Translations under genes and position numbers: made by a program | Origin: Candidatus Omnitrophota bacterium | GTDB lineage: Bacteria; Omnitrophota; Gorgyraeia; 1-14-0-20-64-10 | Length of the DNA stretch: 64,000 bases | Assembly: GCA_016177405.1 (NCBI GenBank) | Contig: JACOVG010000021.1 | Location: 14,434-78,433, forward strand | Direction: 5' to 3' | The notes under the pieces: model-generated | Database searches by the model: none | Seen by the model: the letters and a program-made list of their open reading frames with translations, nothing else | What the model was told of the DNA's origin: nothing | Shown: positions 1 to 64,000 of the stretch, one piece after another | Position numbering within the stretch: position 1 is the first letter of the stretch | Layout of the letters: every line of letters begins with the position of its first letter

Positions 1-780
1 CTTGGTTTCGCCCGGCTTCAAAACAAGCTTCCCCTGCAAAACCCCCACCATGTCCTCCCCGCGGACCTCGTGGCCCCCCAGCTTCTTGGCGGCCAACCCG
101 CCCATCTCCTTGAACGACCCGTAGGGTCCGAAGAAGCTCTCCCGGCGGCACTCGAAGCTCTCGATCGGGAACGAGGCCGAGAAGAAGCCGAAACCGGTCT
201 TGTGCCAATCCTTGAAGGGATGCTTGAAGGCGACGATCGCCTGGGCCGACTTGTCGAAGACCGCCTCGTTGTAGAGGCAGAGGATGTTCCGGTAATGGGT
301 CTCCAGCGCCACATCGCCGCAGACGAGCTCGACAAACGGATAAACCTCGATCTCCCGGCGCTGGCCGGTGGTGTTCTTAAGGGAGGTCAGCCACAGCTCC
401 ACCGGGGCCTCCTTGGCCACGAAGTAAGTGACCGACCCCTTGATCCCGTGGCGGCTGGCGCTGATCTTGGTGTAGCCCAGGCCGTGCCGGCACTCCCAGC
501 CGTCCAGCTTCTCCCTGAAGGGCTGCCAGTTGAGCGACCAGATCCGTTTCTTGGCGGGCTCCTTCAGGAAAAGATAGCGCCCGGGCCGGTCGGAGCTTAA
601 GTGGTCGTAGCGCAGGATCCGGTAATACTTGGGGTCCTTGAAGTAGGAAAAGCCGCCGGCGGTCTGCGAGATCAAACAGTGGTAGACGTCGTTGAACAGG
701 TAATTGAACCACGGCCTGGGCGTGTCGGGCCGGGTGATGATGAACTCTTTGCTGTCTGGGCTAAAATGTCCGAAGCGCAT
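1..780 (-). CDS. Glycoside hydrolase family 94-type glycoside phosphorylase (cellobiose/cellodextrin phosphorylase-like), N-terminal ~260 aa. ATG at 778-780; the gene continues past the window start.
   Basis: Hand translation of the minus strand gives MRFGHFSPDSKEFIITRPDTPRPWFNYLFNDVYHCLISQTAGGFSYFKDPKYYRILRYDHLSSDRPGRYLFLKE...ECRHGLGYTKISASRHG with no stop to position 1. This matches the conserved GH94 N-terminal pattern (HFDD..EYVIT.P.TP.PWINYL...AGG.S...D....RY...GRY.Y...ARHGLGY). The ORF track omits it because it has no stop inside the window. An AAGGAAGG RBS lies just upstream. Confidence 0.7.
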   Translation of the reverse strand, partial: MRFGHFSPDSKEFIITRPDTPRPWFNYLFNDVYHCLISQTAGGFSYFKDPKYYRILRYDHLSSDRPGRYLFLKEPAKKRIWSLNWQPFREKLDGWECRHGLGYTKISASRHGIKGSVTYFVAKEAPVELWLTSLKNTTGQRREIEVYPFVELVCGDVALETHYRNILCLYNEAVFDKSAQAIVAFKHPFKDWHKTGFGFFSASFPIESFECRRESFFGPYGSFKEMGGLAAKKLGGHEVRGEDMVGVLQGKLVLKPGETK

Positions 781-819
781 AGGCCTTCCTTATATCAGCC
801 CCCTGGACTTACGGGATGG

Positions 820-2022
820 TTAAACCGAGGCGAAGACGTCGCGGATCACGAGGCTCGCCGCGCCCAGGGCCACGCAGTCCTCGCCCAGGCGGGCGGGAAC
901 GATCTTCACCGCGTTGGCCATCTCCTCGAAGGCGTAAAGCCTGACCATCTTCTTGATCGCCTCAATCAGCGCCGGGCCGGCGGCCTCGATGCCGCCGCCG
1001 ATCACCACCGCCCCCGGGTTCATGAGGTTGACGAGAAAGGAGATCCGCACCCCCAGCCGCTCGCCGGCCTTCTGAACCATCTCGATGGCGAGCTTGTCGC
1101 CGTCCCGGACGGCTTCGAAGACGGTCTCCAGGGTGATCTTGTCCAGTTTTCCGGAAACCAGCTCCGAGATCCTGGACAGGCCCCCCTTCTGGATCGCCTC
1201 CCGGGCGTCGTCCGGAATTCCCAGGTGGGCCGCCCAGGGCTTCAAGGCGGTGAGGTTGCCGATCCAGACGTCCGAGACGTTCATCGAGTTCTTGATGGAG
1301 ACCTCGCCGGCCGTCCCGCTGATGCCGTGGTAGATCTCGCCGTTGATGATCATGCCGCAGCCGACCCCGGAATACATGAAGAGCATGATGTCCACATCGG
1401 TCCCGGCCCCCAGCGACCATTCGCCGTAGGCGGCGGTGGTGACGTCGTGCTCGAGCTTCACCGGCACCTTGAACTTCTCGGTGAGTAACCCCGCGATCGG
1501 CACGTAGATGGAGGCCACCCCCTCGGTGCAGCGGATCGTGCCGACCTCCCTGTCGATCACGCCGGAGGCGCCGATCTGGATGCCGCGGATCTTCTTGGCC
1601 TCCACCTGGGCGTTCTTGATCACCTCGCTGATGGCGTCGGTCAGGCTCTTCACCACGGAGTCGGCCGAGTCCCGCGGGCGGGGCGCCTTGGAGCGGGCCA
1701 CGACGTTCCCCTCCAGGTCCGCCAGGACCGCCTCGATCGAGAAAACGCCCAGATCCACCCCAACGACATAGGAAGATTTCGGATTCAGAACCACAATGGT
1801 CGGCCGGCGGCCGCCCGAGGAGATGTCCAGGCCCTTCTCGATCACGATCCCCTGCTCGATGAAGTTGTTGACGTAGTTGGAGACGGTCACGATGTTGAGC
1901 TTGGTGAGCTTGGAGATGTCGGTTCGGGAGATGGGCCCGTAACGCTTGATCGCTTCGAGGATGGAGACGTTCTTCCGTTCGCGGTCGGTCAGCGAATGCT
2001 CGTCCAGTTCCGCAGTCTTCAT
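820..2022 (-). CDS. ROK-family transcriptional regulator (NagC/Mlc/XylR-like) with an N-terminal HTH and a ROK sugar-kinase-like domain
   Basis: The 400-aa ORF has an N-terminal wHTH (ILEAIKRYGPISRTDISKLTKLNIVTVSNYVNNFIEQGIV). It is followed by glycine-rich ROK motifs (VGVDLG, IGASGVIDREVGTI, GVGCGMIINGEIYHGISGTAGEVS). The gene sits inside a sugar-utilisation locus. Confidence 0.85.
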   Translation of the reverse strand: MKTAELDEHSLTDRERKNVSILEAIKRYGPISRTDISKLTKLNIVTVSNYVNNFIEQGIVIEKGLDISSGGRRPTIVVLNPKSSYVVGVDLGVFSIEAVLADLEGNVVARSKAPRPRDSADSVVKSLTDAISEVIKNAQVEAKKIRGIQIGASGVIDREVGTIRCTEGVASIYVPIAGLLTEKFKVPVKLEHDVTTAAYGEWSLGAGTDVDIMLFMYSGVGCGMIINGEIYHGISGTAGEVSIKNSMNVSDVWIGNLTALKPWAAHLGIPDDAREAIQKGGLSRISELVSGKLDKITLETVFEAVRDGDKLAIEMVQKAGERLGVRISFLVNLMNPGAVVIGGGIEAAGPALIEAIKKMVRLYAFEEMANAVKIVPARLGEDCVALGAASLVIRDVFASV

Positions 2023-2075
2023 GATGGGGAGCCCCTTGGGTTAAGTCTGGCGGATGAGTTGCAACCCCGCGTGTT

Positions 2076-2094
2076 AAAACAACTAAACTGTTTT
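2076..2094. promoter_or_regulatory. AT-rich palindrome AAAACA-N7-TGTTTT just downstream of the putative promoter of the ROK regulator; candidate operator
   Basis: aaaacaactaaactgtttt is a perfect 6-bp inverted repeat in the only AT-rich stretch of the 166-bp intergenic region upstream of the regulator start (2022). Confidence 0.35.
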
Positions 2095-2124
2095 ATAAAT
2101 ACCTTCAAGAAGGCCCCTTGTCAA
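2095..2124 (-). promoter_or_regulatory. Sigma70-like promoter candidate for the ROK regulator (TTGACA-17-TATTTA read on the minus strand)
   Basis: The reverse complement of 2119-2124 is a perfect TTGACA. A 17-nt spacer leads to a weak TATTTA -10 element. This is about 70 nt upstream of the GTG/ATG at 2022. Confidence 0.3.
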
Positions 2125-2139
2125 TCATAAAAACAGAAC

Positions 2140-2202
2140 CCCCTGTCATCTCGAACGAGGCCTCTGTCATCTCGAACGAGACCCCTGTCATCTCGAACGA
2201 AG
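2140..2202. repeat. Three tandem direct 21-bp repeats cc(c/t)ctgtcatctcgaacga(g/a)(g/a), with degenerate partial copies on both sides
   Basis: cccctgtcatctcgaacgagg / cctctgtcatctcgaacgaga / cccctgtcatctcgaacgaag are read directly from the sequence. The third copy contains the stop codon of the upstream TIM-barrel gene. The array lies about 120-180 nt upstream of the ROK regulator start. Confidence 0.8.
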
Positions 2203-3194
2203 TGAGAGATCCCTGTAAGCGGCACTCAAAGTCTTCCAAACCGCTTCAGGATCTTCCGCCTTCAATTTGATGTAGGCCGCGCCGAAATAGCTCCAGGCGG
2301 CGAAGTTCCGGATCCCCTGGGCGTAACCCTCCTCTATCGCTTCCTTAATCTTGCCCTCTTCCCCTTTGGGAATATTGAAGTTCAGAATCCAAAGCTGGGC
2401 CTCCTTGCCGAATTGCCGGCACAGATCCTGGACGCGCCGGGCGAAGGGCCGGACACGCCCGGCCGCGTCCGGGGTGTGGGGCCTCCAGTAGGGGTCGGTC
2501 CCGAAGATCGAAAGCGAGGCTATCGAAGCGACCTTCGCCCAGTCGTTGACCGTCGAGGAGTTCTCGAAGGGAAGCTGGCAGAGCGCCGCCGTGAGCCCGG
2601 CCTTCACCGTGGCGTCGCAGAGGAATCGGGTGAAATCCACGAGGCATTCCTCTTTGAAGGCGCGAACCTCGGGCGTAAGGGTTTCGGGAAGCGCGCCGCC
2701 GTGCCGCTCCTTGAACCGCTGGGCGCAGGCCCCGCAGCGGCAGGCCCACAGGAGCGGATCGCCGGGCCCCTCCTTCTCTTCGGGATAGATCATGAAGTGG
2801 GGCTCGTCCCAGAAAAGGACGTCGGCCTTGATCCGCTGGGCGGCCTCGATCCACCGCAGGAGGTACTCCCGGACGGCCGGCTGGTTGGGGCAAGCGATGG
2901 GAAGGGATTCGCCCCGGGAGCTCACCTGCCGAAGCGAAAGCTCCCTGGCGATCAGGCTGGAGTAGGTTTCCCCGCCGAAAAGCTGGCCCACCCCCCAGGG
3001 GTCCAGCCAGACCTGAAGCCCCAGGGCGCGCGAGTCCTCCACGATCCGAGCCAGCGCCCCCTCGTAGAACTCCAGGTCCTCCTCGCTCATCGTGTGGACC
3101 ACGTAGGTGCAGCCGGCCTTCCGGATCTCTTCCAGATCCTCCTGGACCCGCCAGGGAATCCGGTTCCCGTAGTAGCTGACGCCGAGCGCGGTCA
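2188..3194 (-). CDS. TIM-barrel protein, putative glycoside hydrolase-like (clan GH-A-like?). The likely start is a TTG overlapping the stop of the symporter gene.
   Basis: Only the C-terminal ~335 aa of the 851-aa track ORF reads like protein (LTALGVSYYGNRIPWRVQEDLEEIRKAGCTYVVHTMSEEDLEFYEGALARIVEDSRALGLQVWLDPWG...FWDEPH...). The upstream part is an out-of-frame shadow of the SSS gene. In ctggaTTGAcc the TTG and the TGA overlap, suggesting translational coupling. Confidence 0.5.
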
Positions 3195-4991
3195 ATCCAG
3201 AGGGACGGGATCTTCCTGCTCGGACCAGTCGAGGTAGCCCACCGCCTTCAGCAGGATCGCGGCGGAGACCACCATCACGACGCCCGCGATGATCGCCTCT
3301 TTGAAGAGGCCGATGAAGGCCCACTGCAGACCCATCATGGCCGCGTAGACGGTGGCGATGCCGGAGAGCCAGCAGATGACGTTGCTTACCCGAAACTGCT
3401 GGGCGGTCAGCCCCGGCCAGCGGACATGGGCTTCCTTGGCGATGGGACCCCACCACCCCGGCGGCCGGGCCCGCCGGTAGAAGTTCAGCAGGACCTCCTT
3501 GTCCACCGGCTTGGTGAGGAAGGTCACCACGAGCCAGATGACGGTGCACAGGATGATCGTCAGGACCACCTGAATCGAGTACCATTCGCCGGTCTGGATC
3601 TTGGGCACGAGGAGAAGGGCGTTGGAGATCACGAAGCTCGCCACCAGCGACCAAAGCTCGGACTTGGCGGAGACGCGCCACCAGTACCACCGCAGCAAGG
3701 GCACCAGCACCCCGCCGGCCATCATCGCCGAGAGGAACAGCCACGCCCGGTAGACCGAGTTGAGCCGCCAGGCGCCGTAGGCCCCCATCAAGACCACAAC
3801 CACCGACATGATCTTGGAGACCACCACGTAGTGGCTCTCGGAGCCGCGGCGCACCACAAACCGCTTGTAGAGGTCGTTGACCAGGTACGAGGCGCCCCAG
3901 TTGATGTGGGTGGCCACGGTGGACATGAAGGCCGCCAGCATCGCCGCCACCATCAGCCCCCGGAATCCCACGGGCAGGAACATCACCATCATCTTGGGGT
4001 AGGCCATCTCCGGGTCGGCCAGGTTGGGCAGGTAAATGAGGCTGGCCAGGCCGACGAGCACCCAGGGGACGGCCCGGATGGCGTAATTCCAGATGTTGTA
4101 CCAGAGCAGAGCCCCGACGGCGTGCCGGCCGTTCTTGCAGGAGAAGAGGCGCTGGGCCAGGAAACCGCTGCCGTCGGCCCCGCCCCACCAGTTGATGAAG
4201 ATGAAGACCAAAAAGGTGAAGACCGCCAGGTCCGAGCCGGCAAAATTCGGAACAAACTTGATGATCTGGTCGGGGTCGGCCACCGGGGAGCCCAGCGTCG
4301 GGTCGGCGTGCAGAACCCGGGCCGCCTCCACCGCCTTCTGGGCCAGGGCGGCGGGGCCCCCGACATCCGCCACCACGATCCAGGCCAGCATGACCACGCC
4401 GATCATCGCCACGATGAACTGCATCAGATCGGTGTAAGCCACCCCCCACATCCCGGAGAGGGTCGTGTAGAACAGAGTCAGCGTGACCAGGATGACGATG
4501 GCGGTGAGCTTGGGCCATCCGAAGACCTCGGTGCAGATCTTCTGCATCCCGAGGAACACCCACGCCAGGGTGATGGTGTTGGCGATGACCGAGCGGAAGC
4601 AGGCGTGGAACATGCGAAGGCCCGCCGCGGTTTTCCCGCCGTAGCGCAGCTCCACGAGCTCCACGTCGGTCAGGATCTTGGAGCGCTGCCAGAGCTGGGC
4701 GAAGAAGAAGGCGGCCATCGTGGTGCCGATCAAGCCGCTCCACCAGTACCAGTTCCCCTGGAAACCCTGGGTGCGGACGATGCGGGCGATGGCCAGCGGG
4801 GTGTCGGCCGCGAAGGAGGTGGCCACCATCGAGGTGCCGGCCAGGAACCAGCCGAGTTTCCTGCCGGCTACGAAATATTCGCTAAGATTTTGAGAGGCGC
4901 GCTTGGTGAAGAGGAGGCCGATCCACAGGGAGGCGACGCCGTAGACGGCGATGACCGCCCAGTCCAGCGGGGCGAGGGCTATGCCGTCCAA
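3192..4991 (-). CDS. Sodium:solute symporter family (SSS) transporter
   Basis: The 599-aa ORF has about 13-14 predicted TM helices and SSS-like motifs (YFVAGRKLGWFLAGTSMVATSFAADTPL, GGPAAL). It sits between the ABC permease and the hydrolase-like gene. Confidence 0.8.
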   Translation of the reverse strand: MDGIALAPLDWAVIAVYGVASLWIGLLFTKRASQNLSEYFVAGRKLGWFLAGTSMVATSFAADTPLAIARIVRTQGFQGNWYWWSGLIGTTMAAFFFAQLWQRSKILTDVELVELRYGGKTAAGLRMFHACFRSVIANTITLAWVFLGMQKICTEVFGWPKLTAIVILVTLTLFYTTLSGMWGVAYTDLMQFIVAMIGVVMLAWIVVADVGGPAALAQKAVEAARVLHADPTLGSPVADPDQIIKFVPNFAGSDLAVFTFLVFIFINWWGGADGSGFLAQRLFSCKNGRHAVGALLWYNIWNYAIRAVPWVLVGLASLIYLPNLADPEMAYPKMMVMFLPVGFRGLMVAAMLAAFMSTVATHINWGASYLVNDLYKRFVVRRGSESHYVVVSKIMSVVVVLMGAYGAWRLNSVYRAWLFLSAMMAGGVLVPLLRWYWWRVSAKSELWSLVASFVISNALLLVPKIQTGEWYSIQVVLTIILCTVIWLVVTFLTKPVDKEVLLNFYRRARPPGWWGPIAKEAHVRWPGLTAQQFRVSNVICWLSGIATVYAAMMGLQWAFIGLFKEAIIAGVVMVVSAAILLKAVGYLDWSEQEDPVPLD

Positions 4992-5027
4992 CGGCGGGAA
5001 ACCCCGGCGGGGAGCATGGGGGGTATC

Positions 5028-6320
5028 TTAACCGACCGTTGAGCCGCGTGTCAATCCCTCGATGATGTACCGCTGAAAGCAGAGAAAGACGATGATCACC
5101 GGCAGAGCGGTGATGGCCGACCCGGCCATCAGGTGGACCCAATCGACCCCGGTGATCGACTTGTAGAGGGCCAGGCCCACCGGCAGGGTGCGCATCTCGA
5201 CCGTGTTGGTCAGCAGGAAGGGATAGAGGAAGGTGTTCCAGGCCCCCATGAAGGTGTTGATCCCGACCACCGCCAGCGCCGGAGAGGACAGGGGCAGCAC
5301 CACCCGGGTGAAGATGGCGAACTCCGAGGCGCCGTCGATCCGGGCCGCCTCCTCCACCGCCGGCGGCAGCTTGGAGATGTACTGCCGCATGAGGAAGATG
5401 TTGAAGGGGGTGACGAGGTTCGGAACGATCAGCGCCCAGTAGGAGTTGAGCCACCCGATGTGCTTCATCAGGATGAAGACCGGCACCATCAAAACCTGCG
5501 GCGGGATGGCGATGGAGCCCACGACCATGAAGAACATCGCTCGCTTGAAGGGAAAATCGCGGCGGGCGAAGGCGTAGCCCACCATGGCCGAGAAGAGAAG
5601 GTTGCCCAGGGTCACCAGCAGGGCGATCGCCGTCGAGTTGGCCGCGTAGCGGCCGAAGGGGCCGCTCACCAGAACGTCCCAGTAGTTGTTCCAGGTCCAG
5701 CGGCGGAACTCCAAGCGGACGTCGTCCAGGTGAAGGGTGCCGGCCCCCTCGGGAAAGGAGAGCGCGAGCGCTTCGGCCTGCCGCTCACGCAGCCCCGGGG
5801 AGAGGGCCTGCAGGAAAAGGGACTCCATCGGGACCCTGACCGTTTCCCATCGGGTGGTCAACCCGCCCCGAAGGAACTGCTGGAGGTCGACGCTTGCCCG
5901 GCGGCCCTTCAGGTCCGCCATCTCCACCATGAAGGTCTCGCCCCCTTTGTCGCCGCGAACCCGAAACGACAAGTGGGAGAATTTCCGCAGGTCCTGGGCG
6001 ATCCGGGTGGACCACCGGGCCGGCCCCTCCCCCTTGAGATACCGGATTGTCAGGAAGCGGTTCTGCTGGGGGGCGGGTTCCGGGGGCGTGAAGAGCATCT
6101 CCACCTTGGAGTCCGCGCCGGTTTCCACGCCGATGGGTCCGCCGATCGAATTCAAGGCGCCAACCTCGAAGTCGGCCACCAGGACCTCGCGGGAGCGCTT
6201 AAACAGGGTGCCGGTGGGCTTGAAGGAGGCGTGGAACATGAGGGCCAGCGGCGCCAGCGTCGCCGCGAGCATGACGGTCAGCACCGCCACCGCGAAGGCC
6301 GTCACCAGCCGCTCGCGCAT
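5028..6320 (-). CDS. ABC sugar transporter permease (MalG/UgpE type) with a ~170-aa CBM-like domain inserted in the first periplasmic loop
   Basis: The C-terminal part carries the EAA-loop permease signature (AARIDGASEFAIFTRVVLPLSSPALA) and six TM helices. Between TM1 and TM2 lies a module (VADFEVGALN...LSFRVRGDKGGETFMVEMADLKG...TRWETVRVPMESLF...GTLHLDDVRLE) that is paralogous to the domain in five secreted proteins at 29.5-34.4 kb. The likely start is the ATG at 6318-6320, overlapping the TGA of the upstream gene (TGATG). Confidence 0.8.
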   Translation of the reverse strand: MRERLVTAFAVAVLTVMLAATLAPLALMFHASFKPTGTLFKRSREVLVADFEVGALNSIGGPIGVETGADSKVEMLFTPPEPAPQQNRFLTIRYLKGEGPARWSTRIAQDLRKFSHLSFRVRGDKGGETFMVEMADLKGRRASVDLQQFLRGGLTTRWETVRVPMESLFLQALSPGLRERQAEALALSFPEGAGTLHLDDVRLEFRRWTWNNYWDVLVSGPFGRYAANSTAIALLVTLGNLLFSAMVGYAFARRDFPFKRAMFFMVVGSIAIPPQVLMVPVFILMKHIGWLNSYWALIVPNLVTPFNIFLMRQYISKLPPAVEEAARIDGASEFAIFTRVVLPLSSPALAVVGINTFMGAWNTFLYPFLLTNTVEMRTLPVGLALYKSITGVDWVHLMAGSAITALPVIIVFLCFQRYIIEGLTRGSTVG

Positions 6321-8605
6321 CAGACCCGATCCTCCATCTTGAAGAGACGCATCTGGACCCACGAGAAGCTCATCGTGATGAAGAAAAGGAGGTACCCGAC
6401 CGCCGCGGCCCGCCCCATCTCAAACCGGTGGAACCCGGTCTCGTAGAGGTACCAGACCACCGTGGTGGTGGAGCCCAGGGGCCCGCCCTGCGTCATCGCG
6501 AAGATCTCCGGGAAGACCTGAAAGGCGTGGATGGTGTTGACCACCGTCGCCACCAGAAGAATCGGCTTCAGCTGCGGCAGGGTGATGTGCCTGAACTTCT
6601 GCCACTCGTTGGCCCCGTCGATGGCCGCCGCCTCGTAGAGCTCCGAGGGGATCGTTTGCAGGCCCGCCAAGAACAGCACCATGTAATAGCCGAAGCTCGC
6701 CCAGACGTTCATCATCATGATGGAAAGCAGGGCCAGCCGGGTGTTGAGGAGCCAGTTCGGCGTGGGCGGCGGCAGACTCAGCGCCCGCAGCCCCAGGTTC
6801 ACCAGGCCGCCGGGGGAATAGAGGTAGGTGAAGATGGTGGCGATCACGATGACCGAGGTGGCCACCGGCAGGAAGAGGCCCGCCTGGTAGAGGCCCTTCA
6901 GGGGAACCTTGGTGTTGATCAGAACCGCCGCGAAAAGGGCCAGCGCCATGGTGGGCGGGATGGTCCCCGCCGCGAAGAAAAACGTGTTCGCCAGGGCCCG
7001 GAGGAACTCGGGGCTGCGCCCGATCTCCAGGAAGTTCCTCAAGCCCACAAAGGTGAATTCGGAGCTCAACAGGTTGTAGCGGGCAAAGCTCAAGACGAGC
7101 GAATGCACGAGCGGCGTCAGGCTGAAGACCAGAAAGATGGCCAGCCAGGGCGACAGAAAAATCAGGCTCACCGCCAAATCCCGGGGCGAGCGGGAAACCC
7201 TCGCCGCGATCCCCCGCCCCCGCCGCCTGGCCAACAGCCAGAGGAACATTCCGGCCAGGCCCGCGGCCGCCAGCAGGCCGAACACCACCGCGTCGCTCAC
7301 CCCCGTCTTCACCTCGGGGCTGGCCAGGATTTCGTTGATGGCGGCGGCGGCCTCGGCCAGGGCCGCGCTGGGGCGGCGGTCCTTCAAGACGACCTCCTCC
7401 ACCGCGCGGGTGATCCACTCCTGCATCTCCACCCACCGGGGATGGGCCGGGGGGGCCACCGCGAACCGGACCTGGTCAAAAAAGAGCTTCTGCTCCGGGT
7501 GGGTCTTGTAATAAGGATGGTTGAGGGCCGACTTGGCGGTGGGGACGATGTTGCGCTGGGCCTCCACAATGGCCATCGCCTGCTCCTCTTCCATCAAGAA
7601 GAGGGCCAACTTGAGGGCCGCCTCCGGGTGCTTGGCGCTTTTTAAGACGGACAGGATCTCCCCGCCGGCAAAGGAGGCCGGCGTTCCCCGGAGGGCCGCC
7701 GGCCGGGGGCACAGGCCCACGCCGAAATTGAGCGTGGGATTCATCTGGGGAATCAGGGAGAAGTTCCAGGAACCGGAAATTTGGATGCCCACCCGGCCCT
7801 GGGCGAAGAGCTGGTTCACCTGGGTCTGACGCTCCACCAGCGCGTAGGGCTTGAGCATCCGGTAGAACTCCAGGGCCTCCACCACCGGCGGCTGGTCCAG
7901 CAGACAGCGCTTCCACCGCGAATCCAACACCTCGCCGCCGTTGCCCCAGGCGAAGGAAAGGAACTCCTGCCAGGGGGCGTACGGCTCCGCCACGTGGATG
8001 CCGATCCCGTAAACGTCCGGCCCCAGGGCGTCAACGGCGCTGGCGGCCTGGAGAAGCTCTTCCCAGGTGGCCGGGGGACGGTCCGGGTCAAGCCCCGCCC
8101 GGCCGAAGAGATCCCGGTTGTAAAAAAGGATGCGGGTCCCGGCCAGCCACGGCAAGCCGTAGATCCGCTCCTTGAAGGCGGCCGGCTCCCAGAGGAAATA
8201 CCGGTCCCGGATGTCCCGTGAGGCCTCGGTCAGATCGGTCAGGACGCCGGAGGAGGCGAACTGCGGCACCCAGTCGGTCCCCAGCTCGCACAGGTCCGGG
8301 GCGTTGCCGGCGGCGATCGAGGTGATGATCTTGTCCAGGCCGTAGTCCCAGGCCAGCTGTTGAAACCGCACCCGGATGCCAGGATTCTGGCGCTCGAACT
8401 TGGCCAGGAGGCCGCGCATCAGCTCCTCGCCCACCGAAAGCTCCCAGAAATCAATGGTGACTTCGGAGGCGAAGGCGGGTGCGGGCTTAAGGGCGAGGGG
8501 TGAAAGGAGAAGGAGCGTCATGGCGAGCCCGCCAAAGAATTTCGGCGGGCGAAGCAATCTCTCGATCACGGGGCTAAGTCTACCGCCGGAGGAATAGATT
8601 GACAA
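6320..8605 (-). CDS. Fused extracellular solute-binding protein (family 1, MalE-like) plus ABC permease (MalF/UgpA type)
   Basis: The 761-aa ORF is a single continuous frame. The N-terminal ~430 aa look like a periplasmic sugar-binding protein with the shared LAMT leader. The C-terminal ~300 aa form a six-TM permease with an EAA loop (AAAIDGANEWQKFRHITLPQLKPIL). The track start is a TTG at 8605; a GTG at 8567-8569 would give MIERLLRPPKFFGGLAMT, which is more plausible. Confidence 0.75.
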   Translation of the reverse strand: MSIYSSGGRLSPVIERLLRPPKFFGGLAMTLLLLSPLALKPAPAFASEVTIDFWELSVGEELMRGLLAKFERQNPGIRVRFQQLAWDYGLDKIITSIAAGNAPDLCELGTDWVPQFASSGVLTDLTEASRDIRDRYFLWEPAAFKERIYGLPWLAGTRILFYNRDLFGRAGLDPDRPPATWEELLQAASAVDALGPDVYGIGIHVAEPYAPWQEFLSFAWGNGGEVLDSRWKRCLLDQPPVVEALEFYRMLKPYALVERQTQVNQLFAQGRVGIQISGSWNFSLIPQMNPTLNFGVGLCPRPAALRGTPASFAGGEILSVLKSAKHPEAALKLALFLMEEEQAMAIVEAQRNIVPTAKSALNHPYYKTHPEQKLFFDQVRFAVAPPAHPRWVEMQEWITRAVEEVVLKDRRPSAALAEAAAAINEILASPEVKTGVSDAVVFGLLAAAGLAGMFLWLLARRRGRGIAARVSRSPRDLAVSLIFLSPWLAIFLVFSLTPLVHSLVLSFARYNLLSSEFTFVGLRNFLEIGRSPEFLRALANTFFFAAGTIPPTMALALFAAVLINTKVPLKGLYQAGLFLPVATSVIVIATIFTYLYSPGGLVNLGLRALSLPPPTPNWLLNTRLALLSIMMMNVWASFGYYMVLFLAGLQTIPSELYEAAAIDGANEWQKFRHITLPQLKPILLVATVVNTIHAFQVFPEIFAMTQGGPLGSTTTVVWYLYETGFHRFEMGRAAAVGYLLFFITMSFSWVQMRLFKMEDRV
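8517..8564 (-). repeat. Leader cassette copy (variant cgtcatggcgag...cgaagcaatctctc) encoding the signal peptide of the SBP-permease fusion
   Basis: cgtcatggcgag-cccgccaaagaatttcggcggg-cgaagcaatctctc; the core is the inverted repeat cccgcc/ggcggg. Confidence 0.7.
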
Positions 8606-8645
8606 GCCTCTCCTCTTAAACGGATAATTAAATTCCTAACCTAAG

Positions 8646-9299
8646 ATGAAACCTAAGCTTCTGATCGCTTGCGATTTCGACGGAACGCTCACCCGGCAGG
8701 ACACCCTGGTGACGATCCTGGATTCCTTCGGCTCCCCTTCCTGGAGGGAAGTCCAGCAAAAGGTCGTTTCCGGTGAAATCCCGATCCGGGAGGGGCTCGC
8801 GGCGGAGATGGCCTCTGTCCGGGCCAACCGCGAGCAGTTGATCGAGCTTTTGACCCAGCAGGTTGGCGTGGATCCGGCTTTTTCCGGCTTCCTTCATCTG
8901 ACGCGGCGGGAGGGGGTGCCCCTGGTCTGCCTGACCGGCGGCTTCGACCTGTGCGTGGAGACGGTTCTCAAAAAGGAGGGGCTCTGGCCTCTGCCTTATC
9001 TTGCCAACCGGCTCCTGAAGGATAACGGCTCCTGGCATGTGGAGTTTCCGTACCCCTCGGCCACCTGCGCCGCCTGCGGCCACTGCAAGGCCGATCCGAT
9101 CCGCGGCTGGAACGAGCAGGGCTACACCACCGTCTTTGTGGGCAACGGGGTAACCGACCGCTGCCCGGCCCGGGTGGCCAACCTCACCTTCGCCAAGGAG
9201 GAGCTGGGCCAGTGGTGCCAAAGCCAGGGTCTGCCCTGGGTGCCTTACGAGAATTTCTCTGACGTCGAGCAGGAATTAAGGAGGAGGGAATGGATATAA
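8646..9299 (+). CDS. HAD-superfamily subfamily IB phosphatase, MtnX-like (2-hydroxy-3-keto-5-methylthiopentenyl-1-phosphate phosphatase family)
   Basis: Begins with the DFDGTLT HAD motif I, has the C-x-x-C-G-H-C-K Cys motif typical of MtnX-like proteins, and ends with the GNGVTD motif. Confidence 0.6.
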   Translation: MKPKLLIACDFDGTLTRQDTLVTILDSFGSPSWREVQQKVVSGEIPIREGLAAEMASVRANREQLIELLTQQVGVDPAFSGFLHLTRREGVPLVCLTGGFDLCVETVLKKEGLWPLPYLANRLLKDNGSWHVEFPYPSATCAACGHCKADPIRGWNEQGYTTVFVGNGVTDRCPARVANLTFAKEELGQWCQSQGLPWVPYENFSDVEQELRRREWI

Positions 9300-9973
9300 A
9301 AACGAGATTGCTTCGGGCCCTTGGGGCCCTCGCAATGACGACCACTTTTCTTTCGCCCCTCACCCTTGACCCTTCATCCGCTTACGCCTCGGTCAAGCAG
9401 GAGGTGTACGTCAGCGGGACGGTGGAGTCCTTCGGCGGCTACACCTTCACCGAGTCGCTCACCTTCACCGTGGACAAGCCCGGCTCCCGGGAGATCGGCG
9501 CCATCACCATGGAAGGCGTCTACAACGGGGAATACCCCTGGATCCTTCGGGCCTACACCGACAACTTCCACTACACCGGAATCGGGGGCGCCAGCCGCCC
9601 GGCGAGCGCCGCGGGGCTCGTGTCCAAGGACGGCCGCTTCGCGATCCCACTGGAGGTTCACTCTCCCCTGTACGACGAGGGGATCTGGCGCCGGGTCCCG
9701 GATCTAAGCGATCCGGATCCCATCCCCTACCAACCCGAGCCGGATCTGCGGCCGACGGTCTACACCGACTGCGTTCTGATGGGGATAGACCCCCGGAACG
9801 GCGCCTGGGTGGCGGGCCCGGACGGGGTGCTCTTCACCGCCGACGACTCGCTGCTGGGCGACTTCACCGCCAAGACCCCCTGCGAGATCCTGGTCCGGGC
9901 CAACGCCGACGCCGCCGCGGCCGCCGGCGAATATGAAACCTTCCTTTATCTCGAGATCGTCCCCGCCCCGTGA
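9290..9973 (+). CDS. Secreted protein of unknown function with the shared LAMT leader; paralog of 10881..11912
   Basis: The signal peptide is MDIKTRLLRALGALAMTTTFLSPLT. The block AAGLVSKDGRFAIPLEV is shared with 10881..11912 (AGLVSADGRFAIPLKL). The G.Y..F/L.LE-V/I C-terminus resembles a beta-strand terminus of pilin or spore-coat-U-like subunits. Confidence 0.6.
   Translation: MDIKTRLLRALGALAMTTTFLSPLTLDPSSAYASVKQEVYVSGTVESFGGYTFTESLTFTVDKPGSREIGAITMEGVYNGEYPWILRAYTDNFHYTGIGGASRPASAAGLVSKDGRFAIPLEVHSPLYDEGIWRRVPDLSDPDPIPYQPEPDLRPTVYTDCVLMGIDPRNGAWVAGPDGVLFTADDSLLGDFTAKTPCEILVRANADAAAAAGEYETFLYLEIVPAP
9304..9340 (+). repeat. Leader cassette copy (gagattgcttcg-gggcccttggggccc-tcgcaatgacg)
   Basis: Identical over ~38 nt to the reverse complement of 29509..29546. 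Confidence 0.8.
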
Positions 9974-10884
9974 AAAACCGGTGGTCATCGCGAGGCCCGG
10001 AGGGCCGTGGCGATCTCGCTTTAAAAACGGGATTGCTTCGTCCGCCAAAAATCATTGGCGGACTCGCAATGACGTTTTTATTTCTCACGACTGCCTTGGC
10101 GGTGGAGGTCAGCCCCACCCGGCTCGAGCAGGCCATCTCCGCCGACCAGCCGACCCTGGGGACCTTGGAAATCTCCAATCCCTCCTCCCGGGCGGCCCGC
10201 GTCCAGATCCAAACCGGGCCCTACCGCTACCTCGAGCCCAAGTTCAGGCTCCCCTCGGCCGAAGATTGGTTTCAATTCGAGCCGGCCGCCTTCAGCCTGG
10301 CCCCCGGAGCGTCGCTTACGGTTTCGTACACGATCACCCCGGCGGCCAACGTCCGGGACGACGCGGCCGCCGAGTACCTGGCCGCAATCCTGGTGGACCA
10401 GCTGCCGGAAGAGCCCAACGTCATTGCGAGGAGCAACAGCGACGAAGCAATCTCGCAAGCCTCGCCACAGAACGTTGGCGGGCAAGCCAAGGTCACCTTC
10501 GTGCCCCGCTTCGCCGTGCCGGTTTACCTCACCCTTCCGGAACGGGAGAAAAAGGAGCTGGAGCTTGCGGGGCTCACCGTCCGGGTCGGAGAATCGCCGG
10601 ACCTCTTGAGGTTCGGCGTCGCGCTTAAAAACACCGGCACGGTTCACCTTCGGCCAGCGGGCTCTTTGGTGATCCTCTCCGAGGCGGGGACAGCCGTCGA
10701 ATCCAGAACCCTGGGCAGATCCCTCCCCATCCTTCCGGGCGCCACCCTGGAGCTCCCGGCCCTGGTTCCCATGCCCGGGAGCGCGGGCCGGTACCGGGCC
10801 GCCGTCACGGTCCAAGCCGACGAAGCTCTCCTTCTGCAAAAAGAGATCGGCTTCGAGGTGACGCCCGAGGGGGCCGTGAAGTGA
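9970..10884 (+). CDS. Secreted two-domain beta-sandwich protein, PapD/pilus-chaperone-like fold candidate
   Basis: Has the LAMT leader, followed by two ~110-aa repeats with the chaperone-like pattern (VEVSPTRLE...TLEISNPSS.RAARVQI...FEPAAFSLAPGASLTVSYTI, and a second copy VTFVPRFAVPVYLTLPE...). The GTG start overlaps the stop of 9290..9973 (GTGA). Confidence 0.45.
   Translation: MKNRWSSRGPEGRGDLALKTGLLRPPKIIGGLAMTFLFLTTALAVEVSPTRLEQAISADQPTLGTLEISNPSSRAARVQIQTGPYRYLEPKFRLPSAEDWFQFEPAAFSLAPGASLTVSYTITPAANVRDDAAAEYLAAILVDQLPEEPNVIARSNSDEAISQASPQNVGGQAKVTFVPRFAVPVYLTLPEREKKELELAGLTVRVGESPDLLRFGVALKNTGTVHLRPAGSLVILSEAGTAVESRTLGRSLPILPGATLELPALVPMPGSAGRYRAAVTVQADEALLLQKEIGFEVTPEGAVK
10030..10074 (+). 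repeat. Leader cassette copy (gattgcttcg-tccgccaaaaatcattggcgga-ctcgcaatgacg, followed by tttttatttctc)
   Basis: Core inverted repeat tccgcca/tggcgga. About 60 nt are nearly identical to 10893..10950. Confidence 0.8.
10419..10455 (-). repeat. Inverted-orientation leader cassette copy embedded in-frame in CDS 9970..10884
   Basis: cgtcattgcgag-gagcaacagcgac-gaagcaatctcg is the reverse complement of the leader consensus. It is translated as NVIARSNSDEAISQA in the inter-domain linker. Confidence 0.7.
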
Positions 10885-11912
10885 AAAAAATGAGATTGCT
10901 TCGTTCGCCAAAGTTCATTGGCGGACTCGCAATGACGTTTTTATTTCTCCCCCCGGCTTTCGCCCAGAAGGCCCTGCGGATCGGGTCGGTCTCTTACGAT
11001 CAGCACGTCCACTCCACCGAGCTGATTAAGTTCACCGTGGCCGTCAAGAACAATGAGGCGACCACCCAGTTTGCCGAGGTGGACATCACCTTGACCAACG
11101 TGGAGACCGAGCAGGAGCTCACCCTGGTGCCCGTGCTCACCGGGAATGTCCTGGCCGGCCAGGAGTCTGTCCTGGTCACCACTTACCAGAACATCCCTGA
11201 CGGCACCTACACAGTCAGCTTTCCCCTTTTTGACGGCGACGGTGTCCGGGTGGACCGGGTCACCGGGTCCACCCCCATCCACATCGGCACCGAAACCGAA
11301 ACCCTGCAGGTCTTTCCGGAGGTGATTCATTTGGGAACCCTGCCGCCGGGCCGCGCGATGTTCCCGACGCCCATCGAGGTGCGCTGGGCTTTCTACCGGT
11401 TCAACCGTTTAAGACTCGATCAGCCCTTCTACATCCGGATTTACTCCGACAACGCCGCCCGCTACCGCGGCGTCCGGGGCGCCCTGCGGCGCAACTCGCC
11501 GGCCGGCCTGGTCTCCGCGGATGGGCGCTTTGCCATTCCGCTGAAGCTCTGGAACCTGAACTACGGCCCGGACATGCAGGAGGGGGGCTGGGACGCCGCC
11601 CTGGCCGGGCCGCCGCCTGTGGACGACGACGCCTTCTGGATCGGCCCGGAGCTTCTGGAGGGGGGCCGCAACCTCGGCTCGGCCAACTGGGTGAGGATCC
11701 CGGATCTTTCGGAGATGACCTCGGACCCGGTGAGCTGGCGGCGGCTGATCGGCCAGGACCCGTTCGACAACCGGTATGTCTCCGACTCCAATCAAACCGG
11801 AGACTTCACCCTAAAGAGCCCCTTCACCCTTTATCTGGCCGCCGAGGCGGGACCCACCGCCGTGGAAGGGGCCTACACCGCCAACCTCGTGGTGGAGCTG
11901 TGGGACCCGTAG
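10881..11912 (+). CDS. Secreted protein of unknown function with the LAMT leader; paralog of 9290..9973
   Basis: The signal peptide is MKKMRLLRSPKFIGGLAMTFLFLPPAFA. It shares the blocks named above and the C-terminal pattern GAYTANLVVELWDP. Confidence 0.6.
   Translation: MKKMRLLRSPKFIGGLAMTFLFLPPAFAQKALRIGSVSYDQHVHSTELIKFTVAVKNNEATTQFAEVDITLTNVETEQELTLVPVLTGNVLAGQESVLVTTYQNIPDGTYTVSFPLFDGDGVRVDRVTGSTPIHIGTETETLQVFPEVIHLGTLPPGRAMFPTPIEVRWAFYRFNRLRLDQPFYIRIYSDNAARYRGVRGALRRNSPAGLVSADGRFAIPLKLWNLNYGPDMQEGGWDAALAGPPPVDDDAFWIGPELLEGGRNLGSANWVRIPDLSEMTSDPVSWRRLIGQDPFDNRYVSDSNQTGDFTLKSPFTLYLAAEAGPTAVEGAYTANLVVELWDP
10893..10938 (+). repeat. Leader cassette copy (gagattgcttcg-ttcgccaaagttcattggcgga-ctcgcaatgacg, followed by tttttatttctc)
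   Basis: Read directly from the sequence. Confidence 0.8.
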
Positions 11913-13906
11913 GCGTCATGGCGAGGCGCAGCCGAAGCCATCTCGTTTTTGGATTGCTTGGGGCCCTTGCAATGACGGCGGGTCTGCTCACGACCGCTTC
12001 TGCGCAGGAGATCACGAGTCAGGAAACCCTTTCCCTGGGACGGGCCGACCAGCTTCTCCGCCAGAAGGCGTTCGATCAGGCCATGGAAGAGCTGGGGCGC
12101 CTGCCCAAGGAGTTCCACGAGGATCCGCTCTTCCGAGGCCATCTGGGCCGGGCCGCGGGCGCCCTTTACCGGACCGCCCGGAGAAGAACCTACCGGGAGG
12201 GGCTGGCCCCTTTTCGCGGGCGGGCGGCGGCCAGCGTCCGGGTGACCCACCGTAAGCAGGACTCCGGCCGGAATTCCGACCAGACCTCGGACAACCGCGG
12301 CTGGCAGATCAACGAGCGGCTGGAGACCACGTTGGGGCGGGAGGGCAGGATTAACGCCCGTTTTCTCCAGGAGGCGGACGGTTTCAAGAACGGCCACCGG
12401 GATCTTCGCTACCGCACGCTCCTGGTCGATTTCTTCAACGGTTCCTCCCACCTGGCCCTGGGAGATTCCGCCAGCTATGGCAGCCCCTACTTCCTGCGGG
12501 GCTCCCGGCTCCGGGGGGCCGACCTCCTTTTGCGCGGCGAAACCCACGAGCTTCAGTTGGTGGCCGGCGGCTACCCCTTCTGGCTGGAGTCCCGGGACGA
12601 GTACATTTATCCTCGGACCGTCTGGGGCTTCCGGGACAAATGGAATCTGATGGGAGAGCGCGTGAGCCTGGGGGCCGGCCTCATGCAGGCCAGAGATTCC
12701 GAGAAGATCCGGACGATCGACACGGCCAACCGCCCCCGGGACAATGTCGTCTACTCCCTGGAGCAGGCCGTGAGACTCGTCCCCGACGTCTGGTGGCTCA
12801 AGGCCTACGAGGCCTACAGCGTCACCGACGACGACCTCCTTGAGGAGCGCTTCGGAAACGCCCGGAAGCTCAAGGACACCGCCTTCCGGCTGGAGTCGGA
12901 CCTGATCCAGCCCTTTTTGAGATGGAGAAGCCGCTACGAACGGACCGGCCCTGAATTCCGGCTCCTCACCGATATCCCCTCCGGCTCGGTGGTGAACGCC
13001 AAAGGGATCACGGCCGACCGGGAATTCATTCAGCAATATCTGGATCTCGCCCCGCTGGGTCCGCTGGACCTGGACCTGGAGGCGAGCTGGTACCGCAACA
13101 GCCTGGACGGGCGGGACAACGTGGAGCAGACCCGCCAGCGGTGGGCCACGGTGGAGGCCGGCTTCCTGGTGCCCGAGGGCTGGCCCAAACCCAGGGTCCG
13201 CGGCACCGCCACCGAAACCCTCTCAAGCCCCGGTTCCGCCACCCGGGCCTCGCAAACCAGAACCTTTGATGTAAGAACCGATCTCACCCATCGCCTGGGG
13301 GACTGGTCCCTAAACGGCTTCGGCACCTTCAAGGCGGAGCACCCCCTCAAGGACAAAACCGCCTTTGACGAGCAAACCTCCTGGTCGGCCGGCTCCCAGA
13401 TTTCGCGCCCGCTGGGAAAACGCCTCTACTGGACGAGCCGCTACGAATTCCGTTTCTTCGATGAGGTCTTCGATGAGACGCGGATCCGGGACCACAGCGA
13501 CGAGATCAACAACAACCTCTCGGTCCGCCTCTGGAGCACCGCCTCGCTGGGGCTTCACCACAGCTTTCTCCGGGGAATGCTTCGGGGAACCGCCAGCGCC
13601 AAGAAGATCGAGGCCAACCGCCACACCGGAAGCGCCTCCCTCTCCTGGCCGTACGTCTGGACCAGGGCGGACAAGCGCCGCCGGCTGACCATTCACCCTT
13701 CGCTCGCCTACTACGTCAGCAACGTCACCAACAGCCTGGAAAGGCGGCCCATGGCCAGCGGCGGGCTCCGGCTGGCCTACGAGGCCTACCCGGACTGGAA
13801 GCTGGAGTTAAACGGCAATTTCCGCTGGGACGATGACGGCGAGGCCGACGAGGTCCGCACCGAGGAATCCCGCGTCTGGCTTTCCTTCACCACCCTCTGG
13901 CCGTAA
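11900..13906 (+). CDS. Large secreted protein, candidate outer-membrane beta-barrel (usher/porin-like)
   Basis: Has the LAMT leader (MARRSRSHLVFGLLGALAMTAGLLTTASA). The 668-aa sequence is rich in alternating aromatic/polar strands and Arg/Tyr/Trp, and the C-terminus (SRVWLSFTTLWP) is barrel-like. The true start may be the internal ATG near 11918. Confidence 0.45.
   Translation: MGPVGVMARRSRSHLVFGLLGALAMTAGLLTTASAQEITSQETLSLGRADQLLRQKAFDQAMEELGRLPKEFHEDPLFRGHLGRAAGALYRTARRRTYREGLAPFRGRAAASVRVTHRKQDSGRNSDQTSDNRGWQINERLETTLGREGRINARFLQEADGFKNGHRDLRYRTLLVDFFNGSSHLALGDSASYGSPYFLRGSRLRGADLLLRGETHELQLVAGGYPFWLESRDEYIYPRTVWGFRDKWNLMGERVSLGAGLMQARDSEKIRTIDTANRPRDNVVYSLEQAVRLVPDVWWLKAYEAYSVTDDDLLEERFGNARKLKDTAFRLESDLIQPFLRWRSRYERTGPEFRLLTDIPSGSVVNAKGITADREFIQQYLDLAPLGPLDLDLEASWYRNSLDGRDNVEQTRQRWATVEAGFLVPEGWPKPRVRGTATETLSSPGSATRASQTRTFDVRTDLTHRLGDWSLNGFGTFKAEHPLKDKTAFDEQTSWSAGSQISRPLGKRLYWTSRYEFRFFDEVFDETRIRDHSDEINNNLSVRLWSTASLGLHHSFLRGMLRGTASAKKIEANRHTGSASLSWPYVWTRADKRRRLTIHPSLAYYVSNVTNSLERRPMASGGLRLAYEAYPDWKLELNGNFRWDDDGEADEVRTEESRVWLSFTTLWP
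11913..11975 (+). repeat. Composite of an inverted leader-cassette copy (cgtcatggcgag-gcgcagc-cgaagccatctcg) immediately followed by a direct copy (ggattgcttggggcccttgcaatgacg)
   Basis: Read from the sequence. The inverted half begins at the stop codon of 10881..11912, and the direct half encodes the FGLLGALAMT of the next gene. Confidence 0.65.
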
Positions 13907-13910
13907 CGTC

Positions 13911-16900
13911 TTACGCGGCGGTGCGCAGGGGTTCGATCTCTTCGAGGATTCTTTCCGGGGTAAGGCCGCGGACGCCGAGTTCCTTAAGGGCGGCCAGGTA
14001 CCACTCGATCCAATTCTGATCCACTTCTCGAATCACAAAGTCAGGCGAGGGAAGCTGGACGCGCGCCATGGCCTCGTTGAGCGCTCTCCGGTGATCGGCC
14101 TCATCGCCGGGAAGGTAAACGTAGGTTACCGCTTCCAGGAGGCGCCGGGCCAGAGGATCGGAAAGCCGCGCTTGGGCCTGGGCCAGCTCCTGGGCCGTGG
14201 CCACCCCGGCCGCCCGGATAGGAAGCTCCTGCTCGCCTAGTCGAAGCTGAACCGCCAGCCGCAGAAGCTCCAGCACCCGCGCATCCCCCTTCCCCGTATC
14301 CACCACAAACCTCATCGGTTTCGTCACCGGTTCGGCAACCGGCGCCTGAACCCCCACCGGCTTCTCCTCCAGGCCGGATTCGTAACCGATCAGGGGATAA
14401 ACTAGAAGGGCAGCATTGAGGGGCCTAAAGGGCCGCTCCACCCCCTTGCCTCCTGCCGGCTGAGGGCGACGAGGAGAAGAACGGAGGTTGGTGCCGTCCC
14501 ACTGGTTTACATCTTGGCTGCCGCCAAGAAGCAAAGCGTCTCTGGCGCCCAACTCCTTAAGAAGAGAAGCCAACTGATGTACCGTTACGCCAGAAAGCCG
14601 CTCGCCCATTCTTTCTCCAAACATCGAAAGGAAGATAAGTTTCCCCGCGGGGTCAATCCCAATGGCAGAGAAGGAAGCCTGCGTCGTCTTGGGATTCCAT
14701 CCCACTCGGTCAGGCCGCCAGTCCAGTCCAAGAGGACGGCCTCGTTCATCACGCTTTATAACCTCAGCTTCCTCGATCTGATCCGCCACAAGCTCTCCAT
14801 TTCGAAGCAGTGCCGGGCCGGAAATCGCATGAGAGATACCGCCTGTAACGAGCTGATTATTCTTGATCTCAACGGTCTCAAGGCCCAGGCGCTCTAATGG
14901 CGCTAACACAAATACGGTAAAGCGGCCATCCAGGGGGCGATATTCACTTTGAAAGAGACCCCTCTTCTTATCCGTCTTTCGAATCAGTCGGCCATCTACA
15001 ATCAGAAGCCCAAGCGGCTGCCAGAAGTTGGATTGGAAGCTGTTGGAAGCGTAGATGAGGCGCGGGGCTTGTTCTTCTTCGGCTGATCCTCTGCCTTCCT
15101 CAATAATCTCTTGGAAATGCCGGCCAGGCAGCTGATCGTCGGAAAGGGCGGGATCCCCCAGCATCTGCGGGAGTGTATCTCCCGGCAAATCTTGATCTAG
15201 AATTTCGGGGTTAAACCAGGAGACCACCTGAACCTGGCGCGAATCGACTAAGAAAACCTGACCGCTGGCTTGCTGGGTTCCGGTTCTCAAAGTCACTGAT
15301 CGAATGGCACCGATTCCGCTGGGGTCAGATTTGGGGTCCCCCACAACGAACTCCTCCAGGCCAGCGGAGGGAGGTCCTTGATTCTTCGGAGGGCTCGAGA
15401 GAGGAGGCATCTTCTCGAGAAAGGAAAGGGCCACCCAGCCGCTCATCCCTTGCAGCCGAGCTCGTTTGCCCTGGACATCCACCTCTTCCACAACCCACTC
15501 TCGAAGTCGGCGATCATGAACACGATCGCCCGCTTGGATCGGCAGCTCGGCGGGCGGGGAGGGTTTCGTGTCCGCCGCGGTTCCCCCCAATTGAAAGTGA
15601 GCATCGGCCCTGCGAATCGCCTCCCCTAAGGAGGCAGAGGTCCTGTCCGATACTGCCTGGTTGAGGTATTCGACGGCTGCTGCAAGAGCCCGCTCCTGGG
15701 AAGGGCTTCCTTCTCTGACGGCCATCTTGAAGCCCGCCGCGTAGGCCAGGCCGCCCAGGGCCGAACCGGTGAGATCGCCCAGAGAACCCTCCTGAACCTC
15801 CGTGTCTCCTCTTTCCGGCGCACGCAACATCTCGGCTCGGACGCTTGAGATGATCCGCTCAAGCTGGTTGGCGCGCTGTTCGGCGGAGAATTCTTTTTCT
15901 CCTATCTCGCGGCCCTCCGCGAAGACCCTCATCTTTGCCAGCAGCCAGGGAAAAATGATGGGCAGCCCATAAGGACCGCGCAACGTCTTTTCTTCCTGGA
16001 AGGCACCGCTTCGAACAAAGAGGAGCATCTCCATGGCTCCGGCAAACCAATCCGCTGCCTTGCCTTTATCCGCCTGCAGGATTCTGGCAATCTCCCTGCC
16101 GTATGCGGCCGCCATTCGATCCACAGGGAGGGCATTCGCCACCCAGACAGACCAAGCCGCCTCTCCGGGTCCCAATCTCTTCCTGCGAGAGCCCATTCCG
16201 TCTGCCGTGAGAAACTGCCTGGACTTCACCGCAAGTTCCTGAATCAGACGTCCTTGTTCTGCTTCTGATGGCTGCCCTTCCTTCCAGGCCTCTTCAATCG
16301 CGGGTAGGTTCATCTCGGCATAAGCGGCCAACCCTAAGGGGCGGGGCTCCGAATCAATCAGGCCGTTGGCAAGAGCCCTCCTTTGGACGGTTCCCGCTTC
16401 ATCGCCGGGAAACAGGGCAGCCAAGACCCACTCCCGGGTTTCGCGAAGCGATCCCTTTTCCTCTTCCGTAAAACCCTCGCTTGCCGCCTGGAAGAGCACC
16501 GCCAGCAACTGGGGGCTTATCCCCAGGGATTCTATGCCATGCTGCAGATACCACCGCCGAACCAAGGCCGCCTCCCTTATTCCCTCCTGTACAGCCCTTC
16601 GGCAAGCCTGGGAAAACTTCGGGTGGTGGGTCTTCACGTATTCCAACCAAGCTTGATCCGCCTGCCGAAGGCGGCCGTGAAAGGCCCTGCCGGTCCTCAT
16701 CGCCCTCTCGCTGAAATAGGCGCCCGACAGAGAAGCTCTTCCCGTCACGACCTGCTCATCGCGCTGGGGGCTGACCTCAAACGCCTCGCGCATCTTCGTA
16801 ACAAGCTCAGTCAGCATGCGCCGGTAGGCAAGCGCCTCTCGGCCATGGCCCGCGGCGTAGCGCGCCAAAGAGGCCGTATCTCCCATAAAAACCGCGTACG

Positions 16901-19900
16901 ACTCCTCCAATTCAATAAGCTTTTCCAGCAAGAGGGCGACTACCAGGGGATGGGTTTTCGAAAAGAGCTCTTTAAGAAAGGCCTCCCGGTAGTAGGTGTA
17001 GGATTGGATCAGCGCCTGGCGGTCAGGCAACCGGATGGCACCGGACGGCACCGCTCCTCCCTCTTCTGCCGCACGCGCAAGACGCATCCTCCCCAAGGTC
17101 TCCAGGACGCCAGCGGCCATCTGGCCCATCATCTGCACCGAAGGGCTCTCTCGGAGCACCTCGGGATGTGACGTAAAGCGCTTCCAATTCTCTGCTCTCG
17201 TCAGGAAAATCCGCTGAAGCGCTTCGGAGGCCTTGATGTTTTGGGGGGTAACGCCGGTGTGGGATACCTGGGCCTCTTGCTGTAACTTCGGAATACGGGC
17301 CTGCTCTATGGCATCGCGAACATAGATGGCCAACAGCATGCGTATAACCGCCAGGGGACCCCCTTCACCCTGAAGCCGTTCGGTCTGATCAAGAATTTGA
17401 AGCGCCTGCTCGTTGGGTAGCCTGCCCACCATCCTGCCGAAAGCCCACAGGAGGCGATCCGTGCCGTCGTGCATCATGGACAGCAGGAGATCATCCAGCA
17501 AGATCGCCCTGACCGATTCCGCTGGAGGATCTTTGCCGAGGAAGACCTCGGACACAAATCGCTGGATCTCCGGATCGTCGACCATCCACGACAAACCCTC
17601 CAGAAATAAAACCCTTTGGAATGAAGCCGCCTGGGAGAGCTCTTCGGACGTTTTCTTCATTCGCTGGTTCGGCTCTTTCACGGTGCGAATCTCCCTTAAA
17701 AGGGATTGCGTCTCGGCATCTACCATCGCATTCGCGTACAGCTCAAAGGGGAGAACCCCCAGCCCGTATTGAAGCCCCCTGGAGAGGACGTAAAGCCGGT
17801 TGGCAGCCGCGGCTCGTTCCCCGGCATGGTGGCGCATGGCCATCGCCGTCTCCGAAGTCCGGCCCATCGAAAGCACCTCCCCAGCCACTCCATGAATCTC
17901 GATAAGCTTTTCCAATTTCCGAAAACGGGCAAAGGAAGCGAGGTCGCCCTCTAATGCCTCCGTGAGAGACTGCTGTACCTCTGTGCAATAGCGAACCACC
18001 TCGGCAATGGTCTCTATGGCCCGCTGGACCTTCTCTTGGAGCTCTTCCTTTTTGAGCCGGCCCTCCTCTGCGGCCAAAATGGTTTCCATGATCTGGGCTC
18101 TCAAGCGGGCCACATAGGAATCGTTTCTAAGGGCGCTCACGACGCCATCGTAAAGATCGCCAAGCCCGCTCCAGATGCGCACCCTTTCTTGATACAGCGC
18201 CTCTATCTTGAGGTAGTGGGAGGGTTCGATGGGCCCTCGCTTGGCTTCGAGCTCGCGAATCTGGGACTCCTTGACTCCATCAAGAAGATAGGCCAAGAGC
18301 AACTGCCCGTGAGCTTTCCATGGAACTCCTCCTGAAAGGCGCAGCGCCGCTTTCACCGCGGCATGAACCCGAATACCGTCCTGGACTGGAAGGTCCCGAA
18401 CCGCAAGGGCCAGGGAGGACAAGGCCTCATCGGAGTGTTCCTCCTGGGAGGAACTCAACACCGCATGGAGGATGGCGTCTCTCAACAGCTCCGCCTGTGG
18501 TGTCCCTGCAAGAAAAATATCTACCAGCCACGCCTGCACCTCTGGGTGTTCTCTTACCCAAAACAGCGCCTTAAGAAAAGCGGCCCGCTGGCTCTCATCG
18601 AAGGTCGGCAGACGCCTCTCCGTTAAATCCAGTCTGCGGTTCGCGTCTTTCTCTGCAACCAAATCCCCAATCAACTCCTTGACCCTCTCATCCCATGGAG
18701 CGCTCCCTGATCCCTCCTCCTGCTCCTCCAGGCCGGAGGGGGGAGACGGCGTTGGCGCGTGACGGATGAGGACCCGAGAGAGCTTTCTGACCAATTGATC
18801 CCGCGTTACCTTATTCTTGGGATCCGGATTTACCAAGTTCTTCCATCTAAAAGTAGACCGTTCCTTCTGAAGACGGAAATCATCCTCGTCTTTTTCCATT
18901 CTAAGGGTGAGGAAATGATCCCCTAACAGCCCCCCCAAACTCAACTCCCCTTGAGCATTTCGGATTCCCCGGCCTTTCCTTGCCTCCATCACCCACCCCG
19001 AACGGAGCTCAACCCCCTCTTTTTTTAAGCCATTGATGCCGGCCACAAAATCCTTGGGCCTCCTGCTGTCAATCACGATATCCCCAATATGAAGCCGAAG
19101 TTTTCGTTCAACGGGAAGCAAGGGAAACCAGGGTTTTTGCTCAACGATTTCGACCTTAACCTGGGGGATCTCCACACTCGGTGAGGGCGGCTGCGGCGGC
19201 GCTGCAGGCTTGGCCACCGGCGCTGGGGGTTTAAGGAGTGCCGCTTTGGGGATGTGCCTCGGTGTAACTTGTTGACCTTCGCTCGCCTTCTTGTACCAAA
19301 CCCAGTGTGTTGAAAGAAATTCAAACACCTCTTGGGCACTCTGTTGGTCCAGGATTTCCTTTTCTTGCCTGATGTGTGTCAGCCAATCCCACGCCGAGAT
19401 GGCAGCCTGCTCATGATCTGAGTTAGGCGCGGGCGGCGCTGCCGCCGCCACCCTTAAGCTCATCTCGGTGGCTTTCGCGTGCACATACTCCAAGAGCGGT
19501 ATCCAGCCGTCCACACGGTACCGCTTCCCCTCCTCCAGGCCGGATAAAAATTCTCTGGCAAAATCCCGAAGCTGTTCCGGCGTTACGCTGACTTCCCGGA
19601 GCATCTTCTGGGCATCGTCGGTTTTCATCGCTTGGTAGGTTTTTTCATTTCCTGTTATGATGACTCCTCCCATCTCGATGGACGCAATGCCGATTCCATC
19701 CAAATGCCTTTCCTTAGCCCACGAGGAGGCATAACTCACCCTGGGAAATATGAAGATTCTGGCCGCCCCTTCCTTTGGCCCACGGGCGAAAAGGACGTTG
19801 TAACCCAGCATTTCCCTCCTCGCAATTCTCCCGTCCAAAAGTCTCAAAAACCGATTCCCGGCATCTGCCAAATCATCTCGCAAAGAGCCTTCCAGCACCA

Positions 19901-21974
19901 AAACCTGAGCAGGGTATCCCTTCGCCGCGAAGACGCTTACCGAGCGCAGGTCTCCAACTTTCTCCAGGGAGGCATCCTCCACCGGCAGCCTGTCGGTAAT
20001 GCCCTGGAAATGTTGATGCTTGGGGACGCTGACACCCACCTCCAGGCCGTTGTGAAAGACGCGATAGGCCGGGGCAAGAAGGAGGAGATCGATGACATCC
20101 TGGATCTCCGATAAGTTGATCTGCTGATCTCGATGATCCTTCCAAGCCAGGGTGATGTGGTCTTGAAAAACAGGAAACGGATTGGGCCAGATATTAAATC
20201 CCCGCCACCGGTAGGCCTTGAGTCCAGGAAAATTCACGGCCACCGTATCCTGACATAACGTGCAGCGCCGGTGATCTGCGAAACTACCTTCCAAATAACT
20301 CATTCCGCTGGTGTCTCGAGCCGGCCTAAACTGGACCCGCAGAGAAGTTCCCGGAAACAATCTCGGTGGATGCCCCTCGGCAGCCTGGGGGTCTTTCAGG
20401 GGGGGCAAGGCACGGGGAGCCATCCTCTGATGCCGCTGAATCGCCAAGAGCACATCGCCTAGGTTAGAAACTGTGCCGCGAGGCAATGGATCGTCTTCTT
20501 GCAGCAACCCTGAATTCAGAATTTCGTTCAGAAGGCGGAGGTTCTCTTGGTAAGGATGATTTTGACCCTCCGCCCATTCTCTGACCCGACTGACAACCGA
20601 CGGTGGCAGCTCCTCGAGACCACCATAGACCAAAAGATGGGCACCCTCCGGGAATTCATTCCGAATCAGCTCCGGCTTCTTCACCTGGAGAAGGAAGAAT
20701 ACATCTTTGGTCAAGGCGTTGTACCTCAAGTTCTCCCAGGTTCCCTGGCCTTTTGCAATCCGAAGATCTGCCCCCAACCACGCCTCTGTGAACTCGGGGG
20801 TCGCCCAGCGAAGATCCGTACCGGCAATATCCGACCCGCTGGAGATAACGGCGAGCCGACTTCTCCAATCCGGAATCTCTCGGAAGAAACGATCTATCTC
20901 AAGGCGCCCCAGCAAACCCTCGATGTCCTGTTTCGTCACGTCGTTGACCACCGGCCTGCCACGTCCAACCAAGGTAACCGAATGTCCCTGGGCCAGCATT
21001 TGCTTGATGAAAAGAAGATCCAAGACGGCTTCTCCCGCATTGTCCATAAGGAAAAGGACCTTCTGGTTCTGGCGCGACAGCTTGTCTCTTAATGGAGAGA
21101 AGTCGCTTCTGAAAAACCAGGAGGAACCTTGAGATGACGCCTCTCGGAGGCGCTCCTCGGTAACCCCCAACAGAACCGTGAGATCCCGGCTCGGTGCGGG
21201 ACCTTGGTCCAGCGCATTGCCAATGATTCCTGCCTGAAGACTTGCCAAAAGAGGGTTTTGGCTCGAACGAATGAGCTCTTCCAGTTTAGGTAATAAACCT
21301 AAGGCAATCTCATTGTCTTGCTTCTTAAGCGTCTTATAGGGATCTGGTTCTCCTGTGGCAACGCGGATCAGCTCATAGTGGATGGCCGCTGCCTGAGGAA
21401 AAGGCAGATCCTCTCCGCGAAGGGGGATGCCGGGAGAGATCTGACCTTGAAGCCTCGCAGAGAGCGCTTCCAGGAGACGATTGGCCAGATCCCGTTTGCG
21501 GGGATCGTCGGTAGACAGTTCAACCAGCTTACGGGAGACGGCTTGCAGGGGGTAAACCTTCTCTGAAACCTCTCTATGCTTAAGCGGACTTAAGATAAAA
21601 GGGGTTCCGGGCTGAATAAATCCTTCGGGAGGCCGTGGAAGCCGGGAGGGATGAAATGGCTCCAGGACGCGATCCAGGATTTCTCTTGGCGCAGCCCCTC
21701 CTGCAAGCGCCTCATCCCGGAGGGCTTGGCTCTCCCTCAAATCATCACTTAGATACCTCCCCTCCTCCAGGCCGGCCTGGAGGGACTCTTCGAGGCCGGA
21801 GAGCTTGGGCGGAGACTCGACGGTTTCCAAATCGCGCAGGCCTGCCTGCCGAAGCTCCGGCGAAGGCAGGGCCCTTCGACCAAACACAGGGTAAACTCCG
21901 GCGGAGGGCGGGAGGGTCAGTGAAATGCTGATCACAAACGAGACAAGGCGAGCAAACCATTTGCCTGGGTTCAT
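13911..21974 (-). CDS. Giant secreted or membrane-anchored multidomain protein (2687 aa). Contains a signal peptide, a DUF89 (ARMT1-like sugar-phosphate phosphatase) domain, a GalT/HIT-like HxHxQ nucleotidyltransferase/phosphorylase domain, a long alpha-helical repeat region, and a C-terminal phosphodiester-glycosidase-like (DUF2233/NAGPA-like) domain.
   Basis: Uninterrupted 8 kb ORF with natural amino-acid composition. DUF89 motifs: LFLMDNAGEAVLDLL and RIAKGQGTWENLRYN (about 20.5-21.2 kb). GalT-like Cys/His motif HRRCTLCQ...VPKHQHFQG (about 19.8-20.25 kb). PDG-like C-terminal domain ...NPKTTQASFSAIGIDPAGKLIFLSMFGE...LLGGSQDVNQWDG (about 14.45-15.0 kb), paralogous to a domain in giant 2. Confidence 0.75.
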   Translation of the reverse strand: MNPGKWFARLVSFVISISLTLPPSAGVYPVFGRRALPSPELRQAGLRDLETVESPPKLSGLEESLQAGLEEGRYLSDDLRESQALRDEALAGGAAPREILDRVLEPFHPSRLPRPPEGFIQPGTPFILSPLKHREVSEKVYPLQAVSRKLVELSTDDPRKRDLANRLLEALSARLQGQISPGIPLRGEDLPFPQAAAIHYELIRVATGEPDPYKTLKKQDNEIALGLLPKLEELIRSSQNPLLASLQAGIIGNALDQGPAPSRDLTVLLGVTEERLREASSQGSSWFFRSDFSPLRDKLSRQNQKVLFLMDNAGEAVLDLLFIKQMLAQGHSVTLVGRGRPVVNDVTKQDIEGLLGRLEIDRFFREIPDWRSRLAVISSGSDIAGTDLRWATPEFTEAWLGADLRIAKGQGTWENLRYNALTKDVFFLLQVKKPELIRNEFPEGAHLLVYGGLEELPPSVVSRVREWAEGQNHPYQENLRLLNEILNSGLLQEDDPLPRGTVSNLGDVLLAIQRHQRMAPRALPPLKDPQAAEGHPPRLFPGTSLRVQFRPARDTSGMSYLEGSFADHRRCTLCQDTVAVNFPGLKAYRWRGFNIWPNPFPVFQDHITLAWKDHRDQQINLSEIQDVIDLLLLAPAYRVFHNGLEVGVSVPKHQHFQGITDRLPVEDASLEKVGDLRSVSVFAAKGYPAQVLVLEGSLRDDLADAGNRFLRLLDGRIARREMLGYNVLFARGPKEGAARIFIFPRVSYASSWAKERHLDGIGIASIEMGGVIITGNEKTYQAMKTDDAQKMLREVSVTPEQLRDFAREFLSGLEEGKRYRVDGWIPLLEYVHAKATEMSLRVAAAAPPAPNSDHEQAAISAWDWLTHIRQEKEILDQQSAQEVFEFLSTHWVWYKKASEGQQVTPRHIPKAALLKPPAPVAKPAAPPQPPSPSVEIPQVKVEIVEQKPWFPLLPVERKLRLHIGDIVIDSRRPKDFVAGINGLKKEGVELRSGWVMEARKGRGIRNAQGELSLGGLLGDHFLTLRMEKDEDDFRLQKERSTFRWKNLVNPDPKNKVTRDQLVRKLSRVLIRHAPTPSPPSGLEEQEEGSGSAPWDERVKELIGDLVAEKDANRRLDLTERRLPTFDESQRAAFLKALFWVREHPEVQAWLVDIFLAGTPQAELLRDAILHAVLSSSQEEHSDEALSSLALAVRDLPVQDGIRVHAAVKAALRLSGGVPWKAHGQLLLAYLLDGVKESQIRELEAKRGPIEPSHYLKIEALYQERVRIWSGLGDLYDGVVSALRNDSYVARLRAQIMETILAAEEGRLKKEELQEKVQRAIETIAEVVRYCTEVQQSLTEALEGDLASFARFRKLEKLIEIHGVAGEVLSMGRTSETAMAMRHHAGERAAAANRLYVLSRGLQYGLGVLPFELYANAMVDAETQSLLREIRTVKEPNQRMKKTSEELSQAASFQRVLFLEGLSWMVDDPEIQRFVSEVFLGKDPPAESVRAILLDDLLLSMMHDGTDRLLWAFGRMVGRLPNEQALQILDQTERLQGEGGPLAVIRMLLAIYVRDAIEQARIPKLQQEAQVSHTGVTPQNIKASEALQRIFLTRAENWKRFTSHPEVLRESPSVQMMGQMAAGVLETLGRMRLARAAEEGGAVPSGAIRLPDRQALIQSYTYYREAFLKELFSKTHPLVVALLLEKLIELEESYAVFMGDTASLARYAAGHGREALAYRRMLTELVTKMREAFEVSPQRDEQVVTGRASLSGAYFSERAMRTGRAFHGRLRQADQAWLEYVKTHHPKFSQACRRAVQEGIREAALVRRWYLQHGIESLGISPQLLAVLFQAASEGFTEEEKGSLRETREWVLAALFPGDEAGTVQRRALANGLIDSEPRPLGLAAYAEMNLPAIEEAWKEGQPSEAEQGRLIQELAVKSRQFLTADGMGSRRKRLGPGEAAWSVWVANALPVDRMAAAYGREIARILQADKGKAADWFAGAMEMLLFVRSGAFQEEKTLRGPYGLPIIFPWLLAKMRVFAEGREIGEKEFSAEQRANQLERIISSVRAEMLRAPERGDTEVQEGSLGDLTGSALGGLAYAAGFKMAVREGSPSQERALAAAVEYLNQAVSDRTSASLGEAIRRADAHFQLGGTAADTKPSPPAELPIQAGDRVHDRRLREWVVEEVDVQGKRARLQGMSGWVALSFLEKMPPLSSPPKNQGPPSAGLEEFVVGDPKSDPSGIGAIRSVTLRTGTQQASGQVFLVDSRQVQVVSWFNPEILDQDLPGDTLPQMLGDPALSDDQLPGRHFQEIIEEGRGSAEEEQAPRLIYASNSFQSNFWQPLGLLIVDGRLIRKTDKKRGLFQSEYRPLDGRFTVFVLAPLERLGLETVEIKNNQLVTGGISHAISGPALLRNGELVADQIEEAEVIKRDERGRPLGLDWRPDRVGWNPKTTQASFSAIGIDPAGKLIFLSMFGERMGERLSGVTVHQLASLLKELGARDALLLGGSQDVNQWDGTNLRSSPRRPQPAGGKGVERPFRPLNAALLVYPLIGYESGLEEKPVGVQAPVAEPVTKPMRFVVDTGKGDARVLELLRLAVQLRLGEQELPIRAAGVATAQELAQAQARLSDPLARRLLEAVTYVYLPGDEADHRRALNEAMARVQLPSPDFVIREVDQNWIEWYLAALKELGVRGLTPERILEEIEPLRTAA

Positions 21975-22001
21975 CGGGGAGCGGCCCTCTCTTTCAACGC
22001 A

Positions 22002-22031
22002 AGCTTACCCGATGTGAGGTGTTTTTGTCAA
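22002..22031 (-). promoter_or_regulatory. Sigma70-like promoter candidate upstream of giant gene 1 (TTGACA-18-TAAGCT)
   Basis: The reverse complement of 22026-22031 is TTGACA, and the reverse complement of 22002-22007 is TAAGCT. They lie in the only AT-richer stretch of the 90-nt gap, with a GAGAGGG RBS-like element before the ATG at 21974. Confidence 0.3.
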
Positions 22032-22064
22032 GAGTGCAAAACTAGGTTTTTATACTTTTACAGA

Positions 22065-24044
22065 CTACGCGGGAGAGGGGGTGGGGTTGGGCTTGAGGGG
22101 GGCGGGGCCTTTGGGCAGGGAGGCGATCAGCTTTTCCACATCGGACTTAAGCTGCTGGGTCACGGCCCAGGTTTCCTTCACGAAGGAATCGCTGCCGGCC
22201 GGCGGATGGGCCTCGTGGTAATCCTCGATCACCTCGGCGCCCCGGTGGTCGTCCTTCTCCTTGGAGGTCTGGACGTCCTGGGCGATTTTTTCCTGCATCT
22301 GAATCAACTGCCTTAGAAGGTCGGCCGCGCCGCCGTTGGGAAATTCGTGGAAAAGGAGCCGCCTCTCATGCTCCCAGCGGGGGTTGGCGCTCGGCTGTTC
22401 CAAAAGCCGGGCAAGGTCAGCGGGCTTCCTGCCCCCGGCCAGCGCCGAGAGTTCCCGCTTCAAGCCGAGCAAGGCGTAGTAGCGGATGTAGAAGGTGTAG
22501 GTTTCGATCGCCTTCCTGCGGGAGTGCTCCAGGAGGTAGCTCTTGCCCAGCCCCTCCACATCCTTGGAGGTGTAAAGCTCCTTCACCTTGCCCACCTGAA
22601 GCCGCCGGCGGGCGTCCACCATCATCTCCACCAGCTCCGGCCGGAAAACCTCGAAGTCAAACTTGGAGCGCTTGGCCTTGTTCCGCTTGGCGTACTTGCC
22701 CTCGTTTCGCTTCACCATGTAAATGTTGTCGGAGAGCACCCACGCCGGCATGATCTCGGTGTAGGCCGGCGAGACGCCGGGGTACGCGGCCGCCGGGGTG
22801 TTGATGAGAGAGAAGGGGAAGCGCGCCTTCTGCGGAAGCATGGCGACCCCGCTGGCGATGATCGTGTAGGGGGAGCCGGTCAGGTCGGTGGGAAATTTGA
22901 TGTTGGCCCCCAGGCCGAAGAAGGTCCCCTCGCCCGGCCAGATCTCCTGATCCGGGGCCTTGGCGGTGTGGTTGGAGCCGATGTTGGCGCCGTAGCCGAC
23001 GTTCCCCTTCCCCTCCGGCCAGAGGGCGGCGATCAGCAGGGCCTGGTGATGGAAGCCGACGAACGGCCCCAGCAGGGCGCTCGTCACCTCTCCCTCGCCG
23101 ACACCGGTGTTGGGGCCTAAAATCGAATGGGTCACCTTGCCGTGGCGCTCCACGTGGGAATGCTCGGCAAGGAGCGAGGAGTCCACGATCGCCCCGGTGG
23201 TGACCTCGCTCGCCCATTGGAGGATGCTGGATTTGACGATCGCACCGTTGCCGATCTCGGTTTCCTCTCCCTCGGCGCTCAAGACCGTGGCCTCTTCCAC
23301 GGAGACGGCGTTGGCCACCTGGCCGGCCTGTCCCAGGAAAACCCCTTTCAACCTTGGCGTGTGAAGAATTCTGGCGGAGGCGCCGATCACGTTGCAGGGG
23401 CAGGTGACCGCCTTCACGTAGGCCGCCAGCGCGGCCGCGTAGTCGGAAAGAAGCTTGGTGTTCCCCCGCGAGCGGGCCAAGACCCAGGCCCCGTCCACGG
23501 TGAGCTCGGCAAAGAGGGGAACCTCCCGGCCGCCGGTTTCAATGGCGATGGCGGTTTCCAGGCCGTTGGCGAAGGAGGTTTCCTTCTCCAGGGTAAGACT
23601 TCCGACATCAAAGAGAACCGCCCCCTCGCCTACCACCGTCGCGTTGAGGAGCCGGACGTTGCGGATCAGGGCGTTCTTACCCACCACCACCCGGTCCAGC
23701 GTGGCGTGCGAGAGGCCGGCCGGGAACGCGGTTCCCTCAATCTCGACCGAGCCGGCCGCCCCGGAAAGAAGAACGGGCCCGGCAAAATGGCACCGGGAAA
23801 CCCTCTTGGGATCAAAGCCGCTTCCCGCCCCCACCGACTTCCAATCGCGGGCGGTGTTCCCCTGGGCGGTCAGGAGCTTGATCTGCGCGGGGGTAAGGGG
23901 TTTGAAGCCGGCCTTGCGGCGCTTTTCGGGGGAGACAGACAGCAAGGTGAAGAGGGCCCTGGCCTTGCCCGCCTCGCGAACGAACTCGGAGGCCGAAGAG
24001 GCCTCGCGCAGGGCCCTCACCACATCAAAGGATGGAACAGCCAA
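22065..24044 (-). CDS. DUF4954-like protein with a left-handed beta-helix (hexapeptide-repeat-like) region
   Basis: 659-aa ORF with repetitive [LIV]-G-x-x-x segments (NALIRNVRLLNATVVGEGAVLFDVGS..., GNGAIVKSSIL..., GVGEGEVTSALLGPFVGFHHQ) and a lysine-rich C-terminal half. It is immediately downstream of, and co-directional with, nagB (4-nt gap). Confidence 0.4.
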   Translation of the reverse strand: MAVPSFDVVRALREASSASEFVREAGKARALFTLLSVSPEKRRKAGFKPLTPAQIKLLTAQGNTARDWKSVGAGSGFDPKRVSRCHFAGPVLLSGAAGSVEIEGTAFPAGLSHATLDRVVVGKNALIRNVRLLNATVVGEGAVLFDVGSLTLEKETSFANGLETAIAIETGGREVPLFAELTVDGAWVLARSRGNTKLLSDYAAALAAYVKAVTCPCNVIGASARILHTPRLKGVFLGQAGQVANAVSVEEATVLSAEGEETEIGNGAIVKSSILQWASEVTTGAIVDSSLLAEHSHVERHGKVTHSILGPNTGVGEGEVTSALLGPFVGFHHQALLIAALWPEGKGNVGYGANIGSNHTAKAPDQEIWPGEGTFFGLGANIKFPTDLTGSPYTIIASGVAMLPQKARFPFSLINTPAAAYPGVSPAYTEIMPAWVLSDNIYMVKRNEGKYAKRNKAKRSKFDFEVFRPELVEMMVDARRRLQVGKVKELYTSKDVEGLGKSYLLEHSRRKAIETYTFYIRYYALLGLKRELSALAGGRKPADLARLLEQPSANPRWEHERRLLFHEFPNGGAADLLRQLIQMQEKIAQDVQTSKEKDDHRGAEVIEDYHEAHPPAGSDSFVKETWAVTQQLKSDVEKLIASLPKGPAPLKPNPTPSPA

Positions 24045-24048
24045 TGCC

Positions 24049-24816
24049 TTACGCCAGAACGAGGACGTGCGGTTCGGCCGGGTATTCCCGCGTCAGCTTG
24101 GCGGAGGCCGGCTTGTCCACGATGATCGTCGCCTTGGGATGCAGCTGAACGATCGTGGCCGGCACAATCGCCGTGATCGGTCCCTCGCAGGTGTTGGCGA
24201 TCGCCTCGGCCTTGCCCGCGCCGTTGGCCAGCAGGATGAGCTGGCGGGCGTCCATGATCGTGCCGATTCCCATCGTGATGGCGTACCTGGGAACCTCGTT
24301 CATGTTGCGGAAGAAGCGGGCGTTGTCCTGCCGGGTCCGGTCGTCCAGGGTCTTGACGCGGGTCCGGGAGCCCAGCGACGAGCCCGGCTCGTTGAAGGCG
24401 ATGTGCCCGTTGCCGCCGATCCCCAGAAGCTGGAGGTCCAGGCCCCCGGCCCGGATGATGTCCTCTTCGTACTTGCGGCAGAATTCCGGGATGTCCTTCG
24501 CGGTGCCGTCGGGGATATGGACGTTCTTGGCGTTCACGTTCAGGTGCTTGAAGAGGTTCTCCCACATGAAGAAATGGTAGCTCTGGGGATGCTCGTGGAC
24601 CAAGCCCACGTACTCATCCAGGTTGAAGGTGGTCACCTTGGAGAAATCCAGACCATCCTCTTTGTGCAGGCGGATGAGCTCCTTGTAGGTCCCCAGGGGG
24701 GTCGAGCCGGTGGCCAGCCCCAAAACGGCCCGGGGCTTGCGGCGGATCAAATCGGCGATCAGCTCCGCCGACAGGCGGGATACCTCGTCGTACGATTCCT
24801 TGACAATGACTTCCAT
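24049..24816 (-). CDS. nagB: Glucosamine-6-phosphate deaminase
   Basis: The 255-aa ORF has canonical NagB blocks (LGLATGSTPLGTYKELI, FNLDEYVGL, IGGNGHIAFNEPGSSL, ITMGIGTIMDARQ). Confidence 0.9.
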   Translation of the reverse strand: MEVIVKESYDEVSRLSAELIADLIRRKPRAVLGLATGSTPLGTYKELIRLHKEDGLDFSKVTTFNLDEYVGLVHEHPQSYHFFMWENLFKHLNVNAKNVHIPDGTAKDIPEFCRKYEEDIIRAGGLDLQLLGIGGNGHIAFNEPGSSLGSRTRVKTLDDRTRQDNARFFRNMNEVPRYAITMGIGTIMDARQLILLANGAGKAEAIANTCEGPITAIVPATIVQLHPKATIIVDKPASAKLTREYPAEPHVLVLA

Positions 24817-24911
24817 GGCTTTAGGGCGACTCCTTCTTTTGTTGGTTGTTGGGTTCTGATAATAAGGCTTTAGCGCGACCGTTCGCGAGGGGCCTTACGA
24901 GGCGAAACCTT

Positions 24912-24941
24912 ATTATATAAGGAGACTCCCGGAGCCGTCAA
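24912..24941 (-). promoter_or_regulatory. Strong sigma70-type promoter candidate for nagB/DUF4954 (TTGACG-18-TATAAT), with the -10 element inside the palindrome CCTTATATAATAAGG
   Basis: On the minus strand the sequence reads cccTTGACGgctccgggagtctccttaTATAATaagg. The -35 overlaps the stop of the TPR gene. An AAGGAG RBS lies 9 nt before the nagB ATG, and a CA-rich leader (cccaacaaccaacaaaag) precedes it. Confidence 0.5.
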
Positions 24942-26578
24942 GGGCTGGCCTTGGTCCGGCGCGCTTCCAGCAAGCCCTGAAGCTTGAGAAGCTCGGGATC
25001 TTCGGGGTGCACCTTGAGGGTCAGGTGAAGCTTCCGCTGGGCCTCGTCCAGCTCTCCGCGGCGGATCGCCAGCTCCACGTCGATCAGGGCCCAGTGGATC
25101 TCTTCCCGCGCCCCCCGGGGGACCATCGAACGCAGGCGGACCTGAGCTTCGTCCAGCCGGCCGGAGCGAAGATCCAGCGCGATCAGGTTGAAGGCGGCCG
25201 GGGTGAAGGAAGGGTCCGCTTCCAGGGCCCGGACGTATTGCTCCCGGGCCAGCGATTCCCGCCCGGCCCGATCGTAGGCCGTGCCCAGGTTGTTCAAGGC
25301 CTCGGCGTAGCGGGGTTGGCCGCGCAGCGCTTCCTGATAGTGCTGGATGGCTTGCTCCACGCGGCCGCGGCTTAACAGGATGTTTCCCAGGTTACTGTGA
25401 ACCTTGGCGCTGCCCGGAGGAAAACGGAGGGCCTCCTCATAAACCCGGACCGGCTCCTGCCAGACCCAGATCCGGTGAAGGCTGATGCCGCTTAAAAAAA
25501 GAATCCACAAGCCCGCCTCCAGGCCGATCCATTTGCGCCAGCGGGGCCGCGCCGCGGCCAGCCGGGCCTTGGCGGCCGCTGTCACCAGCGCCAGCCCCGC
25601 CAAGGGAAGATAGAGCCAGTGGTCGGCCATGTTCGGATCCAGCTGAACCACCAGCCCCGAAACCGGAAGCCAGGTCAGGAAGAACCACCCTGCCCCAAAG
25701 AGGAGGGCCCTGTCCCTTCGGAACCGCCACGCGAGCCAAAGAACCGCCGCCAGCGCCGCCGCCGGAAACCACACCGCCCCAGCGAACCAGGAGGTGACCC
25801 AAGGGATCCGGCGCTCCATGTGGAGATCCACCGGAAGAAGGAAGATTCGAAGGTAAGTGACGAGCATCCGGGGAACCGTGAAAATCCGGCCGGCCCATTC
25901 CAAGGGAGGCTGGTGCCCGCCGAATCCCAGATGGGCGCGGACAGCCAGGTAGAGCAAGAAAAGAAAGACGAGGGGCGCGAAAGGAATCCAGCGCTTGGCC
26001 CAGGGGATCGGCCGGCCCTGGTTCAGCGCCGTCCGATCCGCCCAGAGGAGAAGCAGGGGAAGGATGAGGCCGGCCTCCTTCGAAAGCCAAGCCGCGAGGG
26101 CGCCGGCCAGCGCCGTCAGGTACCAGAAAAAAGCCGAGGGCCCCGCGCCGCGCCGGAACTTGAGCCAGCCGATTACGCCCAGCAGAACCCCGCAAGCCGC
26201 CAAGGGATCCGCCCGCCCGGAAAGGTACCCGACCGCGGCGACCTGGACCGGGTGAACCAGGAAGATCAAGCCCGCGAAGAAGGCCGGGATGGACACACCC
26301 AGCAGAGTCCAGGCCAGGTAAAAGACGAGCGCCGTGTTGACAAGATGAAGGCTCACGCTCGTCAGGTGAAAGCCCAGCGGATTCAACCCCCAGAGCTGGT
26401 AATCCACCAGGAAGCTCACGCCCTGCAGGGGCCGGTAGTAGCTCTGATGAAACACCTCCTGATAAAAGGAGGGCCCAAAGAGGTCCGGAAAAAACCTCCA
26501 GGATCTTAGGAACCGGTCTTCGACGATCAGGAGCTTATCGTCCCAGAGGAAGGGGATTTGGAAGCTGGGCAGATACAA
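24938..26578 (-). CDS. Polytopic membrane protein with a C-terminal TPR-repeat domain (TMTC/DUF1736-like, PMT-type glycosyltransferase-like)
   Basis: The N-terminal ~380 aa contain about 9-11 TM helices and a DUF1736-like WDD motif. The C-terminal ~160 aa carry TPR repeats (AKVHSNLGNILLSRGRVEQAIQHYQEALRGQPRYAEALNNLGTAYDRAG...). The track start is a TTG; the in-frame upstream sequence is also hydrophobic, so the true start is uncertain. Confidence 0.65.
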   Translation of the reverse strand: MYLPSFQIPFLWDDKLLIVEDRFLRSWRFFPDLFGPSFYQEVFHQSYYRPLQGVSFLVDYQLWGLNPLGFHLTSVSLHLVNTALVFYLAWTLLGVSIPAFFAGLIFLVHPVQVAAVGYLSGRADPLAACGVLLGVIGWLKFRRGAGPSAFFWYLTALAGALAAWLSKEAGLILPLLLLWADRTALNQGRPIPWAKRWIPFAPLVFLFLLYLAVRAHLGFGGHQPPLEWAGRIFTVPRMLVTYLRIFLLPVDLHMERRIPWVTSWFAGAVWFPAAALAAVLWLAWRFRRDRALLFGAGWFFLTWLPVSGLVVQLDPNMADHWLYLPLAGLALVTAAAKARLAAARPRWRKWIGLEAGLWILFLSGISLHRIWVWQEPVRVYEEALRFPPGSAKVHSNLGNILLSRGRVEQAIQHYQEALRGQPRYAEALNNLGTAYDRAGRESLAREQYVRALEADPSFTPAAFNLIALDLRSGRLDEAQVRLRSMVPRGAREEIHWALIDVELAIRRGELDEAQRKLHLTLKVHPEDPELLKLQGLLEARRTKASP

Positions 26579-26628
26579 AAGGGCCCCGGAAAGAAATAGG
26601 GCCGCGAGGAAGAAAGGGTGGGCGCGTT

Positions 26629-27174
26629 TTACCAGGGCTGGCGGCTCTCCTCGCCGGGGACGGCCCCGAAGGTCTTGTCCGGCTTGCCGTCGAAATCTTC
26701 GTCCACCCGCCCCCCGGCGATCTTGGTGCCCCCCAGGGCATAGTAGAACCAGGCGTCCGGTTTGCCATCGTGGTTCTTGTCCATGATCATGAGGTCCTTG
26801 ATGCCCTCTTTATAGTAAGACCAGGCGTCGGGTTTGCCGTCGAAGTTGAGATCCGCCCGTTCCCGAATCGCCAAGCCCTTCTCCATCTGACGCAGGAGGT
26901 CCGGCTTGCCGTCGCCGTTGCGGTCCACCTCGGAACGCTCCGGTTTTCCATCCTTGAAGTAGATCACGATCTCCCGCTTGCCGTCCCCCTGCCGGTCCCT
27001 CTCCACCCGGACCAGGAGATCCCCCTCGTAGAACTTCCACTCATCCGGTTTGCCGTCCTTGTTCGTGTCCAGGGCCTCAACCCGCTCCTTGGCCGCGAAA
27101 GCGGCGGAAGGCAAAAGAAACAGCGCCGTCATTGCGAGGACGCGAAGCGGACGAAGCAATCTCTCTTTTTTCAT
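26629..27174 (-). CDS. Secreted calcium-binding-like repeat protein with six D-x-[DN]-x-DGKPD repeats
   Basis: Has the LAMT leader (MKKERLLRPLRVLAMTALFLLPSAAFA). Repeats: DTNKDGKPDEW, DRQGDGKRE, DRNGDGKPD, DLNFDGKPDAW, DKNHDGKPDAW, DEDFDGKPD. These are EF-hand/excalibur-like DxDxDG loops. Confidence 0.65.
   Translation of the reverse strand: MKKERLLRPLRVLAMTALFLLPSAAFAAKERVEALDTNKDGKPDEWKFYEGDLLVRVERDRQGDGKREIVIYFKDGKPERSEVDRNGDGKPDLLRQMEKGLAIRERADLNFDGKPDAWSYYKEGIKDLMIMDKNHDGKPDAWFYYALGGTKIAGGRVDEDFDGKPDKTFGAVPGEESRQPW
27127..27165 (-). repeat. Leader cassette copy (cgtcattgcgag-gacgcgaagcggac-gaagcaatctctc)
   Basis: Read directly from the sequence. Confidence 0.75.
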
Positions 27175-27740
27175 TCTAGGAACCTCAAGGTTTCGTTCAG
27201 GTAATTGACCTTACGGTGGATCTCCTGCCCCGCCGAGGGCAGCCGCTGAAGATCGCTGCGCAGGGCCGAGGCGGTCGACTGCAAAGAGGCCACCAGATTC
27301 TTGCGCTCCTTGTTGCGGGGGCCCAGTCCCGAGGTGATCTCGTTGATCAGCTGGGCCACCTCCTTGAGCTCATCGAAGCGCCTAAGGCTCAAGGGGGCCA
27401 GATCGAACTCGCCGCGCGCCATCAGGTGGAGGTAGCGCTTGATCCGAACCAGGGGCCCGGCGATGGTGTGCGAGATGAACAGCGTCACCAAAAGCGCCAC
27501 CGGCACCAACAGGAGAAAACCCAGCGCCAGGCGCATGTAGATCAAACGGAGAACCTCCACCAGGCGCCCCTGCGGATAGACGTTGGCCAGCCGCTCCACC
27601 AGGTGCGACCACCCGGTGACGTAAACCACCCAGACCGAGATCCCAAAGAAAACAGCCAGAAGCAGGAAGGTCACCAGCATCATGCGCAGCTGCAGGGAAC
27701 TGTCCGTGACAAACTGCGTGCGCTTGAATTTGTCCGCCAT
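27171..27740 (-). CDS. Small membrane protein with a HAMP domain
   Basis: Two TM helices are followed by a HAMP-like segment (SHTIAGPLVRIKRYLHLMARGEFD) and a short coiled-coil tail. Its stop overlaps the start of 26629..27174 (ATGA). An AAGGAG RBS lies 8 nt upstream. Confidence 0.6.
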   Translation of the reverse strand: MADKFKRTQFVTDSSLQLRMMLVTFLLLAVFFGISVWVVYVTGWSHLVERLANVYPQGRLVEVLRLIYMRLALGFLLLVPVALLVTLFISHTIAGPLVRIKRYLHLMARGEFDLAPLSLRRFDELKEVAQLINEITSGLGPRNKERKNLVASLQSTASALRSDLQRLPSAGQEIHRKVNYLNETLRFLE

Positions 27741-27766
27741 CTAAGGCACTCCTTTTATTATTATCA

Positions 27767-28657
27767 TTACTGCCGAACCACCCGAAGGTCCCGGTGAACG
27801 GTCAAGGTCAGCCCTTGGCCGCGGGACTTCTCCACCTGAAGCTGAACCTCCTTGAGGGGCAAGTAGCGGGTCGCCTGTCCGTCCACGGCGGCGACACGGT
27901 CGCCGGCGAGCAATCCCGCGCCCGAGGCGGAACCTCCCGGGTCCACCGCGGCCACGGTCAACCCCATCCTCTCCGTGGAAAACCGGAAGCCCGGCCAGGC
28001 AGGCTGCGCGGGGCCGGCGGGGATGAGTTCGATCCGCCGCGCGAGGGTGATCTTGGCCATCGACCCGCCGGGCCCCAGGAGGAGATACGCCGCCTCCCGA
28101 ACCGGCAAGAAGGCCAGCGACTCTCCCCAGACCGCCGTCAACCGGTCGCCGGCGGCGATTCCGGCGCGCTGGGCCTGCGACCCGGGCTCCACCGACTGGA
28201 CCTCGGGGTATCCCTCGCCGGCCTTCAACCGCAGGCCCCAGCGCGTCAAGAGCTCGCCGGACAAATCGGCGGACAGCGTAAGCGAAGGGACGCCGCGCTT
28301 GGCTTTGAGATCGGCCGCCCGGTTCAGGGCGTCATCGGCCTCCTGAAATTCCGGGTAAATCTGCAGGGCCTTGCGAAAGAGCCCCTGGGCAACGGTGAAA
28401 TCGCCGCCGGCCAGCGACCGGTTTCCCAGGTACAGGTAGTTGCGCTCCGGATCGTCAAAGAAGATCTCGTCAATCTCGCCGCGCGCGATCACCCGTTCAC
28501 CGTCCACGGTGCTGACCACAATCCTGTCCCGGTGTTCCTCCACCACCAGCCCCTTCAGCTCCTCGCCGGAGGTGAAGTAGATCGCGTCCGCGAAAGCGGT
28601 GGAAAGAAATAAGAACGACATTGCGAAGGCCCCAAGCAATCTTGTTTTCATTCGCAC
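27767..28657 (-). CDS. Secreted tandem-PDZ-domain protein
   Basis: Leader MRMKTRLLGAFAMSFLFLSTAFA. Two PDZ-like segments (VEPGSQAQRAGIAAGDRLTAVWG and VDPGGSASGAGLLAGDRVAAVDG) follow an N-terminal TPR-like helical region. Confidence 0.6.
   Translation of the reverse strand: MRMKTRLLGAFAMSFLFLSTAFADAIYFTSGEELKGLVVEEHRDRIVVSTVDGERVIARGEIDEIFFDDPERNYLYLGNRSLAGGDFTVAQGLFRKALQIYPEFQEADDALNRAADLKAKRGVPSLTLSADLSGELLTRWGLRLKAGEGYPEVQSVEPGSQAQRAGIAAGDRLTAVWGESLAFLPVREAAYLLLGPGGSMAKITLARRIELIPAGPAQPAWPGFRFSTERMGLTVAAVDPGGSASGAGLLAGDRVAAVDGQATRYLPLKEVQLQVEKSRGQGLTLTVHRDLRVVRQ
28617..28645 (-). repeat. Degenerate leader cassette copy (cgacattgcgaaggccccaagcaatcttg)
   Basis: Read directly from the sequence. 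Confidence 0.6.
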
Positions 28658-29556
28658 AGCTTCTTGTAGCTTTCGTAGTGGTGAATCGCCAGGCCGCCGA
28701 AGCCCGCTTGGCCGCCCACGGCGTTCACGATCTTCTTGAGCTCCCGGCTCATCACGTTGCAGGTGGTCCCCCCGAAACTCACGTACGCGGGGAAAAGGTC
28801 CTCCTGGGTTTCCTGGCCGATCAAGACCGGCTTGCCCACTTGGCCCCCGTACTCCAGTTCCAGCCGCACCAGGCGCAGGGTTCCATCCGATCCCTCGGCG
28901 AAATTCCGGTAAGCCATGACGGTGACGGTGTCCACCGTGTCCAGGATGTGCTGGGTGGGGCTCTTGACCGAGCCTCGCCAGAGAATCCGGTAGCTGGCGT
29001 CGTCGTCAAACCAAAAGGGAATGTCCACCCCGAAAATCACGGGAACCGGCTCCTTCCGTATCGCTTCGGCCATCTTCGCGTTCAAATCCAGGTAGCCCCC
29101 CAGAAGCTCGCCCGGCCGTTCGTTCCAGGCCTGGGTCAGCAAATACACCTCCACATCGGAGTGAATCCCGTCGAAGCGCTCCTCGGGCGGGGCCTGGCGG
29201 TTCATCTGAAGGACCGCGCCGGTCCAGGCCATGGGAAGGGTGTGGTAGCGGCTCTTCCCCCAGCGCGGGTCGCCCGCCAGGGCATGGACCGAAAGCCCCA
29301 TCTCGTGGGCCTGGCGGTTAAAATCGCGGTACGTCCGGTCCCAGGGGGGCTCCAGGTTGTAGGCCGACAGGTACAGCGTGCCGATTTGGTGCCTTCGGCA
29401 GAAAGCCAGGAGTTTTGCCTTGGATTCTGGTTTGGCGGCGATGCGGGCGTCCCAGACCCACATCGCCCGGGGCGGCTCCTCGGCGAAAACGGAGGGGAGA
29501 AATAAAAACGTCATTGCGAGGGCCCCAAGGGCCCGAAGCAATCTCGTACCCCTCAC
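28648..29556 (-). CDS. Secreted TIM-barrel glycoside-hydrolase-like protein (GHL/DUF4015-type, family uncertain); paralog of the central domain of 32083..34419
   Basis: Leader MRGTRLLRALGALAMTFLFLPSVFA. Conserved blocks shared with 32083..34419: MWVWD/SWVWKYD, AHEMGLSVHALAGDPRW/AHEAGVHVEALQGNPLW, GKPVLIGQETQ/GKKVVIGVETQ, GFGGLAIHHYESYKKL/SFGGLAVHAYDSYRLL. Confidence 0.6.
   Translation of the reverse strand: MRGTRLLRALGALAMTFLFLPSVFAEEPPRAMWVWDARIAAKPESKAKLLAFCRRHQIGTLYLSAYNLEPPWDRTYRDFNRQAHEMGLSVHALAGDPRWGKSRYHTLPMAWTGAVLQMNRQAPPEERFDGIHSDVEVYLLTQAWNERPGELLGGYLDLNAKMAEAIRKEPVPVIFGVDIPFWFDDDASYRILWRGSVKSPTQHILDTVDTVTVMAYRNFAEGSDGTLRLVRLELEYGGQVGKPVLIGQETQEDLFPAYVSFGGTTCNVMSRELKKIVNAVGGQAGFGGLAIHHYESYKKLCE
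29509..29546 (-). repeat. Leader cassette copy (cgtcattgcgag-ggccccaagggccc-gaagcaatctcg); exact reverse-complement match to 9304..9340, preceded by gagaaataaaaacg
   Basis: Read directly from the sequence. Confidence 0.8.
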
Positions 29557-30266
29557 TCGAGGGTGATGTCGTCGAGGTAAACGGTTCCCAGCCCCGCCCC
29601 CTCGGGATAAAGTTCCCCCTCGAAACAGATCGAGATGGAAGCCAATTTGGTGTAGTCAATGAAGTAGGAGGACAACGGAATCACCGCCTTCTGCCATTCG
29701 GCCGTCAACCGGCCCGCCGGCAGGTACTTGCCGATCTCCTCGGACTTGACCGAATCCCCCACCCGGTCCCAGTGCCGGTCGGCCAGCCCCACCATAAAGT
29801 TCTCCTCCCCCTTGTCTCCGCGGACCCAGAAGGTGACTGCCTGGTAGCCGGAGGCGTCAAAATACTGCTCCCCCACCATCGGGGGGCTGGGTTGGTCGGT
29901 GGTGGGCGCCACCAGATAACCGCTTGTCTTTAGAAGGGTGTAATAGCCGCACCAACCGCCCATGCCGTAGGGTCCGCCCTCTGACTGCTTGTCGTAACGG
30001 ATCAGGAGCACGCTGCTCTTGGCGCCGTTCACCTCTTCCTCCACCCGGCTCATCATGATCCGAGAGGGGGCCTTCACATAAACATTGGCCCGCCCGCCGG
30101 CCCGGTTCTGGATCTCCTCCCCTTCAAAATCGTCCACGAGGAGCGGCTCCGCCGCGAAAGCGGTCGTGAGTCGCGCGTCGTGAGTCGTGAGTAGAAAGAC
30201 GCAGAAGGCAAGCCCTACAGTCCTTACCCATGACCCATGACCCATGACCCATGACTTTTTCTTCAT
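29553..30266 (-). CDS. Secreted single-domain protein carrying the recurrent CBM-like beta-sandwich module
   Basis: Module motifs: PLLVDDFEGEE..., GGWCGYYTLL, VTFWVRGDKGEENFMVGLADRHWDRVGDSVKSEEIGKYLPAGRLTAEWQKAVIPL, GTVYLDDITLE. Two heptanucleotide repeat tracts lie in the signal-peptide codons. Confidence 0.65.
   Translation of the reverse strand: MKKKSWVMGHGSWVRTVGLAFCVFLLTTHDARLTTAFAAEPLLVDDFEGEEIQNRAGGRANVYVKAPSRIMMSRVEEEVNGAKSSVLLIRYDKQSEGGPYGMGGWCGYYTLLKTSGYLVAPTTDQPSPPMVGEQYFDASGYQAVTFWVRGDKGEENFMVGLADRHWDRVGDSVKSEEIGKYLPAGRLTAEWQKAVIPLSSYFIDYTKLASISICFEGELYPEGAGLGTVYLDDITLE
30164..30191. repeat. Heptanucleotide tandem repeat (tcgtgag x3 plus variant tcgcgcg) inside the signal-peptide codons of 29553..30266
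   Basis: tcgtgag tcgcgcg tcgtgag tcgtgag, read from the sequence; it encodes LTTHDARLTT. Confidence 0.75.
30226..30253. repeat. Perfect heptanucleotide tandem repeat (cccatga) x4, 10 nt downstream of the start codon of 29553..30266
   Basis: cccatgacccatgacccatgacccatga; on the coding strand this is (TCATGGG)x4, encoding SWVMGHGSWV. Each unit is 7 nt, so it is frame-shifting and carries out-of-frame ATGs. Confidence 0.8.
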
Positions 30267-30275
30267 TTTGTCCTC

Positions 30276-30899
30276 CTACTCCAGCTTAAGATCATCCAGG
30301 TAAACCGTCCCCCTGCCCACACCGCCGGGGAAAAGGGTGCCTTCGAAGCAGATGGCGACGGAGGCCGTCTGCTTGTGATCCAGGAAGAAGGCCTCCACGG
30401 GAATGACGGCCTTCTGCCATTCCGCGGTGACCTTCCCGGCCGGCAGGTACTTCCCGATCGGTTCGGACTTCACGGAGTCCCCCACCTCGTCCCAATGGCG
30501 GTCGGCCATTCCCACCAGGAAGTTCTCATCGCCGGCGGCCCCCCTCACCCAAAAGGTGAGGCTCCGGTAGCCGGAGGCGTCGAAGTAGCGGCTGCCGCTC
30601 TTCAGCAGGGTATACCAGCCGCACCAGCCCCCGGAATCGTAAGGGCCGCCCCGCCCCTTCTTGTCGTACTTCAACATCAGGGAACCGGAGCCTTGATGGG
30701 CCGGGTCCTTCACCAAAAGGGCCAGCGACCGTGAGGGCTCTTTCAGGTAGGTGCTGGCGCGCCCGCCCAGCTTATTGACCGAAGCCCCCTCGAAGTCGTC
30801 AATCAACAGGGGCTCCGCCGCGAAAGCGGCGGTAAGCGGTAAGCAGTAAGCAGTAAGCAAAACAGCGGTCATCGCGAGCAATCTCTTTCTCATTCCCAT
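30276..30899 (-). CDS. Secreted single-domain protein carrying the recurrent CBM-like module; close paralog of 29553..30266
   Basis: PLLIDDFEGASVNKLGGRAS..., GGWCGWYTLL, LTFWVRGAAGDENFLVGMADRHWDEVGDSVKSEPIGKYLPAGKVTAEWQKAVIPV, GTVYLDDLKLE. Confidence 0.65.
   Translation of the reverse strand: MGMRKRLLAMTAVLLTAYCLPLTAAFAAEPLLIDDFEGASVNKLGGRASTYLKEPSRSLALLVKDPAHQGSGSLMLKYDKKGRGGPYDSGGWCGWYTLLKSGSRYFDASGYRSLTFWVRGAAGDENFLVGMADRHWDEVGDSVKSEPIGKYLPAGKVTAEWQKAVIPVEAFFLDHKQTASVAICFEGTLFPGGVGRGTVYLDDLKLE
30831..30858. repeat. Heptanucleotide tandem repeat (ggtaagc x2, agtaagc x2) in the signal-peptide codons of 30276..30899
   Basis: ggtaagcggtaagcagtaagcagtaagc, encoding LTAYCLPLT on the coding strand. 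Confidence 0.75.
30868..30886 (-). repeat. Truncated leader cassette copy (gtcatcgcgagcaatctc)
   Basis: Read from the sequence; it lacks the central hairpin. Confidence 0.5.
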
Positions 30900-32086
30900 T
30901 CCTCCAACAGCTCTTCCTGGGTTTTACGGATAAAGATCAAATCATCCAGATAGACCCTGCCCTTCCCCGGGCGGTGGAAATTCACCACGAAAGAGCCCAT
31001 CTGCGTCCAATCCAGTTTACCAAATTGGGCAAGCGGTATCACCACTTCCTGCCAGCCGGCGGTGAGCCCGCCGGGCAGGAACTTCTCAATCGTTCCGGCC
31101 TTCACCGAATCCCCGATGGTGAGCCACGACTTGTCCGACAGGCCGATCTCGAAGGTCTCCCCTCCCTTTTCCCCGCGCGCCCAAAAGGAGAGGGCCTTGA
31201 AGGGGCTCAAATCGTAGTAGGCGCCGTCGATCTGGTTTAAGAGGGTGTAATAGCCGCACCAGCCGGTGGCCTGCTTGTCGAAATCGAGCCGGAGGGATCT
31301 GCCCTGCTCCCCCCGCCGGGACTCCAGGACCCTCTTCGCCAAACACACGGAGGGAGGCCTCTTATAGGTCCCGGTCTTGCGGCCCAGGAGATTGATGTCG
31401 CTGTGGTCAAAATCGTCCAGGAGCAGAAACCCCTGCCGCTGGGCGGGTTCCTGGACCGAAACCAGCGGCTCCGTGTCAAACCGCAGTCCGTCAATCCAGA
31501 AGGCGCCTTCCCCTTCCTCGTTGAAGTTAAAGACCAGGCTGTAAACGCGGCTTAGATCCACCCCGAAGAAATCCTCCAGGGGCACGCGGACCTCCTGCCA
31601 GTCCGTGGTGATGCCGCCGGGCAGATACCGGTGGATCGAGCCGATGAAAACAGCGTCCTCCCGCTTGTTGGAAATGGTGTCGTTCATGCCGATCTCGAAG
31701 GTTTCTCCCCCCCTGGCTCCCTTCACCCAAAAGCTTAACGCGGCAAAGCGGGACAGGTCCCCCAGCACGATGAGGTAGGCCCCGCAGAAAAAGGGGTCCT
31801 TCGCCCGCCGGTAGCGGTATCGAACGGCCCCCGGCGAGGCCGGATCCTGCTTCACCCTCTCGTCCAGATAACAGCCGTACTTCGAGGGCTTCATGGCGAA
31901 GCCGCCGGTCTTGCCCCTCTTGGCAAAGCGCTCCTCGGCCGGAAGGAGCTTCGTGCCCAGCGGCAGGGGGGCGGCTTCGTCGAGAGAAACCATCTCCGCG
32001 AAAACAGCGGTAAGCAGAAGGAGGGACGCTCCAAAAAGGGACACACCTCGGCAAGAGTGTCCCCAAATGGAGCGTCCCCTTTTCAT
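30890..32086 (-). CDS. Secreted protein with two tandem copies of the CBM-like module
   Basis: Copy 1 has ...LSFWVKGARGGETFEIGMNDTIS...WQEVRVPLEDFF...FWIDGLRFD. Copy 2 has GFLLLDDFDHSD..., GWCGYYTLL, LSFWARGEKGGETFEIGLSDKSW..., RVYLDDLIFI. The likely start is the ATG at 32084-32086 (MKRGRSIW...), overlapping the TGA of the upstream gene (ATGA); the track start of 32125 is probably too far upstream. Confidence 0.6.
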   Translation of the reverse strand: MKRGRSIWGHSCRGVSLFGASLLLLTAVFAEMVSLDEAAPLPLGTKLLPAEERFAKRGKTGGFAMKPSKYGCYLDERVKQDPASPGAVRYRYRRAKDPFFCGAYLIVLGDLSRFAALSFWVKGARGGETFEIGMNDTISNKREDAVFIGSIHRYLPGGITTDWQEVRVPLEDFFGVDLSRVYSLVFNFNEEGEGAFWIDGLRFDTEPLVSVQEPAQRQGFLLLDDFDHSDINLLGRKTGTYKRPPSVCLAKRVLESRRGEQGRSLRLDFDKQATGWCGYYTLLNQIDGAYYDLSPFKALSFWARGEKGGETFEIGLSDKSWLTIGDSVKAGTIEKFLPGGLTAGWQEVVIPLAQFGKLDWTQMGSFVVNFHRPGKGRVYLDDLIFIRKTQEELLEEWE

Positions 32087-34419
32087 TCGAGGGTCAGCTC
32101 GTTGAAGGTGGTCGGGTCGCCCCACTGGCGCTCGCCGGAGGTGGAGATCAGCGCCTTCTGGGGAAATTTGGCGTGGTCGGTGTCGGAGCCGTCAATCATG
32201 ACCCCCAGCCGGAAGCCCGGCTTGAACCGCTTGCTCGAGAGCACCTCCTCCTGGGCGGGAGAAATCTCCGGCGCCGGTCTCGGGCGGGGCGAAACCTGGC
32301 GGGGATCCACCCCCACCCGCTTGCCCAGGGTCTGGAACAGGAAGCCGCTGGGCAGACGGACCTCCAGCGTGTAGCCGTTGCCGGCGCGGGCGGCGCCGAT
32401 CCGGACGTCGGCCAGCGAGGCGGGGTCCACGGAAGGGACCCAGACCCAGATCTCCGGGGGCCGCTCGCTGAAGTTGCCCGGGCTCAAACCCAGCTGGAAG
32501 TCGTCCAGGGAATTGACCGCCTCGGTGTAGTCCCCCAGGAGATCCACATCCAGCCACAGCTCCACGTGGTCCCCCTGCCACAGGTCGCCGGCGGCCCACT
32601 CCTGAACCAGGGCATCGTCCGCCACCTCTATCGCCAGGTACAGGGCCTCCGGGCTCCACTGAAACGCCGCCTTGAAGCTCAAGTCCTGGGGCGATTTCCA
32701 GGCGCCGGCCCCGTAGACCACCTGGCCGCGATGGTCGAAGGTGTACCACCGGGCCCCTTCCCACTCGTCCAGGTTTCCGTCGGCGGCAATCGGAATGGGC
32801 GCGGGCCGGGCGGTCAAGGGCGCGACCTTTCCGGTCCTCTCGCGGGTGGGGACGTTGCGCCCCTTTTGAAGAAGCCGGTAGGAGTCGTAGGCGTGGACGG
32901 CAAGCCCCCCGAAGGAGGGCTCTCCCTGAAAGGCCTCCACCACCTGGGCCAGCTGGCGCTCCATCTCCTCCCAGCCCTCCTCGTGGAAGGTGTTGCGCCG
33001 CTTGCCCTGCGACATCTGGACCAGGTCCTGGGTCTCCACGCCGATCACCACCTTCTTGCCCAGCCGCTTGGCCGTCTCCAGGTGGAAACGGGCGTTCTTC
33101 ACGATGTCGACGGCGGAATCGTAATAATCCATGAGGGCGGCATAGTCCACCTGCTTCAGCAGACTGGCCTCGAACTCCGGCTCCCGGTCGTAGAAGACCG
33201 GGATCGCCAGGCCCATCTGGAAGGATCCTTCGGCGCCCTGCTCGCTGTTGATCAGTTTCCTCAAATCAACCATCAGCTCCACGAATTCCGCCTGGAGCTT
33301 GGCGCGGTCGCCGGTTTCCCAATCGGCGGTCAGATACGGCTCGATGTCCAGCGAAACGCCGTCGATACGCTCCTGGGCGGGGCGTGCGCGGTTGAAGGCG
33401 AGAAACCCCGAAACCCATTCCAGGACCCTGGGGTGGTACTCCTTCAAGGCCCAGAGGGGATTGCCCTGCAGGGCTTCCACATGAACCCCCGCCTCGTGCG
33501 CCTGGGCCAGAAACTGGGCAAGCTTGGCCTGATAATCGGCCGGCATTTCCAGGATGGGGCTCTCCCCGAGATAGACGAAGAGGGTTTCCAGGGCGGCGCG
33601 CCGGGCGAAATCCAGGAGATCCCTGCGCACCCTCAAGTCGTTCACCGGATCGTACTTCCAGACCCAGGAGAAGCGGGGGGCGCGCGGATTGGCCGCGGCG
33701 CGGGGCGCGTTCTCCTCCTGCACGCGCTCCACCCCCTCGTCGTAGGTGAAGGCGACGTCGTCCACGTAGACCGTCCCCCGGCCCTCGTACCTGAACCAGA
33801 GAACCAGAGAGCCCATCCGGGTCATGTCCATGTCGGTCCGCAGACCCGCCAGGGGCACCTTGACCTGCTGCCACTGGGTGGTGACCCCATCGGGCAGGAA
33901 GGCCATGATCGGCCCGGCAAAGATCGCGTCTATCTCGAGCTCCTGCATTTTCTCGTCGGCGAAGCCGATGTCAAAGCGCTCGCCCCCCTGCTCGCCCTTC
34001 ACCCAGAAGGTGAGGGCGTTGTGCCGGCTGACATCGATCCCATTGAGGAGGGTGTACCACCCGCACCAGCCGCCCAGCTTGGCGTACTCCAGCCGAAGAC
34101 AGGAGGAGCCGCCGCGGCCGGGCCGGGTGTCATCGGCCTTGGTGATCACCGTGTAGGAGGGCCTTCTGGCCCAAGTCCCCTGGAAGGCGTCCAGCCGGTT
34201 CTTGCGCTCGGCGAAGATTCCCTGGGTGGCGCCCACCTCAAAATCGTCCACCAGGATCGGCTCCAGGATTCGCGGAGCCGGCGGCGCGGGACGAGCGGGG
34301 GCGGGAGGCAAGGCGGGGGGCCGAGGAGAAAAGAACCGCGCGGCCGCCCATCCCGCGCCGACGGCCGCGGCCACAACAACGCAAATCAGGAGAATCTTTC
34401 TTCTCGGCATCGCCCCCAT
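32083..34419 (-). CDS. Secreted multidomain protein: CBM-like module + TIM-barrel GH-like domain + C-terminal CBM9-like (DOMON-like) carbohydrate-binding domain
   Basis: The likely start is MGAMPRRKILLICVVVAAAVGAGW (ATG 34417-34419) rather than the track start of 34641. Module motifs: ILVDDFEVGAT, GGWCGWYTLL, LTFWVKGEQGGERFDIGFADEKM, GTVYVDDVAFT. The central domain is paralogous to 28648..29556. The C-terminus (DGNLDEWEGARWYTF...LSFKAAFQWSPEALYLAIEVADDALV...LWQGDHVELWLDVD) resembles CBM9-like domains. Confidence 0.65.
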   Translation of the reverse strand: MGAMPRRKILLICVVVAAAVGAGWAAARFFSPRPPALPPAPARPAPPAPRILEPILVDDFEVGATQGIFAERKNRLDAFQGTWARRPSYTVITKADDTRPGRGGSSCLRLEYAKLGGWCGWYTLLNGIDVSRHNALTFWVKGEQGGERFDIGFADEKMQELEIDAIFAGPIMAFLPDGVTTQWQQVKVPLAGLRTDMDMTRMGSLVLWFRYEGRGTVYVDDVAFTYDEGVERVQEENAPRAAANPRAPRFSWVWKYDPVNDLRVRRDLLDFARRAALETLFVYLGESPILEMPADYQAKLAQFLAQAHEAGVHVEALQGNPLWALKEYHPRVLEWVSGFLAFNRARPAQERIDGVSLDIEPYLTADWETGDRAKLQAEFVELMVDLRKLINSEQGAEGSFQMGLAIPVFYDREPEFEASLLKQVDYAALMDYYDSAVDIVKNARFHLETAKRLGKKVVIGVETQDLVQMSQGKRRNTFHEEGWEEMERQLAQVVEAFQGEPSFGGLAVHAYDSYRLLQKGRNVPTRERTGKVAPLTARPAPIPIAADGNLDEWEGARWYTFDHRGQVVYGAGAWKSPQDLSFKAAFQWSPEALYLAIEVADDALVQEWAAGDLWQGDHVELWLDVDLLGDYTEAVNSLDDFQLGLSPGNFSERPPEIWVWVPSVDPASLADVRIGAARAGNGYTLEVRLPSGFLFQTLGKRVGVDPRQVSPRPRPAPEISPAQEEVLSSKRFKPGFRLGVMIDGSDTDHAKFPQKALISTSGERQWGDPTTFNELTLE

Positions 34420-34450
34420 CTTACCACAACCTCGACGCCGCCCTTTTCCG

Positions 34451-37400
34451 CTACAGCTGCGTTGAAACGGCGGCGGAATCTTCCAGGCCGGACTCAACGG
34501 AAGGCTCCTGCCCCGCGCTCGGCAGCCTCCTTTCCAGATCAATGCGGGCCGCCGCCGCCTGAAGACCCTTTTCCACCTCCAAGCTGACGATTTGCGGGTC
34601 GATCCCAAAGATGTCCAGGAACCCTCTAACGTGAAGCTCATTCAGAAAACCGACCGCCCTGAAACTGAAGGGATAGGTCGCGGCGAAAAGCCGGCGCAGC
34701 CACTCCTCCAATTCTGCCCTTGTCTTCTGCTTCTCCTCTCCTTCCGGGATTCCCTCGCCCCAGTCCGTCAGGTTCTCCACCAGGATTCTAATCTCCCTCC
34801 AGGAGGCCCTCTCCTCCGGCCGATTTTCCGGGTCGAACTCCATCCTTTCAATCACCATGCGGCGGATGATCCGAAAGAGGTAGCCCCACGGCTTGCTCTC
34901 CCGCAGGGTGGCCGAAGAGGTCCCGAGGATCAACGGACGCTTTTCTTCAAGCGATCTCAAGGCCCCATAGGGATCCAGGAGAATCGCTTTTTGCGGGTCG
35001 GCCGGATGGGGCAGCAGAACCATCATCTCGGCGGCCAGCATCAGCTTTCCCTGGTAGGGGTCGCCCTTCCCGGCGGCATGCTCGGTGATCCGCAATCCCG
35101 CCGGGTCCAGCAGGCCTCCCCAAAGCTCCACGATCTTTTCCTCGCTTCCCCTGCCAAAGGTGGGTTGTTTCAGTCCCGCGTCTTGGGCCAGGCCAGGGAA
35201 AAGCGCCCGCGGGTCGGACACGCCCAAGACTTGACACAACCCTTTGATCTTGGGCGCCAGGCGCTCCAGGCGCCAGGCCTCCTCCGGGCTTTTCGCCTCC
35301 GGCAATAGATTGATCTCCTCCTGAACCTCCCAGGCCTCTTCCTTCTCCGCCACCAGCACGAGGTCCAGATCCTTAAAGGCCCGCTCGGCTCTGCCCCCTT
35401 CCGCCAAAAGACTTAGCACGCTTCCACCGTGCAGCCCAATCCGGAAGAGCCCATTTTGATGAAGCATCTGCAGGAAGCGCTTCGCCGGGTGATAGGCGAA
35501 CCGCCTTAAGTCCATCTCATAAAGACCATCGGCCAGCGGCACGACGGCCTGATGAAAGAGCCGGGAGCGAACCACGAACTGGCTTATGGCGAGCCACCCT
35601 TGAGGATCCTGCCGGAATTCCGTCGGATACCCTATCAGGGGAGCCAGCGGCCCCCCCGGCCCCTGCAGCATCCAAACCGGCAGGGAGTAGCCGCGGATCT
35701 CCGGATCCATCACCGGCGGAACATTGAGCCGGAGGGTTCGGGGGTCCAGCAGCCAGGCCAGATCATCCCAGGCCGCGTCGTCCCATTGGTCCACCCCTTT
35801 CAGGACCAGCCTCATCTGCCGGTCCCTCAAGAAAAGCCAAAGCCCTTCCGGCAGCCACACCTCCCTTAACAGGTTGAGGGAACCCCCTTCCGCGCTCAAG
35901 TAGTGGACTCCCGATCCGCTAAGCTCCAGCACAGCCGCCTTCGCGGCCCTCGCCGTTGGGCGGATGGTTTCCTGGACAAATCTCCTGTAGCCTTCAAAAG
36001 GGGCGCCGGAGCCAGCCGGCGAAGCGACAAGCTCCATCCTGCCGGAGCCCAGCCAGCGGAGCTCCAGGCCCCAAACTCCTTTCAGGGGAGGAAAAGGCTC
36101 TCCCCGCTGCAGGGCCTCCAGATCCACCGTGCCGATCTTAGAAAGGAGAGAGGAGATTTGCCTTGAGAGGGCTGGATCGCTCTTTACCTCGTCGGGAACG
36201 TCGAGGTGAAACACCCTTCTTTCCTGGAGGGATTCCTCCAACCGCGCCAGGGAGGCATCCGCCTCTATTCCTCTTGGAGGAAGGCGTCTCAATCTGGATT
36301 CATAGAGATCAACCTGGTTGGGAGAAGGAAGGCCGCCCAGCATCACCCGGTCGGCTTCATCTCCAACCGTGGAAGAAACAAAGCTGTTGGCCAGGGTGTT
36401 TCGGTTGAGGTCCAGAGGGACTCCCGCTCCCTGCCCGCGATAACGCTCCAGCCGCTCGCTGAATCCGCTCTGAACCGAAGGGATCATCAGCTCGCTCAAG
36501 CCCGGCCTCGTGCTTCCCAGCACCACGTAATCCGGCCACTCGAATCGTTCCCGGAAAATCGATCGGGTCTCCATGAGCCAGACGGCCAAGGCGATTCCCA
36601 GCTCTCTGCCGGATTCCCAAATGGCCGTCTTGGCCGGATTCTCCCCTCGCTCTTTTTCAGGCCTGTTCGCGGCAGCCACGAGCCCGCCCAGCGTCAGTTG
36701 ATCGGCCTTCAAGAGCTCCCTGGCGCGCGCCAGGATCCTGGCGATGCTGACCCTATCCTCCAGGTCCTGCTCCCCAGGGGCCAGGGTGGGATGAAAACCT
36801 TTCGTTTCCCTGGCAACATAACGATAGTCGGGGCTCCCCGGGTTTCCGGTGAAAATCAGATGGTGGGGCGCCTCGCTGTGGTAAAGGATCTCCGGCTCTC
36901 CCTGAAAGGATTTTCCGTTGACAACCATCTGGGCGGCAATGCCGTTTCCAATGTGAACAAACAACAGATTGTCTACTCCCGGACAAGTCCCCCTTAGGCC
37001 TACTTCCCCCCTTGCCCCTGCCCGCGCGTTGGAGACCACATCTACCTCCAGGCGGCCCAGGGAGGGATCGCGTTTGCCCTCGTAGAGTTGGTCCAGTCTT
37101 TTTTGGACCTCTTCCTTGAAAGAGAATCCTTTCGGGAACACGGGGAGCCAGGAGATTCGCTCAACCAGCGCGCCGTCCGAATCCACAAAGCCGGGAACAG
37201 AAAAATAGACGTACATGACCCTGTCGGGCCCATACCGCTCGACCACCCGCCGGATCGCCTGGACGAGGCGCTCGACAATCTCGCCGGGCGCGTCGCTCCG
37301 GTCCGGTTTGAGAAAAATGCGTTCGTGCTCGGCCGGCCCCCAAAAGCCCTGCGGGATACCGGCCCGGAAGACGATTGCCTGGTCCTCCCCGACGCCCATC

Positions 37401-40400
37401 TTGCCGACGACGGCCACAGGCCCTTCATAATCCGCCACGCGGGCCACGTGGCGGCTGGCCGACGACCGCTCCTCCAGGCCGGCACCGAGCGGAGCCGAGG
37501 GGCCGGCACCGCCGGAAACGGTGCCGGTTTCGTAGCCGGCGAGCGCGGCGACAAGCGGCCGGCCTATCTGCCCGCGCTGTTTCGAACCCAAATCGGCGGC
37601 GGCTTTTAAGATGGGATGCGTTCCAAACAGCTCCTGCTGGGTGTCGGCCGACCCGCCCCAGAGACTGCCGGAAACGGCGCCCGCCTCAAGTAGGAGCCGG
37701 GCCATCTCCCGCGCCGTCACATGGGCCGTCACCCAAAGGAGGATGATCTGGCCGTCGTCTCTTACCCCGATGGCCGACATCGCCCCGGCCCTTTCCCGCG
37801 GGTTCCAAACCAATTCGTTGGGCCGCACCTTAAGAGGGATCCCGTCTTCGCGAACGCTCCAACGAAGCTGTCCCGAGACGTCCTTCCCGTCGAGGACAAG
37901 CGGCATGCCGGAGACGGCATGGAGAATCTCGGAAGGCCGCGCTTCCCGCGCCACCGCCCTTCCCCCCTCAATCTGGGCGTCCACCAGCTCTTCGATGCCG
38001 GGCGAATCTCCCCGGTTGGAACCGAACCGCAAGGCCGCCATCCGGGGCGGGCCCGGCTCCAGGACAAAGGCCCAGAAGGAGTCGTCGTATCCCCTCTCGC
38101 GCAGCGTTTGGACATCCAAGGGGTATTTTTCCCAAGCCCAGTGAGGCCGGATCACCCGGCCGAGCGCCACCAGGAAGCCGTAGGGCTCCTTGAGATTATG
38201 CTGGCCGCTGTTGGAGAGATAAACCCTTTGGGCCCCCGGCGGCAGACCCTCGGGAGGCGCCTTCGCTTTCTCCTGCCAGGCCTCAAGCGTGAGCCCGGCC
38301 CTCCTGAACCTCTCCAGAAGCGCCGGGTCAACCGGCCCGGTCTGGAACTCCGGAAAAGCTTCTCCTTCCACCTCCGGATCCCAGGCGGACACGAGCTTCA
38401 ATCTGGAAAGATCCGGCAGAACCACCCGCCCAGCCGGCTCCCCCTTCCCATCGAGGACCGGCCGGACAACCCCGATCGGCCCCCCCAGAGCCCCCTGCCA
38501 CGCCTCCTCCTTCCCCAGCCGCAGCTCCTCCAACCCCGCGTCGGGTTTGAGAAGCTCCGCGCTTTGCTCTCCTGTAATCCTGATGAGCAAGAACCCCGTT
38601 TTCTCAACAAAGGCCTTATCGGCAAGCAACTCCTTGATGAGAACGGTGGTGAGGAAGGTTTTATCCCTTTTGAGCCGGCCTTGGAACGCTTCCCAGGCCT
38701 TTCGGTCCTTCACAATGACCACCAGGGTATGGTCCTTGCGAAATCGGCGGTGGTCGGCGCGCCAATTGCTTAAGGCAGCTTGGCCCCGCTGGATCTGGCC
38801 AACAGATTCGGCCGTAGGCTGGATGTACCAAACTCCCTCCTCGCCTTGGAGGTCATCTTCCACCCAGCTTGTCGCGAGGGCGCCGTCAGGAACTCCGTCC
38901 AGCGTCAGGTTGAGCCGCTCACCGTTAAGCCGAACCTCTTTCACCGAAACCCCGGGACTGCCGCCCTCCTTGGCTTGCGCTGAAGCCGTCCATCGCGGCG
39001 CCTGGCCGGCCACCTTCATCTCCCGATCTGGCAAGACGTTGAGGTAGTCGTCGGCCGGCAGCCCCTCCTGAAGGAGATCGTCCAGCACAATCCCCTGGTG
39101 ACCATTGGAGGCGACGGCCAGCATGGTGTTGAAGAAACCTCGGATGTCCAGGGTGGCGTAAGGAGCCCCGCCGTAGATCTCGGCGAGGCGCAGCATGGAA
39201 CGGATCAGCTTTTGGGCCAGGGCGTAGGCCCACTCTCTTTTTTCAAGGTCGGCCGCGTAATAGCCAAACTGAACCAAGCGGAAGATGATGCTCCAGGTGA
39301 TCTCCGGCTGAAGCATCCTGTCGTAATTCTCGTTGGGTGGAACATGGGGATCCTTAAAATTCGGGTCAAAGAAGATGACGCCTGTAAACTCCTCCTTGGG
39401 ATCAACCCCTTGGGGAAGGTGGCTGAACCCTTGGGCCTTCAGGGTTCTCAAGAAATGCCGCTCAACATTTTTGAGTTCGTTCTCGGCCATCTCCGGGTCG
39501 TAGGCGCCCTGGGGGGACCAAACCTCGTTGTCGGCAGCCCAGGAAAGGTTGAGCGTTCCATCCGGATCCATGCCGGTCGCCCAACGCCTCTTACCGGGCA
39601 GCCCCTGGATGATCTGCGCCACCCTCTCATGTTCCTGCCGAACACCCTTCTCCAGATTGCCTCCGGCTTCCAACTCCAGGCGCCTTAACTGGGCCTTCAC
39701 CTTTTCCGGCGTAAGAAGCAATCTCTTGCTTTCCTTCATCGCCAGCTCATGCCTGGAGGCAATCTCTCTAAGAAACGGCGATTGGAAATCTGCGGTTTGG
39801 TTGGCCCGGTAGGCCAGCCGGAGGGCATCGATGTAATCCCAGTTGTGCTCGGTGGTGATCTCTTCCCGCTGGAGATTGGATTTCTCAAAATCGGACTCGT
39901 TGCCGGTTCCAAAGCCGGCCCGAAACAGGCCGTAGCGGGGATCGGCCGGATCCGTCACCTGCTGGGCGAAGGCCGTCTCCGCCAACTTCGTGTTGATCCC
40001 ATTCAGGAACTTCGGATCTTTCGTTTCCAAGGCCAGGAGGTAGAGCCCCTTAAAAACCCAGGCGGTTCCGCCGCTCATGGCCCGGGCATCGGTGAAGGTG
40101 GTCCCGTAAGAGAAGCGCCAGCCCCCCTTTTGCCCCTTGGCCTCCATCTGTCGGGCGATGTCGATCATCCGACCGGCCAGCCACTGGGCCTCTTCCATCT
40201 CTCCCCGGCCCACCAGGTATTTGAGCGTCACCCCCATGTCGTAGGCCCAGAAGCGCTCCACCCCCAGATATCGATCAAAGGGATGCCGGGGATCCGACTG
40301 GTAGCTTTGGTATCCTTGGACTCGAAAACCCTCCGGGGCCTTGACAGGACCTTCCATCTTCTGGGCGGTAAAGAAATCTCTGGTCTTCTGCCTCCAGAGG

Positions 40401-40948
40401 GTCATCCGCTTGACCAGCCCGGCATCCAGGTTTTCGATGAAGCGCCGCGTGGGAGGTTGGGCCGGCCCAGGAGAGGGGGCCTCTTGCCCCAAGATGGGCC
40501 TGGGTAACCCAAGGAAGGCCGCGCCGGCCCAAAAGAGGGCGCGCCTGCCAAATTCCCTTCGATCCATCCAGCCGGCGGGCGTTGGCTGGCCGGAACGGAG
40601 GGCCTCTTCAAGCCCCACAGCCACGGGATTGCGAAGTCGGTCGTCCGCGGGCTGGATCTGCTTTAAAGAGCCGGCGAAGTCTGAAACCTCGTCCGAGATG
40701 ACGGATGGCAGGCCGGCCTTTTGGGCCTCCAGTTCCTGAAGGGCCTTCTCCTCCAGCTCAACGTTCCACCCCTTGGACCAGGAGTGGCTGGAAATACCCC
40801 CTGCTGTTTGCTTCTTTTCCGCGGCGGAGGGCGGGGAATCCTCCCCGTCAGCCGCCCTCGCGGGAAGAGGCAGAGAGGTCCACTCAAAGGTGAGCGCCAG
40901 AAGAAGCGCCAGGAGACGGCGGGATCTGCTTCGCATTCCCTTAGGCAA
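34451..40948 (-). CDS. Giant secreted multidomain protein (2165 aa). Contains a signal peptide, an N-terminal helical (alpha/alpha)6-glycosidase-like region, a phosphodiester-glycosidase-like domain, a ROK/ASKHA sugar-kinase-like domain, and a C-terminal Pol-beta-type nucleotidyltransferase motif.
   Basis: Continuous 6.5 kb ORF. The PDG-like domain (NPRERAGAMSAIGVRDDGQIILLWVTAH...REMARLLLEAGAVSGSLWGGSADTQQ) is paralogous to the C-terminus of giant 1. ROK/ASKHA-like motifs: VAVVGKMGVGEDQAIVF... and LLFVHIGNGIAAQMVVNGKSFQGEPEILYHSE. NTase motif: IGLHGGSVLSLLAEGGRAERAFKDLDLVLV, near 35.4 kb. Confidence 0.7.
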   Translation of the reverse strand: MPKGMRSRSRRLLALLLALTFEWTSLPLPARAADGEDSPPSAAEKKQTAGGISSHSWSKGWNVELEEKALQELEAQKAGLPSVISDEVSDFAGSLKQIQPADDRLRNPVAVGLEEALRSGQPTPAGWMDRREFGRRALFWAGAAFLGLPRPILGQEAPSPGPAQPPTRRFIENLDAGLVKRMTLWRQKTRDFFTAQKMEGPVKAPEGFRVQGYQSYQSDPRHPFDRYLGVERFWAYDMGVTLKYLVGRGEMEEAQWLAGRMIDIARQMEAKGQKGGWRFSYGTTFTDARAMSGGTAWVFKGLYLLALETKDPKFLNGINTKLAETAFAQQVTDPADPRYGLFRAGFGTGNESDFEKSNLQREEITTEHNWDYIDALRLAYRANQTADFQSPFLREIASRHELAMKESKRLLLTPEKVKAQLRRLELEAGGNLEKGVRQEHERVAQIIQGLPGKRRWATGMDPDGTLNLSWAADNEVWSPQGAYDPEMAENELKNVERHFLRTLKAQGFSHLPQGVDPKEEFTGVIFFDPNFKDPHVPPNENYDRMLQPEITWSIIFRLVQFGYYAADLEKREWAYALAQKLIRSMLRLAEIYGGAPYATLDIRGFFNTMLAVASNGHQGIVLDDLLQEGLPADDYLNVLPDREMKVAGQAPRWTASAQAKEGGSPGVSVKEVRLNGERLNLTLDGVPDGALATSWVEDDLQGEEGVWYIQPTAESVGQIQRGQAALSNWRADHRRFRKDHTLVVIVKDRKAWEAFQGRLKRDKTFLTTVLIKELLADKAFVEKTGFLLIRITGEQSAELLKPDAGLEELRLGKEEAWQGALGGPIGVVRPVLDGKGEPAGRVVLPDLSRLKLVSAWDPEVEGEAFPEFQTGPVDPALLERFRRAGLTLEAWQEKAKAPPEGLPPGAQRVYLSNSGQHNLKEPYGFLVALGRVIRPHWAWEKYPLDVQTLRERGYDDSFWAFVLEPGPPRMAALRFGSNRGDSPGIEELVDAQIEGGRAVAREARPSEILHAVSGMPLVLDGKDVSGQLRWSVREDGIPLKVRPNELVWNPRERAGAMSAIGVRDDGQIILLWVTAHVTAREMARLLLEAGAVSGSLWGGSADTQQELFGTHPILKAAADLGSKQRGQIGRPLVAALAGYETGTVSGGAGPSAPLGAGLEERSSASRHVARVADYEGPVAVVGKMGVGEDQAIVFRAGIPQGFWGPAEHERIFLKPDRSDAPGEIVERLVQAIRRVVERYGPDRVMYVYFSVPGFVDSDGALVERISWLPVFPKGFSFKEEVQKRLDQLYEGKRDPSLGRLEVDVVSNARAGARGEVGLRGTCPGVDNLLFVHIGNGIAAQMVVNGKSFQGEPEILYHSEAPHHLIFTGNPGSPDYRYVARETKGFHPTLAPGEQDLEDRVSIARILARARELLKADQLTLGGLVAAANRPEKERGENPAKTAIWESGRELGIALAVWLMETRSIFRERFEWPDYVVLGSTRPGLSELMIPSVQSGFSERLERYRGQGAGVPLDLNRNTLANSFVSSTVGDEADRVMLGGLPSPNQVDLYESRLRRLPPRGIEADASLARLEESLQERRVFHLDVPDEVKSDPALSRQISSLLSKIGTVDLEALQRGEPFPPLKGVWGLELRWLGSGRMELVASPAGSGAPFEGYRRFVQETIRPTARAAKAAVLELSGSGVHYLSAEGGSLNLLREVWLPEGLWLFLRDRQMRLVLKGVDQWDDAAWDDLAWLLDPRTLRLNVPPVMDPEIRGYSLPVWMLQGPGGPLAPLIGYPTEFRQDPQGWLAISQFVVRSRLFHQAVVPLADGLYEMDLRRFAYHPAKRFLQMLHQNGLFRIGLHGGSVLSLLAEGGRAERAFKDLDLVLVAEKEEAWEVQEEINLLPEAKSPEEAWRLERLAPKIKGLCQVLGVSDPRALFPGLAQDAGLKQPTFGRGSEEKIVELWGGLLDPAGLRITEHAAGKGDPYQGKLMLAAEMMVLLPHPADPQKAILLDPYGALRSLEEKRPLILGTSSATLRESKPWGYLFRIIRRMVIERMEFDPENRPEERASWREIRILVENLTDWGEGIPEGEEKQKTRAELEEWLRRLFAATYPFSFRAVGFLNELHVRGFLDIFGIDPQIVSLEVEKGLQAAAARIDLERRLPSAGQEPSVESGLEDSAAVSTQL

Positions 40949-43900
40949 GACTTTCCAGGTAGGTTTGAACTTCCTCCAGGCCGACCGCGATCCCGGAGAG
41001 GTTGTAGATCACGACTCCATGCCCCTCAAGAAATCTCAACAGCGCCTCGATATCCGCGACAACGGGCACGGTCTGAAGAATCACCCCGGGCAGCCCCGCG
41101 GGAAGATGCCGATTGAAATGCTCGGCCAGGGCCTGCTCGGCCAACGCCCTGTTCCCCCTGTGCCATTCCAGGGCCTCAACGGCATAGCGGGTGCTGGGAG
41201 TGCCGCTGGCTTCAAACAGCTCCTCAAGTGCCGCGGCTTCTTCGGCGGTCTTGGTCAGCACCGCCACCGGCGCGAGCTGGGCGATGAAGGGAGCCAGCCG
41301 CCAGCTCTGCGGGTTATCAAAAAGAAAGATTTTCGCTCTGGGACCTTCATTCACAACGCTAAAACCAAAGATTCCGTCGGAATCGAGAACGCCCAAGGCA
41401 GCCCTCTCCAGCGCGGTGAGCTGTCCCAGGCGCTTGGACAGCTCTTCCAATCCCGCCTCCCCTTTGCGTGAGGTTTCTTCCAGCTCTCGGGCCTTCTGCT
41501 TTAACTGGCCAACCAAAGCCCAGAGCTCCCCATTTTCCTTCTCCAACCCCCCAACCTTCTTTTTCAAATCTATCTTTTCGCCCTCCCAATCCCCGAGATC
41601 CGCCCACCTCTTCACTTGATGGTTAAACGCTTCTTCGAAGGCCGCTTGCGCTTCTAGATGCCCTCTCACATCGCTCTGGAGCTCTCCTATCTGGGTCTTG
41701 AGGGCGGCGGCCTCCTCCTGGTGGGCTCGCTGCCTCTTTCGAATCTCTTCCTTAATAGCCCTCCGGACTCCGGCAAGCTGGCCCTCCAGTTTGGCCACCT
41801 GCTCTTGATGCGCGTTACCCTCTTCTCGAGCTTCGTTCTGCAATTTCAAGACTTCTCTTTCCAGCTCTTCTTGAGCTTCCTTCGCTGAAAGCAACAGGCC
41901 CTCGCGCGCCTCCAGCGCCTCAACCAGCTCCGCGAATTCTACCTGCCACTCTCGCGTAGTCTCATCGGCTTGCCGGAGGGCTTCCTCACGGGCACGGGCA
42001 GCCTGCACAGCCCGCTCCATCTGCTCCCTTAATTCCTGCAATTCGGGCGCCCGGTCCACCGGCGCTGCCTCGGGCGCCGCAGTAACAGGCTCCACCTTCG
42101 GCGGAACCGGGCCCTCCCCTGGCAACAGAGCGGGCCATATCCCGGCTTCCTTGAGCTTGGCTTCAAGAAGAGATCTCTTCTCCTCATCCGGCTTCTCCGC
42201 CCAGCCTGCCGCCTGGTCCGCACGCAGATCTTTCAGAAGCCCGAAGGCCTGTTGACGCCTCTGGGGGTCATCGAGAAGATCTTGTGGAACGCCCCAGCGG
42301 CCAAGGGTCCACTTCTCCAAAACTTCTGAACCCTCCTCCAGCCCGGCACCAGACGCGGATCTCCGAATCTCATCCAGGACCTGGCGCATGGCGGGTATCT
42401 TATTCAGCTCATCCACCAAGTCCAGAAAGTTTGCAAAGAACGCTTTCGGATCGCTCTTTAACGCCTGCAAGATCTGATCCTTAGAAGGCAAGCCCGGATT
42501 CGCGTGAACCGCCGCCTCCAGGGCCTGCTCTAAGGTCACCGTTGAATGGACAGCGCCGGCAGGAGCGGCGCCGCGCGTGTCGGCAATGGCGTAGGCCAAG
42601 CCCTGCCAGGGGTCTATCGGCGTGAGGGGCTTGTTTTTTTGCAGCTCCGGGACAGTATGGTCTCTAAAACGAGCCACCACAGGCGCCACTTCGGTGTCCC
42701 ACGCCTCCAGGGCTTCCTTCAGCCGGACCATCCGCCGCAAGAGCTGTTGGGTTAAATGGAGTCTCAAAACGGGTTTGACCCCCGTGGCAACCTGCGCAGC
42801 CAATTGTTGGCGCTGGGCTCGATCCCTTTGGCTATCCCCCAGCTTCTCGATGGGTCCGTACTTTCCACCCATGAAGTCGTTCATGCTCTTATTGCCTGTG
42901 GAAGCTCGGAGCTGGGTGTTGACCCCGTCCAGATGTGTCCTTAGTTGATCTGCGGTCATTCCGATCAACTGATCAAAAGTCCCGCTCCCTTGGGCTGGCG
43001 GACCCAGAGATGGACCCATGGCCATGGGACGGGACAGCAGGCGAGCTGTTTCTCGCAGATCCTTTTCCAGCGCCTTGCGCCCCTCCGGGAGGAAATCCGG
43101 CTCCATCAGCAGGGCGTAGTTGCCCTCGGCGTTCGAGTCTCCCGGCTTCTCGTTGACCCATTCGAAGTTCAGATGGCTCAACGTCCAGCCGCTTAAGACG
43201 TTGGAGAGGTTGGAGACCCCGTGCGCCAGGGCGGGCCAGCGCATCTGGAGCGTGTCGAAGGCCTTCAGCCCCCAGAGGTTCTCCTGCAAATGGTAGGGGG
43301 TGCTCAAGAAGCTGTCTTTATAGCGGTTCCCCGCGTTATCGGAAATCACCGAGGCATCTCGGTCTACCGTCAGGGTGACCGCCTGGGCAGCCGGCCCTTG
43401 CCCTATCAGGACCGAAAACTTACTTCGACCGGGAACTTCAGCGACCCGCGCAATTCCTGTGACGGTTACCTCGTGCCTGTAACCGTCCAAGGTGACCAAG
43501 ACCCCCTCATGCGCCGACTGGTCGCCTGTAAAGATCGGCAGGTTGAACATCCGCTGGTTGGCGTCTCTCAAGGCCTCACCCAGGCCAAACTCCGCCGCGC
43601 GAGAAAGGGCCGAATCCAACTGTTTGAGTTCGGCCGAAAGGTGCTGCATCTCCTGCTGGAAGATGGCCGCCGCCGGAGGAAGCGGGCCGCCGGGTGGGTT
43701 GGCCCCCCGCCGCCTGCGGAACCTTTGCCCTGTGACGAGCTCGTACCATATCTCCAGCGGGCCTCCTGTTATTCCCCGGAACTCCTCGACCCCCTCGTAG
43801 CCGCCCAGGGTATCCTCGGCCTTCAGGAGCTGTTCCAGGATGGCGTAAGCACGCCGCCAGGCCAGCACATTGAAGGCCGAGATCGGCGCCAGGTCAGGCG

Positions 43901-46900
43901 GAACCTCAAGTATCCGGATGGCCTGCAGGATGGTAAGGGGCGGCGCATCCGGCGGAATGACTCCGCCTCTCCACCACAAGGGAACCTTGGTGAAATAGCC
44001 CGTGCCTTCCGCCAAGGGAAGACCCAGCTTGAGCTGCCAGGTGGAAGAGTCCCAGAATCCGGCGAACTGGTTGGGCGTTCTGCCGAAGAGCCGCGCCAAG
44101 ATCCGGATGTCCCGGCTGTAAGGAGGCCCAGAGGCGCGCAGAAGCCGGAAGAGCCCCGCGATCACCGCGCCCAGCCCCACCGAGATGGTAAGCGCGAACC
44201 CAAGACCCAGCGCCGGGAAACCGAAGGGAATGAGGACGAAACCGATGAAGGCCGCGAGCCAACCCATCAAGATCGGCTGGCGGCTTCCGGTCATCCAGAG
44301 GGAAGGCAGGAAAAGGTTTGCCTTGGCGGCGATCAGCCCGGAGACGATGCCAAAGAGAATCGAACCCGCCAGCCAAAAGCTGGGAGCCAGGAAAAGAATG
44401 CCCAAAGACGCCGCGAGGCCGGCGTAACCCGCAAAAACTCGCCGGGGAGTTCGGGAAAGGGGGTCGGCGGCAGCCAAAAGATAGACCAAGGCACCCACCA
44501 TGCCAACGCCGACAGAAGCGGCCAGGATGAGCCCCATGGCTCCCAAAACCCCGCCAAGGGCAGGCAGGGTCGGCCAAATGGCCGGGGCAAGCCCAAGAAA
44601 TTTCGCCAGCCCCAGAAGGGTAACTCCGGAAAGCACCCCTACCGCCAAGCCCCTGGGGGCCCGGCGATAGCCAGAGAACAATCCACCACCGGAGGCCGGG
44701 GGCCAAGCGGTAAGGAAAGCCGTGGCGACACCGGCTATGGCGCCTGCCGCCAGGCCTCCGCCGGCTCCAAGGAAAAGCGCCGCCAGACCTCCAACCATCA
44801 GTCCTGTCAGAGCCCCGGTGACGGCCCTGTGGCCCGGGTCCCGAACGTCGTAGAGGTGCAGACGGCCCTGTCTGAATTCGTCAGAGAAATGCTGGGTATC
44901 CGGCATGGCCGCCTGCGCTTGAGGAACGGTTTGGCCGGTCTCCTGCGCCCACTGCCGGACAAAGTTGGTGTCGCCCACTCGATGGTGGAGCCCCGCTAGA
45001 ATGTCTCCCCACCGCGCCCCGGTGTTGGCCCGCGTGTCTCTTAGCATCGCCATGAGGGTCCCGGAATCCTGGTGAAGGGGGGAGAGAGATCGCAGATAGA
45101 GCTCGAAGGGAATCTCGGGCTCTCCTTTTTGGTGCCTTTGATTCATCTCGTCCGCGTATTCATTGACCACAATTTCGCCCAGACCGCCCGCGCTTAATCC
45201 CAGCAGTTCATCAATAACCCCGCCCAGAGTCACCGGCTCGGGCTCCCGCCCGTAGCGCTTGACCCTGAACCCCCATGCCTTGGGGCGTTCCACGGCGATC
45301 TGGAGCAGCCGGAAATAGGGCCAGGCCGGATCGGCCGTATCGGTGCCGTGGGTCAACTCGAGTTGCGAAGAAATCTCTTCGCTGACATGGGTGTGCAGGA
45401 AGACATTGGCGAAGGGGTGGTGCTTCAATCCCACCAGAAGGCCGCGGGCCGCCTGTTCGGCCGCGGTGATGGCTTGTGGATTGCCTCGGATATTCGCTCG
45501 AGTCAAGCCGGCCGGAACCGGTTCCTTGGCCTCGTCGGCCTCCCTGGTGTTCAGGGCCTTGCCCTGGCCCTGCAATCTGAAGAAGGAAGCGGCAGTCACC
45601 GCCTCTCGAAGGATTGCCCGAACCACCCTCGTCCCCCACCAGCGCGAGAGGCGGTCCTCGGCCGGCAATTGAGAGGAGGAGGTGTCATGCCCTCTCCTGT
45701 TCTCCGGCGAGTCGGCCAGAAGCTCCAGATGGAGGGCGGCGCGGTCGCCGGCCATCCCCCGGTAAGACTCGAGCGTAACGTCCAAGTGCCTCTTGACGCT
45801 GACGTGGGTCTCTCCTGGAAACTCATACTGCTCCTCGTTGGGACCGGGCCAGGCCAACCGGAGAGGCTCCTCAAGCCCTGTTCTGTGGAGGGCGAGGCGG
45901 CCGCTGTCCATGTACTGCCAGCCCCGCAGAGCGGCCAGCTTCATCCCCTTGCTCAAGCTCTCCGGATCGTCCCGCATGATAAACCGGTAGTCGGTTCGCG
46001 ACGGCAAGAGCTGAACGACCGTCCTTAGCCCATCCCCTTGAACTTTCTCGCCCTTTTCATTTACATGGTAAGTGTCCACCTTGTAAGGAAGGGAAAGACC
46101 TGGGGTAGACCACCCTTCCAAGTAGGTGATAAAGCGCCCGTCCGACCCCGCAAAACCCGGAGAGACATCGGTGTTGAGCTGGCGAATCAATCCTCCATCT
46201 CGCGCGGGATCCACGGGCCGAATCCCGATGATGGGCGGGCTCTGCCCCATGCCGGTCCACTTCTCGAGGTAAGGGTCCTCCATGAGCCGCCAGAGTCCGG
46301 AGGCGACCGCGTTCCTCTCCGTGCTTAGCATGAGCCGCTCGGCCAAATCGGTAAACTCCTCTGTCTTGTAAAACTTCTCGTGGACCAGCTCGGCCAGCGG
46401 AAACATGAGGCGATACCCCGCCCACTCCCGCAGCTTGGTGAGGATATCCCCTGTGTACCAGCGCCCTTTCTGGTCCAAGGCGTTGACCCATTCTGTCTCC
46501 GGCTCGGAAAGGGTCATGACCGCTCCGGAGGAGTCGCGCACCAGGAAGAGAACGTCGGTCAAGCCGTGGAGTTTGGAGGGAAGGGTGTCCAGAATCGTTC
46601 GAAGAAATTTCTTTTTGAATGGCTCCTTTTCCTCCGCCTTTGGCTTATTGAGGATCCCGGTGAGCCGGGATTCTGCGGACTCATGATTAAAAACGGTCCA
46701 ATGGCCGCTTCTCATCCAAAAGCTCAGCAATTCCTTGGCGATGCTGTTGGCGGGGTTGGCTGGATCCAAGAGGGCTCTTTGTAAATCGCTCGCCCTAACA
46801 TTTGGAGCATAGGCTTTGGCTTGAGGACTTAAGGTGTCAGAAATTCTTCTGTCTTCCGTCAGCCACGTTAAAAATCTTTTCGCATATTCATGATCTGGAT

Positions 46901-49900
46901 GCGAGGAGTCCCCCAAAACACTGATAAAACCATTGATATTCCGTATAGCCCCCGAGACAAAACCCCATCGGTGGACAACCGACAAGATGCCCCTCGGAAG
47001 ACCCCAGACCCAGACCGCTAGGGCAGGAAGGAGGTGGACCCCAAGAAGCGTCCCGCCGATGATGGCAAGGGCGTGAGCGCCCACAAAGCCCGCCACCACC
47101 TGCGGCAAGAAAAACAGAGCCGCCGCGAATGCCGGAAAGATGAGCCAGCGAAGGTTGAGGAGGCGGCCGGCATCCTGATCCTCCCAGGCCCAGAGGATGT
47201 TGAAGACAAAAGCGGCCAAGCCGGCCACTCCAAGAATTGTCGCCCCAAAGGTCGGCCAGGCGATAAAGACGGTCAATAAAGCGGCCAAAAGCCCCGCTCC
47301 CAAAGCCAGGGGGTGCTCCACATTGGGCCTCTCCCCGACGAAGTCCATGAAGCGGCGCATCATCATGGAGAGGGTGTAGCCGCCCACCTGCCAGAGGACG
47401 ACGAGCGGCACCAGAAGGTCGTACTTGGCCCAGTGGAATTTCTGGGAGAAGCTCTTCAAGGTTCCATCCCTGTCCTCTCCGCCGAAAGCCGCCATGGGGA
47501 GAACCCCCAGGAAATATGGAATCGCGCGCAGGGCAAGCTCCACAGAACTCACCAGGTAAAAGAGGGCCATGAGGGTAAGCCGCCCGCCCAAGATCAGCCC
47601 CGCTCCCGCGATGATCCAAGGAGAGGCGTGAGCCACGACAAGCGCCGGCACGACCCACTTCAGGTAGGGGACAAGAAGAGCCCCCCAGGGCAGCCAGTTT
47701 CTAAGCATGAGCCCTGGGCCCCATTTCTCCTTCCGCATGGCTGGGCGGTCTCGCTTCTCCAGGCGCCAGCGGACCAGCCACAGGATTCCACGTTTTACCG
47801 AGGAGCGGTATTTATCGTTTTCGGGCTTATAGGCCCCCTGAACCACGGTCCAGGGCCGCCAATCCAGGTGGATGGGGGGCGCGGTGACGCCTTTTTTGAT
47901 CCATTCCTCCACCGGGCCGTACATCTCGGCCATCAGGTCCTGGTTGATCCAGAGGCCCTGCCGGCGCTCCGGGGTCAGCCGCTTGGCCGATTCCACATAG
48001 AGCCGGGCGAAGAGCTCCTCGATATTGCCCACCTGAAGGAAATGGTGATCCACCGAGATCCGCCGGGTGGCCGGGTTGACCCGGATCATCGCCGCCCCGA
48101 GCAGGCGCCGAAGGTATTTGACCTTTCGCATGAGATCCGCCGTCACTTCAGGCGGCAGGGCCATCTGAACATCCATCCATCCCGACGCGGGAATAGGGCC
48201 ATTCTGAAGAGCGGCTACCTGGGCGGCCGGATCGACCGCTTTTATGGCTTCCGCCACCGCCTGCCGCCAGGCGTCGTTGACGTATCCTCCGCCCAGCGGC
48301 ACTTGTGCCGCCATCCGGCCCGGCGCCGCGGGGGTCAAGGCCCGGCCCACCGACTCTTGAGCGAAGGTGCCAAGCTCCGCCAGATCATCCGGTAGAGGAA
48401 GCTTGTCGGGAGGCGGCACATTGCTGGACTGCATCGTTGCGCTTCGCTTGGCGAATCCCCAAGTGGGAAGGTTAAAGACGGTGCCGGCCTCCACCAGTCC
48501 CCGGAAGCGCTCCACGCGGCCGCCACTTCGGGCAACCTCCTTCTGCCGGATCCCATACACCTTCGCCGCGACAAGGTTTTCGATCTTGACCGGAGCGGCC
48601 TCCTCCAGGCCGGTCAGGTGGGGGTCTCCTGTGCTGGCCGAGGGCACTTGCCGGAAGGAAACGGCGCCCGGGGTCCGGGGCGGAGGACGAGAGCGCCAAT
48701 GGGCCGCGGCGTAGACCAAACTTGCCAAGGCCCATCTGACCGACAGCCACGCCAGCCAGAGGGCGCCGCTGCCCAAGAGGAAAATCCAGCCGCGGATCAT
48801 AGCGCCGCGGTAACTGTCCCGCGGTTTCTCCGGGGCCAGCTCCAGGGGCTCTCCCGGTTTCTTTTCCTTCCGCGCCTGCTCCTCCACCGACCGCTCGAGG
48901 GCCGCGCGAAACTCCTTCTTGCTCTTGGGAACCAGGGTAAGGCTCGCCTTGCCATCCGCAGCGGTCTGCTCGACCACCCTCGCCCAAAGGCCGAACCGAT
49001 CCTCCAGGAGCTCTTTCATCTGCCGGGAATCCGGCTTCCCCGCGGCGCCGCCCAGCGCTTCCCTCCAACCGTTCCAATAGCCCAGCTCTTTCCGAAAGAT
49101 CTCAAGCTCTTCTTCGATCTGGTCTCTTGGGAAGCTGTCGGCCGGTTTGGCCTCCGGGCTGACCACCTCCACAATCCCCTGCGTCCTGGAAAGGAGGCGT
49201 TCCGGCGTGACGAAACTGCTCACCCGGCCGCGGATTCCCTCCAGGTCCCAGCGAAGCGCCGCGGCGGACCAGCTTAGCCTGCCCCGGGGGAAATCCTTGA
49301 GCCACAAAACAATCCGCCGGGGATGCCCCTTCTTAAGATCGACCACCGCCTCCCACTCGTACCGCCTGCCGGTCGAGTGGTGATAGGCCGTCAGAACAAT
49401 CCGGTAGAGGGTTTCTTCCGCGCTGCCGTGGTGGGTCAACTGAAGCGCCACCGGAACGGCCTCGCCCTCGACCGCGTCCTGGTGGGAGGGTGCCGCCCCT
49501 TGCACCCTGGCGAATCCCCAGCCGGCATGGACCATCGGCAAGCTGGGCATATTCCCCACAAAGACCTCCTCGAACCCTTCCAGATCGGTGACAAAACGGG
49601 GTTTCTGCGGGCTGTCGGCGATCCGGGCCAATTCCTCTTCCCAGGCCCGCGCCAACGCCTTGGCTTTTTCATGATCGTCGTTCTGGGGATCGCGGAGGGC
49701 GTCGCTGAAATCACCGAAGCTCCGATGCCCGTTCAACAAGGAACCGGCGTAGGCCTTCACCAGGGCGGGACTGGCGGCGCCCTGTCTCAACAAGGCTTCG
49801 TCGGTGGGAACCATCAGCCGCTCAAAGAGATCTTCCTGGACCTGCTCATCGCCGCCAACCGTCGGAAGCGGCTCCAACTGGGCGACTGTTTCAGAAAGCC

Positions 49901-52900
49901 TGCCGCCGCCGATGATGACCGCCTTCTTCCAGCGATGTCCGAAGGCCTTCTCCCGTGGTTCCTTCATGTCCGCCAGATCCTGAAGTTTCTTGACCGCCGC
50001 GGCAGGATCGGTCAAGGAGACCTCGGCGGCCTGGAGACTTTCCTTGCTGGACGCCATGGAATCCCCCGCGAAGATCAGGGGGGTGTTCAGCTCGCCCACC
50101 ACCACCCGTTCCAGCTCCTCGCGGGCCTCTTTCCCGGCGCCAGTGATCAGAATCCCTTTCGCGCCGAAGCCGTTCTCCTGGTTCAGAAGCAGAAGGACCC
50201 GCAGGGCCGCCGGCAGGGTATCCTGGCGCCTGCCCTTGAGGCGCTCCGCGCTCTCGCGCTGTTGGGCCAACTTGGAAATCTTCAATTGAGAGAGGATTCC
50301 CGCGTCCAGCTCAAAGTAAACATCAAAACCCTCCTCCAGGGCGCGGCCAATCACCTGGCCGGCCTTTTCCATGCCGCCCAAGAGAGCCCCTCCGGGGCGG
50401 GCGGTCTTCTCGGCCCTCTGGGCCAGGGCCTGAAAAAGCTCCCCCTCCAGAGCCGGAATCCTCAAGGAGATCGAGGTCACCCCGCTCGCCCGCAGGTACT
50501 TGAGGGCGTACGTGAAGGCATCCGGATCGTCCGCCTCCTGAAGCTCCATCCGCGCCACCGTCTCCATCCGGCCGGACGCCGCCAAGCCGATCCTGTTCTG
50601 ACGCAGCACGCGCAAGGCCGCCGCCTCCTCCAGCCGCCCCTCGGCAAGCAGTCTCCCTTCCTTCTCTCCCGGCAGTCCCTGAAGGATCTTCCCGAATCTT
50701 TGCCGCGCCTCTCGGACAAGGTAAGGCCAGTATTGGGACACGACAGAGAGATCCGTGCCGGGACCCACCGATTCCTCCACATATCCCTCCGGGCCAAAGA
50801 GGCGGATGTTATAAAAGTTCACCCCCTGCACCAATTGTGGAAACGGTATCTCCACAGCCCCCTCTTTCTCCCCCGGCGGCATGTTGACCTGCCCCCATTC
50901 CTCCGGCTGAACCTTCTCACCGGAACCGCCGTAGCCCTTGCCGAATCGGACCGCCACGGCCGCGTTGCCGCCGCGGCTCTGGCGCCACGCCTTCAGCCAC
51001 CAGGGATCGTTGGGGTCTTCCACATAATCCCGCTCGACGGTCACGCGAAGAGAAAGCTTCTCGTCTACCGTGGGAACGTGGAGGTCGGCGCTGGTTCCCA
51101 GGACATTGGTCGTTAGAACCTCGGTCTTGCCGTCCTTCGCGCGGAGGATCTCCACCTTCTTCACCCGGAGGGCTCCTGGCGAGGAGAGAGTACTTTGGAG
51201 CTGGCGGATGGGCTTCAGCCAAATCCCCTCTTGCGCCGCCGGCCAGGCATCCAGCTCAAACCGGAACTTCCCTTCGGCCGTGTTGACAATCATCCTCATC
51301 AGGCGATGGGGAACAGCCCCGCCCACCGTTCCGGCCGCCTGCCCTTGGGCGAGACTCCTTCCGAAATCCCAGAACTTATCCCAGAAAGTCCTTGGCCTTG
51401 GCTTCTCAACCCGCTCCCAAAGACTGGACTCTTGGCTGTCGCCAATCATGAAATAGACAAAATCGGAGAAGTGGCCGGCCTGTTCGGAAAACTCCGGCGT
51501 CAAGGCCCATCCCTCCGGGCCGGCGATCACCCTCCGGCCAGGCATCCCCAGGGCCAGGAGGGCGCCGGTGCCGGTGATGTTCACCACAACACTGGGCGCC
51601 TGACTTTCTTCAACCACCTCCTTGAGCCTGGCCTCTGTTCCGGCAGGGTCCTTGGCAAATTCATCTTGCAGGGTAGCCGTGCGCTCTTGGAGGGCCGGCA
51701 TGAGATTCACCGCCAGCGCCATTCTCTCTTTCGGCACCCCGGGAAGCTGCACCTTCCCGAGGGAGGCGCCCATTTGATCCAGATCCGCCGCCGCCATGAC
51801 CACCGGAACGATTCGCCGATCCATCTCCTTCACGCCGCGCTCCTCCAGAACCTCGGAAAGAATCCGGCCAAAGGGATCCAGCTCGGCCGAGGGAATAAAG
51901 GTATGAAGCTTGAACTCCCAGGGAAACTGCAGGCGCTTGAGGGCCTCCAGGTGCCACTCGTACCAGCGCCAGGCCAAGCTCTTCAAAAGCTCCGGGTTTT
52001 TCGGCTGCCCATTCGCGTCGGCGGCCGAGGCCTCCTTCCACTCCGGCGTGGTCCAGATCCGGTTTCTCACGTAGGCCTGATCCCAGTCGAAATCGGGGTA
52101 GGCGAGGTAGGCCTCGACGTAATGGAGAAGAGCGCTGTCTCGTCCGGAGGGATGAACGCAGTCGGCCACATCCACCAAGGGGGAAACCTTGGCTCCCTTG
52201 GCGCGCGCGGTGTGAATATCCCGGACAAAGACCTCGTGGATCGCCCTCTTGTTCGGATAGGCCTCGAACCCTTTAAAATCGACGGCGGCCTCGGTTGCCA
52301 GCAGGACCCTTCCCTCAACCGCACCCACACCCTGGAAGATTCTCTCCTTGACTGCCTGACCGGCCAGATCCAGTCGAGCGTAATCCCAGATGGGCACCAC
52401 CAGTTTCCCTCTAGGGGCAACCTGGGGCGCCTCCCAGGTTTCCGCGGAATCCGCTCCTCCGGGCGCCCAGGCCCAGACGCGCGCCAGGTTTCCCATTATC
52501 TCGGAATTCACAGAGGGCCTGAACATGGTCCGGGGGACAATCCCCCGGCTGCGCTCTGGAAGGGTGCCCGCGAGGGCCGTCTCCCTGCCTTCCTCTGGCT
52601 GTTTGAAGATGATCTCCGCGTTCAGAACATCCGGATCCGGCTCTCCCTCCTCGAAAGAATCCAGAGCGAAGAACCTTATCGGCAGTTGATCCGGCGAGAA
52701 GGGATATTTGACTTCACCCTTGGTCACAATGGGATCCCCAGGCCCGGCCTGTCTCAAATAAATTGGGAACAGCCCTGGAACGAGAACTCCGGATTCGGGC
52801 GCGGCCTGATCCGACGGCTGTCCCTGAACCGGTTCGGCCGCGGCCCCATGGGAAAAACCGAGGAAGGCCGCCAGCCCCACCGCCGCCAGAGAAGCCCATT

Positions 52901-53957
52901 TCAAACCGCGGCGTGCGAACCTTTTCTGCTCCTCTTCCTCCCTGGCTTCTTCTTGGGCGCGCGCCTGCTCCAATTGACCGCGCCTGGCCAGGGCCTGCTT
53001 AACGGCGGGGATCTCAAGATAATGCCTGGCCACCCTCCCATAGGACCGGGGCGACTTCTCGAGCGCCAGCTGCAGCGCGTACCGGTCTTCCAAGCGAAGG
53101 GCAGCCGCCGCGGCGATACCCAGGTTAAAGCGATCGCTGAACCGCTCCATGAGGGGATCGTTGGTTGCCTGCACGGCCAATCGAACGCCCTGGCTCCAAC
53201 GGGACGGCTTGGCCTTGGACGGAACGGGGACCACGACGGTCAAATAGCCCAAGGGGGTGTTGGGTGACGACTTCTTCGAGGAAACCCCCTCCGCGATAAG
53301 CTCACCGACTACCTTGGGAGAATCAAAGGCGCCCAGAACCAAGAGGGTCACATTCACCCCTTTTTGGCGCAGTTGGGCAACCTTCTCCAGCGTCTCTCTC
53401 GTAATACCCGACGGCTCCAGAAGCGGCTCGCCGGCCTGCCGGTCCTCCTGCCAAGGAGTCCCAAGAGAGACAACAACTGCTTTATCAAATTTGCTTTCAA
53501 AGAGAAGGTATCCCTGCCGCTTGAAGGCGCGCGGCGCGGGCACCAAGAAAGCGGCGGAACGAGAGGGCTTGGGAACAATGTTTTCCTTGGGAGGCGGCTC
53601 GACCGTCGCCCCTCGCTTCACCCAGAAATTCACCGTCGGGCTGGAAACCGTCGGCTGCTTGGGTGAGGCAGACTCCGTTTGGACCGGGACATGAAGGGCC
53701 TCTTCCAGGCCGGATTTGACGCTGCCTGGGGTTGATGCTTCCGCCTGCTCGACACGCAGGTGGGTTTCCACGGGGACAGTCCCCGTTGCCCAGCCCGCGG
53801 GAAGGAGGGTGGTGACTGTGAAGGCGAAGGCGGTCGCGGCGGCTAGCCCCTTGAGGATCGGCTTAAAACGGGGTTTCTGGGAGGTCAGCAAGACTCCTCC
53901 ATCAGCTTCAGGAGAAGCTTTTTTAATCGTCCCTAAGAACTCTGTAAAGTTAAACAT
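40941..53957 (-). CDS. Giant polytopic membrane protein (4338 aa) with large soluble domains and a ~250-aa C-terminal coiled coil
   Basis: Continuous 13 kb ORF whose start overlaps the stop of giant 2 by 8 nt. There are several clusters of TM helices. Examples are GLKWASLAAVGLAAFLGF, WLPWGALLVPYLKWVVPALVVAHASPWIIAGAGLILGG...LIFPAFAAALFFLPQVVAGFVGAHALAIIGG, and the region ALTGLMVGGLAALFLGAGGG...GFPALGLGFALTISVGLGAVIAGLF. The coiled-coil region is ELQELREQMERAVQAARAREEALRQ...LEKENGELWALVGQLKQKARELEE. No enzymatic motif was confidently recognised. Confidence 0.7.
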   Translation of the reverse strand: MFNFTEFLGTIKKASPEADGGVLLTSQKPRFKPILKGLAAATAFAFTVTTLLPAGWATGTVPVETHLRVEQAEASTPGSVKSGLEEALHVPVQTESASPKQPTVSSPTVNFWVKRGATVEPPPKENIVPKPSRSAAFLVPAPRAFKRQGYLLFESKFDKAVVVSLGTPWQEDRQAGEPLLEPSGITRETLEKVAQLRQKGVNVTLLVLGAFDSPKVVGELIAEGVSSKKSSPNTPLGYLTVVVPVPSKAKPSRWSQGVRLAVQATNDPLMERFSDRFNLGIAAAAALRLEDRYALQLALEKSPRSYGRVARHYLEIPAVKQALARRGQLEQARAQEEAREEEEQKRFARRGLKWASLAAVGLAAFLGFSHGAAAEPVQGQPSDQAAPESGVLVPGLFPIYLRQAGPGDPIVTKGEVKYPFSPDQLPIRFFALDSFEEGEPDPDVLNAEIIFKQPEEGRETALAGTLPERSRGIVPRTMFRPSVNSEIMGNLARVWAWAPGGADSAETWEAPQVAPRGKLVVPIWDYARLDLAGQAVKERIFQGVGAVEGRVLLATEAAVDFKGFEAYPNKRAIHEVFVRDIHTARAKGAKVSPLVDVADCVHPSGRDSALLHYVEAYLAYPDFDWDQAYVRNRIWTTPEWKEASAADANGQPKNPELLKSLAWRWYEWHLEALKRLQFPWEFKLHTFIPSAELDPFGRILSEVLEERGVKEMDRRIVPVVMAAADLDQMGASLGKVQLPGVPKERMALAVNLMPALQERTATLQDEFAKDPAGTEARLKEVVEESQAPSVVVNITGTGALLALGMPGRRVIAGPEGWALTPEFSEQAGHFSDFVYFMIGDSQESSLWERVEKPRPRTFWDKFWDFGRSLAQGQAAGTVGGAVPHRLMRMIVNTAEGKFRFELDAWPAAQEGIWLKPIRQLQSTLSSPGALRVKKVEILRAKDGKTEVLTTNVLGTSADLHVPTVDEKLSLRVTVERDYVEDPNDPWWLKAWRQSRGGNAAVAVRFGKGYGGSGEKVQPEEWGQVNMPPGEKEGAVEIPFPQLVQGVNFYNIRLFGPEGYVEESVGPGTDLSVVSQYWPYLVREARQRFGKILQGLPGEKEGRLLAEGRLEEAAALRVLRQNRIGLAASGRMETVARMELQEADDPDAFTYALKYLRASGVTSISLRIPALEGELFQALAQRAEKTARPGGALLGGMEKAGQVIGRALEEGFDVYFELDAGILSQLKISKLAQQRESAERLKGRRQDTLPAALRVLLLLNQENGFGAKGILITGAGKEAREELERVVVGELNTPLIFAGDSMASSKESLQAAEVSLTDPAAAVKKLQDLADMKEPREKAFGHRWKKAVIIGGGRLSETVAQLEPLPTVGGDEQVQEDLFERLMVPTDEALLRQGAASPALVKAYAGSLLNGHRSFGDFSDALRDPQNDDHEKAKALARAWEEELARIADSPQKPRFVTDLEGFEEVFVGNMPSLPMVHAGWGFARVQGAAPSHQDAVEGEAVPVALQLTHHGSAEETLYRIVLTAYHHSTGRRYEWEAVVDLKKGHPRRIVLWLKDFPRGRLSWSAAALRWDLEGIRGRVSSFVTPERLLSRTQGIVEVVSPEAKPADSFPRDQIEEELEIFRKELGYWNGWREALGGAAGKPDSRQMKELLEDRFGLWARVVEQTAADGKASLTLVPKSKKEFRAALERSVEEQARKEKKPGEPLELAPEKPRDSYRGAMIRGWIFLLGSGALWLAWLSVRWALASLVYAAAHWRSRPPPRTPGAVSFRQVPSASTGDPHLTGLEEAAPVKIENLVAAKVYGIRQKEVARSGGRVERFRGLVEAGTVFNLPTWGFAKRSATMQSSNVPPPDKLPLPDDLAELGTFAQESVGRALTPAAPGRMAAQVPLGGGYVNDAWRQAVAEAIKAVDPAAQVAALQNGPIPASGWMDVQMALPPEVTADLMRKVKYLRRLLGAAMIRVNPATRRISVDHHFLQVGNIEELFARLYVESAKRLTPERRQGLWINQDLMAEMYGPVEEWIKKGVTAPPIHLDWRPWTVVQGAYKPENDKYRSSVKRGILWLVRWRLEKRDRPAMRKEKWGPGLMLRNWLPWGALLVPYLKWVVPALVVAHASPWIIAGAGLILGGRLTLMALFYLVSSVELALRAIPYFLGVLPMAAFGGEDRDGTLKSFSQKFHWAKYDLLVPLVVLWQVGGYTLSMMMRRFMDFVGERPNVEHPLALGAGLLAALLTVFIAWPTFGATILGVAGLAAFVFNILWAWEDQDAGRLLNLRWLIFPAFAAALFFLPQVVAGFVGAHALAIIGGTLLGVHLLPALAVWVWGLPRGILSVVHRWGFVSGAIRNINGFISVLGDSSHPDHEYAKRFLTWLTEDRRISDTLSPQAKAYAPNVRASDLQRALLDPANPANSIAKELLSFWMRSGHWTVFNHESAESRLTGILNKPKAEEKEPFKKKFLRTILDTLPSKLHGLTDVLFLVRDSSGAVMTLSEPETEWVNALDQKGRWYTGDILTKLREWAGYRLMFPLAELVHEKFYKTEEFTDLAERLMLSTERNAVASGLWRLMEDPYLEKWTGMGQSPPIIGIRPVDPARDGGLIRQLNTDVSPGFAGSDGRFITYLEGWSTPGLSLPYKVDTYHVNEKGEKVQGDGLRTVVQLLPSRTDYRFIMRDDPESLSKGMKLAALRGWQYMDSGRLALHRTGLEEPLRLAWPGPNEEQYEFPGETHVSVKRHLDVTLESYRGMAGDRAALHLELLADSPENRRGHDTSSSQLPAEDRLSRWWGTRVVRAILREAVTAASFFRLQGQGKALNTREADEAKEPVPAGLTRANIRGNPQAITAAEQAARGLLVGLKHHPFANVFLHTHVSEEISSQLELTHGTDTADPAWPYFRLLQIAVERPKAWGFRVKRYGREPEPVTLGGVIDELLGLSAGGLGEIVVNEYADEMNQRHQKGEPEIPFELYLRSLSPLHQDSGTLMAMLRDTRANTGARWGDILAGLHHRVGDTNFVRQWAQETGQTVPQAQAAMPDTQHFSDEFRQGRLHLYDVRDPGHRAVTGALTGLMVGGLAALFLGAGGGLAAGAIAGVATAFLTAWPPASGGGLFSGYRRAPRGLAVGVLSGVTLLGLAKFLGLAPAIWPTLPALGGVLGAMGLILAASVGVGMVGALVYLLAAADPLSRTPRRVFAGYAGLAASLGILFLAPSFWLAGSILFGIVSGLIAAKANLFLPSLWMTGSRQPILMGWLAAFIGFVLIPFGFPALGLGFALTISVGLGAVIAGLFRLLRASGPPYSRDIRILARLFGRTPNQFAGFWDSSTWQLKLGLPLAEGTGYFTKVPLWWRGGVIPPDAPPLTILQAIRILEVPPDLAPISAFNVLAWRRAYAILEQLLKAEDTLGGYEGVEEFRGITGGPLEIWYELVTGQRFRRRRGANPPGGPLPPAAAIFQQEMQHLSAELKQLDSALSRAAEFGLGEALRDANQRMFNLPIFTGDQSAHEGVLVTLDGYRHEVTVTGIARVAEVPGRSKFSVLIGQGPAAQAVTLTVDRDASVISDNAGNRYKDSFLSTPYHLQENLWGLKAFDTLQMRWPALAHGVSNLSNVLSGWTLSHLNFEWVNEKPGDSNAEGNYALLMEPDFLPEGRKALEKDLRETARLLSRPMAMGPSLGPPAQGSGTFDQLIGMTADQLRTHLDGVNTQLRASTGNKSMNDFMGGKYGPIEKLGDSQRDRAQRQQLAAQVATGVKPVLRLHLTQQLLRRMVRLKEALEAWDTEVAPVVARFRDHTVPELQKNKPLTPIDPWQGLAYAIADTRGAAPAGAVHSTVTLEQALEAAVHANPGLPSKDQILQALKSDPKAFFANFLDLVDELNKIPAMRQVLDEIRRSASGAGLEEGSEVLEKWTLGRWGVPQDLLDDPQRRQQAFGLLKDLRADQAAGWAEKPDEEKRSLLEAKLKEAGIWPALLPGEGPVPPKVEPVTAAPEAAPVDRAPELQELREQMERAVQAARAREEALRQADETTREWQVEFAELVEALEAREGLLLSAKEAQEELEREVLKLQNEAREEGNAHQEQVAKLEGQLAGVRRAIKEEIRKRQRAHQEEAAALKTQIGELQSDVRGHLEAQAAFEEAFNHQVKRWADLGDWEGEKIDLKKKVGGLEKENGELWALVGQLKQKARELEETSRKGEAGLEELSKRLGQLTALERAALGVLDSDGIFGFSVVNEGPRAKIFLFDNPQSWRLAPFIAQLAPVAVLTKTAEEAAALEELFEASGTPSTRYAVEALEWHRGNRALAEQALAEHFNRHLPAGLPGVILQTVPVVADIEALLRFLEGHGVVIYNLSGIAVGLEEVQTYLESLA

Positions 53958-54083
53958 CTTCGTCAGATGCGTCCCTCCTTTACAGATACCCCTACATCAG
54001 AAAGTTTACCTGATGCGCCGCCAATTATCAAATTTTATAACTAAGTATATTCTGCTACTAACTATTAGCCAGATCTCTCTTCG
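53958..54083 (-). promoter_or_regulatory. AT-rich intergenic island between giant genes 4 and 3, with a promoter-like TTGATA-17-TAAACT, an AAGGAGG RBS and a CATCAG/CTGATG hairpin
   Basis: The only AT-rich (~40% GC) segment in this part of the window. The minus strand reads ...TTGATAattggcggcgcatcaggTAAACTttctgatgtaggggtatctgtAAAGGAGGgacgcatctgacgaagaATG. Confidence 0.35.
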
Positions 54084-57000
54084 TTATACGCCCCTGCCGA
54101 TGACCGGCTCGGCGGCCAGCGCCTCAGTCAGCCGGTTCAACTCCTGGCGGATCGTCTTCTCCGGCACTCCTAAGGCACGGCCCAGCATCCAGAGAAAGTC
54201 CTGCAGGCCTCCGGTTACCGGCCTGGCGGTCACCGCCCGGCTAAGGAGTCTTGAGAGCTCACGGACGAGTGGATCGTCCTCGCCGACACCTACCACCTGA
54301 ACGGCAGCCCCAGCCGGAAGGGTGGCCGCCAGGGAGCTCATCTCCGGAACCACCGTCAGAGCGGGATTCCGCCGGGCCATGTCAAAGCTCTCCCAGCCGG
54401 CCCCCAACAGCCGCACCCGGGAGGCCAAGCCGGCCGGCAAAACAGCCAGGGCGTTGAGCGCTTCCTCGGAAATCCGATCCAGCAGGAGATCCGGCAGAAC
54501 CACGATCTCGTTCCTCTCAAGGATCTCAAGCTTGGCCTGCCACCGGATGAAGCCGGCGTGGGCCGCGATCACCGCGTCCGGCGTCCTGGACTCCTCACTC
54601 GGGGAGATCGGCCTGGGGTCAAACGGAACGCTCACCATCCAGTGGATCAGCTCCGCCGTCTGGGCGCTGGATCTGCCGGACGATTCGATCGTGGCGCCCG
54701 CCTTCTTCAGGGCCTCTTCGAGCTCCCGGCGTCCGGCCTCTTTGCCGAGAGCCGCCAGGGCCCGGCTTAGCTCCGACTTGCCGTTGGCCAGCCGCATCGC
54801 CTGAACCGGCACGCTGATCCTGTCGAACGAGATGTCTTGTACCCCCTGGCCGCCGGGCAGGATCCTTCGGGTGACGCGCGTGGCGACCAGGTGCTTGCCC
54901 TTCTCCTCCAGGCCGGCCAGCTCCAGAAGGTGGGAGCCGTCACGCTGCCTGGAGATCCCCATGGGCCGAAGCTGGGATAGATGGATGACGGCTGGGCCCC
55001 CTGTCCATCCTCGTTGGGCCATCAGCCGACGCATCGTCTCGGGGTTGACCCGTTCCTCAAGGCCGGCCCACTGCAAGGAGGCGCCCTCTCCCATCTCCAG
55101 GGGATTGAGGGAAGGCACGCCGGTCGCACGGAAGGTTCGCCCCTGGAACTTCCCCTTCAGGAAGACGTCCCGGGTGAAGGCGCTGGTGCGGCCCACGTAA
55201 AGCTCGGCCGTGATGCCATAACCATTCAGAATCCGGCGCAGATGCTCATTGATCTCGGCGCAGTCAAGGGCCCGCTTCCTTCGGCCGTCCTTCAGGTAAA
55301 GGACCAGCTTGCCCTGGCCGTCCTGCCGGTAGACGCCGCCATCCTGCTGGAGGGAATCTTCCCAGCCGTACCACTGCTCCGACAGCTCCTGGACCGAGCT
55401 CAAGAATTCGCGGAACGATTGCTCGGTCACCCCGCCGGAAAGGTAGACGCCGGCCAATTTCTTCATCTCCCGGTTAAGCCAGCTTGGGTCGCCGCGCTCC
55501 TCTAAAATGACCGCCGTCGGTTGGGGCCGCGGCGCCCCGACGCCAAACAGTTCAACGTAGGCCTCGGAGAAGGAAGCGCCTGCCTCCACCAGATCCCCCA
55601 GCCGATTCGCGATGGAATCGTAGCCGTCCCCGGCTGGGAGCCAGCCGTTGGGGCCGGCGGCCGCCTCCATCAGAACCCGCGCCATTTCCTGGGCAGATGG
55701 ATAGGGGTCGGGGCGCTGCTCTTTCAGCTCGGCCACTATTTCATCAAAGTACCTCAAGACAAGACCCCTCCTTCTCTCCTCGCCAACCTTCTTGAGCTCT
55801 GTCAGGGCATAGGCAAACCGTTGTCTCAACTCTCCCATGAAGGCCTTTCGGGAGGGCTTCCCCTTCCTGTCCCGTTTCTTGCCGCTTAAGTCTCCCAGGC
55901 CCCGGGGAGGAGGCGTGCTTTCCACCACGGGCGGACGCTCCATCACCCCCAGAAGGGCCCGGATAACCTGGTACGCCTTGGGTTTCACCACGTTGGCCAC
56001 ATTGCCCGGCTGCGGCGCGGCCAGGACCGACCGCCCAATGGCGGCCGGAGCCGGCAGGATGGCCGGAACCGCCGGCGCCGGGGCAAGCGGCGCCAACCCG
56101 GCGGCCGAAACCATCTTTCCGTCGTCGAACTGGAAGATCGCCGGCCCCTGCACCCAGAGGGGCCGCGCCGGCCGATCATGAACCCGCGCCATTCTCTGCC
56201 GCAGCTCCTCGCCGACAGCCATGAGGGTGACGGCATGCCCAAAGGCCGGGGTCTGAAGGTGGGCGACGGCCGGGCCGGTCATCCCCTCCGCCAGGAAGTA
56301 GAGGGTCTGCTGTCCATCCGAGCCGGTGTCGGCGTACCGTGAATAGACCGCCCCTGGTACGGTGCCGAAGGGACCGCCCTGCTCCACAAGATCCACCGAC
56401 TGGGAGAGTGGGACCGGCGCCTGCCAGAGATCAAGTCGGTAGTCGTGCGTCGCCTTAAGAAGCGGCGCGATGAGGGCATAGGGCACCCGGACCGCCGGTT
56501 TCTCCATTCCGGCCAGGCGGTAGAGGAGCGACTTGCCTCCCCGCTCGCCCTCGACCGCGTGCAGGAGAAGCAGGATGGTGAGGGTACGCGCCATCTCCTC
56601 CACCTGATCCGGCTGGCTCCGAACCATGGAGCCGATCTCAAGCCCTTGGCGCAGCTCCACATAATGAAGAGCCGCCTCCAGGCCGCAGTTGAGCGCCGCG
56701 AGGGTAAGCGGCTGGCGCATCGCCCCGGCCACCCCCTCCACCACGCCTGGCGGAAGCACCGGCATCCCAAGAATCTTCGGCAGTTTCTCCGGCCGCAGGA
56801 CCTCGGCCACCGCCCGCTCGATCACCCCTGCCCGCCCCGCCGCCGGCGGCTCCATCACCGCGGCCGCCCCCTCCTCCAGCCCGGCCGCCGCGCCGGCGAG
56901 CTTGGCTTGGTATTCGGTAAGCTTCGACATCGAGTCAAGTTTAAGGATGAATTCGTCGGCGTGCTGGTTCGGCCCATACTTATTCTCCTGACCAGCGTGA

Positions 57001-60000
57001 TGGACGACCGCGCCCGCTGGAATGGAGTCGCCGTAGAGCTTCTTCATCCAGTCATTCTGCATGAGAGGACCGGGTTTTCCGACCTCGCCCTGCGGCTCGC
57101 CCTTCACCTGCTCGTCGTATCCGATCTTCCGGGCGTGAGCCGCCACCTGGGCAGCGCCCAGCTTCTGGACCTGGTCCAGCCAGGCCAGCCGCACCGTCTG
57201 GCCCGCCCCCTTGATGCCCCGCTTCTGCGCCTCCGAACCCCAGAAGGAGAGATAATAAGTTCCCTTCAGCTCATCCGCGGTGAAGCTCTTGACGAATTCA
57301 TCCGGAGCGGCCGGGTGGCCGATCGTGCTGGCCAGGATCTGGCCGGTCGCCTTATCCACCGCGATCAGATGGACGCTGTCCGCAGCTTCATGAATTCTCT
57401 TCCAGCCCTCCACGGTGTTGTAAAGCGCGAACCGGCTGATTCCGGCATCCAGGGCCTGCTCCGTTTCAGGGGCATCGGCCTCCAGCATCTTTTGGCCCTT
57501 GAGAAGGGCAAGGGCTTTCTTCAAGTCGCCGCCGGCCGCTTGAAGGACCTGCTCCTTGTAGGCAGGCACCTGGCGCCGGGCAAACTCCCAGGCCACATTC
57601 TGCAAGCCGCCCGCGGCCAGAAGAACCTCCCAATCGGCCTTCTTCTGGCCGCCGGCGGCCAGGTGGAACTCAACCGTGACCGGATTGCCGTCCTTGTCCT
57701 TGGTATCCAGCGTATCCACAACCTTCCCAAACCGCTCCGCCGCGGGGGCGTAGCGGTAATCCTGGGCACTCGCCGGCTCAAACTCGCTCCAGAGCGCCTT
57801 GCCGGCGAGATCCTGCATCAGGGCCTCCGCCGCCTCCGGGGTCTTGGCCTGCTGGAGGCCGCCCAAAAGGTCTTGGCCGGAGTCTCTGGCCGCTTGATCA
57901 ACCGCCCGCAGGTTGTGGTGCACGCGCACCCAATAGGCCTCGTCGGTATTCCCCGCCATCAAATTCTCCAAATCCTCGCGGATGGCCCGCAGAGCCGAGT
58001 CGCCCTCCGCCATTCTTGCCAGACCGGCTTCGGCCTCGAACAGCCCCTGGGCGGTTTCGAAGCGGCCGGGGCGCGCGCCCAGGATGTTCTTGGCAACAAC
58101 TCCTCGCGCCACCCTTCCAATCCAGCTTGTCCAAAGCGACCGGGTATCCTTGGCCGCTTCTTGTCCCAAGGCCCGCGCGGCCTGGGCGAAGCGGTCCCGG
58201 TGCCGGGTCTCCTCGGCATCCCGCGTGGACTGGGCATGGGTCCGGGCCCACGGGCGTTCCCATCCCCTAAGTTTCTCGAGGTGCGGGATCAGCGCCCCCA
58301 AGAGCTTCTCCAGCGGCTTCACGTATTGGTCATAGCGCTTGGGATCCGCGGCCTTGAGGCGATCCAGATACCCTGCCTCGAATCCGGGCTGGGCAATCCG
58401 TTCCGCGCGGCTGCGGGCGGTGGCATCGGACAAAACGGCGTAGGGACCGCTGTTGAAGGAACCGCCTTCCGCCAGGCGAAGTCCGATGGTGATATTGCCC
58501 GGATGGGCTTGGGCATCCCGCGGCGGCGCCACGATGCCGCCTGTGACGGAGCCGGAAACCTCGCTCACAAAGACCGCCAGGCCCTGCGGCTGAAGGAACT
58601 TGCCTGTGAGGGTCTCCAGGAGCGGCTGGAGATCGGTTACCCGGAAATTCCCATCCGGCAGTTTCAGCGCGTCGGCCGCTTCTTTGGGCAGGCCGGCCAG
58701 GCGGACCGCCTCCATGAGCGATTTCTGCAGTTTGGCCTTCCCGTTTTCTGAAAGGACGGCATCCGCTTTACCCTCGACGGATCCGAGCGCTTCCTTCACC
58801 GCCTCCTCAACGGCCGGCACCACCACAAAGGCCTGCGGGATCTTGCCCTGAACCATCTGATCCAGAACCTTGTTGAGAGCCAGCAGGGATTCCTGATCCA
58901 CGCCGGGATCCTGGGTCCACTGGGCCAGCATACCCTTCATCGTTCGAATGGCCGCCTTGACCGCCAGGGTTTCGGGTGTCTCCTGGACCGTCTGGGTGGC
59001 CGCCTCTTCAGCCCCCGCCTTCGCCAGATGAGCTGTTGGAGGCCGCTGCAGCCAGACCATCTCTCCCTTCGGCGTCTGGGCCAGGAGATTCAGCGCCTCT
59101 GAACCGAGGGAGGCGGCGCCCGGCTTGGCGCCCTCCTTGGCCAACAGGTGAATCGCCCTGGCCACCGGCAGGATGGCCTGATCCACCTTGAGGTCGGCGG
59201 GCTTGTTTTCATCGTCGTCGCCTGAGCCGCCGCTCGCGGCATCCTTCTTGGGCGGCGCCGGCATCATCCGCCTTAAGACATCGCCTATCGTCCGAGCACG
59301 CTGGAGGACCGCCGTTTCTTGACCATCCCGAATCTCCGCTCCGCGGGGAGCCGCTTGCCCCTGCACCTGCAAAACGCTTGAATCTTTAGCGAGCGTCAGC
59401 GTTAATCCCAGCGCTTCGTTCTCCAGGTGAAGAGTCTCGTTGCTGGAGGCCCTTACGGCGGCTCCCGCCACGAAGGCATCCAACGGCAAGCCGGTCTGCT
59501 GTTCCACCTTCGCCCGGGCATCCGGCGACAGCGCGAGCAACCGCCGGGCGTCATTACCCTCGATCTTCCGGGCGGACATCGCCTGCTTCAACCGGTCATT
59601 GGTCTGCACCCCTTGCTCTCCGGCGGATGGCCGGTAGCTTATCCCCTTCCAAGAATCCTTCCTGGCTTGGGAGACCGCTAGGGCAAACCGGTCAATCTCC
59701 TGCCGGTCGGCAGGGGTCAGGTAATGATACTCGTCGTTGGACTCGATCGCCTGCGCCACCAGCGCCACAACCGTCTCCTGATCGAGCGCGCCCAAGAAGG
59801 CCTCAACCGGCATGACCTTCGCCACGAAGAAGAAAGCCCCAAAGGCGGCGTGAAACTCCGCTTTGTCAAACAGCCGGTGGATCGTCCAGTTGGCCTGCTG
59901 CTCATTCCTGGCGTGCCGCACCAGGACAAGCCGCTCGGAAAGCTTGGCCAGATGCTGGACGTTATCGGGATCGATCCGCCCGCCCAGCTCCCCTTCCAGC

Positions 60001-63000
60001 TTCTCGATCTCCGCCCAGATCTTATCCGGCTTCATCCCCTCCGCGTGCTGATCGAGTTTATGGACATGGAGAAGCACATTCCGTTCGAGTTCGGAGTTCC
60101 GGTCGGTCATCCGATCCCGGGAGATGGCAATGGAGCGGGCCGCCTGCAAGGCCTGCAGGCCGTGCGTCAACTCGTGCGGGACCAGGAAGGTGGCGTAGAG
60201 GGCCGCCAGACTCTTTTGCTGAAGCTGTCCTTTGGCATTCACCCACTGGACCGGGAGGTTGGCCAGACCCGACTTCTGAAGGGCATGGAGGATCTTGGAA
60301 TCCACGGTGATCACCAAGGTCCCGTCCGGATCCTGATGAATGGCCGCGGCGCCCACCTTCGCCTCGAGATCACCCACCGCTACCCGGATGAGCGGCTTCC
60401 GGGAAGTCCCCTGGGGAGCAAGAAGCTCCTCTGGATCAACCCCCTCCAGCCCGAAGGTTGCCAAGAGTTCCGGCCGGGTCCGAAGCAGGGCTTCAACGAC
60501 CGCCTGGGCGAGATTTCGGACCTCCTGGGTCGCCTCCTCGCCTTCTGGAATGGCCTGCTCTGCTTGAGAAAGTTGCTCAATCCCAAAGAGACTCTCCGCC
60601 ATGGTCGGCGCTCGGCCTGTGGTTTCCGCTGTGGTAACACGCTCATCCATTTTGTCAACCATGGTTCTAAGCAAGTCCGCGTAAGCCCGATTGCCGGAGC
60701 CAAGCTCATTGAGTTTCGCCGCGCGCTGATCCGCGCCCAAACGCCAGACGGCACCCGCGTCCCCGATGAGCCGCTGAAGCGGATTCTCCCCGGGCTGGAG
60801 GTTCAAACTGCTCAAGTCAACCCCCGTGGCTTGCGCGATAACCTTCTCCACGACCGGGGCCGCTATCCTCTCCGCGGCTTGGGCCTGGGGCGAGTTCGGC
60901 TCGGCCAGCGGCGCGCTTCCGGCAAGCTCGGCATCTCCAATAACCTGCTGCGCTTCGAGTAACTGTCTGACCTCTTTATCCATCCCCCAAATCTGGTTCT
61001 TCATCGCCGCCTGTCGGGCTTCCCGGACAGCCTCGCGCCGCTCGCCCCGGCTGCCGGCGGGATCGTGCGCCGCCTGACCCCTGGCCAGCGCCAGGGAAAG
61101 CTCACGCCCCTCTGGATCGGCAAGAAGCCCGGGATCCGCGGGGAGAAGCTGAAGGAAGAGCCCCTGCTGAATCGGGGTGAGGTTTACCTGTTCAAGCAAG
61201 CGGGCGCGAATGTCCTTGGCGTTGAACAGGACAGCGCCCGGGACAATCGCCGCCTCGAAGTCGTGGCTAAGGGCCGCGTCTGCCTTGCCACCTTTGGCTG
61301 CCTCCCCAGCCAGCATCTGATGGACCAACGACTTGCTCCACCCGGCCGGATCCTCAACGGTGGGGGAAACCTGCTTCACCAGCAGGGTCAAGAGCTGGAC
61401 AAGCTGGTCGGCATTGGCCTGGGGCGCCAACCGCTTGGCCTGCGCCACCAACTCTGAAGCCACTACTTTCAGCAGATGCGCCTTTCCGGCAATCGCCTTC
61501 TTAAGCTCTTCTTGTTGAGATTCAGTCAGCCCCTCTCCGGTCACACCCAGATTCCGCAGGCGGCTTTGGACCCATTCCACCAACGGTTGAGGAAGGCCTT
61601 TGTGCCAGGCGCTTGGATACGCGACGATGGACTGAACGATCTGGCCAGCCGCCTCCTGCGCGGTTTCTTTGTTCCTCATGGCCTCCGCGGCAGTCAGAAG
61701 CGCCTGGCCAGCACCCGGAGCCATGAGGCGCGGGAGTCTTTCCTTAAATTCACCCATCCATTTTTCGACCGCCTGGGGATCCTCCGGCTCTTTCTTGTCC
61801 TGGAAGGCGCGGGCTTTTTCCTCCGCCTTTTTCAGAACCTCCTTCACATTGCCATTCTGCTGGCGGTCCACCTCGTGCTGGAGGGTCTGGATGGCCGAGG
61901 CCAGCCGCTGGTTGGCCTTCAGCGGTGGCTCTTTTTTCTGTTTTTCTTCATCCACCTGGACAATCTGTTCCAGCGTACCCAAGGGTTTATCCAGGTAGTC
62001 GGCCAGCTCTTTTACGCCGGCGAGCTGGCCTGTCCCCTGGGCAGCCCAGATCAGATCCTTCCAAGCAGTCAGAAGATCGACGCCAGGCACGTTCGCCCAC
62101 CGGGCAAGCCTCGGTTCCACCAGGGCCAACAGCACTTCCGGATTCACCCCGTTGGCCCGGGCAAGCTCCTTTACCTTCTCGGGCGTCCAGATCTTCAGTT
62201 TTTGCTCGAGCTGTTCCTTCAGATGGGCTTCCTCGGTCTTCACCTGCCCGCTCTCAATCTCAAGGACGGCGCGATCCTGCGGGTTGGTCGTCTCCTTGGC
62301 CCGCTCGCCAAGCTCCTTGGCCGACGTCTCGACCCGTTCCAGATCCACGCCGATCTCGCCCAGCTCAAGGAAGTCACGCAGATCACCGCTTATCGCCGCG
62401 GAATTCTTCTCAACACCCTGGGCCGCCAATCCCTGAATGCCGGCCGGCTCGGTGAGAGCCCTGCCAATGGCCTCGGCCCCAAAGAGCGGGGCCTGCCCCT
62501 GATGAACCCCCTTGAAGAAATCAACCACCTGGGCCGCCTGCCGGTATCTCTCCGGATCGGCAAAGGAGCTGCTAAGCGGATTCAGGAAGTTCTTCAGCGC
62601 GAAGAGGAAGAGATCGCCTTCGGCGGCGGTATATCCCGCGTCGCTCGCCAGGGTCGTTATCCAGCCCTTGAGGGCGGAATCCTCTTCGTCCTGGTATTGA
62701 TGGTGAAGGGCCAGCACCATCCTGCCGGTGAGGGTCAACTGGCCGGCGGCTCCCACCATGTTGTTCGCCGTAAGGTAAGGCGCCAGCGCGGCGCTCTTCG
62801 GATCGGCCTTGGCCTGATCGATCGTGCGCGCGGTCCCGCTCAACCTGGCCTCCAGCGGTTTGGAAAGAGGCCCGGCGCGGCGGGAGGTGAGCCAATTGGC
62901 GGTGCGCCTGGCCCAGACCACCGCCTCGGCAACGGTGCCTATCTCCAGCGCCCCTCTCGTTTCCGTGCCGGCCTCAACGCTTCGAGCCAGGGAGTCGTAT

Positions 63001-64000
63001 CGGGTGAGATCATCGGTCATGAACAACTTGTCCACCTGTTTGGCAACCTCACCCGGCAGGAGGCTCTTCAAGCGGCCAATGGTGCCGTCCTTGCCGTCCT
63101 TCATCTTCCCCAGGAGGGACTCACGCCAGCCCTGATAGATCCCCTCGTAATTATCCAATCCTCGAAGGGTCTCTCCGGTGATCGCCTCCTCCCCATAAAG
63201 GGACTGATCGTTCAGGAACTGCCGGTATTGCGCCTCCACCACCTGGCGCGCGGCGGCGTTGCCCTTGACCTCCCTAAGCAGCGCCTTGAAGGCGTTGTTC
63301 GTCATCCGGCGCAGGACACGCTGTGAGAAGGTGTGGACCAGAGACTCGGAGTTCTCCTTCACCCGCCTGACTTCACCCAGGAGCTTGACCCGCTCGTTCA
63401 GGGTGAGCGGCTGGCTTGGATTCTTCCACTTCTTCAAGAGGTCCAGGTTGTCTTGAACATTCCGCTGGGCTGAAGGTAAGCCCCCTCCTTCCAGGCGGTT
63501 CTTCTCCAACGCGAAGATTCCATCGAGGTCCCCCGCCAGGGGCTGCTGTTCCTTGGGGCTTCCCAGGAACTCCGTCTCCAGCTTGGCCAGCTCCCTCCGG
63601 CCGTAGAAGAGGTGCGCCTCGCCGTTGGCGGTCTGGCCTTCCACGCGGTTCACCCTTCGGATCATCTGGGCCAAATCCAGAGAGGAGTACTCCTCCGCGT
63701 GGACCGCGATGAGATCGGTCCCGGCGGGGGCATCGGTCGGGTCAAAGGCCTGCTTGGCCCGGCGGTTGGTGATCAAGAGCTGCCGGCCTTGGCCCAGCTC
63801 CCTGCCGGCCTGAAGGAGCTTGCCGGCATCCGGGGTATCCAGGACCACATGGATCTTGTCAAACGCCCGAAGATCCTCCATCCCCTGAATCATCCCTTTC
63901 TGAACCTTGCCGCTTTCCGGCAGGATGATGATGAGAGACTTGTCTGGGTTCTTCGCCTTCCAGGCCCTGACAAAATTGATAACGTCCAGGGCGGCGTCGA
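54084..64000 (-). CDS. Giant multidomain protein (at least 3300 aa in the window; N-terminus beyond the window end), predominantly alpha-helical, with an SF2-helicase-C-like segment at the window edge
   Basis: The track gives 54084..63893 from an internal Met. The frame stays open to position 64000 with no stop (...DAALDVINFVRAWKAKNPDKSLIIILPESGKVQKGMIQGMEDLRAF...). Residues encoded near 63.6-64.0 kb resemble a helicase C-terminal domain (LIAVHAEEYSSLDLAQMIRRVNR, cf. motif VI QxxGRxxR). A single HExxH (FLVPHELTHGLQ) occurs near 60.1 kb. No TM segments were seen. Confidence 0.65.
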   Translation of the reverse strand, partial: DAALDVINFVRAWKAKNPDKSLIIILPESGKVQKGMIQGMEDLRAFDKIHVVLDTPDAGKLLQAGRELGQGRQLLITNRRAKQAFDPTDAPAGTDLIAVHAEEYSSLDLAQMIRRVNRVEGQTANGEAHLFYGRRELAKLETEFLGSPKEQQPLAGDLDGIFALEKNRLEGGGLPSAQRNVQDNLDLLKKWKNPSQPLTLNERVKLLGEVRRVKENSESLVHTFSQRVLRRMTNNAFKALLREVKGNAAARQVVEAQYRQFLNDQSLYGEEAITGETLRGLDNYEGIYQGWRESLLGKMKDGKDGTIGRLKSLLPGEVAKQVDKLFMTDDLTRYDSLARSVEAGTETRGALEIGTVAEAVVWARRTANWLTSRRAGPLSKPLEARLSGTARTIDQAKADPKSAALAPYLTANNMVGAAGQLTLTGRMVLALHHQYQDEEDSALKGWITTLASDAGYTAAEGDLFLFALKNFLNPLSSSFADPERYRQAAQVVDFFKGVHQGQAPLFGAEAIGRALTEPAGIQGLAAQGVEKNSAAISGDLRDFLELGEIGVDLERVETSAKELGERAKETTNPQDRAVLEIESGQVKTEEAHLKEQLEQKLKIWTPEKVKELARANGVNPEVLLALVEPRLARWANVPGVDLLTAWKDLIWAAQGTGQLAGVKELADYLDKPLGTLEQIVQVDEEKQKKEPPLKANQRLASAIQTLQHEVDRQQNGNVKEVLKKAEEKARAFQDKKEPEDPQAVEKWMGEFKERLPRLMAPGAGQALLTAAEAMRNKETAQEAAGQIVQSIVAYPSAWHKGLPQPLVEWVQSRLRNLGVTGEGLTESQQEELKKAIAGKAHLLKVVASELVAQAKRLAPQANADQLVQLLTLLVKQVSPTVEDPAGWSKSLVHQMLAGEAAKGGKADAALSHDFEAAIVPGAVLFNAKDIRARLLEQVNLTPIQQGLFLQLLPADPGLLADPEGRELSLALARGQAAHDPAGSRGERREAVREARQAAMKNQIWGMDKEVRQLLEAQQVIGDAELAGSAPLAEPNSPQAQAAERIAAPVVEKVIAQATGVDLSSLNLQPGENPLQRLIGDAGAVWRLGADQRAAKLNELGSGNRAYADLLRTMVDKMDERVTTAETTGRAPTMAESLFGIEQLSQAEQAIPEGEEATQEVRNLAQAVVEALLRTRPELLATFGLEGVDPEELLAPQGTSRKPLIRVAVGDLEAKVGAAAIHQDPDGTLVITVDSKILHALQKSGLANLPVQWVNAKGQLQQKSLAALYATFLVPHELTHGLQALQAARSIAISRDRMTDRNSELERNVLLHVHKLDQHAEGMKPDKIWAEIEKLEGELGGRIDPDNVQHLAKLSERLVLVRHARNEQQANWTIHRLFDKAEFHAAFGAFFFVAKVMPVEAFLGALDQETVVALVAQAIESNDEYHYLTPADRQEIDRFALAVSQARKDSWKGISYRPSAGEQGVQTNDRLKQAMSARKIEGNDARRLLALSPDARAKVEQQTGLPLDAFVAGAAVRASSNETLHLENEALGLTLTLAKDSSVLQVQGQAAPRGAEIRDGQETAVLQRARTIGDVLRRMMPAPPKKDAASGGSGDDDENKPADLKVDQAILPVARAIHLLAKEGAKPGAASLGSEALNLLAQTPKGEMVWLQRPPTAHLAKAGAEEAATQTVQETPETLAVKAAIRTMKGMLAQWTQDPGVDQESLLALNKVLDQMVQGKIPQAFVVVPAVEEAVKEALGSVEGKADAVLSENGKAKLQKSLMEAVRLAGLPKEAADALKLPDGNFRVTDLQPLLETLTGKFLQPQGLAVFVSEVSGSVTGGIVAPPRDAQAHPGNITIGLRLAEGGSFNSGPYAVLSDATARSRAERIAQPGFEAGYLDRLKAADPKRYDQYVKPLEKLLGALIPHLEKLRGWERPWARTHAQSTRDAEETRHRDRFAQAARALGQEAAKDTRSLWTSWIGRVARGVVAKNILGARPGRFETAQGLFEAEAGLARMAEGDSALRAIREDLENLMAGNTDEAYWVRVHHNLRAVDQAARDSGQDLLGGLQQAKTPEAAEALMQDLAGKALWSEFEPASAQDYRYAPAAERFGKVVDTLDTKDKDGNPVTVEFHLAAGGQKKADWEVLLAAGGLQNVAWEFARRQVPAYKEQVLQAAGGDLKKALALLKGQKMLEADAPETEQALDAGISRFALYNTVEGWKRIHEAADSVHLIAVDKATGQILASTIGHPAAPDEFVKSFTADELKGTYYLSFWGSEAQKRGIKGAGQTVRLAWLDQVQKLGAAQVAAHARKIGYDEQVKGEPQGEVGKPGPLMQNDWMKKLYGDSIPAGAVVHHAGQENKYGPNQHADEFILKLDSMSKLTEYQAKLAGAAAGLEEGAAAVMEPPAAGRAGVIERAVAEVLRPEKLPKILGMPVLPPGVVEGVAGAMRQPLTLAALNCGLEAALHYVELRQGLEIGSMVRSQPDQVEEMARTLTILLLLHAVEGERGGKSLLYRLAGMEKPAVRVPYALIAPLLKATHDYRLDLWQAPVPLSQSVDLVEQGGPFGTVPGAVYSRYADTGSDGQQTLYFLAEGMTGPAVAHLQTPAFGHAVTLMAVGEELRQRMARVHDRPARPLWVQGPAIFQFDDGKMVSAAGLAPLAPAPAVPAILPAPAAIGRSVLAAPQPGNVANVVKPKAYQVIRALLGVMERPPVVESTPPPRGLGDLSGKKRDRKGKPSRKAFMGELRQRFAYALTELKKVGEERRRGLVLRYFDEIVAELKEQRPDPYPSAQEMARVLMEAAAGPNGWLPAGDGYDSIANRLGDLVEAGASFSEAYVELFGVGAPRPQPTAVILEERGDPSWLNREMKKLAGVYLSGGVTEQSFREFLSSVQELSEQWYGWEDSLQQDGGVYRQDGQGKLVLYLKDGRRKRALDCAEINEHLRRILNGYGITAELYVGRTSAFTRDVFLKGKFQGRTFRATGVPSLNPLEMGEGASLQWAGLEERVNPETMRRLMAQRGWTGGPAVIHLSQLRPMGISRQRDGSHLLELAGLEEKGKHLVATRVTRRILPGGQGVQDISFDRISVPVQAMRLANGKSELSRALAALGKEAGRRELEEALKKAGATIESSGRSSAQTAELIHWMVSVPFDPRPISPSEESRTPDAVIAAHAGFIRWQAKLEILERNEIVVLPDLLLDRISEEALNALAVLPAGLASRVRLLGAGWESFDMARRNPALTVVPEMSSLAATLPAGAAVQVVGVGEDDPLVRELSRLLSRAVTARPVTGGLQDFLWMLGRALGVPEKTIRQELNRLTEALAAEPVIGRGV

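Follow-up and report, generated by a model that had tools for sequence, protein, structure and literature searches.

A conserved fusion of a sugar-binding protein to a MalF-type permease in uncultured bacteria, probably part of a CUT1-type importer

SBD-TMD chimeras such as OpuA and GlnPQ, in which a substrate-binding domain (SBD) is covalently tethered to the translocator, were reportedly treated by van der Heide and Poolman in 2002. The classical examples are OpuA (OpuABC) and GlnPQ of Lactococcus lactis (PMC11065425, PMC8025302). Among CUT1 sugar importers, the MalE-MalF fusion of Bdellovibrio bacteriovorus has been characterized and is reported to be transport competent; since its permease is heterodimeric, the ratio of receptor to transporter is 1:1 (Licht et al. 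2019, Res Microbiol 170:1; PMC6906923, PMC7756565). In Streptomyces, DasABC/NgcEFG-MsiK are CUT1 chitobiose importers with a shared orphan ATPase (PMC6167110), and the chb operon of Vibrio is also on record (PMC5519180). The architecture of an SBP-MalF fusion is not itself new. Here we describe such a fusion in a 64-kb stretch of Omnitrophota DNA, hereafter the window (Table 1), and consider it likely that the protein is receptor and channel in one subunit, within an ABC sugar importer of the CUT1 type (type I).

Table 1. Coordinates of the fusion gene, its parts, and neighboring genes within the window
Feature	Coordinates	Strand	Basis or remark
GH94 disaccharide phosphorylase, N-terminal 257 aa	1..780	(-)	Gene runs past window start
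ROK protein, N-terminal winged helix, NagC/Mlc-like	820..2022	(-)	Pfam ROK + HTH_24
Conserved protein, no family match, ~335 aa	2188..3201	(-)	In 16 related loci
Sodium:solute symporter (SSF)	3192..4991	(-)	Pfam SSF 6.8e-42; same operon-like string
MalG-type partner permease, 430 aa, with P1 insert	5028..6320	(-)	Pfam BPD_transp_1, Foldseek
EAA loop of MalG-type permease	5328..5351		
CBM11/CBM30-like beta-sandwich insert, aa 36-210, ~175 aa	5691..6215	(-)	Predicted; periplasmic loop P1
Fusion gene, 761 aa	6320..8605	(-)	Signal peptide + SBP_bac_1 + linker TM helix + MalF-type six-TM permease
MalF/UgpA-type permease core, six TM	6323..7177	(-)	Pfam BPD_transp_1; AF2 helices 474-754
EAA coupling loop of fusion, EAAAIDGA	6611..6634		
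Basic cytoplasmic loop ARRRGRGIAARVSRSPRD, TM0 to permease TM1	7178..7231	(-)	7 K/R, 1 D/E
Linker helix TM0, aa 438-462, outside to inside	7220..7294	(-)	Hydropathy 2.31; AF2 helix
Periplasmic substrate-binding domain, aa 47-430	7316..8467	(-)	CUT1 oligosaccharide-binding-protein fold
Predicted signal peptide, aa 1-46	8468..8605	(-)	Read from sequence
HAD-IB phosphatase	8646..9299	(+)	Divergent from fusion; conserved neighbor, 19 related loci
NagB, glucosamine-6-phosphate deaminase	24049..24816	(-)	NCBIfam NF001684, 354 bits (cut-off 326)

One polypeptide and its relatives

The binding domain and the permease form one uninterrupted polypeptide, an SBD-TMD chimera, as an earlier note on this DNA had proposed in reporting an in-frame fusion of 761 residues. 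Pfam places SBP_bac_1 at residues 63 to 343 (E = 1.3e-44) and BPD_transp_1 at residues 554 to 750 (E = 6.3e-16); SBP_bac_8 also matched, and all are in the same frame. The AF2 model of the chain (pLDDT, 89.4; pTM, 0.85) contains a helix at residues 438 to 462 and six core helices. The length of 761 residues corresponds to the TTG start at 8605 in the list of open reading frames; a second TTG at 8557 would give 745 residues, which is the family norm, and the start called by NCBI is the ATG at 8521 (733 residues). The overlap of the fusion stop with the start of the MalG-like gene (TGATG), also pointed out earlier, is present in the sequence, in which the TGA (6322..6320) and the ATG (6320..6318) have one base in common (cgg gtc TGA TGc gcg).

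The DNA was taken from a metagenome-assembled genome, and CUT1 SBP and permease genes are usually separate in the bacteria that have been studied; both facts could lead one to suspect an assembly or sequencing artefact in which two genes were united, for instance by a frameshift or by the loss of a stop codon. However, three independent Logan assemblies, made from different sequencing runs, match the window with 100% identity over 2240..9331, and two of the three span the whole fusion open reading frame with no internal stop. There is no sign of a frameshift around ~7.3 kb: the GC3 content runs unbroken across the junction, at 0.82 to 0.98 in 50-codon segments from codon 51 to the end, and one alternative frame contains 30 stops. 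The dedicated linker helix and basic loop described below would not be expected of accidental read-through, and more than 170 fused homologs occur in many phyla. As far as sequence data go, the artefact is already refuted, and we give it practically no credence.

The full-length fused homologs just mentioned share 28 to 81% identity; among close homologs, more than 100 full-length fused proteins were found at 37 to 100% identity. Fused proteins made up 70 of the best 150 clusters (50% identity clusters), down to 28% identity. The fusion matched 256 GTDB species-representative genomes, and in the top 80 of these, from many phyla, both halves were covered except where contig ends intervened. The bacterial hosts include Omnitrophota, Riflebacteria, Eisenbacteria, Latescibacterota, Zixibacteria, Planctomycetota, and Chlamydiota, and one host is a Thermoplasmatota archaeon. 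The fusion is a real, conserved gene belonging to a large, unstudied family of uncultured bacteria. The earlier description of SBP-permease fusions as uncommon holds for studied organisms only. The tethering of a large sugar-binding protein to its permease is widespread, occurring in many uncultured phyla and not in Bdellovibrio alone.

Predicted topology and the partner permease

The topology was derived from hydropathy, the positive-inside rule, and the AF2 model. The leader has a basic n-region (RLLRPPK) and a hydrophobic core (FFGGLAMTLLLLSPLAL), with a predicted signal peptidase I site between AFA and SE and no lipobox Cys, and a short basic and hydrophobic leader begins all of the homologs of the fusion. 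By means of this Sec signal peptide, which is probably cleaved, the oligosaccharide-binding domain at the N terminus would be exported to the periplasm. A tether of ~10 residues and TM0 would then return the chain to the cytoplasm, and the arginine-rich loop that comes after TM0 would fix its orientation. The six-helix MalF-type core would lie in its usual N-in/C-in topology, so that its EAA coupling loop would face the cytoplasm. In the model the EAA loop is cytoplasmic only if TM0 exists, and TM0 and the basic loop are needed for the right topology.

The helix was found in all 71 of the aligned fused homologs (mean hydropathy, 2.5), with a sequence that is not conserved, and the loop after it carries on average 6.1 K/R versus 0.8 D/E in the same alignment. 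True unfused lipoprotein SBPs, when aligned with the fusions, terminate exactly at the start of the linker. The fusion is predicted to have seven TM helices in total, TM0 plus the six-helix core. The suggestion that the SBP runs straight into a six-TM permease stands for the six-TM core with its EAA loop, but TM0 and the basic loop lie between the two. A periplasmic location of the SBP, also proposed, is borne out as a prediction by the leader, TM0, the basic loop, and the six core helices, and the chimera is predicted to have its SBD outside and its EAA loop inside.

The binding domain has the SBP_bac_1 (cluster D) fold of CUT1 (TC 3.A.1.1) receptors. A sequence search of the PDB returned 5ci5 (8.6e-50) and also 3uor and 5ysb, and the domain, modeled by AF2 with a pLDDT mostly above 90, matched oligosaccharide SBPs in Foldseek with target-normalized TM-scores of 0.80 to 0.87. 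The nearest solved SBPs share 21 to 30% identity with it and bind varied sugar ligands. For the permease half, the best NCBIfam matches were UgpA, GlcT, and MalF, all under the cut-off. The best NCBIfam match of the partner was UgpE/MalG, likewise under the cut-off, and its AF2 model matched MalG/SugB in Foldseek. The system has two different permeases, of the MalF and the MalG type, and an EAA loop occurs in both, as in CUT1 systems.

The MalG-type partner carries in loop P1 an insert that, in the model (pLDDT, ~90 over residues 60 to 210), adopts a beta-sandwich of the CBM11/CBM30 type. Foldseek matched it to CBM11 1v0a (E = 2.3e-8; TM-score, 0.66) and to CBM30 2c24 and 1wmx (E ~1e-6). The match to Pfam CBM30 is marginal (28.4 bits; cut-off, 27), and many homologs gave no such match. 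Paralogs of the insert lie at 29.5 to 34.3 kb of the window, and CBM30/CBM11/CBM9-like proteins are encoded nearby. We found no description in the literature of a CBM-like domain in MalG loop P1, and this domain of the Omnitrophota partner appears to be an undescribed element. In E. coli, loop P1 of MalG contacts the binding protein (PMC6906923), so the insert may either dock the tethered domain or keep a glycan chain close to the entry. It may also shed light on the recruitment of receptors or glycans by permease loops.

A bolder and rather doubtful idea is that the Omnitrophota importer is a self-contained inner-membrane "catch and feed" device made up of the tethered binding domain and the CBM-like domain, in which the permease-borne module would hold a glycan chain or oligosaccharide and pass it to the tethered receptor. 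If true, the translocator would have its own carbohydrate-binding module, a so far undescribed mode of ABC import, and ultra-small cells that scavenge cell wall or chitin fragments might have adapted in this way.

ATPase and putative substrate

No open reading frame with Walker A and LSGGQ motifs was found in the 64-kb window, in agreement with the earlier note, and none of 86 related loci has a MalK-type ATPase gene within 10 kb on either side of the fusion. In many CUT1 systems a shared orphan ATPase (MsiK, MsmX) is the norm, and with none at the locus an ATPase of this type is a reasonable inference; two copies of an MsiK/MsmX-like ATPase encoded elsewhere would power the importer. The missing ATPase gene would also be accounted for if the chief role of the tethered domain and permease pair were sensing or signal transduction, or if the pair worked in some other way without ATP-driven transport, and the operon does contain a regulator gene (ROK). 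However, neither permease has lost the EAA coupling loop, the D-G-A core of which is invariant in both family alignments, as are many other core positions, and the operon encodes catabolic enzymes for an imported disaccharide. Given also how common orphan ATPases are in CUT1 systems, we consider a sensor very improbable and an ATP-driven importer the better reading.

The GH94 phosphorylase and ROK regulator proposed to lie upstream are both present, but they are downstream of the fusion, as they lie on the same strand. The genes for the SSF symporter and the ~335-residue conserved protein come between the MalG-like gene and ROK. The symporter occupies this position in few relatives only, and the conserved protein, for which no Pfam, NCBIfam, or PDB match was found, co-occurs with the transporter in Omnitrophota. 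The best NCBIfam match of the ROK protein is NagC (180 bits, under the cut-off). GH94 is encoded in 12 related loci, and the window fragment is 58% identical to a related GH94 (L001). NagB, also above the TIGR00502 cut-off (326 versus 237 bits), is a conserved neighbor in Omnitrophota (13 related loci). In relatives, a GlmM-type mutase (above the cut-off) follows GH94, and NagA (TIGR00221, above the cut-off) is within the operon of eight; in the window operon NagA is not found, and the SSF symporter is in its place.

The likely substrate would be a beta-linked disaccharide or short oligosaccharide, with N,N'-diacetylchitobiose as the best guess. Phosphorolysis by the GH94 enzyme, a GlmM-type mutase, NagA, and NagB could make up the route of its processing, controlled by the NagC-like ROK regulator. 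The hedged earlier proposal of a cellobiose/beta-glucan or chitobiose substrate stands, and we favor a chitobiose-like substrate over cellobiose because of NagB in the window and NagA and the GlmM-type mutase in relatives, together with GH94 and ROK. It is possible, though we lean against it, that the same architecture imports cellobiose or cello- or mixed-linkage beta-gluco-oligosaccharides and that the amino-sugar genes serve another pathway. CBM11 and CBM30 are beta-glucan binders, and the MalG insert and the nearby CBM-like proteins resemble them; cellodextrin and beta-glycoside SBPs (CbpB 7x0m and 7c6 entries) are among the Foldseek matches of the binding domain; and NagA is missing from the window operon. 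In addition, the full-length GH94 of a relative scores best with Clostridium thermocellum cellobiose phosphorylase (525 bits, versus 456 for Vibrio chitobiose phosphorylase; PDB matches, cellobiose phosphorylase 3qde, E = 2.5e-156, and chitobiose phosphorylase 1v7v, E = 2.2e-135). However, the cellobiose phosphorylase of Cellvibrio gilvus scores below the chitobiose enzyme (435 to 439 bits; 446 in 3rrs), so overall GH94 similarity does not discriminate the substrate. The locus leads to the testable prediction that Omnitrophota use a chitobiose-type (or cellobiose-type) pathway based on phosphorolysis.

Comparison with described importers

In metabolism the locus resembles the Vibrio chb locus, in which an ABC transporter is encoded with a GH94 chitobiose phosphorylase and a GlcNAc-1-P mutase. 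In both, an ABC importer is associated with a GH94 phosphorylase and a phosphomutase, and with NagA/NagB reactions further down the pathway, but Vibrio has an unfused transporter of the Dpp/Opp type, not of CUT1, with a separate periplasmic CBP. Streptomyces DasABC/NgcEFG-MsiK resembles the window system in its SBP_bac_1 receptor, its MalF/MalG-type pair without an operon ATPase, and a ROK/NagC-type or similar regulator nearby, and putatively in its chitobiose-type substrate. It differs in having a separate lipoprotein receptor and hydrolytic or PTS-linked catabolism without a GH94 phosphorylase, and it is not known to have a CBM-bearing permease. In E. coli the binding protein makes contact through its N-lobe with a folded or extended periplasmic permease loop (MalF P2, MalG P1) (PMC6906923); the large domain there is Ig-like, not CBM-like, and sits in MalF P2, whereas in the window MalG P1 is enlarged and CBM11/CBM30-like.

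OpuA and GlnPQ share with the fusion a covalently tethered SBD, and the N-terminal SBDs of GlnP are exported by a signal sequence. They are, however, members of the osmoprotectant and polar-amino-acid families; their SBDs are small and of cluster F, and their homodimeric TMDs give two or four SBDs per complex, as opposed to one per heterodimer in the fusion system. The OpuA SBD is C-terminal, whereas the fusion has a large cluster-D sugar SBP at its N terminus, joined through an extra helix. The fusion would pair with the translationally coupled MalG-type permease, and the transporter would then carry exactly one tethered binding domain, like Bdellovibrio MalE-MalF/MalG/MalK2. Such a natural 1:1 receptor-translocator complex would be useful for structural or single-molecule study of CUT1 receptor docking and release. 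The two systems have in common the CUT1 type I class, one binding domain on the MalF-type subunit, and a heterodimeric permease. The Bdellovibrio system is a maltodextrin system, whereas that of the window is linked to GH94/Nag beta-disaccharide genes, has a MalG with a CBM-like P1 domain, and lacks an ATPase at the locus. The basic principle is already known from Bdellovibrio, so the present family extends, and does not change, existing knowledge.

The fused reading frame and its junction

The observation made in the earlier note, a solute-binding protein fused in frame to a MalF-type permease, is confirmed: the open reading frame has the extent claimed for it, and both parts are matched by Pfam in one frame. 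The described overlap with the MalG-like gene was also read in the sequence, where the TGA stop of the fusion and the ATG of the next gene have a common A (...gtcTGATGcgc...). The start codon is ambiguous within 8521..8605 (-), with three candidates (table). From any of them, a signal-peptide-like leader that ends at AFA↓SE can be read; the leader that follows from the ATG lacks a basic n-region.

That the junction is an artefact of assembly is ruled out by identical independent assemblies, together with continuous GC3 and conservation. Logan assemblies from three separate sequencing runs (SRR12113428, SRR12113425, and SRR12113390) show 100% identity to the window across 2240..9331; two of the three cover the entire fusion, and neither contains a stop inside the frame. 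GC3 is 0.82 to 0.98 in all codon windows from codon 51 to the end, junction codons 400 to 480 included, and one other frame on the same strand contains 30 stops.

The binding domain does not, as had been proposed, run straight into a six-helix permease. Hydropathy analysis places a strong hydrophobic helix, VVFGLLAAAGLAGMFLWLL (here TM0), directly after the binding domain, followed by the loop ARRRGRGIAARVSRSPRD, which has seven K/R residues and one D/E, and then by permease TM1. Both elements are present in all 71 aligned fusions; TM0 has a mean Kyte-Doolittle value of 2.5 (minimum, 1.63) and a sequence that is not conserved, and the loop averages 6.1 K/R versus 0.8 D/E. An AlphaFold2 model built from the 71-sequence alignment (pLDDT 89.4, pTM 0.85) contains TM0 and six core helices, with the EAA helices between the fourth and fifth of these. 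With this extra helix, the fusion is predicted to have seven transmembrane helices, and it is TM0 that makes a cytoplasmic EAA loop, which would face the ATPase, compatible with a binding domain on the outside. Three unfused relatives (P0109, P0113, and P0115) have lipoprotein-type leaders and end exactly where the linker starts.

Features of the fusion, its partner permease, and the surrounding genes
Feature	Position	Strand	Remarks
Fusion ORF	6320..8605	-	761 codons from TTG (ORF listing)
Candidate start TTG	8605	-	761 aa; strong AGGAG 5 nt upstream; picked in Logan gene calls
Candidate start TTG	8557	-	745 aa; length typical for family
Candidate start ATG	8521	-	733 aa; NCBI call (P0001)
SBP_bac_1	aa 63-343 of fusion		Pfam, E 1.3e-44
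SBP_bac_8	fusion		Pfam; same frame as SBP_bac_1 and BPD_transp_1
BPD_transp_1	aa 554-750 of fusion		Pfam, E 6.3e-16
EAA motif EAAAIDGA	6611..6634		permease part of fusion; motif search
Binding domain	aa ~49-428 of fusion		AlphaFold2 model
TM0 helix	aa 438-462 of fusion		AlphaFold2 model
Six core helices	aa 474-506, 532-564, 570-595, 625-650, 667-696, 730-754 of fusion		AlphaFold2 model
MalG-type partner permease	5028..6320	-	430 aa; MalG-type core; adjoins fusion 3' end
CBM11/CBM30-like beta-sandwich	5691..6215	-	~175 aa; loop P1, inside MalG-like gene
SSF symporter	3192..4991	-	downstream of MalG-like gene
Conserved protein without family match	2188..3201	-	~335 aa; downstream of MalG-like gene
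ROK regulator, NagC-like	820..2022	-	downstream of MalG-like gene
GH94 phosphorylase	780..1	-	first 257 residues; cut at window start
NagB	24049..24816		354 bits vs cut-off 326
NagA	relative locus L001		TIGR00221, 339 vs cut-off 226
Mutase	relative locus L001		archaeal-type GlmM model, 514 vs cut-off 439

A carbohydrate-binding-like domain in the partner permease

Hydropathy gives the periplasmic loop P1 of the partner permease a length of 206 residues. The Pfam CBM30 match is marginal (28.4 bits versus a cut-off of 27). In the AlphaFold2 model (pLDDT 84.9), residues ~45 to 205 form a beta-sandwich with pLDDT around 90, which Foldseek matched to CBM11 1v0a (E 2.3e-8; TM-score 0.66, normalised to the target) and to CBM30 2c24 and 1wmx; the membrane part matched MalG and SugB. 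The enlarged permease is kept across the Omnitrophota (375 to 463 aa), whereas fused systems in other phyla lack the insert; in Riflebacteria-type loci, the gene after the fusion encodes an ordinary MalG of 271 aa. CBM30-like ORFs at 29.5 to 34.3 kb in the window are paralogs of the insert (27 to 37% identity, E values down to 1e-13). CBM30/CBM11/CBM9-like domains are encoded there by four consecutive ORFs of 237, 207, 411, and 852 aa (29553..34641, -).

In Escherichia coli, MalG P1 and MalF P2 touch the N-lobe of MalE (PMC6906923). By analogy with this contact, the CBM-like P1 domain would be placed to dock the tethered receptor or to hold a glycan, and it could serve in either role. Our literature search found no published description of a CBM-bearing ABC permease.

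Gene neighborhood, ATPase, and substrate

The GH94 and ROK genes had been described as upstream; both lie on the same strand as the fusion and are downstream of it in transcription. In the Omnitrophota relatives, a divergent HAD phosphatase gene is followed by the fusion, the CBM-bearing MalG, NagA or an SSF symporter, the ~335-aa protein, ROK, GH94, and a phosphomutase, with NagB and a DUF4954 protein a few genes away. The sodium:solute symporter inside this ABC/GH94 operon holds a position that NagA takes in most relatives, and it was seen there in only 5 of 83 loci. The ~335-aa protein, which matched nothing in Pfam, in NCBIfam, or among PDB sequences, stands between the transporter and ROK genes in 16 related loci and may be an uncharacterised pathway enzyme.

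Four consecutive ORFs (227, 304, 343, and 668 aa; 9290..13906, +) adjoin the HAD phosphatase gene, and searches of Pfam, NCBIfam, and PDB sequences gave no usable match for them; a similar block of unassigned ORFs, with faint CARDB and PKD matches, occupies the equivalent place in relative L001. A 2,687-aa ORF (13911..21974, -) has domains of three kinds, namely ARMT1-like damage-control phosphatase, DUF4922, and NAGPA (phosphodiester glycosidase), and L001 has a PKD-repeat protein in its place. Three giant back-to-back ORFs of 2,165, 4,338, and 3,269 aa (34451..40948, 40941..53957, and 54084..63893, all -; ~29 kb) matched no Pfam family at E 1e-5.

The claim that the locus lacks an ATPase held: no ORF with both Walker A and LSGGQ motifs occurs in the 64-kb window. 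The same two motifs revealed no MalK-type ATPase in 86 related loci, searched with flanks of up to 10 kb; the matches in Riflebacteria loci were ABC-F-type genes, and one locus (L079) has an unrelated-looking ABC ATPase 5 kb away. Both window permeases have the EAA loop, whose D-G-A core does not vary in either family alignment. Some transporters share ATPases, such as MsiK and MsmX, that are encoded apart from them. A shared ATPase encoded elsewhere in this fashion would be the natural reading here.

The substrate is not decided by the overall similarity of either the binding domain, whose closest solved homologs (PDB sequence search and Foldseek) bind diverse sugars, or GH94. NagB, NagA, and the mutase all score above their cut-offs, and these annotations favor a GlcNAc-containing disaccharide that would be used by phosphorolysis; we lean slightly toward a chitobiose-type substrate. 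A cellobiose-type substrate appears less likely, even though the GH94 of a relative scores higher with a Clostridium cellobiose phosphorylase (525 bits) than with a Vibrio chitobiose phosphorylase (456 bits) and the CBM relatives are beta-glucan binders; the cellobiose phosphorylase of Cellvibrio gave a lower score than either of those two enzymes.

Distribution of the fusion and relation to known systems

More than 100 full-length homologs with both Pfam domains (693 to 779 aa, 37 to 100% identity) came from an initial homology search, the named ones nearly all from "Candidatus Omnitrophica"/Omnitrophota MAGs, plus Rifleibacterium. In an exhaustive HMMER search against cluster representatives at 50% identity, 70 of the best 150 were fused, with identity down to 28%. 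Relatives are encoded in 256 stretches of species-representative genomes, and in the best 80 of these both halves are covered except where the contig ends. Record titles place these stretches in Omnitrophota, Auribacterota, Riflebacteria/Ozemobacter, Eisenbacteria, Latescibacterota, Zixibacteria, SAR324, and Ignavibacteria. Further members, known from the names of clusters, belong to Planctomycetota, Chlamydiota, and one Thermoplasmatota archaeon. The view that such fusions are uncommon thus stands for studied organisms only and fails for this family, with its many fused clusters in many phyla. A rough neighbor-joining tree of the binding domain intermixes fused and unfused forms, with at least 12 state changes; because the classification includes fragments and sampling was biased toward fusions, we do not draw from it a number of fusion events.

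Some members differ in length or context. In nine loci from Eisenbacteria, Latescibacterota, and part of the Riflebacteria (L042, L046, L049, L055, L056, L063, L070, L075, and L086), tblastn matches to the fusion extend over ~900 codons (2.7 to 2.8 kb), which suggests that the fused proteins there have an additional domain or insert. In Riflebacteria-type loci, a 730- to 758-aa protein without a Pfam domain always precedes the fusion (L004, 7779..9971; L005, 3888..6164).

The interpretation offered in the earlier note is partly supported, with corrections to topology, gene order, and rarity, and also to precedent. Covalent chimeras of binding and transmembrane domains are textbook examples in OpuA and GlnPQ (PMC11065425, PMC8025302). 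The maltose transporter of Bdellovibrio bacteriovorus, in which MalF is fused to one MalE domain (Licht et al. 2019, cited in PMC9045158 and summarised in PMC6906923), resembles the present protein as a characterised CUT1 fusion of a binding domain to a MalF-type permease, and MalE fused to MalF is transport competent according to PMC7756565. The chimeras and the Bdellovibrio protein together mean that the principle of fusion was already known. New here are how large this particular family of fusions is and how widely it is spread among phyla, its association with a GH94/Nag locus, and the CBM-like domain in the Omnitrophota partner permease.

Follow-up and report, generated by a model that had tools for sequence, protein, structure and literature searches.

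A probable CGTC-tagged REP family, apparently translated within signal-peptide leaders of an Omnitrophota genome

Rickettsia palindromic elements (RPEs), known from work attributed to Ogata and colleagues (in 2000 and 2002), are reportedly selfish palindromes inserted in frame in protein-coding genes; RPE-1 measures ~100-150 bp, the insertions are scattered along proteins and, to our knowledge, none has been described as the source of a signal peptide. GTAG REPs and RAYT transposases form pairs that are usually lineage-specific, REPs in the E. coli mal operon stabilise the upstream mRNA, and REPs less than ~15 nt from stop codons are said (by Liang, Rudd and Deutscher, in 2015) to lower upstream translation. 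The CGTC-tagged REPs are a further group, which in the survey that describes them includes Neisseria dRS3 and Rickettsia RPE-4/RPE-6, has an 8-9 bp stem with a 4-5 nt loop, and is reported from five phyla, Omnitrophota not among these (Di Nocera, De Gregorio and Rocco 2013, BMC Genomics 14:522, PMC3733652). The same survey reports the CGTC-1 subfamily in Bradyrhizobium and Micavibrio, regards most REPs at the N-termini of ORFs as non-coding, and describes N-terminal RPE-1 insertions as expressed (PMC3733652).

In an Omnitrophota genome, sampled here as a single 64-kb stretch of DNA (the window), the element GATTGCTTCG-(core)-CTCGCAATGAC(G) occurs in 12 copies within 8517-30885, comprising 11 full copies and one fused-arm relic (Table 1). 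The cassette is genuine and occurs far more often than chance would allow: a search of the window with CTCGCAATGACG and up to two mismatches gave 13 matches against 5.4 expected, a number reached in 0 of 100 shuffles, and the generalised pattern GAT-xyz...z'y'x'-ATGAC gave 11 against 0.72. Nine of the 12 copies lie in the sense orientation in the leaders of nine genes of unrelated families, a count that applies to the window; the first-pass annotation was right about a nucleotide cassette in leaders but had counted at least ten such genes. The other three copies are antisense: two are each joined to a sense copy as an inverted dimer, in the leaders of genes 3 and 5, and the third sits in the interior of gene 3. 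The antisense copies, the inverted dimers, the placement just past upstream stop codons and the spread outside signal peptides are observations beyond that annotation, and the cassette is not leader-specific.

Table 1. Coordinates of REP copies and carrier genes in the window (↓, putative cleavage site; dG in kcal/mol)
Feature	Position	Strand	Details
REP copy, 43 nt	8517..8559	-	core CCCGCC-N10-GGCGGG; dG -24.6, z -2.5
Gene 1, solute-binding protein/permease fusion	6320-8575		leader MIERLLRPPKFFGGLAMTLLLL...AFA↓SE; holds copy 8517-8559
REP copy	9302..9340; arms 9306-9339, 34 nt	+	core GGGCCC-TTG-GGGCCC; in gene 2 leader
Gene 2	9290-9973		leader MDIKTRLLRALGALAMT...AYA↓SV; strong Shine-Dalgarno AAGGAGGAGGG directly 5' of ATG at 9290
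Antisense REP variant	9984..10015	-	covarying arms ATCGC/GCGAT, core GGCCC-TCC-GGGCC; starts 10 nt past gene 2 stop; inverted dimer with 10031-10073, 15-nt spacer, 136-nt fold -60.1, z -4.9
REP copy, 43 nt	10031..10073	+	core TCCGCC-N10-GGCGGA; dG -29.7, z -7.2; hairpin lengthened by outer stem AAAAACG/CGTTTTT
Gene 3	9970-10884		leader ...LLRPPKIIGGLAMTFLFLTTALA↓VE; holds copy 10031-10073
Intragenic antisense REP copy, canonical cross-phylum form	10420..10452	-	core TCGCTGTTGCTC; in frame within gene 3, encoding NVIARSNSDEAISQ
REP copy, 43 nt	10894..10936	+	core TTCGCC-N10-GGCGGA; dG -23.4, z -4.3; starts 9 nt past gene 3 stop
Gene 4	10881-11912		leader MKKMRLLRSPKFIGGLAMTFLFLPPAFA↓QK; holds copy 10894-10936
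Antisense REP variant	11915..11942	-	covarying arms ATGGC/GCCAT; starts 2 nt past gene 4 stop; inverted dimer with 11952-11976, 9-nt spacer, 84-nt fold -39.9, z -2.8
Short REP copy, 25 nt	11952..11976	+	9-nt in-frame deletion derivative of GGGCCC type
Gene 5	11918-13906		leader ...GLLGALAMTAGLLTTASA↓QE; holds copy 11952-11976; ATG and MARRSRSH n-region come from CGTCATGGCGAG head of copy 11915-11942
REP copy, 34 nt	27128..27161	-	core TCCGCTTCGCGTC, pairs weakly
Gene 6, EF-hand/FG-GAP-like	26629-27174		leader MKKERLLRPLRVLAMTALFLLPSAAFA↓AK; holds copy 27128-27161
Short REP copy, 25 nt	28617..28641	-	in gene 7 leader; starts 6 nt past gene 8 stop
Gene 7, PDZ protein	27767-28651		leader MKTRLLGAFAMSFLFLSTAFA↓DA; start overlaps gene 8 stop as ATGA
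REP copy	29509..29547; arms 29510-29543, 34 nt	-	dG -20.3, z -2.1
Gene 8	28648-29556		leader MRGTRLLRALGALAMTFLFLPSVFA↓EE; copy equals gene 2 copy over 39 nt
REP relic, fused arms, no core (GATTGC/TCGCGATGAC)	30868..30885	-	in gene 9 leader
Gene 9, CBM30-like	30276-30893		leader MRKRLLAMTAVLL...AFA↓AE
Non-leader REP cluster, same genome	2140..2211	-	full variant copy 2187-2211, arms ATCTC/GAGAT covarying; its ATGAC end overlaps stop codon of gene 2188-4743; then two partial repeats in a 165-nt spacer, then a cytoplasmic ROK-family gene

The first-pass annotation had asked whether the cassette occurs outside signal-peptide contexts, and it is widespread there. A genome scan with both arms matched at least 120 stretches in Alphaproteobacteria, Chloroflexi, Bacteroidota, Cyanobacteria, Patescibacteria and other groups; the matches listed include Bradyrhizobium, Sphingomonas, Micavibrio, Chloroflexus, Pedobacter, Mucilaginibacter, Nostoc, Microcoleus, Patescibacteria, Zixibacteria, Planctomycetota, Sporomusa and Helicobacter, and the exact arms of the window element are present in the Bradyrhizobium and Micavibrio genomes. 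A metagenome scan produced at least 126 copies among the matches listed. Among the 171 copies in the genome matches listed, 107 have a CGTC head and 56 a TGTC head, the stem begins AT and the tail is CCA in 62; 32 of 40 adjacent pairs are inverted dimers with their CGTC ends outermost, and the neighbours of the genome-scan copies include no recurring gene family and no associated transposase. Long ORFs in the LAMT frame accompany 23 of these 171 listed copies against 25 in the control frame, none of the LAMT-frame ORFs being signal-peptide-like, and downstream ORFs are short in nearly all of the 126 metagenome copies among the matches listed; outside this lineage the element looks non-coding. 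We consider it, with a probability of about 0.7, a copy family of CGTC-tagged REPs, short non-autonomous palindromic repeats of many bacterial phyla, that has been co-opted in leaders, and the subfamily is probably CGTC-1. One of the readings first offered was the co-option of a REP/MITE-like element for a signal peptide, and a cross-phylum palindrome with most features of CGTC REPs bears it out.

Leader swapping by a recombination module, also suggested by the first-pass annotation, would instead involve a paralogous signal-peptide module, selected for its peptide and spread by duplication or gene conversion, with an incidental resemblance to repeats. It could account for the two operon-like blocks in which the copies are grouped and for the 39 identical nucleotides in the unrelated genes 2 and 8, where 9302-9340 is the reverse complement of 29509-29547 (slightly longer than the identity of 9304-9340 and 29509-29546 noticed at the outset). 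The unit copied over these 39 nt is, however, bounded by the palindrome edges rather than by the cleavage site, antisense and intragenic copies are present, and the rare codons are conserved. The TTTTTATTTCTC extension common to genes 3, 4 and 8 also seems to speak for swapping, but it complements the ATAAAAACG flank upstream and hence belongs to the palindrome: this sequence, which had been read as part of the cassette layout and is present exactly in three copies and as a variant in a fourth, makes up the 3' arm of a larger palindrome, ATAAAAACG ... CGTTTTTAT. Both arms are moreover identical to non-coding elements of many phyla, by which leader swapping is already largely refuted, and we regard it as highly improbable.

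Within the window, the co-opted REP appears to be read through from end to end. All leader copies are 25, 34 or 43 nt long (3n+1), the short form being a 9-nt in-frame deletion of the 34-nt form, and both arms share one frame (RLLR…LAMT), which argues that the whole element, both arms and core, is translated in the nine leaders; elsewhere the 3n+1 class makes up 24 of 171 genome and 17 of 126 metagenome copies among the matches listed, a comparison of frames that, like the codon counts, overstates independence inasmuch as the window copies may be related by descent, with about five independent core types. The arms are conserved through rare codons, AGA (8% of Arg) in 7 of 7 copies, TTG (15% of Leu) in 9 of 9, CTT (19% of Leu) in 8 of 9 and GCA (3.6% of Ala) in 7 of 9, and thus at the nucleotide level. 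The first-pass annotation had proposed to distinguish its element from simple peptide conservation by synonymous sites and covariation, and the rare arm codons, together with the hairpin covariation described below, come down on its side. Each of the nine leaders carries one to four Lys/Arg close to its N-terminus, runs uncharged for 15-24 residues and has A/V-x-A ahead of a polar or acidic residue, and in the families of genes 2 and 3 the cleavage position is the same as in homologs. Nine of the 10 coding copies lie in Sec leaders, sharing frame and orientation; the tenth, at 10420-10452, is in a variable-length loop that is absent from most gene 3 homologs, a kind of site also known for intragenic REPs. 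These features suggest that translation starts upstream of the element and that the leaders are cleaved.

If, on the other hand, translation began at the ATG in ...GCAATGACG or later, the leaders would be annotation artefacts and the copies ordinary extragenic REPs. NCBI does start gene 3 at the ATG within the right arm (P0001, beginning MTFLFL), the G-rich core, 6-12 nt 5' of that ATG, could pass for a ribosome-binding site, and the survey voices caution about N-terminal REPs (PMC3733652). Yet with the internal starts the leaders would shrink to 11-18 residues, lacking a basic n-region and keeping ~5-10 uncharged residues ahead of the conserved A-x-A, whereas in homologs 20-30 residues lead up to that cleavage motif. 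Translation of the right arm alone would also free the length of the core, yet every leader copy is 3n+1; the upstream frame is free of stops, even across the antisense dimer partners, and the upstream starts are marked by the strong Shine-Dalgarno of gene 2 and by ATGA/GTGA overlaps at genes 4, 7, 8 and 9. We therefore think mis-annotation improbable.

The position of the copies and their folding raise the question of whether the hairpin acts at the mRNA level. The first copy begins 2-10 nt past the upstream stop codon at every one of eight gene junctions, a small sample, and since the genes abut, it falls in the signal peptide of the next gene; the copy in the leader of gene 1 has no gene upstream, so the position after a stop codon is not the whole story. 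Strong folding (dG -19 to -30 kcal/mol, z -2.1 to -7.2) is seen in five of the nine leader copies; those at 27128, 28617 and 11952 fold no better than shuffles, and the relic at 30868 lacks a core altogether, so the core is not invariably the GC-rich inverted repeat of the first description. Outer-stem pairing of ATTGC with GCAAT and compensatory change, both part of the first description, are upheld: 78.6% of cells pair, a level that none of 500 shuffles attains (71.0 +/- 1.7), sliding the partners gives 31-51%, 20 cells are changed on both sides against 9.8 +/- 2.3 in shuffles, and pairing is kept across the arm variants TGC/GCA, CGC/GCG, GGC/GCC and CTC/GAG. The first-pass annotation had entertained an RNA hairpin that tunes translation or secretion, and it is conceivable that the hairpin is kept for an mRNA function at junctions, with signal-peptide coding as a side constraint, either because it sequesters or abuts the start codon and brings about translational coupling, or because, like E. 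coli REPs near stops, it stalls or protects the upstream cistron at its 3' end. The stable hairpins, the covariation, the first copies 2-10 nt past stops, the overlap of starts with stops and the AUG of gene 4 inside the outer stem are consistent with this, as is the proposal of post-transcriptional roles for REPs just 3' of ORFs in the survey (PMC3733652). Against it, four of the nine leader copies have a weak hairpin or none and retain the coding arms, a terminator scan flagged no copy, and palindrome covariation can come from copying at the DNA level without any RNA role.

Orthologs bear on the same question, and indicate persistence as well as turnover of the element. In the L125 ortholog of gene 2 (protein 57% identical, 51% at third codon positions, 66% nucleotide identity) the cassette is at the same place, with arms identical at 20 of 20 nt and a different core that still pairs, AGACGC-TGC-GCGTCT, as an mRNA function would have it; the L125 gene 3 leader has an antisense copy and a right arm. 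The orthologous junctions in L124 and other relatives are without the element, which speaks against such a function, and other orthologs have ordinary leaders or heptamer arrays in front of a conserved cleavage site and mature N-terminus. The two REP-bearing orthologs (44% identity, against 50% for orthologs without REP) are not each other's closest relatives in the sample, so gain and loss look alike. An mRNA function as the primary reason for the hairpin seems to us unlikely, if the most credible of the alternatives; it overlaps with the REP interpretation and does not exclude it.

Under the REP interpretation, copies in this Omnitrophota lineage occupy the usual REP site, a few nucleotides beyond the stop codon of the co-directional gene that precedes, and where genes abut or overlap (ATGA/GTGA junctions) this site belongs to the opening ~20 codons of the gene that follows. 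The copies seen would be only those whose orientation, frame and length yield an acceptable Sec signal peptide, the link to signal peptides thus reflecting tolerance, i.e. purifying selection against all other placements. The left arm with its A-rich flank reads K/T-R-L-L-R, a basic n-region, the core adds one to seven uncharged or basic residues, and the hydrophobic h-region opens with L-A-M-T-(F-L-F-L) from the right arm and its T-rich flank. The translated element may now supply essential signal-peptide residues and be co-opted in that sense, while the conservation of its nucleotides would stem from constraints on the repeat rather than on the peptide, namely hairpin maintenance and copying or conversion between copies. 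It is possible that the hairpin has a further role, making the next gene dependent on upstream ribosomes by sequestering or abutting its start codon, or acting on the 3' end of the upstream cistron.

With the CGTC-tagged REPs, as the survey describes them, the element shares the unpaired CGTC/TGTC head, the AT start of the stem and the short tail, the predominance of inverted dimers among many dispersed copies without an associated transposase, the location within ~20 nt of the 3' end of an upstream ORF with occasional intragenic copies, and the variable loops reported for Bradyrhizobium. It differs from that description in its contiguous stem of 5 bp (ATTGC/GCAAT), after which come an internal loop and a core hairpin of its own (5-23 nt), in the outer A/T stem added in this genome, in the tail CTC instead of CCA and in a phylum range that in the present scan is much wider than the five phyla given there; and whereas published N-terminal copies are mostly regarded as non-coding, nine window copies are apparently translated as signal-peptide residues. 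As with RPEs, unrelated proteins accommodate in-frame palindromes, typically at termini or in surface loops, and the copy at 10420-10452 is exactly of this type; the window copies in leaders (25-43 nt) are smaller than RPE-1 and, unlike the scattered RPEs, are concentrated in Sec leaders. REPINs and BIMEs with RAYT transposases (GTAG-type, Pseudomonas, E. coli) are likewise short hairpin repeats, conserved within a genome, just downstream of genes, with inverted doublets foldable into one long hairpin; here the head is CGTC, no RAYT or recurrent neighbour gene was found beside copies, and the arm sequence is conserved across phyla. Where the sequence of usual Sec (signal peptidase I) leaders drifts freely, here the conserved repeat, rare codons included, accounts for part of the n-region and for about half the h-region. 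Thus a REP that is normally intergenic in many phyla is found in frame in nine export signals, and signal peptides are, apparently, partly encoded by a repeat.

Nine genes of the window carry in their leaders a sense copy of one and the same element, a short palindromic repeat with a left arm of the GATTGC type, a variable core and a right arm ending in ATGAC, treated here as a REP of the CGTC type on the features compared at the close of this section. Twelve copies lie within 22 kb, two inverted dimers among them. A search of the window (G+C 62.5%) with the right arm CTCGCAATGACG at up to two mismatches gave 13 matches against 5.4 expected, a number that no shuffle attained, and the generalised pattern GAT-xyz...z'y'x'-ATGAC matched 11 times against 0.72 expected; full copies found by a two-arm search are confined to 8517-29543. 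The first-pass annotation had claimed at least ten carrier genes; the sense copies in leaders are real, and nine genes are counted (see table). Their products are unrelated, namely a solute-binding/permease fusion, a PDZ protein, an EF-hand/FG-GAP-like protein, a CBM30-like protein and five without a family match, and NCBIfam revealed no shared N-terminal sorting domain among them. Three antisense copies had been overlooked. Two of these (9984-10015 and 11915-11942) lie directly 5' of sense copies, while the third (10420-10452) lies within the body of gene 3, where it encodes NVIARSNSDEAISQ and is placed in a loop of variable length that is absent from most homologs. REPs and Rickettsia palindromic elements are likewise described within coding regions (Di Nocera et al. 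2013; PMC3733652). At the same loop a gene 3 homolog from another locus (P0006 in L126, 43% identical) has RAVISESDEEIAPSS at codons ~165-180, encoded by GTGATCAGCGAGTCGGACGAAGAAATCGCG; this looks like a degenerate REP relic, and insertion at that loop may thus be old or recurrent. The minus strand of the window also holds four very long ORFs (13911-21974, 34451-40948, 40941-53957 and 54084-63893; 2687, 2165, 4338 and 3269 aa), the first of which combines ARMT1-like, DUF4922 and NAGPA domains; no REP was found in any of the four. Their size agrees with the giant proteins that have been reported for Omnitrophota.

Carrier genes, repeat-derived leaders and repeat clusters in the window and in the syntenic locus L124
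Feature	Sequence	Coordinates	Strand	Description
Gene 1	window	6320-8575	-	sense element copy in first ~20 codons
Gene 2	window	9290-9973	+	sense element copy in first ~20 codons
Gene 3	window	9970-10884	+	sense element copy in first ~20 codons
Gene 4	window	10881-11912	+	sense element copy in first ~20 codons
Gene 5	window	11918-13906	+	sense element copy in first ~20 codons
Gene 6	window	26629-27174	-	sense element copy in first ~20 codons
Gene 7	window	27767-28651	-	sense element copy in first ~20 codons
Gene 8	window	28648-29556	-	sense element copy in first ~20 codons
Gene 9	window	30276-30893	-	sense element copy in first ~20 codons
Heptamer leader of gene 29553-30266	window	30163-30192, 30226-30255	-	TCATGGG x4 then TCACGAC-type array: SWVMGHGSWV...LLTTHDARLTT
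Heptamer leader of gene 9	window	30832-30859		TGCTTAC x4: LLTAYCLPLTA
REP cluster	window	2140-2211	-	21-nt tandem repeat, ~2.9 copies: variant (arms ATCTC/GAGAT) and two partial copies
Heptamer arrays	L124	3140-3300, 3883-4060, 13066-13160, 14143-14300		
Canonical REP	L124	9531-9563(-) and 9579-9636(+)		intergenic inverted dimer

At eight junctions a co-directional gene lies upstream, and the first copy begins 2-10 nt past its stop codon. The next gene starts at or across that stop, either with an ATGA or GTGA overlap or with an ATG immediately preceded by a Shine-Dalgarno sequence, and the element therefore falls in codons ~3-20 of the next gene. A location just 3' of the upstream ORF is described as the usual one for REPs (Di Nocera et al. 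2013); the copies at the eight junctions keep to this rule, yet they lie inside the downstream coding sequence. Every leader copy is 25, 34 or 43 nt long, that is 3n+1, so that the left arm (R-L-L-R) and the right arm (L-A-M-T) share one frame, and the 25-nt form is the 34-nt form less 9 nt, in frame. Gene 1 is a single ORF that fuses an SBP_bac_1 solute-binding domain to a BPD_transp_1 ABC permease domain, an architecture apparently shared by its 772-aa ortholog in L124. Between gene 1 and a HAD-family gene, positions 8577-8628 contain divergent sigma-70-like promoter matches (TTGACA-18-GATAAT, 11/12, on the plus strand; 9/12 on the minus strand), and gene 1, which has no upstream gene, may thus begin a transcript of its own. 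The one REP cluster of the window before a cytoplasmic gene, a variant with two partial copies, has its ATGAC end overlapping the TGA stop of gene 2188-4743(-) and from there extends into a real spacer of 165 nt.

The element is confined neither to signal peptides nor to this organism. A genome scan with one genome per species and both arms required gave at least 171 copies at 120 or more loci, in organisms that include Bradyrhizobium, Sphingomonas, Micavibrio, Chloroflexus, Pedobacter, Mucilaginibacter, Flavobacterium, Nostoc, Microcoleus, Patescibacteria, Zixibacteria, Planctomycetota, Desulfobacterota, Sporomusa and Helicobacter; a metagenome scan that required a T run after the element gave at least 126 copies, again among the matches listed. 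In these settings the element has the look of non-coding DNA. A long ORF in the LAMT frame accompanies 23 of the 171 copies, no more than in a control frame (25), the ORFs downstream of nearly all 126 metagenome copies are short (both among the matches listed), and where a real gene follows a cross-phylum copy its start lies just past the repeat. The 3n+1 length class, universal in the leaders, makes up only 14% elsewhere (24/171 and 17/126 among the matches listed). Among the 171 copies listed, CTTCG (25) and CTGCG (13) are the most frequent cores; of the longer cores listed, 23 of 88 close with a stem of at least four pairs against 5.6 in shuffles, and these 23 represent 21 distinct sequences, TTCG loops being frequent among them. 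The antisense strand of the minimal 26-nt form seen across phyla (GTCATTGCGAGCGAAGCGAAGCAATC) contains overlapping GCGAAGC motifs, GCGAAGC being an unusually stable DNA mini-hairpin.

The best explanation of the association with leaders, to which we give a probability of about 0.7, is one of tolerance. CGTC-type REPs would settle in their usual place just 3' of a stop codon, and would be tolerated only where that place codes for a signal peptide, and there only if orientation, frame and length combine to encode a basic n-region and, after it, a hydrophobic stretch. The REP would by now provide residues that the signal peptide needs.

The annotation had also proposed that the nucleotide sequence, and not just the peptide, is conserved, and rare-codon use in the arms favours the nucleotide level. 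AGA, TTG, CTT and GCA occupy 7/7, 9/9, 8/9 and 7/9 of their positions in the leader copies, and in the long genes of the window their shares are, in the same order, 8% (of Arg codons), 15% and 19% (of Leu codons) and 3.6% (of Ala codons). Maintenance of the hairpin by compensatory change, likewise proposed, is borne out by an alignment of 14 copies: paired cells amount to 78.6% against 71.0 +/- 1.7 in shuffles (0/500) and two-sided changes to 20 cells against 9.8 +/- 2.3 (0/500), a covariation that counts as support and not as proof because the structure derives from one aligned sequence and the copies are related. With partners slid, pairing in the same alignment falls to only 31-51%. The arms themselves covary as ATTGC/GCAAT, ATCGC/GCGAT, ATGGC/GCCAT and ATCTC/GAGAT, and the conserved tract TTTTTATTTCTC belongs as 3' arm to a longer palindrome, ATAAAAACG ... 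CGTTTTTAT, which yields hairpins of -23 to -30 kcal/mol in three copies. A GC-rich hairpin core is not, as had been stated, present in every copy; five of the nine leader copies fold strongly, three resemble shuffles and the ninth has no core. Rfam 15 gave no match in the whole window at the gathering threshold. Three copies have the A-run/hairpin/T-run look of bidirectional terminators. A terminator consensus scan of 8000-14000 and 26000-32500 flagged no element copy, and with internal loops parting the GC core from the T run, Rho-independent termination is at most a faint prospect.

These folds bear on the main rival, which overlaps with tolerated insertion: the hairpin would be selected in the mRNA at the junctions, for translational coupling or for control of the 3' end of the upstream cistron. 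The stability of the folds, the placing of the gene 4 AUG within the stem and an ortholog of gene 2 in another organism, where conserved arms enclose a new pairing core, would all suit such a role. Against it stand the four leader copies whose hairpins are weak or absent, orthologous junctions that do without the element and the negative terminator scan, and we hold it possible but doubtful.

By inspection each of the nine leaders has 1-4 Lys/Arg, an uncharged stretch of 15-24 residues and an A/V-x-A motif, and in alignment those of genes 2 and 3 end at the putative cleavage position common to their homologs. Inspection and homolog alignment thus find a basic n-region, an h-region of at least seven residues and a small-x-small motif, and the peptides are predicted to be canonical Sec leaders. 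The leaders show neither a Tat signal, RLLR not being a twin-arginine motif, nor a lipoprotein signal, there being no lipobox Cys at the right position. A profile of the nine N-termini matched six short ORFs only in the protein database (E > 0.1) and was uninformative. In the NCBI record gene 3 (P0001, MTFLFL...) begins at the ATG inside the repeat and most of its signal peptide is lost; a protein 100% identical to gene 3 bears the locus-tag prefix HYS41 of a Candidatus Omnitrophica MAG. Identical Logan contigs come from groundwater samples, SRR12113433 among them. Were such internal starts genuine, the leaders would be artefacts of annotation. This is unlikely, for core length would then be unconstrained, yet all leader copies are 3n+1, and a leader begun at the internal ATG would keep 11-18 residues and lack a basic n-region. 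Without translation, lengths that preserve the frame are difficult to account for. REPs at ORF N-termini are usually dismissed as misannotation; this locus is a clean counter-case in which they are very probably translated. Gene callers may cut such genes at the ATG of the repeat, as for gene 3, with the result that secreted proteins are misclassified in MAGs.

Orthologs show how these leaders change. Locus L125 belongs to a different organism. Its gene 2 shares 57% identity in protein and 51% at third codon positions, and the leader has the cassette at the same place, with arms identical at 20/20 nt and a different core hairpin (AGACGC-TGC-GCGTCT); the leader of gene 3 there consists of an antisense copy and then the right arm, giving MKLFTMSLRATRSNLGALAMTLL.... 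The gene 2 and gene 3 leaders of L124 (syntenic, in another Omnitrophota MAG; GCA_964373805.1) are inverted heptamer arrays, and arrays, partly inverted, occupy two further leaders of that locus, for example (GTCAGAA)n then (TTCTCTR)n. Other homologs of the two genes have ordinary leaders or other simple repeats before a conserved mature N-terminus, which indicates that leaders of this clade turn over fast and are often made of extragenic-type repeats. Two more heptamer-array leaders in the window show that repeat-derived leaders are not confined to the REP. With 44% identity, against 50% for REP-free homologs, the two REP-bearing gene 3 orthologs of the sample are not mutually closest, and gain and loss of the REP cannot be separated in it. 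The claimed identity between two copies is confirmed, 9302-9340 being the reverse complement of 29509-29547 over 39 nt; that the cassette is a module exchanged between leaders is nonetheless unlikely, given the conservation at the nucleotide level and the copies in non-coding settings elsewhere.

A broader reading, which we consider improbable as yet, is that extragenic-type repeats serve as a source of signal peptides in Omnitrophota and perhaps in other gene-dense lineages, the CGTC REPs of this genome and the heptamer arrays of relatives being instances. An A-rich left flank and arm would supply Lys/Arg codons, and the right arm and a T-rich flank Leu/Phe codons. A single insertion just past a stop codon could give the next gene a new export signal or exchange the one it has, and at the same time add a hairpin that ties its translation to the upstream gene. 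If true, the renewal of leaders by repeats would be a way in which secretomes evolve and not merely tolerated junk.

REPs are among the commonest bacterial repeats and their roles are debated. While the repeat family and intragenic REPs are already known, the systematic in-frame use of a REP as signal-peptide sequence in nine unrelated genes appears new, and the literature searched, Omnitrophota papers included, yielded no prior description of repeat-encoded leaders. Here a selfish or structural DNA repeat would give functional protein sequence, namely the n- and h-regions of Sec signal peptides. The presence of the CGTC family in Omnitrophota, and of its exact arms in many more phyla than the five of 2013, also appears new.

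The affiliation of the element is best judged against known repeat systems. A literature search with the arm sequences returned only unrelated primer matches. MITEs have the terminal inverted repeats of a parent insertion sequence and target-site duplications, and are typically >100 bp long; the present units measure 25-43 nt, or up to ~70 nt if the outer stem is counted, the intragenic copy lacks flanking direct repeats and no parent insertion sequence was seen, and we reject this class. The GTAG REPs of the REPIN/RAYT type, which have a GTAG head and flank a cognate RAYT (Y1 transposase) gene, are likewise rejected: the head here is CGTC, and clustering of 1,744 ORFs within 1.5 kb of the 171 copies gave no family in more than 7 of the 120 loci and hence no recurrent neighbour gene. 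We know of no mobilising enzyme of CGTC-type REPs. In the account of Di Nocera et al. (2013), CGTC-tagged REPs have an unpaired CGTC head (TGTC or CCTC in variants), a stem of 8-9 bp starting with AT, a loop of 4-5 nt and a 3-nt tail with consensus CCA; they are mostly extragenic, near the 3' end of the upstream ORF, with occasional intragenic copies, occur predominantly as dimers without a dedicated transposase, and are reported from five phyla, the CGTC-1 type of Bradyrhizobium having variable loops and Micavibrio also carrying members. The element agrees in most of these respects. Among the 171 copies listed, ...GCAATGAC is followed by G in 107 and by A in 56, so that the opposite strand begins with CGTC or TGTC, and nine of the 12 window copies end in ...ATGACG (CGTCAT on the opposite strand), the remaining three in GGTC or CGAC. 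The stem starts with AT, its AU and UA pairs being invariant in 14/14 aligned copies and AT...AT being kept by every arm variant. CTG precedes GATTGC in 62 of the 171 copies listed, which reads GCAAT-CCA-G on the opposite strand and supplies the CCA tail; the window copies have CTC as tail, from GAGATTGC. The element is multi-copy, inverted dimers predominate, with CGTC ends outermost in 32 of 40 adjacent pairs among the matches listed (modal spacer 26 nt), and no dedicated transposase recurs alongside at the 120 loci. The difference lies in the stem, which is contiguous for 5 bp and leads through an internal loop of 3-4 nt to a separate core of 3-33 nt, most often the 5-nt CTTCG, whereas theirs runs for 8-9 bp to a 4-5 nt loop. 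Given this imperfect fit of stem and loop, and a placement by described features and not by comparison of consensus sequences, the element is filed as a member of the CGTC-tagged REP superfamily, with most described features matching, and tentatively within it as CGTC-1.

Follow-up and report, generated by a model that had tools for sequence, protein, structure and literature searches.

A probable in-frame insertion of a widespread palindromic repeat in the hinge-coding region of a chaperone-like gene of Candidatus Omnitrophota

The host gene and its intragenic repeat

Gene 9970..10884 lies on the plus strand of the window, by which we mean the whole 64-kb stretch of Candidatus Omnitrophota DNA that was analysed. 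Homologs, synteny, an AlphaFold2 model and a Foldseek search identify its product as a secreted PapD/WxLIP-like protein made of two β-sandwich domains. The protein is 304 aa long when read from a GTG start and 271 aa long as annotated in HYS41_04450, to which it is 100% identical, and it is the single member of its protein cluster, known from NCBI only and from one contig. A Pfam scan of the protein found no domain, and ten homologs of the open reading frame were recovered at 39-51% identity. In the three contigs with syntenic orthologs (L121, L122 and L123), an SBP-permease gene on the opposite strand, a HAD hydrolase gene and a gene for a 220-250-aa protein are followed by the ortholog of the host gene. 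The AlphaFold2 model, with a mean pLDDT of 81, predicts β-sandwiches at residues 46-146 and 180-297; between these two confident domains runs a linker in which residues 150-171 have a pLDDT below 50. Foldseek matched the protein to the WxLIP structure 9i25_C (E 8.6e-12) and to the pilus chaperones Caf1M, FimC and PapD.

The part of the gene that codes for this linker contains a solo copy of a short palindromic repeat at 10417..10455, whose canonical orientation, GATTGCTTCG..CTCGCAATGAC, is that of the minus strand. On the plus strand the copy reads AACGTCATTGCGAG-GAGCAACAGCGA-CGAAGCAATCTCG, the reverse complement of both arms of the leader repeat described below, and its own reverse complement is CGAGATTGCTTCG-TCGCTGTTGCTC-CTCGCAATGACGTT. 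The segment CGTCATTGCGAG at 10419-10430 is the exact reverse complement of CTCGCAATGACG, and CGAAGCAATC at 10443-10452 is that of GATTGCTTCG. Translated in the direction of the gene, the copy supplies 13 codons for the peptide NVIARSNSDEAIS, residues 150-162 (N150-S162), and the surrounding translation ...EEPNVIARSNSDEAISQASP... was verified. All three plus-strand frames through the copy are open, as are five of the six frames overall. Its 27 arm positions are, without exception, identical to the family consensus. This consensus reaches out to CGAG...GACGTT, so that the natural unit, which also keeps the frame, is 39 nt or 13 codons and not the 37 nt of the sequence-only reading.

Membership of the family does not depend on the neighbouring copies. 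An nhmmer profile for which only 60 long-type copies from organisms in other phyla were used found in the intragenic site its best match in the window (E = 9e-13, envelope 10417-10455). Furthermore, a 12-mer arm with at most one mismatch occurs nine times in the window against 0.55 expected, and the two-arm pattern with at most two mismatches per arm occurs ten times against 0.18 in shuffled sequences. The sequence-only reading had placed an inversely oriented, in-frame copy of a small palindromic repeat inside a real coding sequence, between two β-sandwich domains; the exact arms and the profile match bear out the former, and the predicted structure, in which the 13-aa insert sits in the inter-domain hinge of a chaperone-like protein, bears out the latter. 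A scan of positions 9900-10700 found no promoter-like or terminator-like sites, and a tRNA/tmRNA scan found nothing.

Both arms of the intragenic copy recur in other copies of the window, among them the direct copy at 10031..10074 (+) in the part of the host gene that codes for the signal peptide (..GLLRPPKIIGGLAMT..), which had correctly been noticed from the letters alone. The match to this leader copy is confined to the arms, GATTGCTTCGTC (12-13 nt) and CTCGCAATGACGTT (14 nt), whereas the centres differ: the intragenic copy has the 12-nt centre TCGCTGTTGCTC, which forms no good hairpin, and the leader copy has a perfect 22-nt hairpin with an AAAAACG/CGTTTTT outer stem. Folded as single-stranded DNA, the leader copy reaches -19.5 kcal/mol (z = -7.0), while the intragenic copy is no better than its shuffles (z = -0.6). 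The centre TCGCTGTTGCTC is of the 'long' type found across phyla (TCGCTTCGCTC and variants), and a near-identical centre type, TCGCTGACGCTC, is present in the ortholog contig L121. Consequently, the claim that a reverse-complement copy of the gene's own leader cassette lies inside the gene holds for the arms and fails for the full cassette, and a derivation from that leader is contradicted by the cross-phylum subtype of the intragenic copy. The combination of intact arms with a hairpin-less centre could reflect either a recent insertion or selection on the arms.

An alignment with orthologs had been suggested as the check for a missing insert, and the segment is indeed missing: nine of the ten homologs, including the three syntenic orthologs, have no counterpart of NVIARSNSDEAIS. 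The linker, counted from ILVDxLP to VPR, is 41 aa long here and 32, 36 and 25 aa long in the syntenic orthologs, whose linker DNA (L121 to L123) shows nothing of the arms. If the 39 nt are taken out, the ortholog-like linker LPEEPQASPQ remains. The resulting product LPEEPQASPQNV.. may be set beside LPAEPDQPQEG.. of L123, and LPEEPQASPQNVGGQAK is close to LPAEPDQPQEGKAR of the same contig. The empty-site junction of the 39-nt segment would read ...GAAGAGCCC joined directly to CAAGCCTCG... Since the nearest homolog is 51% identical and offers no nucleotide-level empty site for comparison, it is uncertain exactly where the copy begins and ends (37, 39 or 40 nt) and whether a target duplication flanks it. 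The sequence-only reading had also asked whether distant relatives carry the same peptide. The only candidate is P0006, the most divergent homolog, which has a larger and different linker with GACGAAGAAATCGCG, a 13/15-nt match that encodes the peptide VISESDEEIA. Its score was reached by 67 of 1000 codon shuffles and nhmmer gave no match, so that a decayed copy of the repeat in P0006 was rejected, and the resemblance is treated as chance or, at most, as an independent old insertion.

Other copies in the window and the wider family

The window holds 10-11 copies of the repeat, seven of which lie within 3.5 kb at 8.5-12 kb and include two doublets with inverse halves. One of these doublets, of (-,+) polarity, spans the junction of genes 9290 and 9970 and consists of a degenerate inverse copy, GTCATCGCGAGG..GTGGCGATCTCGC, at 9983..10017 (-), followed by the leader copy 10031-10074 of the host gene. 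The other, 11915-11977, lies at the junction of genes 10881 and 11900, its inverse left half at 11915..11942 (-) and its direct right half at 11952..11977 (+), the latter within the leader of gene 11900-13906 (..GLLGALAMT..). Further leader copies are found on the minus strand at 8517..8559, in a sugar-binding-protein/permease fusion gene (..RLLRPPKFFGGLAMT..), and on the plus strand at 9306..9340 in gene 9290-9973 (MDIKTRLLRALGALAMT..) and at 10894..10937 in gene 10881-11912 (MKKMRLLRSPKFIGGLAMT..). A Shine-Dalgarno sequence and an ATG upstream of the 9306..9340 copy indicate that it is translated. More distant leader copies, all on the minus strand, lie at 27128..27161 in gene 26629-27174 (MKKERLLRPLRVLAMT..), at 28617..28641 in a PDZ protein gene, 27767-28657 (MRMKTRLLGAFAMS..), where the copy is short and diverged, and at 29510..29543 in gene 28648-29556 (MRGTRLLRALGALAMT..). 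The segments 9306-9339 and 29510-29543 are identical over 34 nt in unrelated genes, and a further 15 nt downstream of the repeat are common to three leaders. Altogether eight secreted proteins of this lineage read the direct copy in one frame, as RLL(R/G)...(L/F)AM(T/S) within the signal peptide, with the Shine-Dalgarno sequences and start codons of their genes upstream of the repeat. The syntenic orthologs in L121 to L123 have ordinary signal peptides free of RLLR..LAMT, and by this comparison the leader copies are lineage-specific.

The repeat is not a private leader cassette of this lineage; judged by exact matches, it is spread over many bacterial phyla. We scanned contigs of one genome per species with the exact pattern GATTGCTTCG-N3-30-CTCGCAATGAC and found two-arm copies in at least 120 genome stretches from at least 15 phyla, where about 8 chance matches are estimated for the whole genome collection (21 fixed bases, 28 gap lengths, 1.2e12 positions). 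The taxa matched include Bradyrhizobium, sphingomonads, Gammaproteobacteria, Desulfobacterota, Chloroflexota, Bacteroidota, cyanobacteria, Melainabacteria, Patescibacteria, Zixibacteria, Planctomycetota, Helicobacter, Sporomusa, Armatimonadota, Gemmatimonadota, Myxococcota and Omnitrophota. This breadth is not a binning artefact, because several of the carriers are isolates with complete genomes. Exact two-arm copies were also found in at least 120 IMG/VR viral contigs, matches that may in part be prophage or host sequence; among 50,697 cultured-phage records only three had a partial match. A single 1.76-Mb Novosphingobium replicon carries the repeat in at least 40 places.

Across the family the unit is 24-51 nt long, with a variable centre that usually forms a hairpin; the commonest centres are CTTCG in the short type and TCGCTTCGCTC and its variants in the long type. 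Outside the arms the flank consensus amounts to cTG on the upstream side and G on the downstream side. Copies in other phyla are mostly intergenic, and the ATG of the element opens a long ORF in 15% of cases, against 16% for a control frame. About half of the copies stand in doublets composed of an inverse copy, some 25 nt (commonest gap 22-32 nt) and a direct copy, and the polarity of these doublets is strongly biased, (-,+) against (+,-) being 53 to 4 at genome loci and 35 to 3 at viral loci. With a median length of 83 nt, the doublets are bounded by terminal inverted repeats of 11 nt, GTCATTGCGAG and CTCGCAATGAC. The solo copy in the host gene corresponds to half of such a doublet unit. At 83 doublets no target-site duplication was found above background (direct repeats of 2-8 nt at offsets 0-2, with a mismatched-flank control). 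The inverse strand carries GCGNAGC or GCGNNAGC in 222 of 355 copies, where shuffled centres gave a mean of 144 and a maximum of 164; GCGNAGC-type sequences are known as very stable DNA mini-hairpins (PMC13037366). Read in the inverse orientation, any one frame meets a stop in only 3-12% of the 355 copies. No Rfam family matched anywhere in the window at the gathering threshold, and in E-value mode the intragenic site and a Bradyrhizobium doublet gave chance-level matches only. Pfam and NCBIfam contain no family for the repeat-encoded peptides, and a literature search on the arm sequences and the encoded peptide strings returned only unrelated papers and primers.

In-frame insertions of the same repeat are found in other genes. 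In a gammaproteobacterial metagenome-assembled genome (L112), a UvrA ORF of 910 codons from stop to stop contains a doublet in frame between the ABC modules, translated as VIASKAKQS...IATSPLAPRND. At another of the sampled loci, L088, a GMP synthase (GuaA) ORF of 557 codons contains one in frame inside the GATase domain; in both, Pfam domains lie on both sides of the doublet or span it. Together with the eight lineage-specific leader copies, these doublets show that coding DNA has taken up the repeat more than once, wherever the protein product allowed it.

Past mobility of the repeat, which the sequence-only reading had suggested, is supported indirectly. The repeat is absent from orthologs, its leader copies are lineage-specific, identical 34-nt copies lie in unrelated genes, and the family is spread across phyla and viral contigs. 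Furthermore, the dioxygenase-VOC spacer of pNL2 carries a doublet that the orthologous spacers on two related Novosphingobium plasmids lack. This comparison was rejected as a clean pair of filled and empty sites, as the spacers have been replaced wholesale and yield presence and absence with no footprint. A Pfam scan for mobilising enzymes covered the 24 ORFs in the first 34 kb of the window, up to the giant ORFs at 34-64 kb, and found no recombinase, integrase, invertase or transposase-like domain among them. No transposase-like cluster recurred within 2 kb of the 355 copies: clustering of the 2,636 ORFs in that range brought out only phage structural proteins, from the viral loci. IS elements were seen neither in the scanned ORFs of the window nor near the sampled copies.

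Origin of the intragenic copy

Taken together, these results lead us to read 10417-10455 as a tolerated in-frame insertion, a solo inverse copy of a widespread repeat that resembles REP and REPIN sequences and behaves like the Rickettsia palindromic elements (RPEs), with a probability of about 0.75. We infer that element DNA which already existed was inserted here. In the ancestry of this Omnitrophota genome, the copy would have landed where a periplasmic PapD/WxLIP-like gene codes for the hinge. It would have survived there because it is a whole number of codons (13) with no stop in this orientation, and because the linker is predicted at low confidence and varies in length among homologs. 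The 13 residues would then be translated as a passenger peptide that needs no function of its own, and these extra amino acids are probably harmless. How such copies spread is a matter of speculation: the repeat may travel as a hairpin of single-stranded DNA that an enzyme, HUH/RAYT-like or of another kind, mobilises in trans with no target duplication. The polarity of the doublets, the hairpins and the missing target duplications suggest a single-strand chemistry of the REPIN or IS200/IS605 type.

A related but rather unlikely origin is local, the copy having arisen from another copy of the same genome, such as an inverse member of one of the doublets close by, through gene conversion, template switching or illegitimate recombination, with no element-specific enzyme involved. 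Seven copies within 3.5 kb, two nearby doublets with inverse halves, and the absence of a transposase from the ORFs at 1-34 kb and of any recurrent one near copies would suit such an origin, and the 34-nt identity of 9306-9339 and 29510-29543, with the 15 further nt in three leaders, suggests that copying between genes does occur. However, the centre of the intragenic copy is unlike that of every other copy in the window and is instead of the cross-phylum long type, and its flanks share no homology with those of the local copies beyond the element; local copying and transposition are nonetheless hard to separate. An explanation that invokes function holds that the inverse copy pairs in the mRNA with the leader copy (14 + 12 bp over ~345 nt), closing off the region that codes for the N-terminal domain and affecting translation or RNase III processing. 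We consider it improbable. The minimum free energy fold of 10015-10470 (z = -4.5) does pair both leader arms with both intragenic arms over this distance, and the arms are fully preserved, but pairing in silico is expected of any inverted repeat, ribosomes would unwind a translated region, and the leader copy folds by itself into a local hairpin of high stability. Furthermore, the arrangement occurs in no homolog, and a leader copy followed downstream by an inverse one is found in no other gene of the window.

The sequence-only reading had also pointed out that the leader and intragenic copies, as inverted repeats, would permit inversion of the segment between them, which would make a DNA switch that turns the gene off by a ~340-bp inversion. 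Identical inverted arms of 14 and 12 nt do lie on either side of 10077-10416, and the inverted configuration would show the junction GGCGGACTCGCAATGACGTTGGGCTCTTCCGG. RecA-dependent exchange generally needs roughly 20-25 bp. Arms of 12-14 bp fall below that length, none of the 24 ORFs at 1-34 kb has an invertase or recombinase domain, the inverted form would stop the protein after about 83 residues, and the family is widespread as doublets with no sign of a recombinase site; the inversion has nothing but the arms in its favour, and we regard a switch as very improbable. Still less credible is that the segment is ancient coding sequence with a chance likeness to the repeat. The loosely similar VISESDEEIA in the linker of P0006 would speak for it, but that homolog is the most divergent one and its match is not significant, and the agreement of all 27 arm positions with the consensus (E 9e-13) and the absence of the segment from nine of ten homologs stand against it. 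This possibility is effectively refuted by the homolog alignment and the nhmmer profile.

Relation to known repeats and biological meaning

The repeat belongs to the general class of short translatable palindromic repeats and to no named family. RPEs, as described by Ogata et al. (2000) in the account given in PMC10969869, are ~100-150 bp long, fall into ten families specific to Rickettsia and occur only in that genus. Our comparison with them is by size, host range and behaviour. As far as that account goes, the present repeat is like an RPE in being palindromic and translated, in frame in unrelated genes, at sites that tolerate it in the fold (the hinge, UvrA, the GATase domain of GuaA), and differs from it in measuring 39 nt here and 26-45 nt as a unit in general (doublets, median 83 nt) instead of ~100-150 bp and in occurring with identical arms in members of at least 15 phyla as well as in viral contigs. 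The likeness to RPEs that the sequence-only reading had drawn is, in view of the in-frame copies in UvrA and GuaA, an apt one.

REP, BIME and REPIN sequences owe their mobility to RAYT (TnpA-REP) transposases (Nunvar et al. 2010, PMC2817692). Like them, the repeat is a short imperfect palindrome present in many, mainly intergenic copies, with inverted doublets of fixed polarity and short spacer and no target-site duplication found, and its GCGNAGC loop lies on one strand, as in enterobacterial REPs (PMC2817692). In contrast to REPs, it lacks the conserved 5' GTAG/GTGG tetranucleotide tabulated in PMC2817692, the arms reading GATTGCTTCG and GTCATTGCGAG; no RAYT gene was found near copies (1-34 kb of the window, and 2 kb around 355 copies); and its arms are identical across phyla, whereas REP sequences are specific to a species or genus. 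Among miniature inverted-repeat elements (MITEs), Correia/NEMIS, ERIC and Coxiella QMITE1/2 serve as comparators (PMC10969869, PMC5896051), and some of these also create in-frame fusions, such as that of QMITE2 in enhC (PMC10969869, PMC5896051). The repeat shares with MITEs that it is small and non-autonomous and that its doublets have terminal inverted repeats, but its unit is much smaller than that of typical MITEs, and no parent IS with the same ends was seen in the ORFs scanned at 1-34 kb or near the sampled copies. It is not a Correia-like element, a kind that had been named as a parallel, no target-site duplication having been found around the 83 doublets. It therefore falls outside the named families, the size and host range of RPEs, the GTAG of REPs and the target duplication of MITEs being absent and an association with RAYT being unproven.

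The intragenic copy itself is probably a neutral passenger insertion of moderate interest. The family behind it deserves more attention, since different phyla carry it with identical arms and since it is compatible with coding and apparently undescribed. A larger interpretation, which we offer as tentative, is that of an undescribed pan-bacterial, coding-compatible palindromic element whose spread depends on its hairpin, which is possibly carried by phages, which colonises protein genes including uvrA and guaA, and which in this lineage has been co-opted as an RLLR...LAMT signal-peptide module in at least eight secreted proteins. Pointing in this direction are 10-/11-nt arms that are identical in at least 15 phyla as well as in viral contigs, the polarised doublets free of target duplications, the enrichment of GCGNAGC mini-hairpins on one strand and an inverse orientation that is almost stop-free. 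Arms that stay the same from phylum to phylum prompt the question which conserved machinery recognises them.

Translated in-frame palindromic repeats are not peculiar to Rickettsia, since they occur in an Omnitrophota periplasmic protein, in UvrA and in GuaA. The repeat also explains peptide strings that recur in many predicted proteins (VIARS..DEAIS, SLRGAKRRSN, DCFASLAMT and LLRFARND), and it carries a warning for annotation, in that start codons and N-terminal extensions near these repeats are unreliable. Furthermore, it provides a tractable case of repeat DNA as a source of linker and signal-peptide residues. If the element were indeed pan-bacterial, the copy in the chaperone hinge would be a visible step of element-driven protein evolution.

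In-frame and tandem copies of the repeat in other genomes

In two low-GC gammaproteobacterial MAGs we found paired inverse and direct copies of the repeat (doublets) lying in frame within the genes for UvrA and GMP synthase. The UvrA gene (L112:1761-4490, minus strand) carries a doublet translated as VIASKAKQS..IATSPLAPRND, with Pfam domains on either side of the insert, and the GMP synthase gene, guaA (L088:4073-5743, plus strand), carries one translated as VIARPRSGAAIS..EIASEGAPRND, which is spanned by the GATase domain match. Tandem arrays were also observed, one in a Chloroflexus MAG (L007:1372-1506), where three repeat units recur about every 50 nt and are separated by nearly identical spacers, and the other in a viral contig (L169:2695-2818), where four units have a period of 33 nt. 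These arrays indicate that the repeat is evidently able to amplify locally as well as to disperse.

In P0006 (L244:106-1128), the most divergent homolog of the PapD/WxLIP-like protein, the linker (codons ~150-225) is longer by about 36 aa, and at the position equivalent to the insert it holds GACGAAGAAATCGCG, encoding the peptide VISESDEEIA. This string matches a repeat arm at 13/15 positions, a match without statistical significance, but the segment could be a decayed independent insertion.

The operon and its surroundings

The PapD/WxLIP-like gene belongs to an operon of four genes for secreted proteins (window 9290-13906), whose products are, in order, a 227-aa protein, the PapD/WxLIP-like protein of 304 aa, a 343-aa protein and a 668-aa protein. 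GTGA start/stop overlaps are found between the genes, and a HAD hydrolase is encoded upstream in conserved synteny with the operon. The 668-aa product gives a weak match to DUF481 and may be an outer-membrane barrel. The operon may represent an Omnitrophota system for surface assembly that is chaperone-usher-like or WxL-like. An ORF of 2687 aa with ARMT1-like, DUF4922 and NAGPA domains occupies 13911-21974, and three consecutive giant ORFs of 2165, 4338 and more than 3304 aa, the last extending past the window end, lie on the minus strand at 34451-63998.

Within the operon, the predicted minimum-free-energy RNA structure of 10015-10470 (plus strand) joins both arms of the leader copy to both arms of the intragenic copy, enclosing all of the sequence that codes for the N-terminal domain (region z = -4.5).

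Repeat DNA in signal peptides

All eight direct copies of the repeat in the window (8517-8559, 9306-9340, 10031-10074, 10894-10937, 11952-11977, 27128-27161, 28617-28641 and 29510-29543) lie in signal peptides of secreted proteins, in one shared orientation and frame. They are translated as RLLR..LAMT, ahead of a hydrophobic segment and an AxA-type site; the RLLR..LAMT motif is absent from the syntenic orthologs in other contigs. In this lineage, the repeat appears to have been adopted as DNA that codes for signal peptides.

Other repeat DNA was observed in leaders. The signal peptides of two CBM30-like proteins (window 29553-30899) contain the repeat-like strings LLTAYCLPLTAAFA and LLTTHDARLTTAFA, the leader of the ortholog P0004 (L121:3883-4060) contains tandem CCACGCT/GTACGCT repeats, and P0009 and P0011 carry the repeat-like string LTAHSLQL in their signal peptides. 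In this phylum, leaders seem to have a tendency to carry repeat DNA of several kinds.
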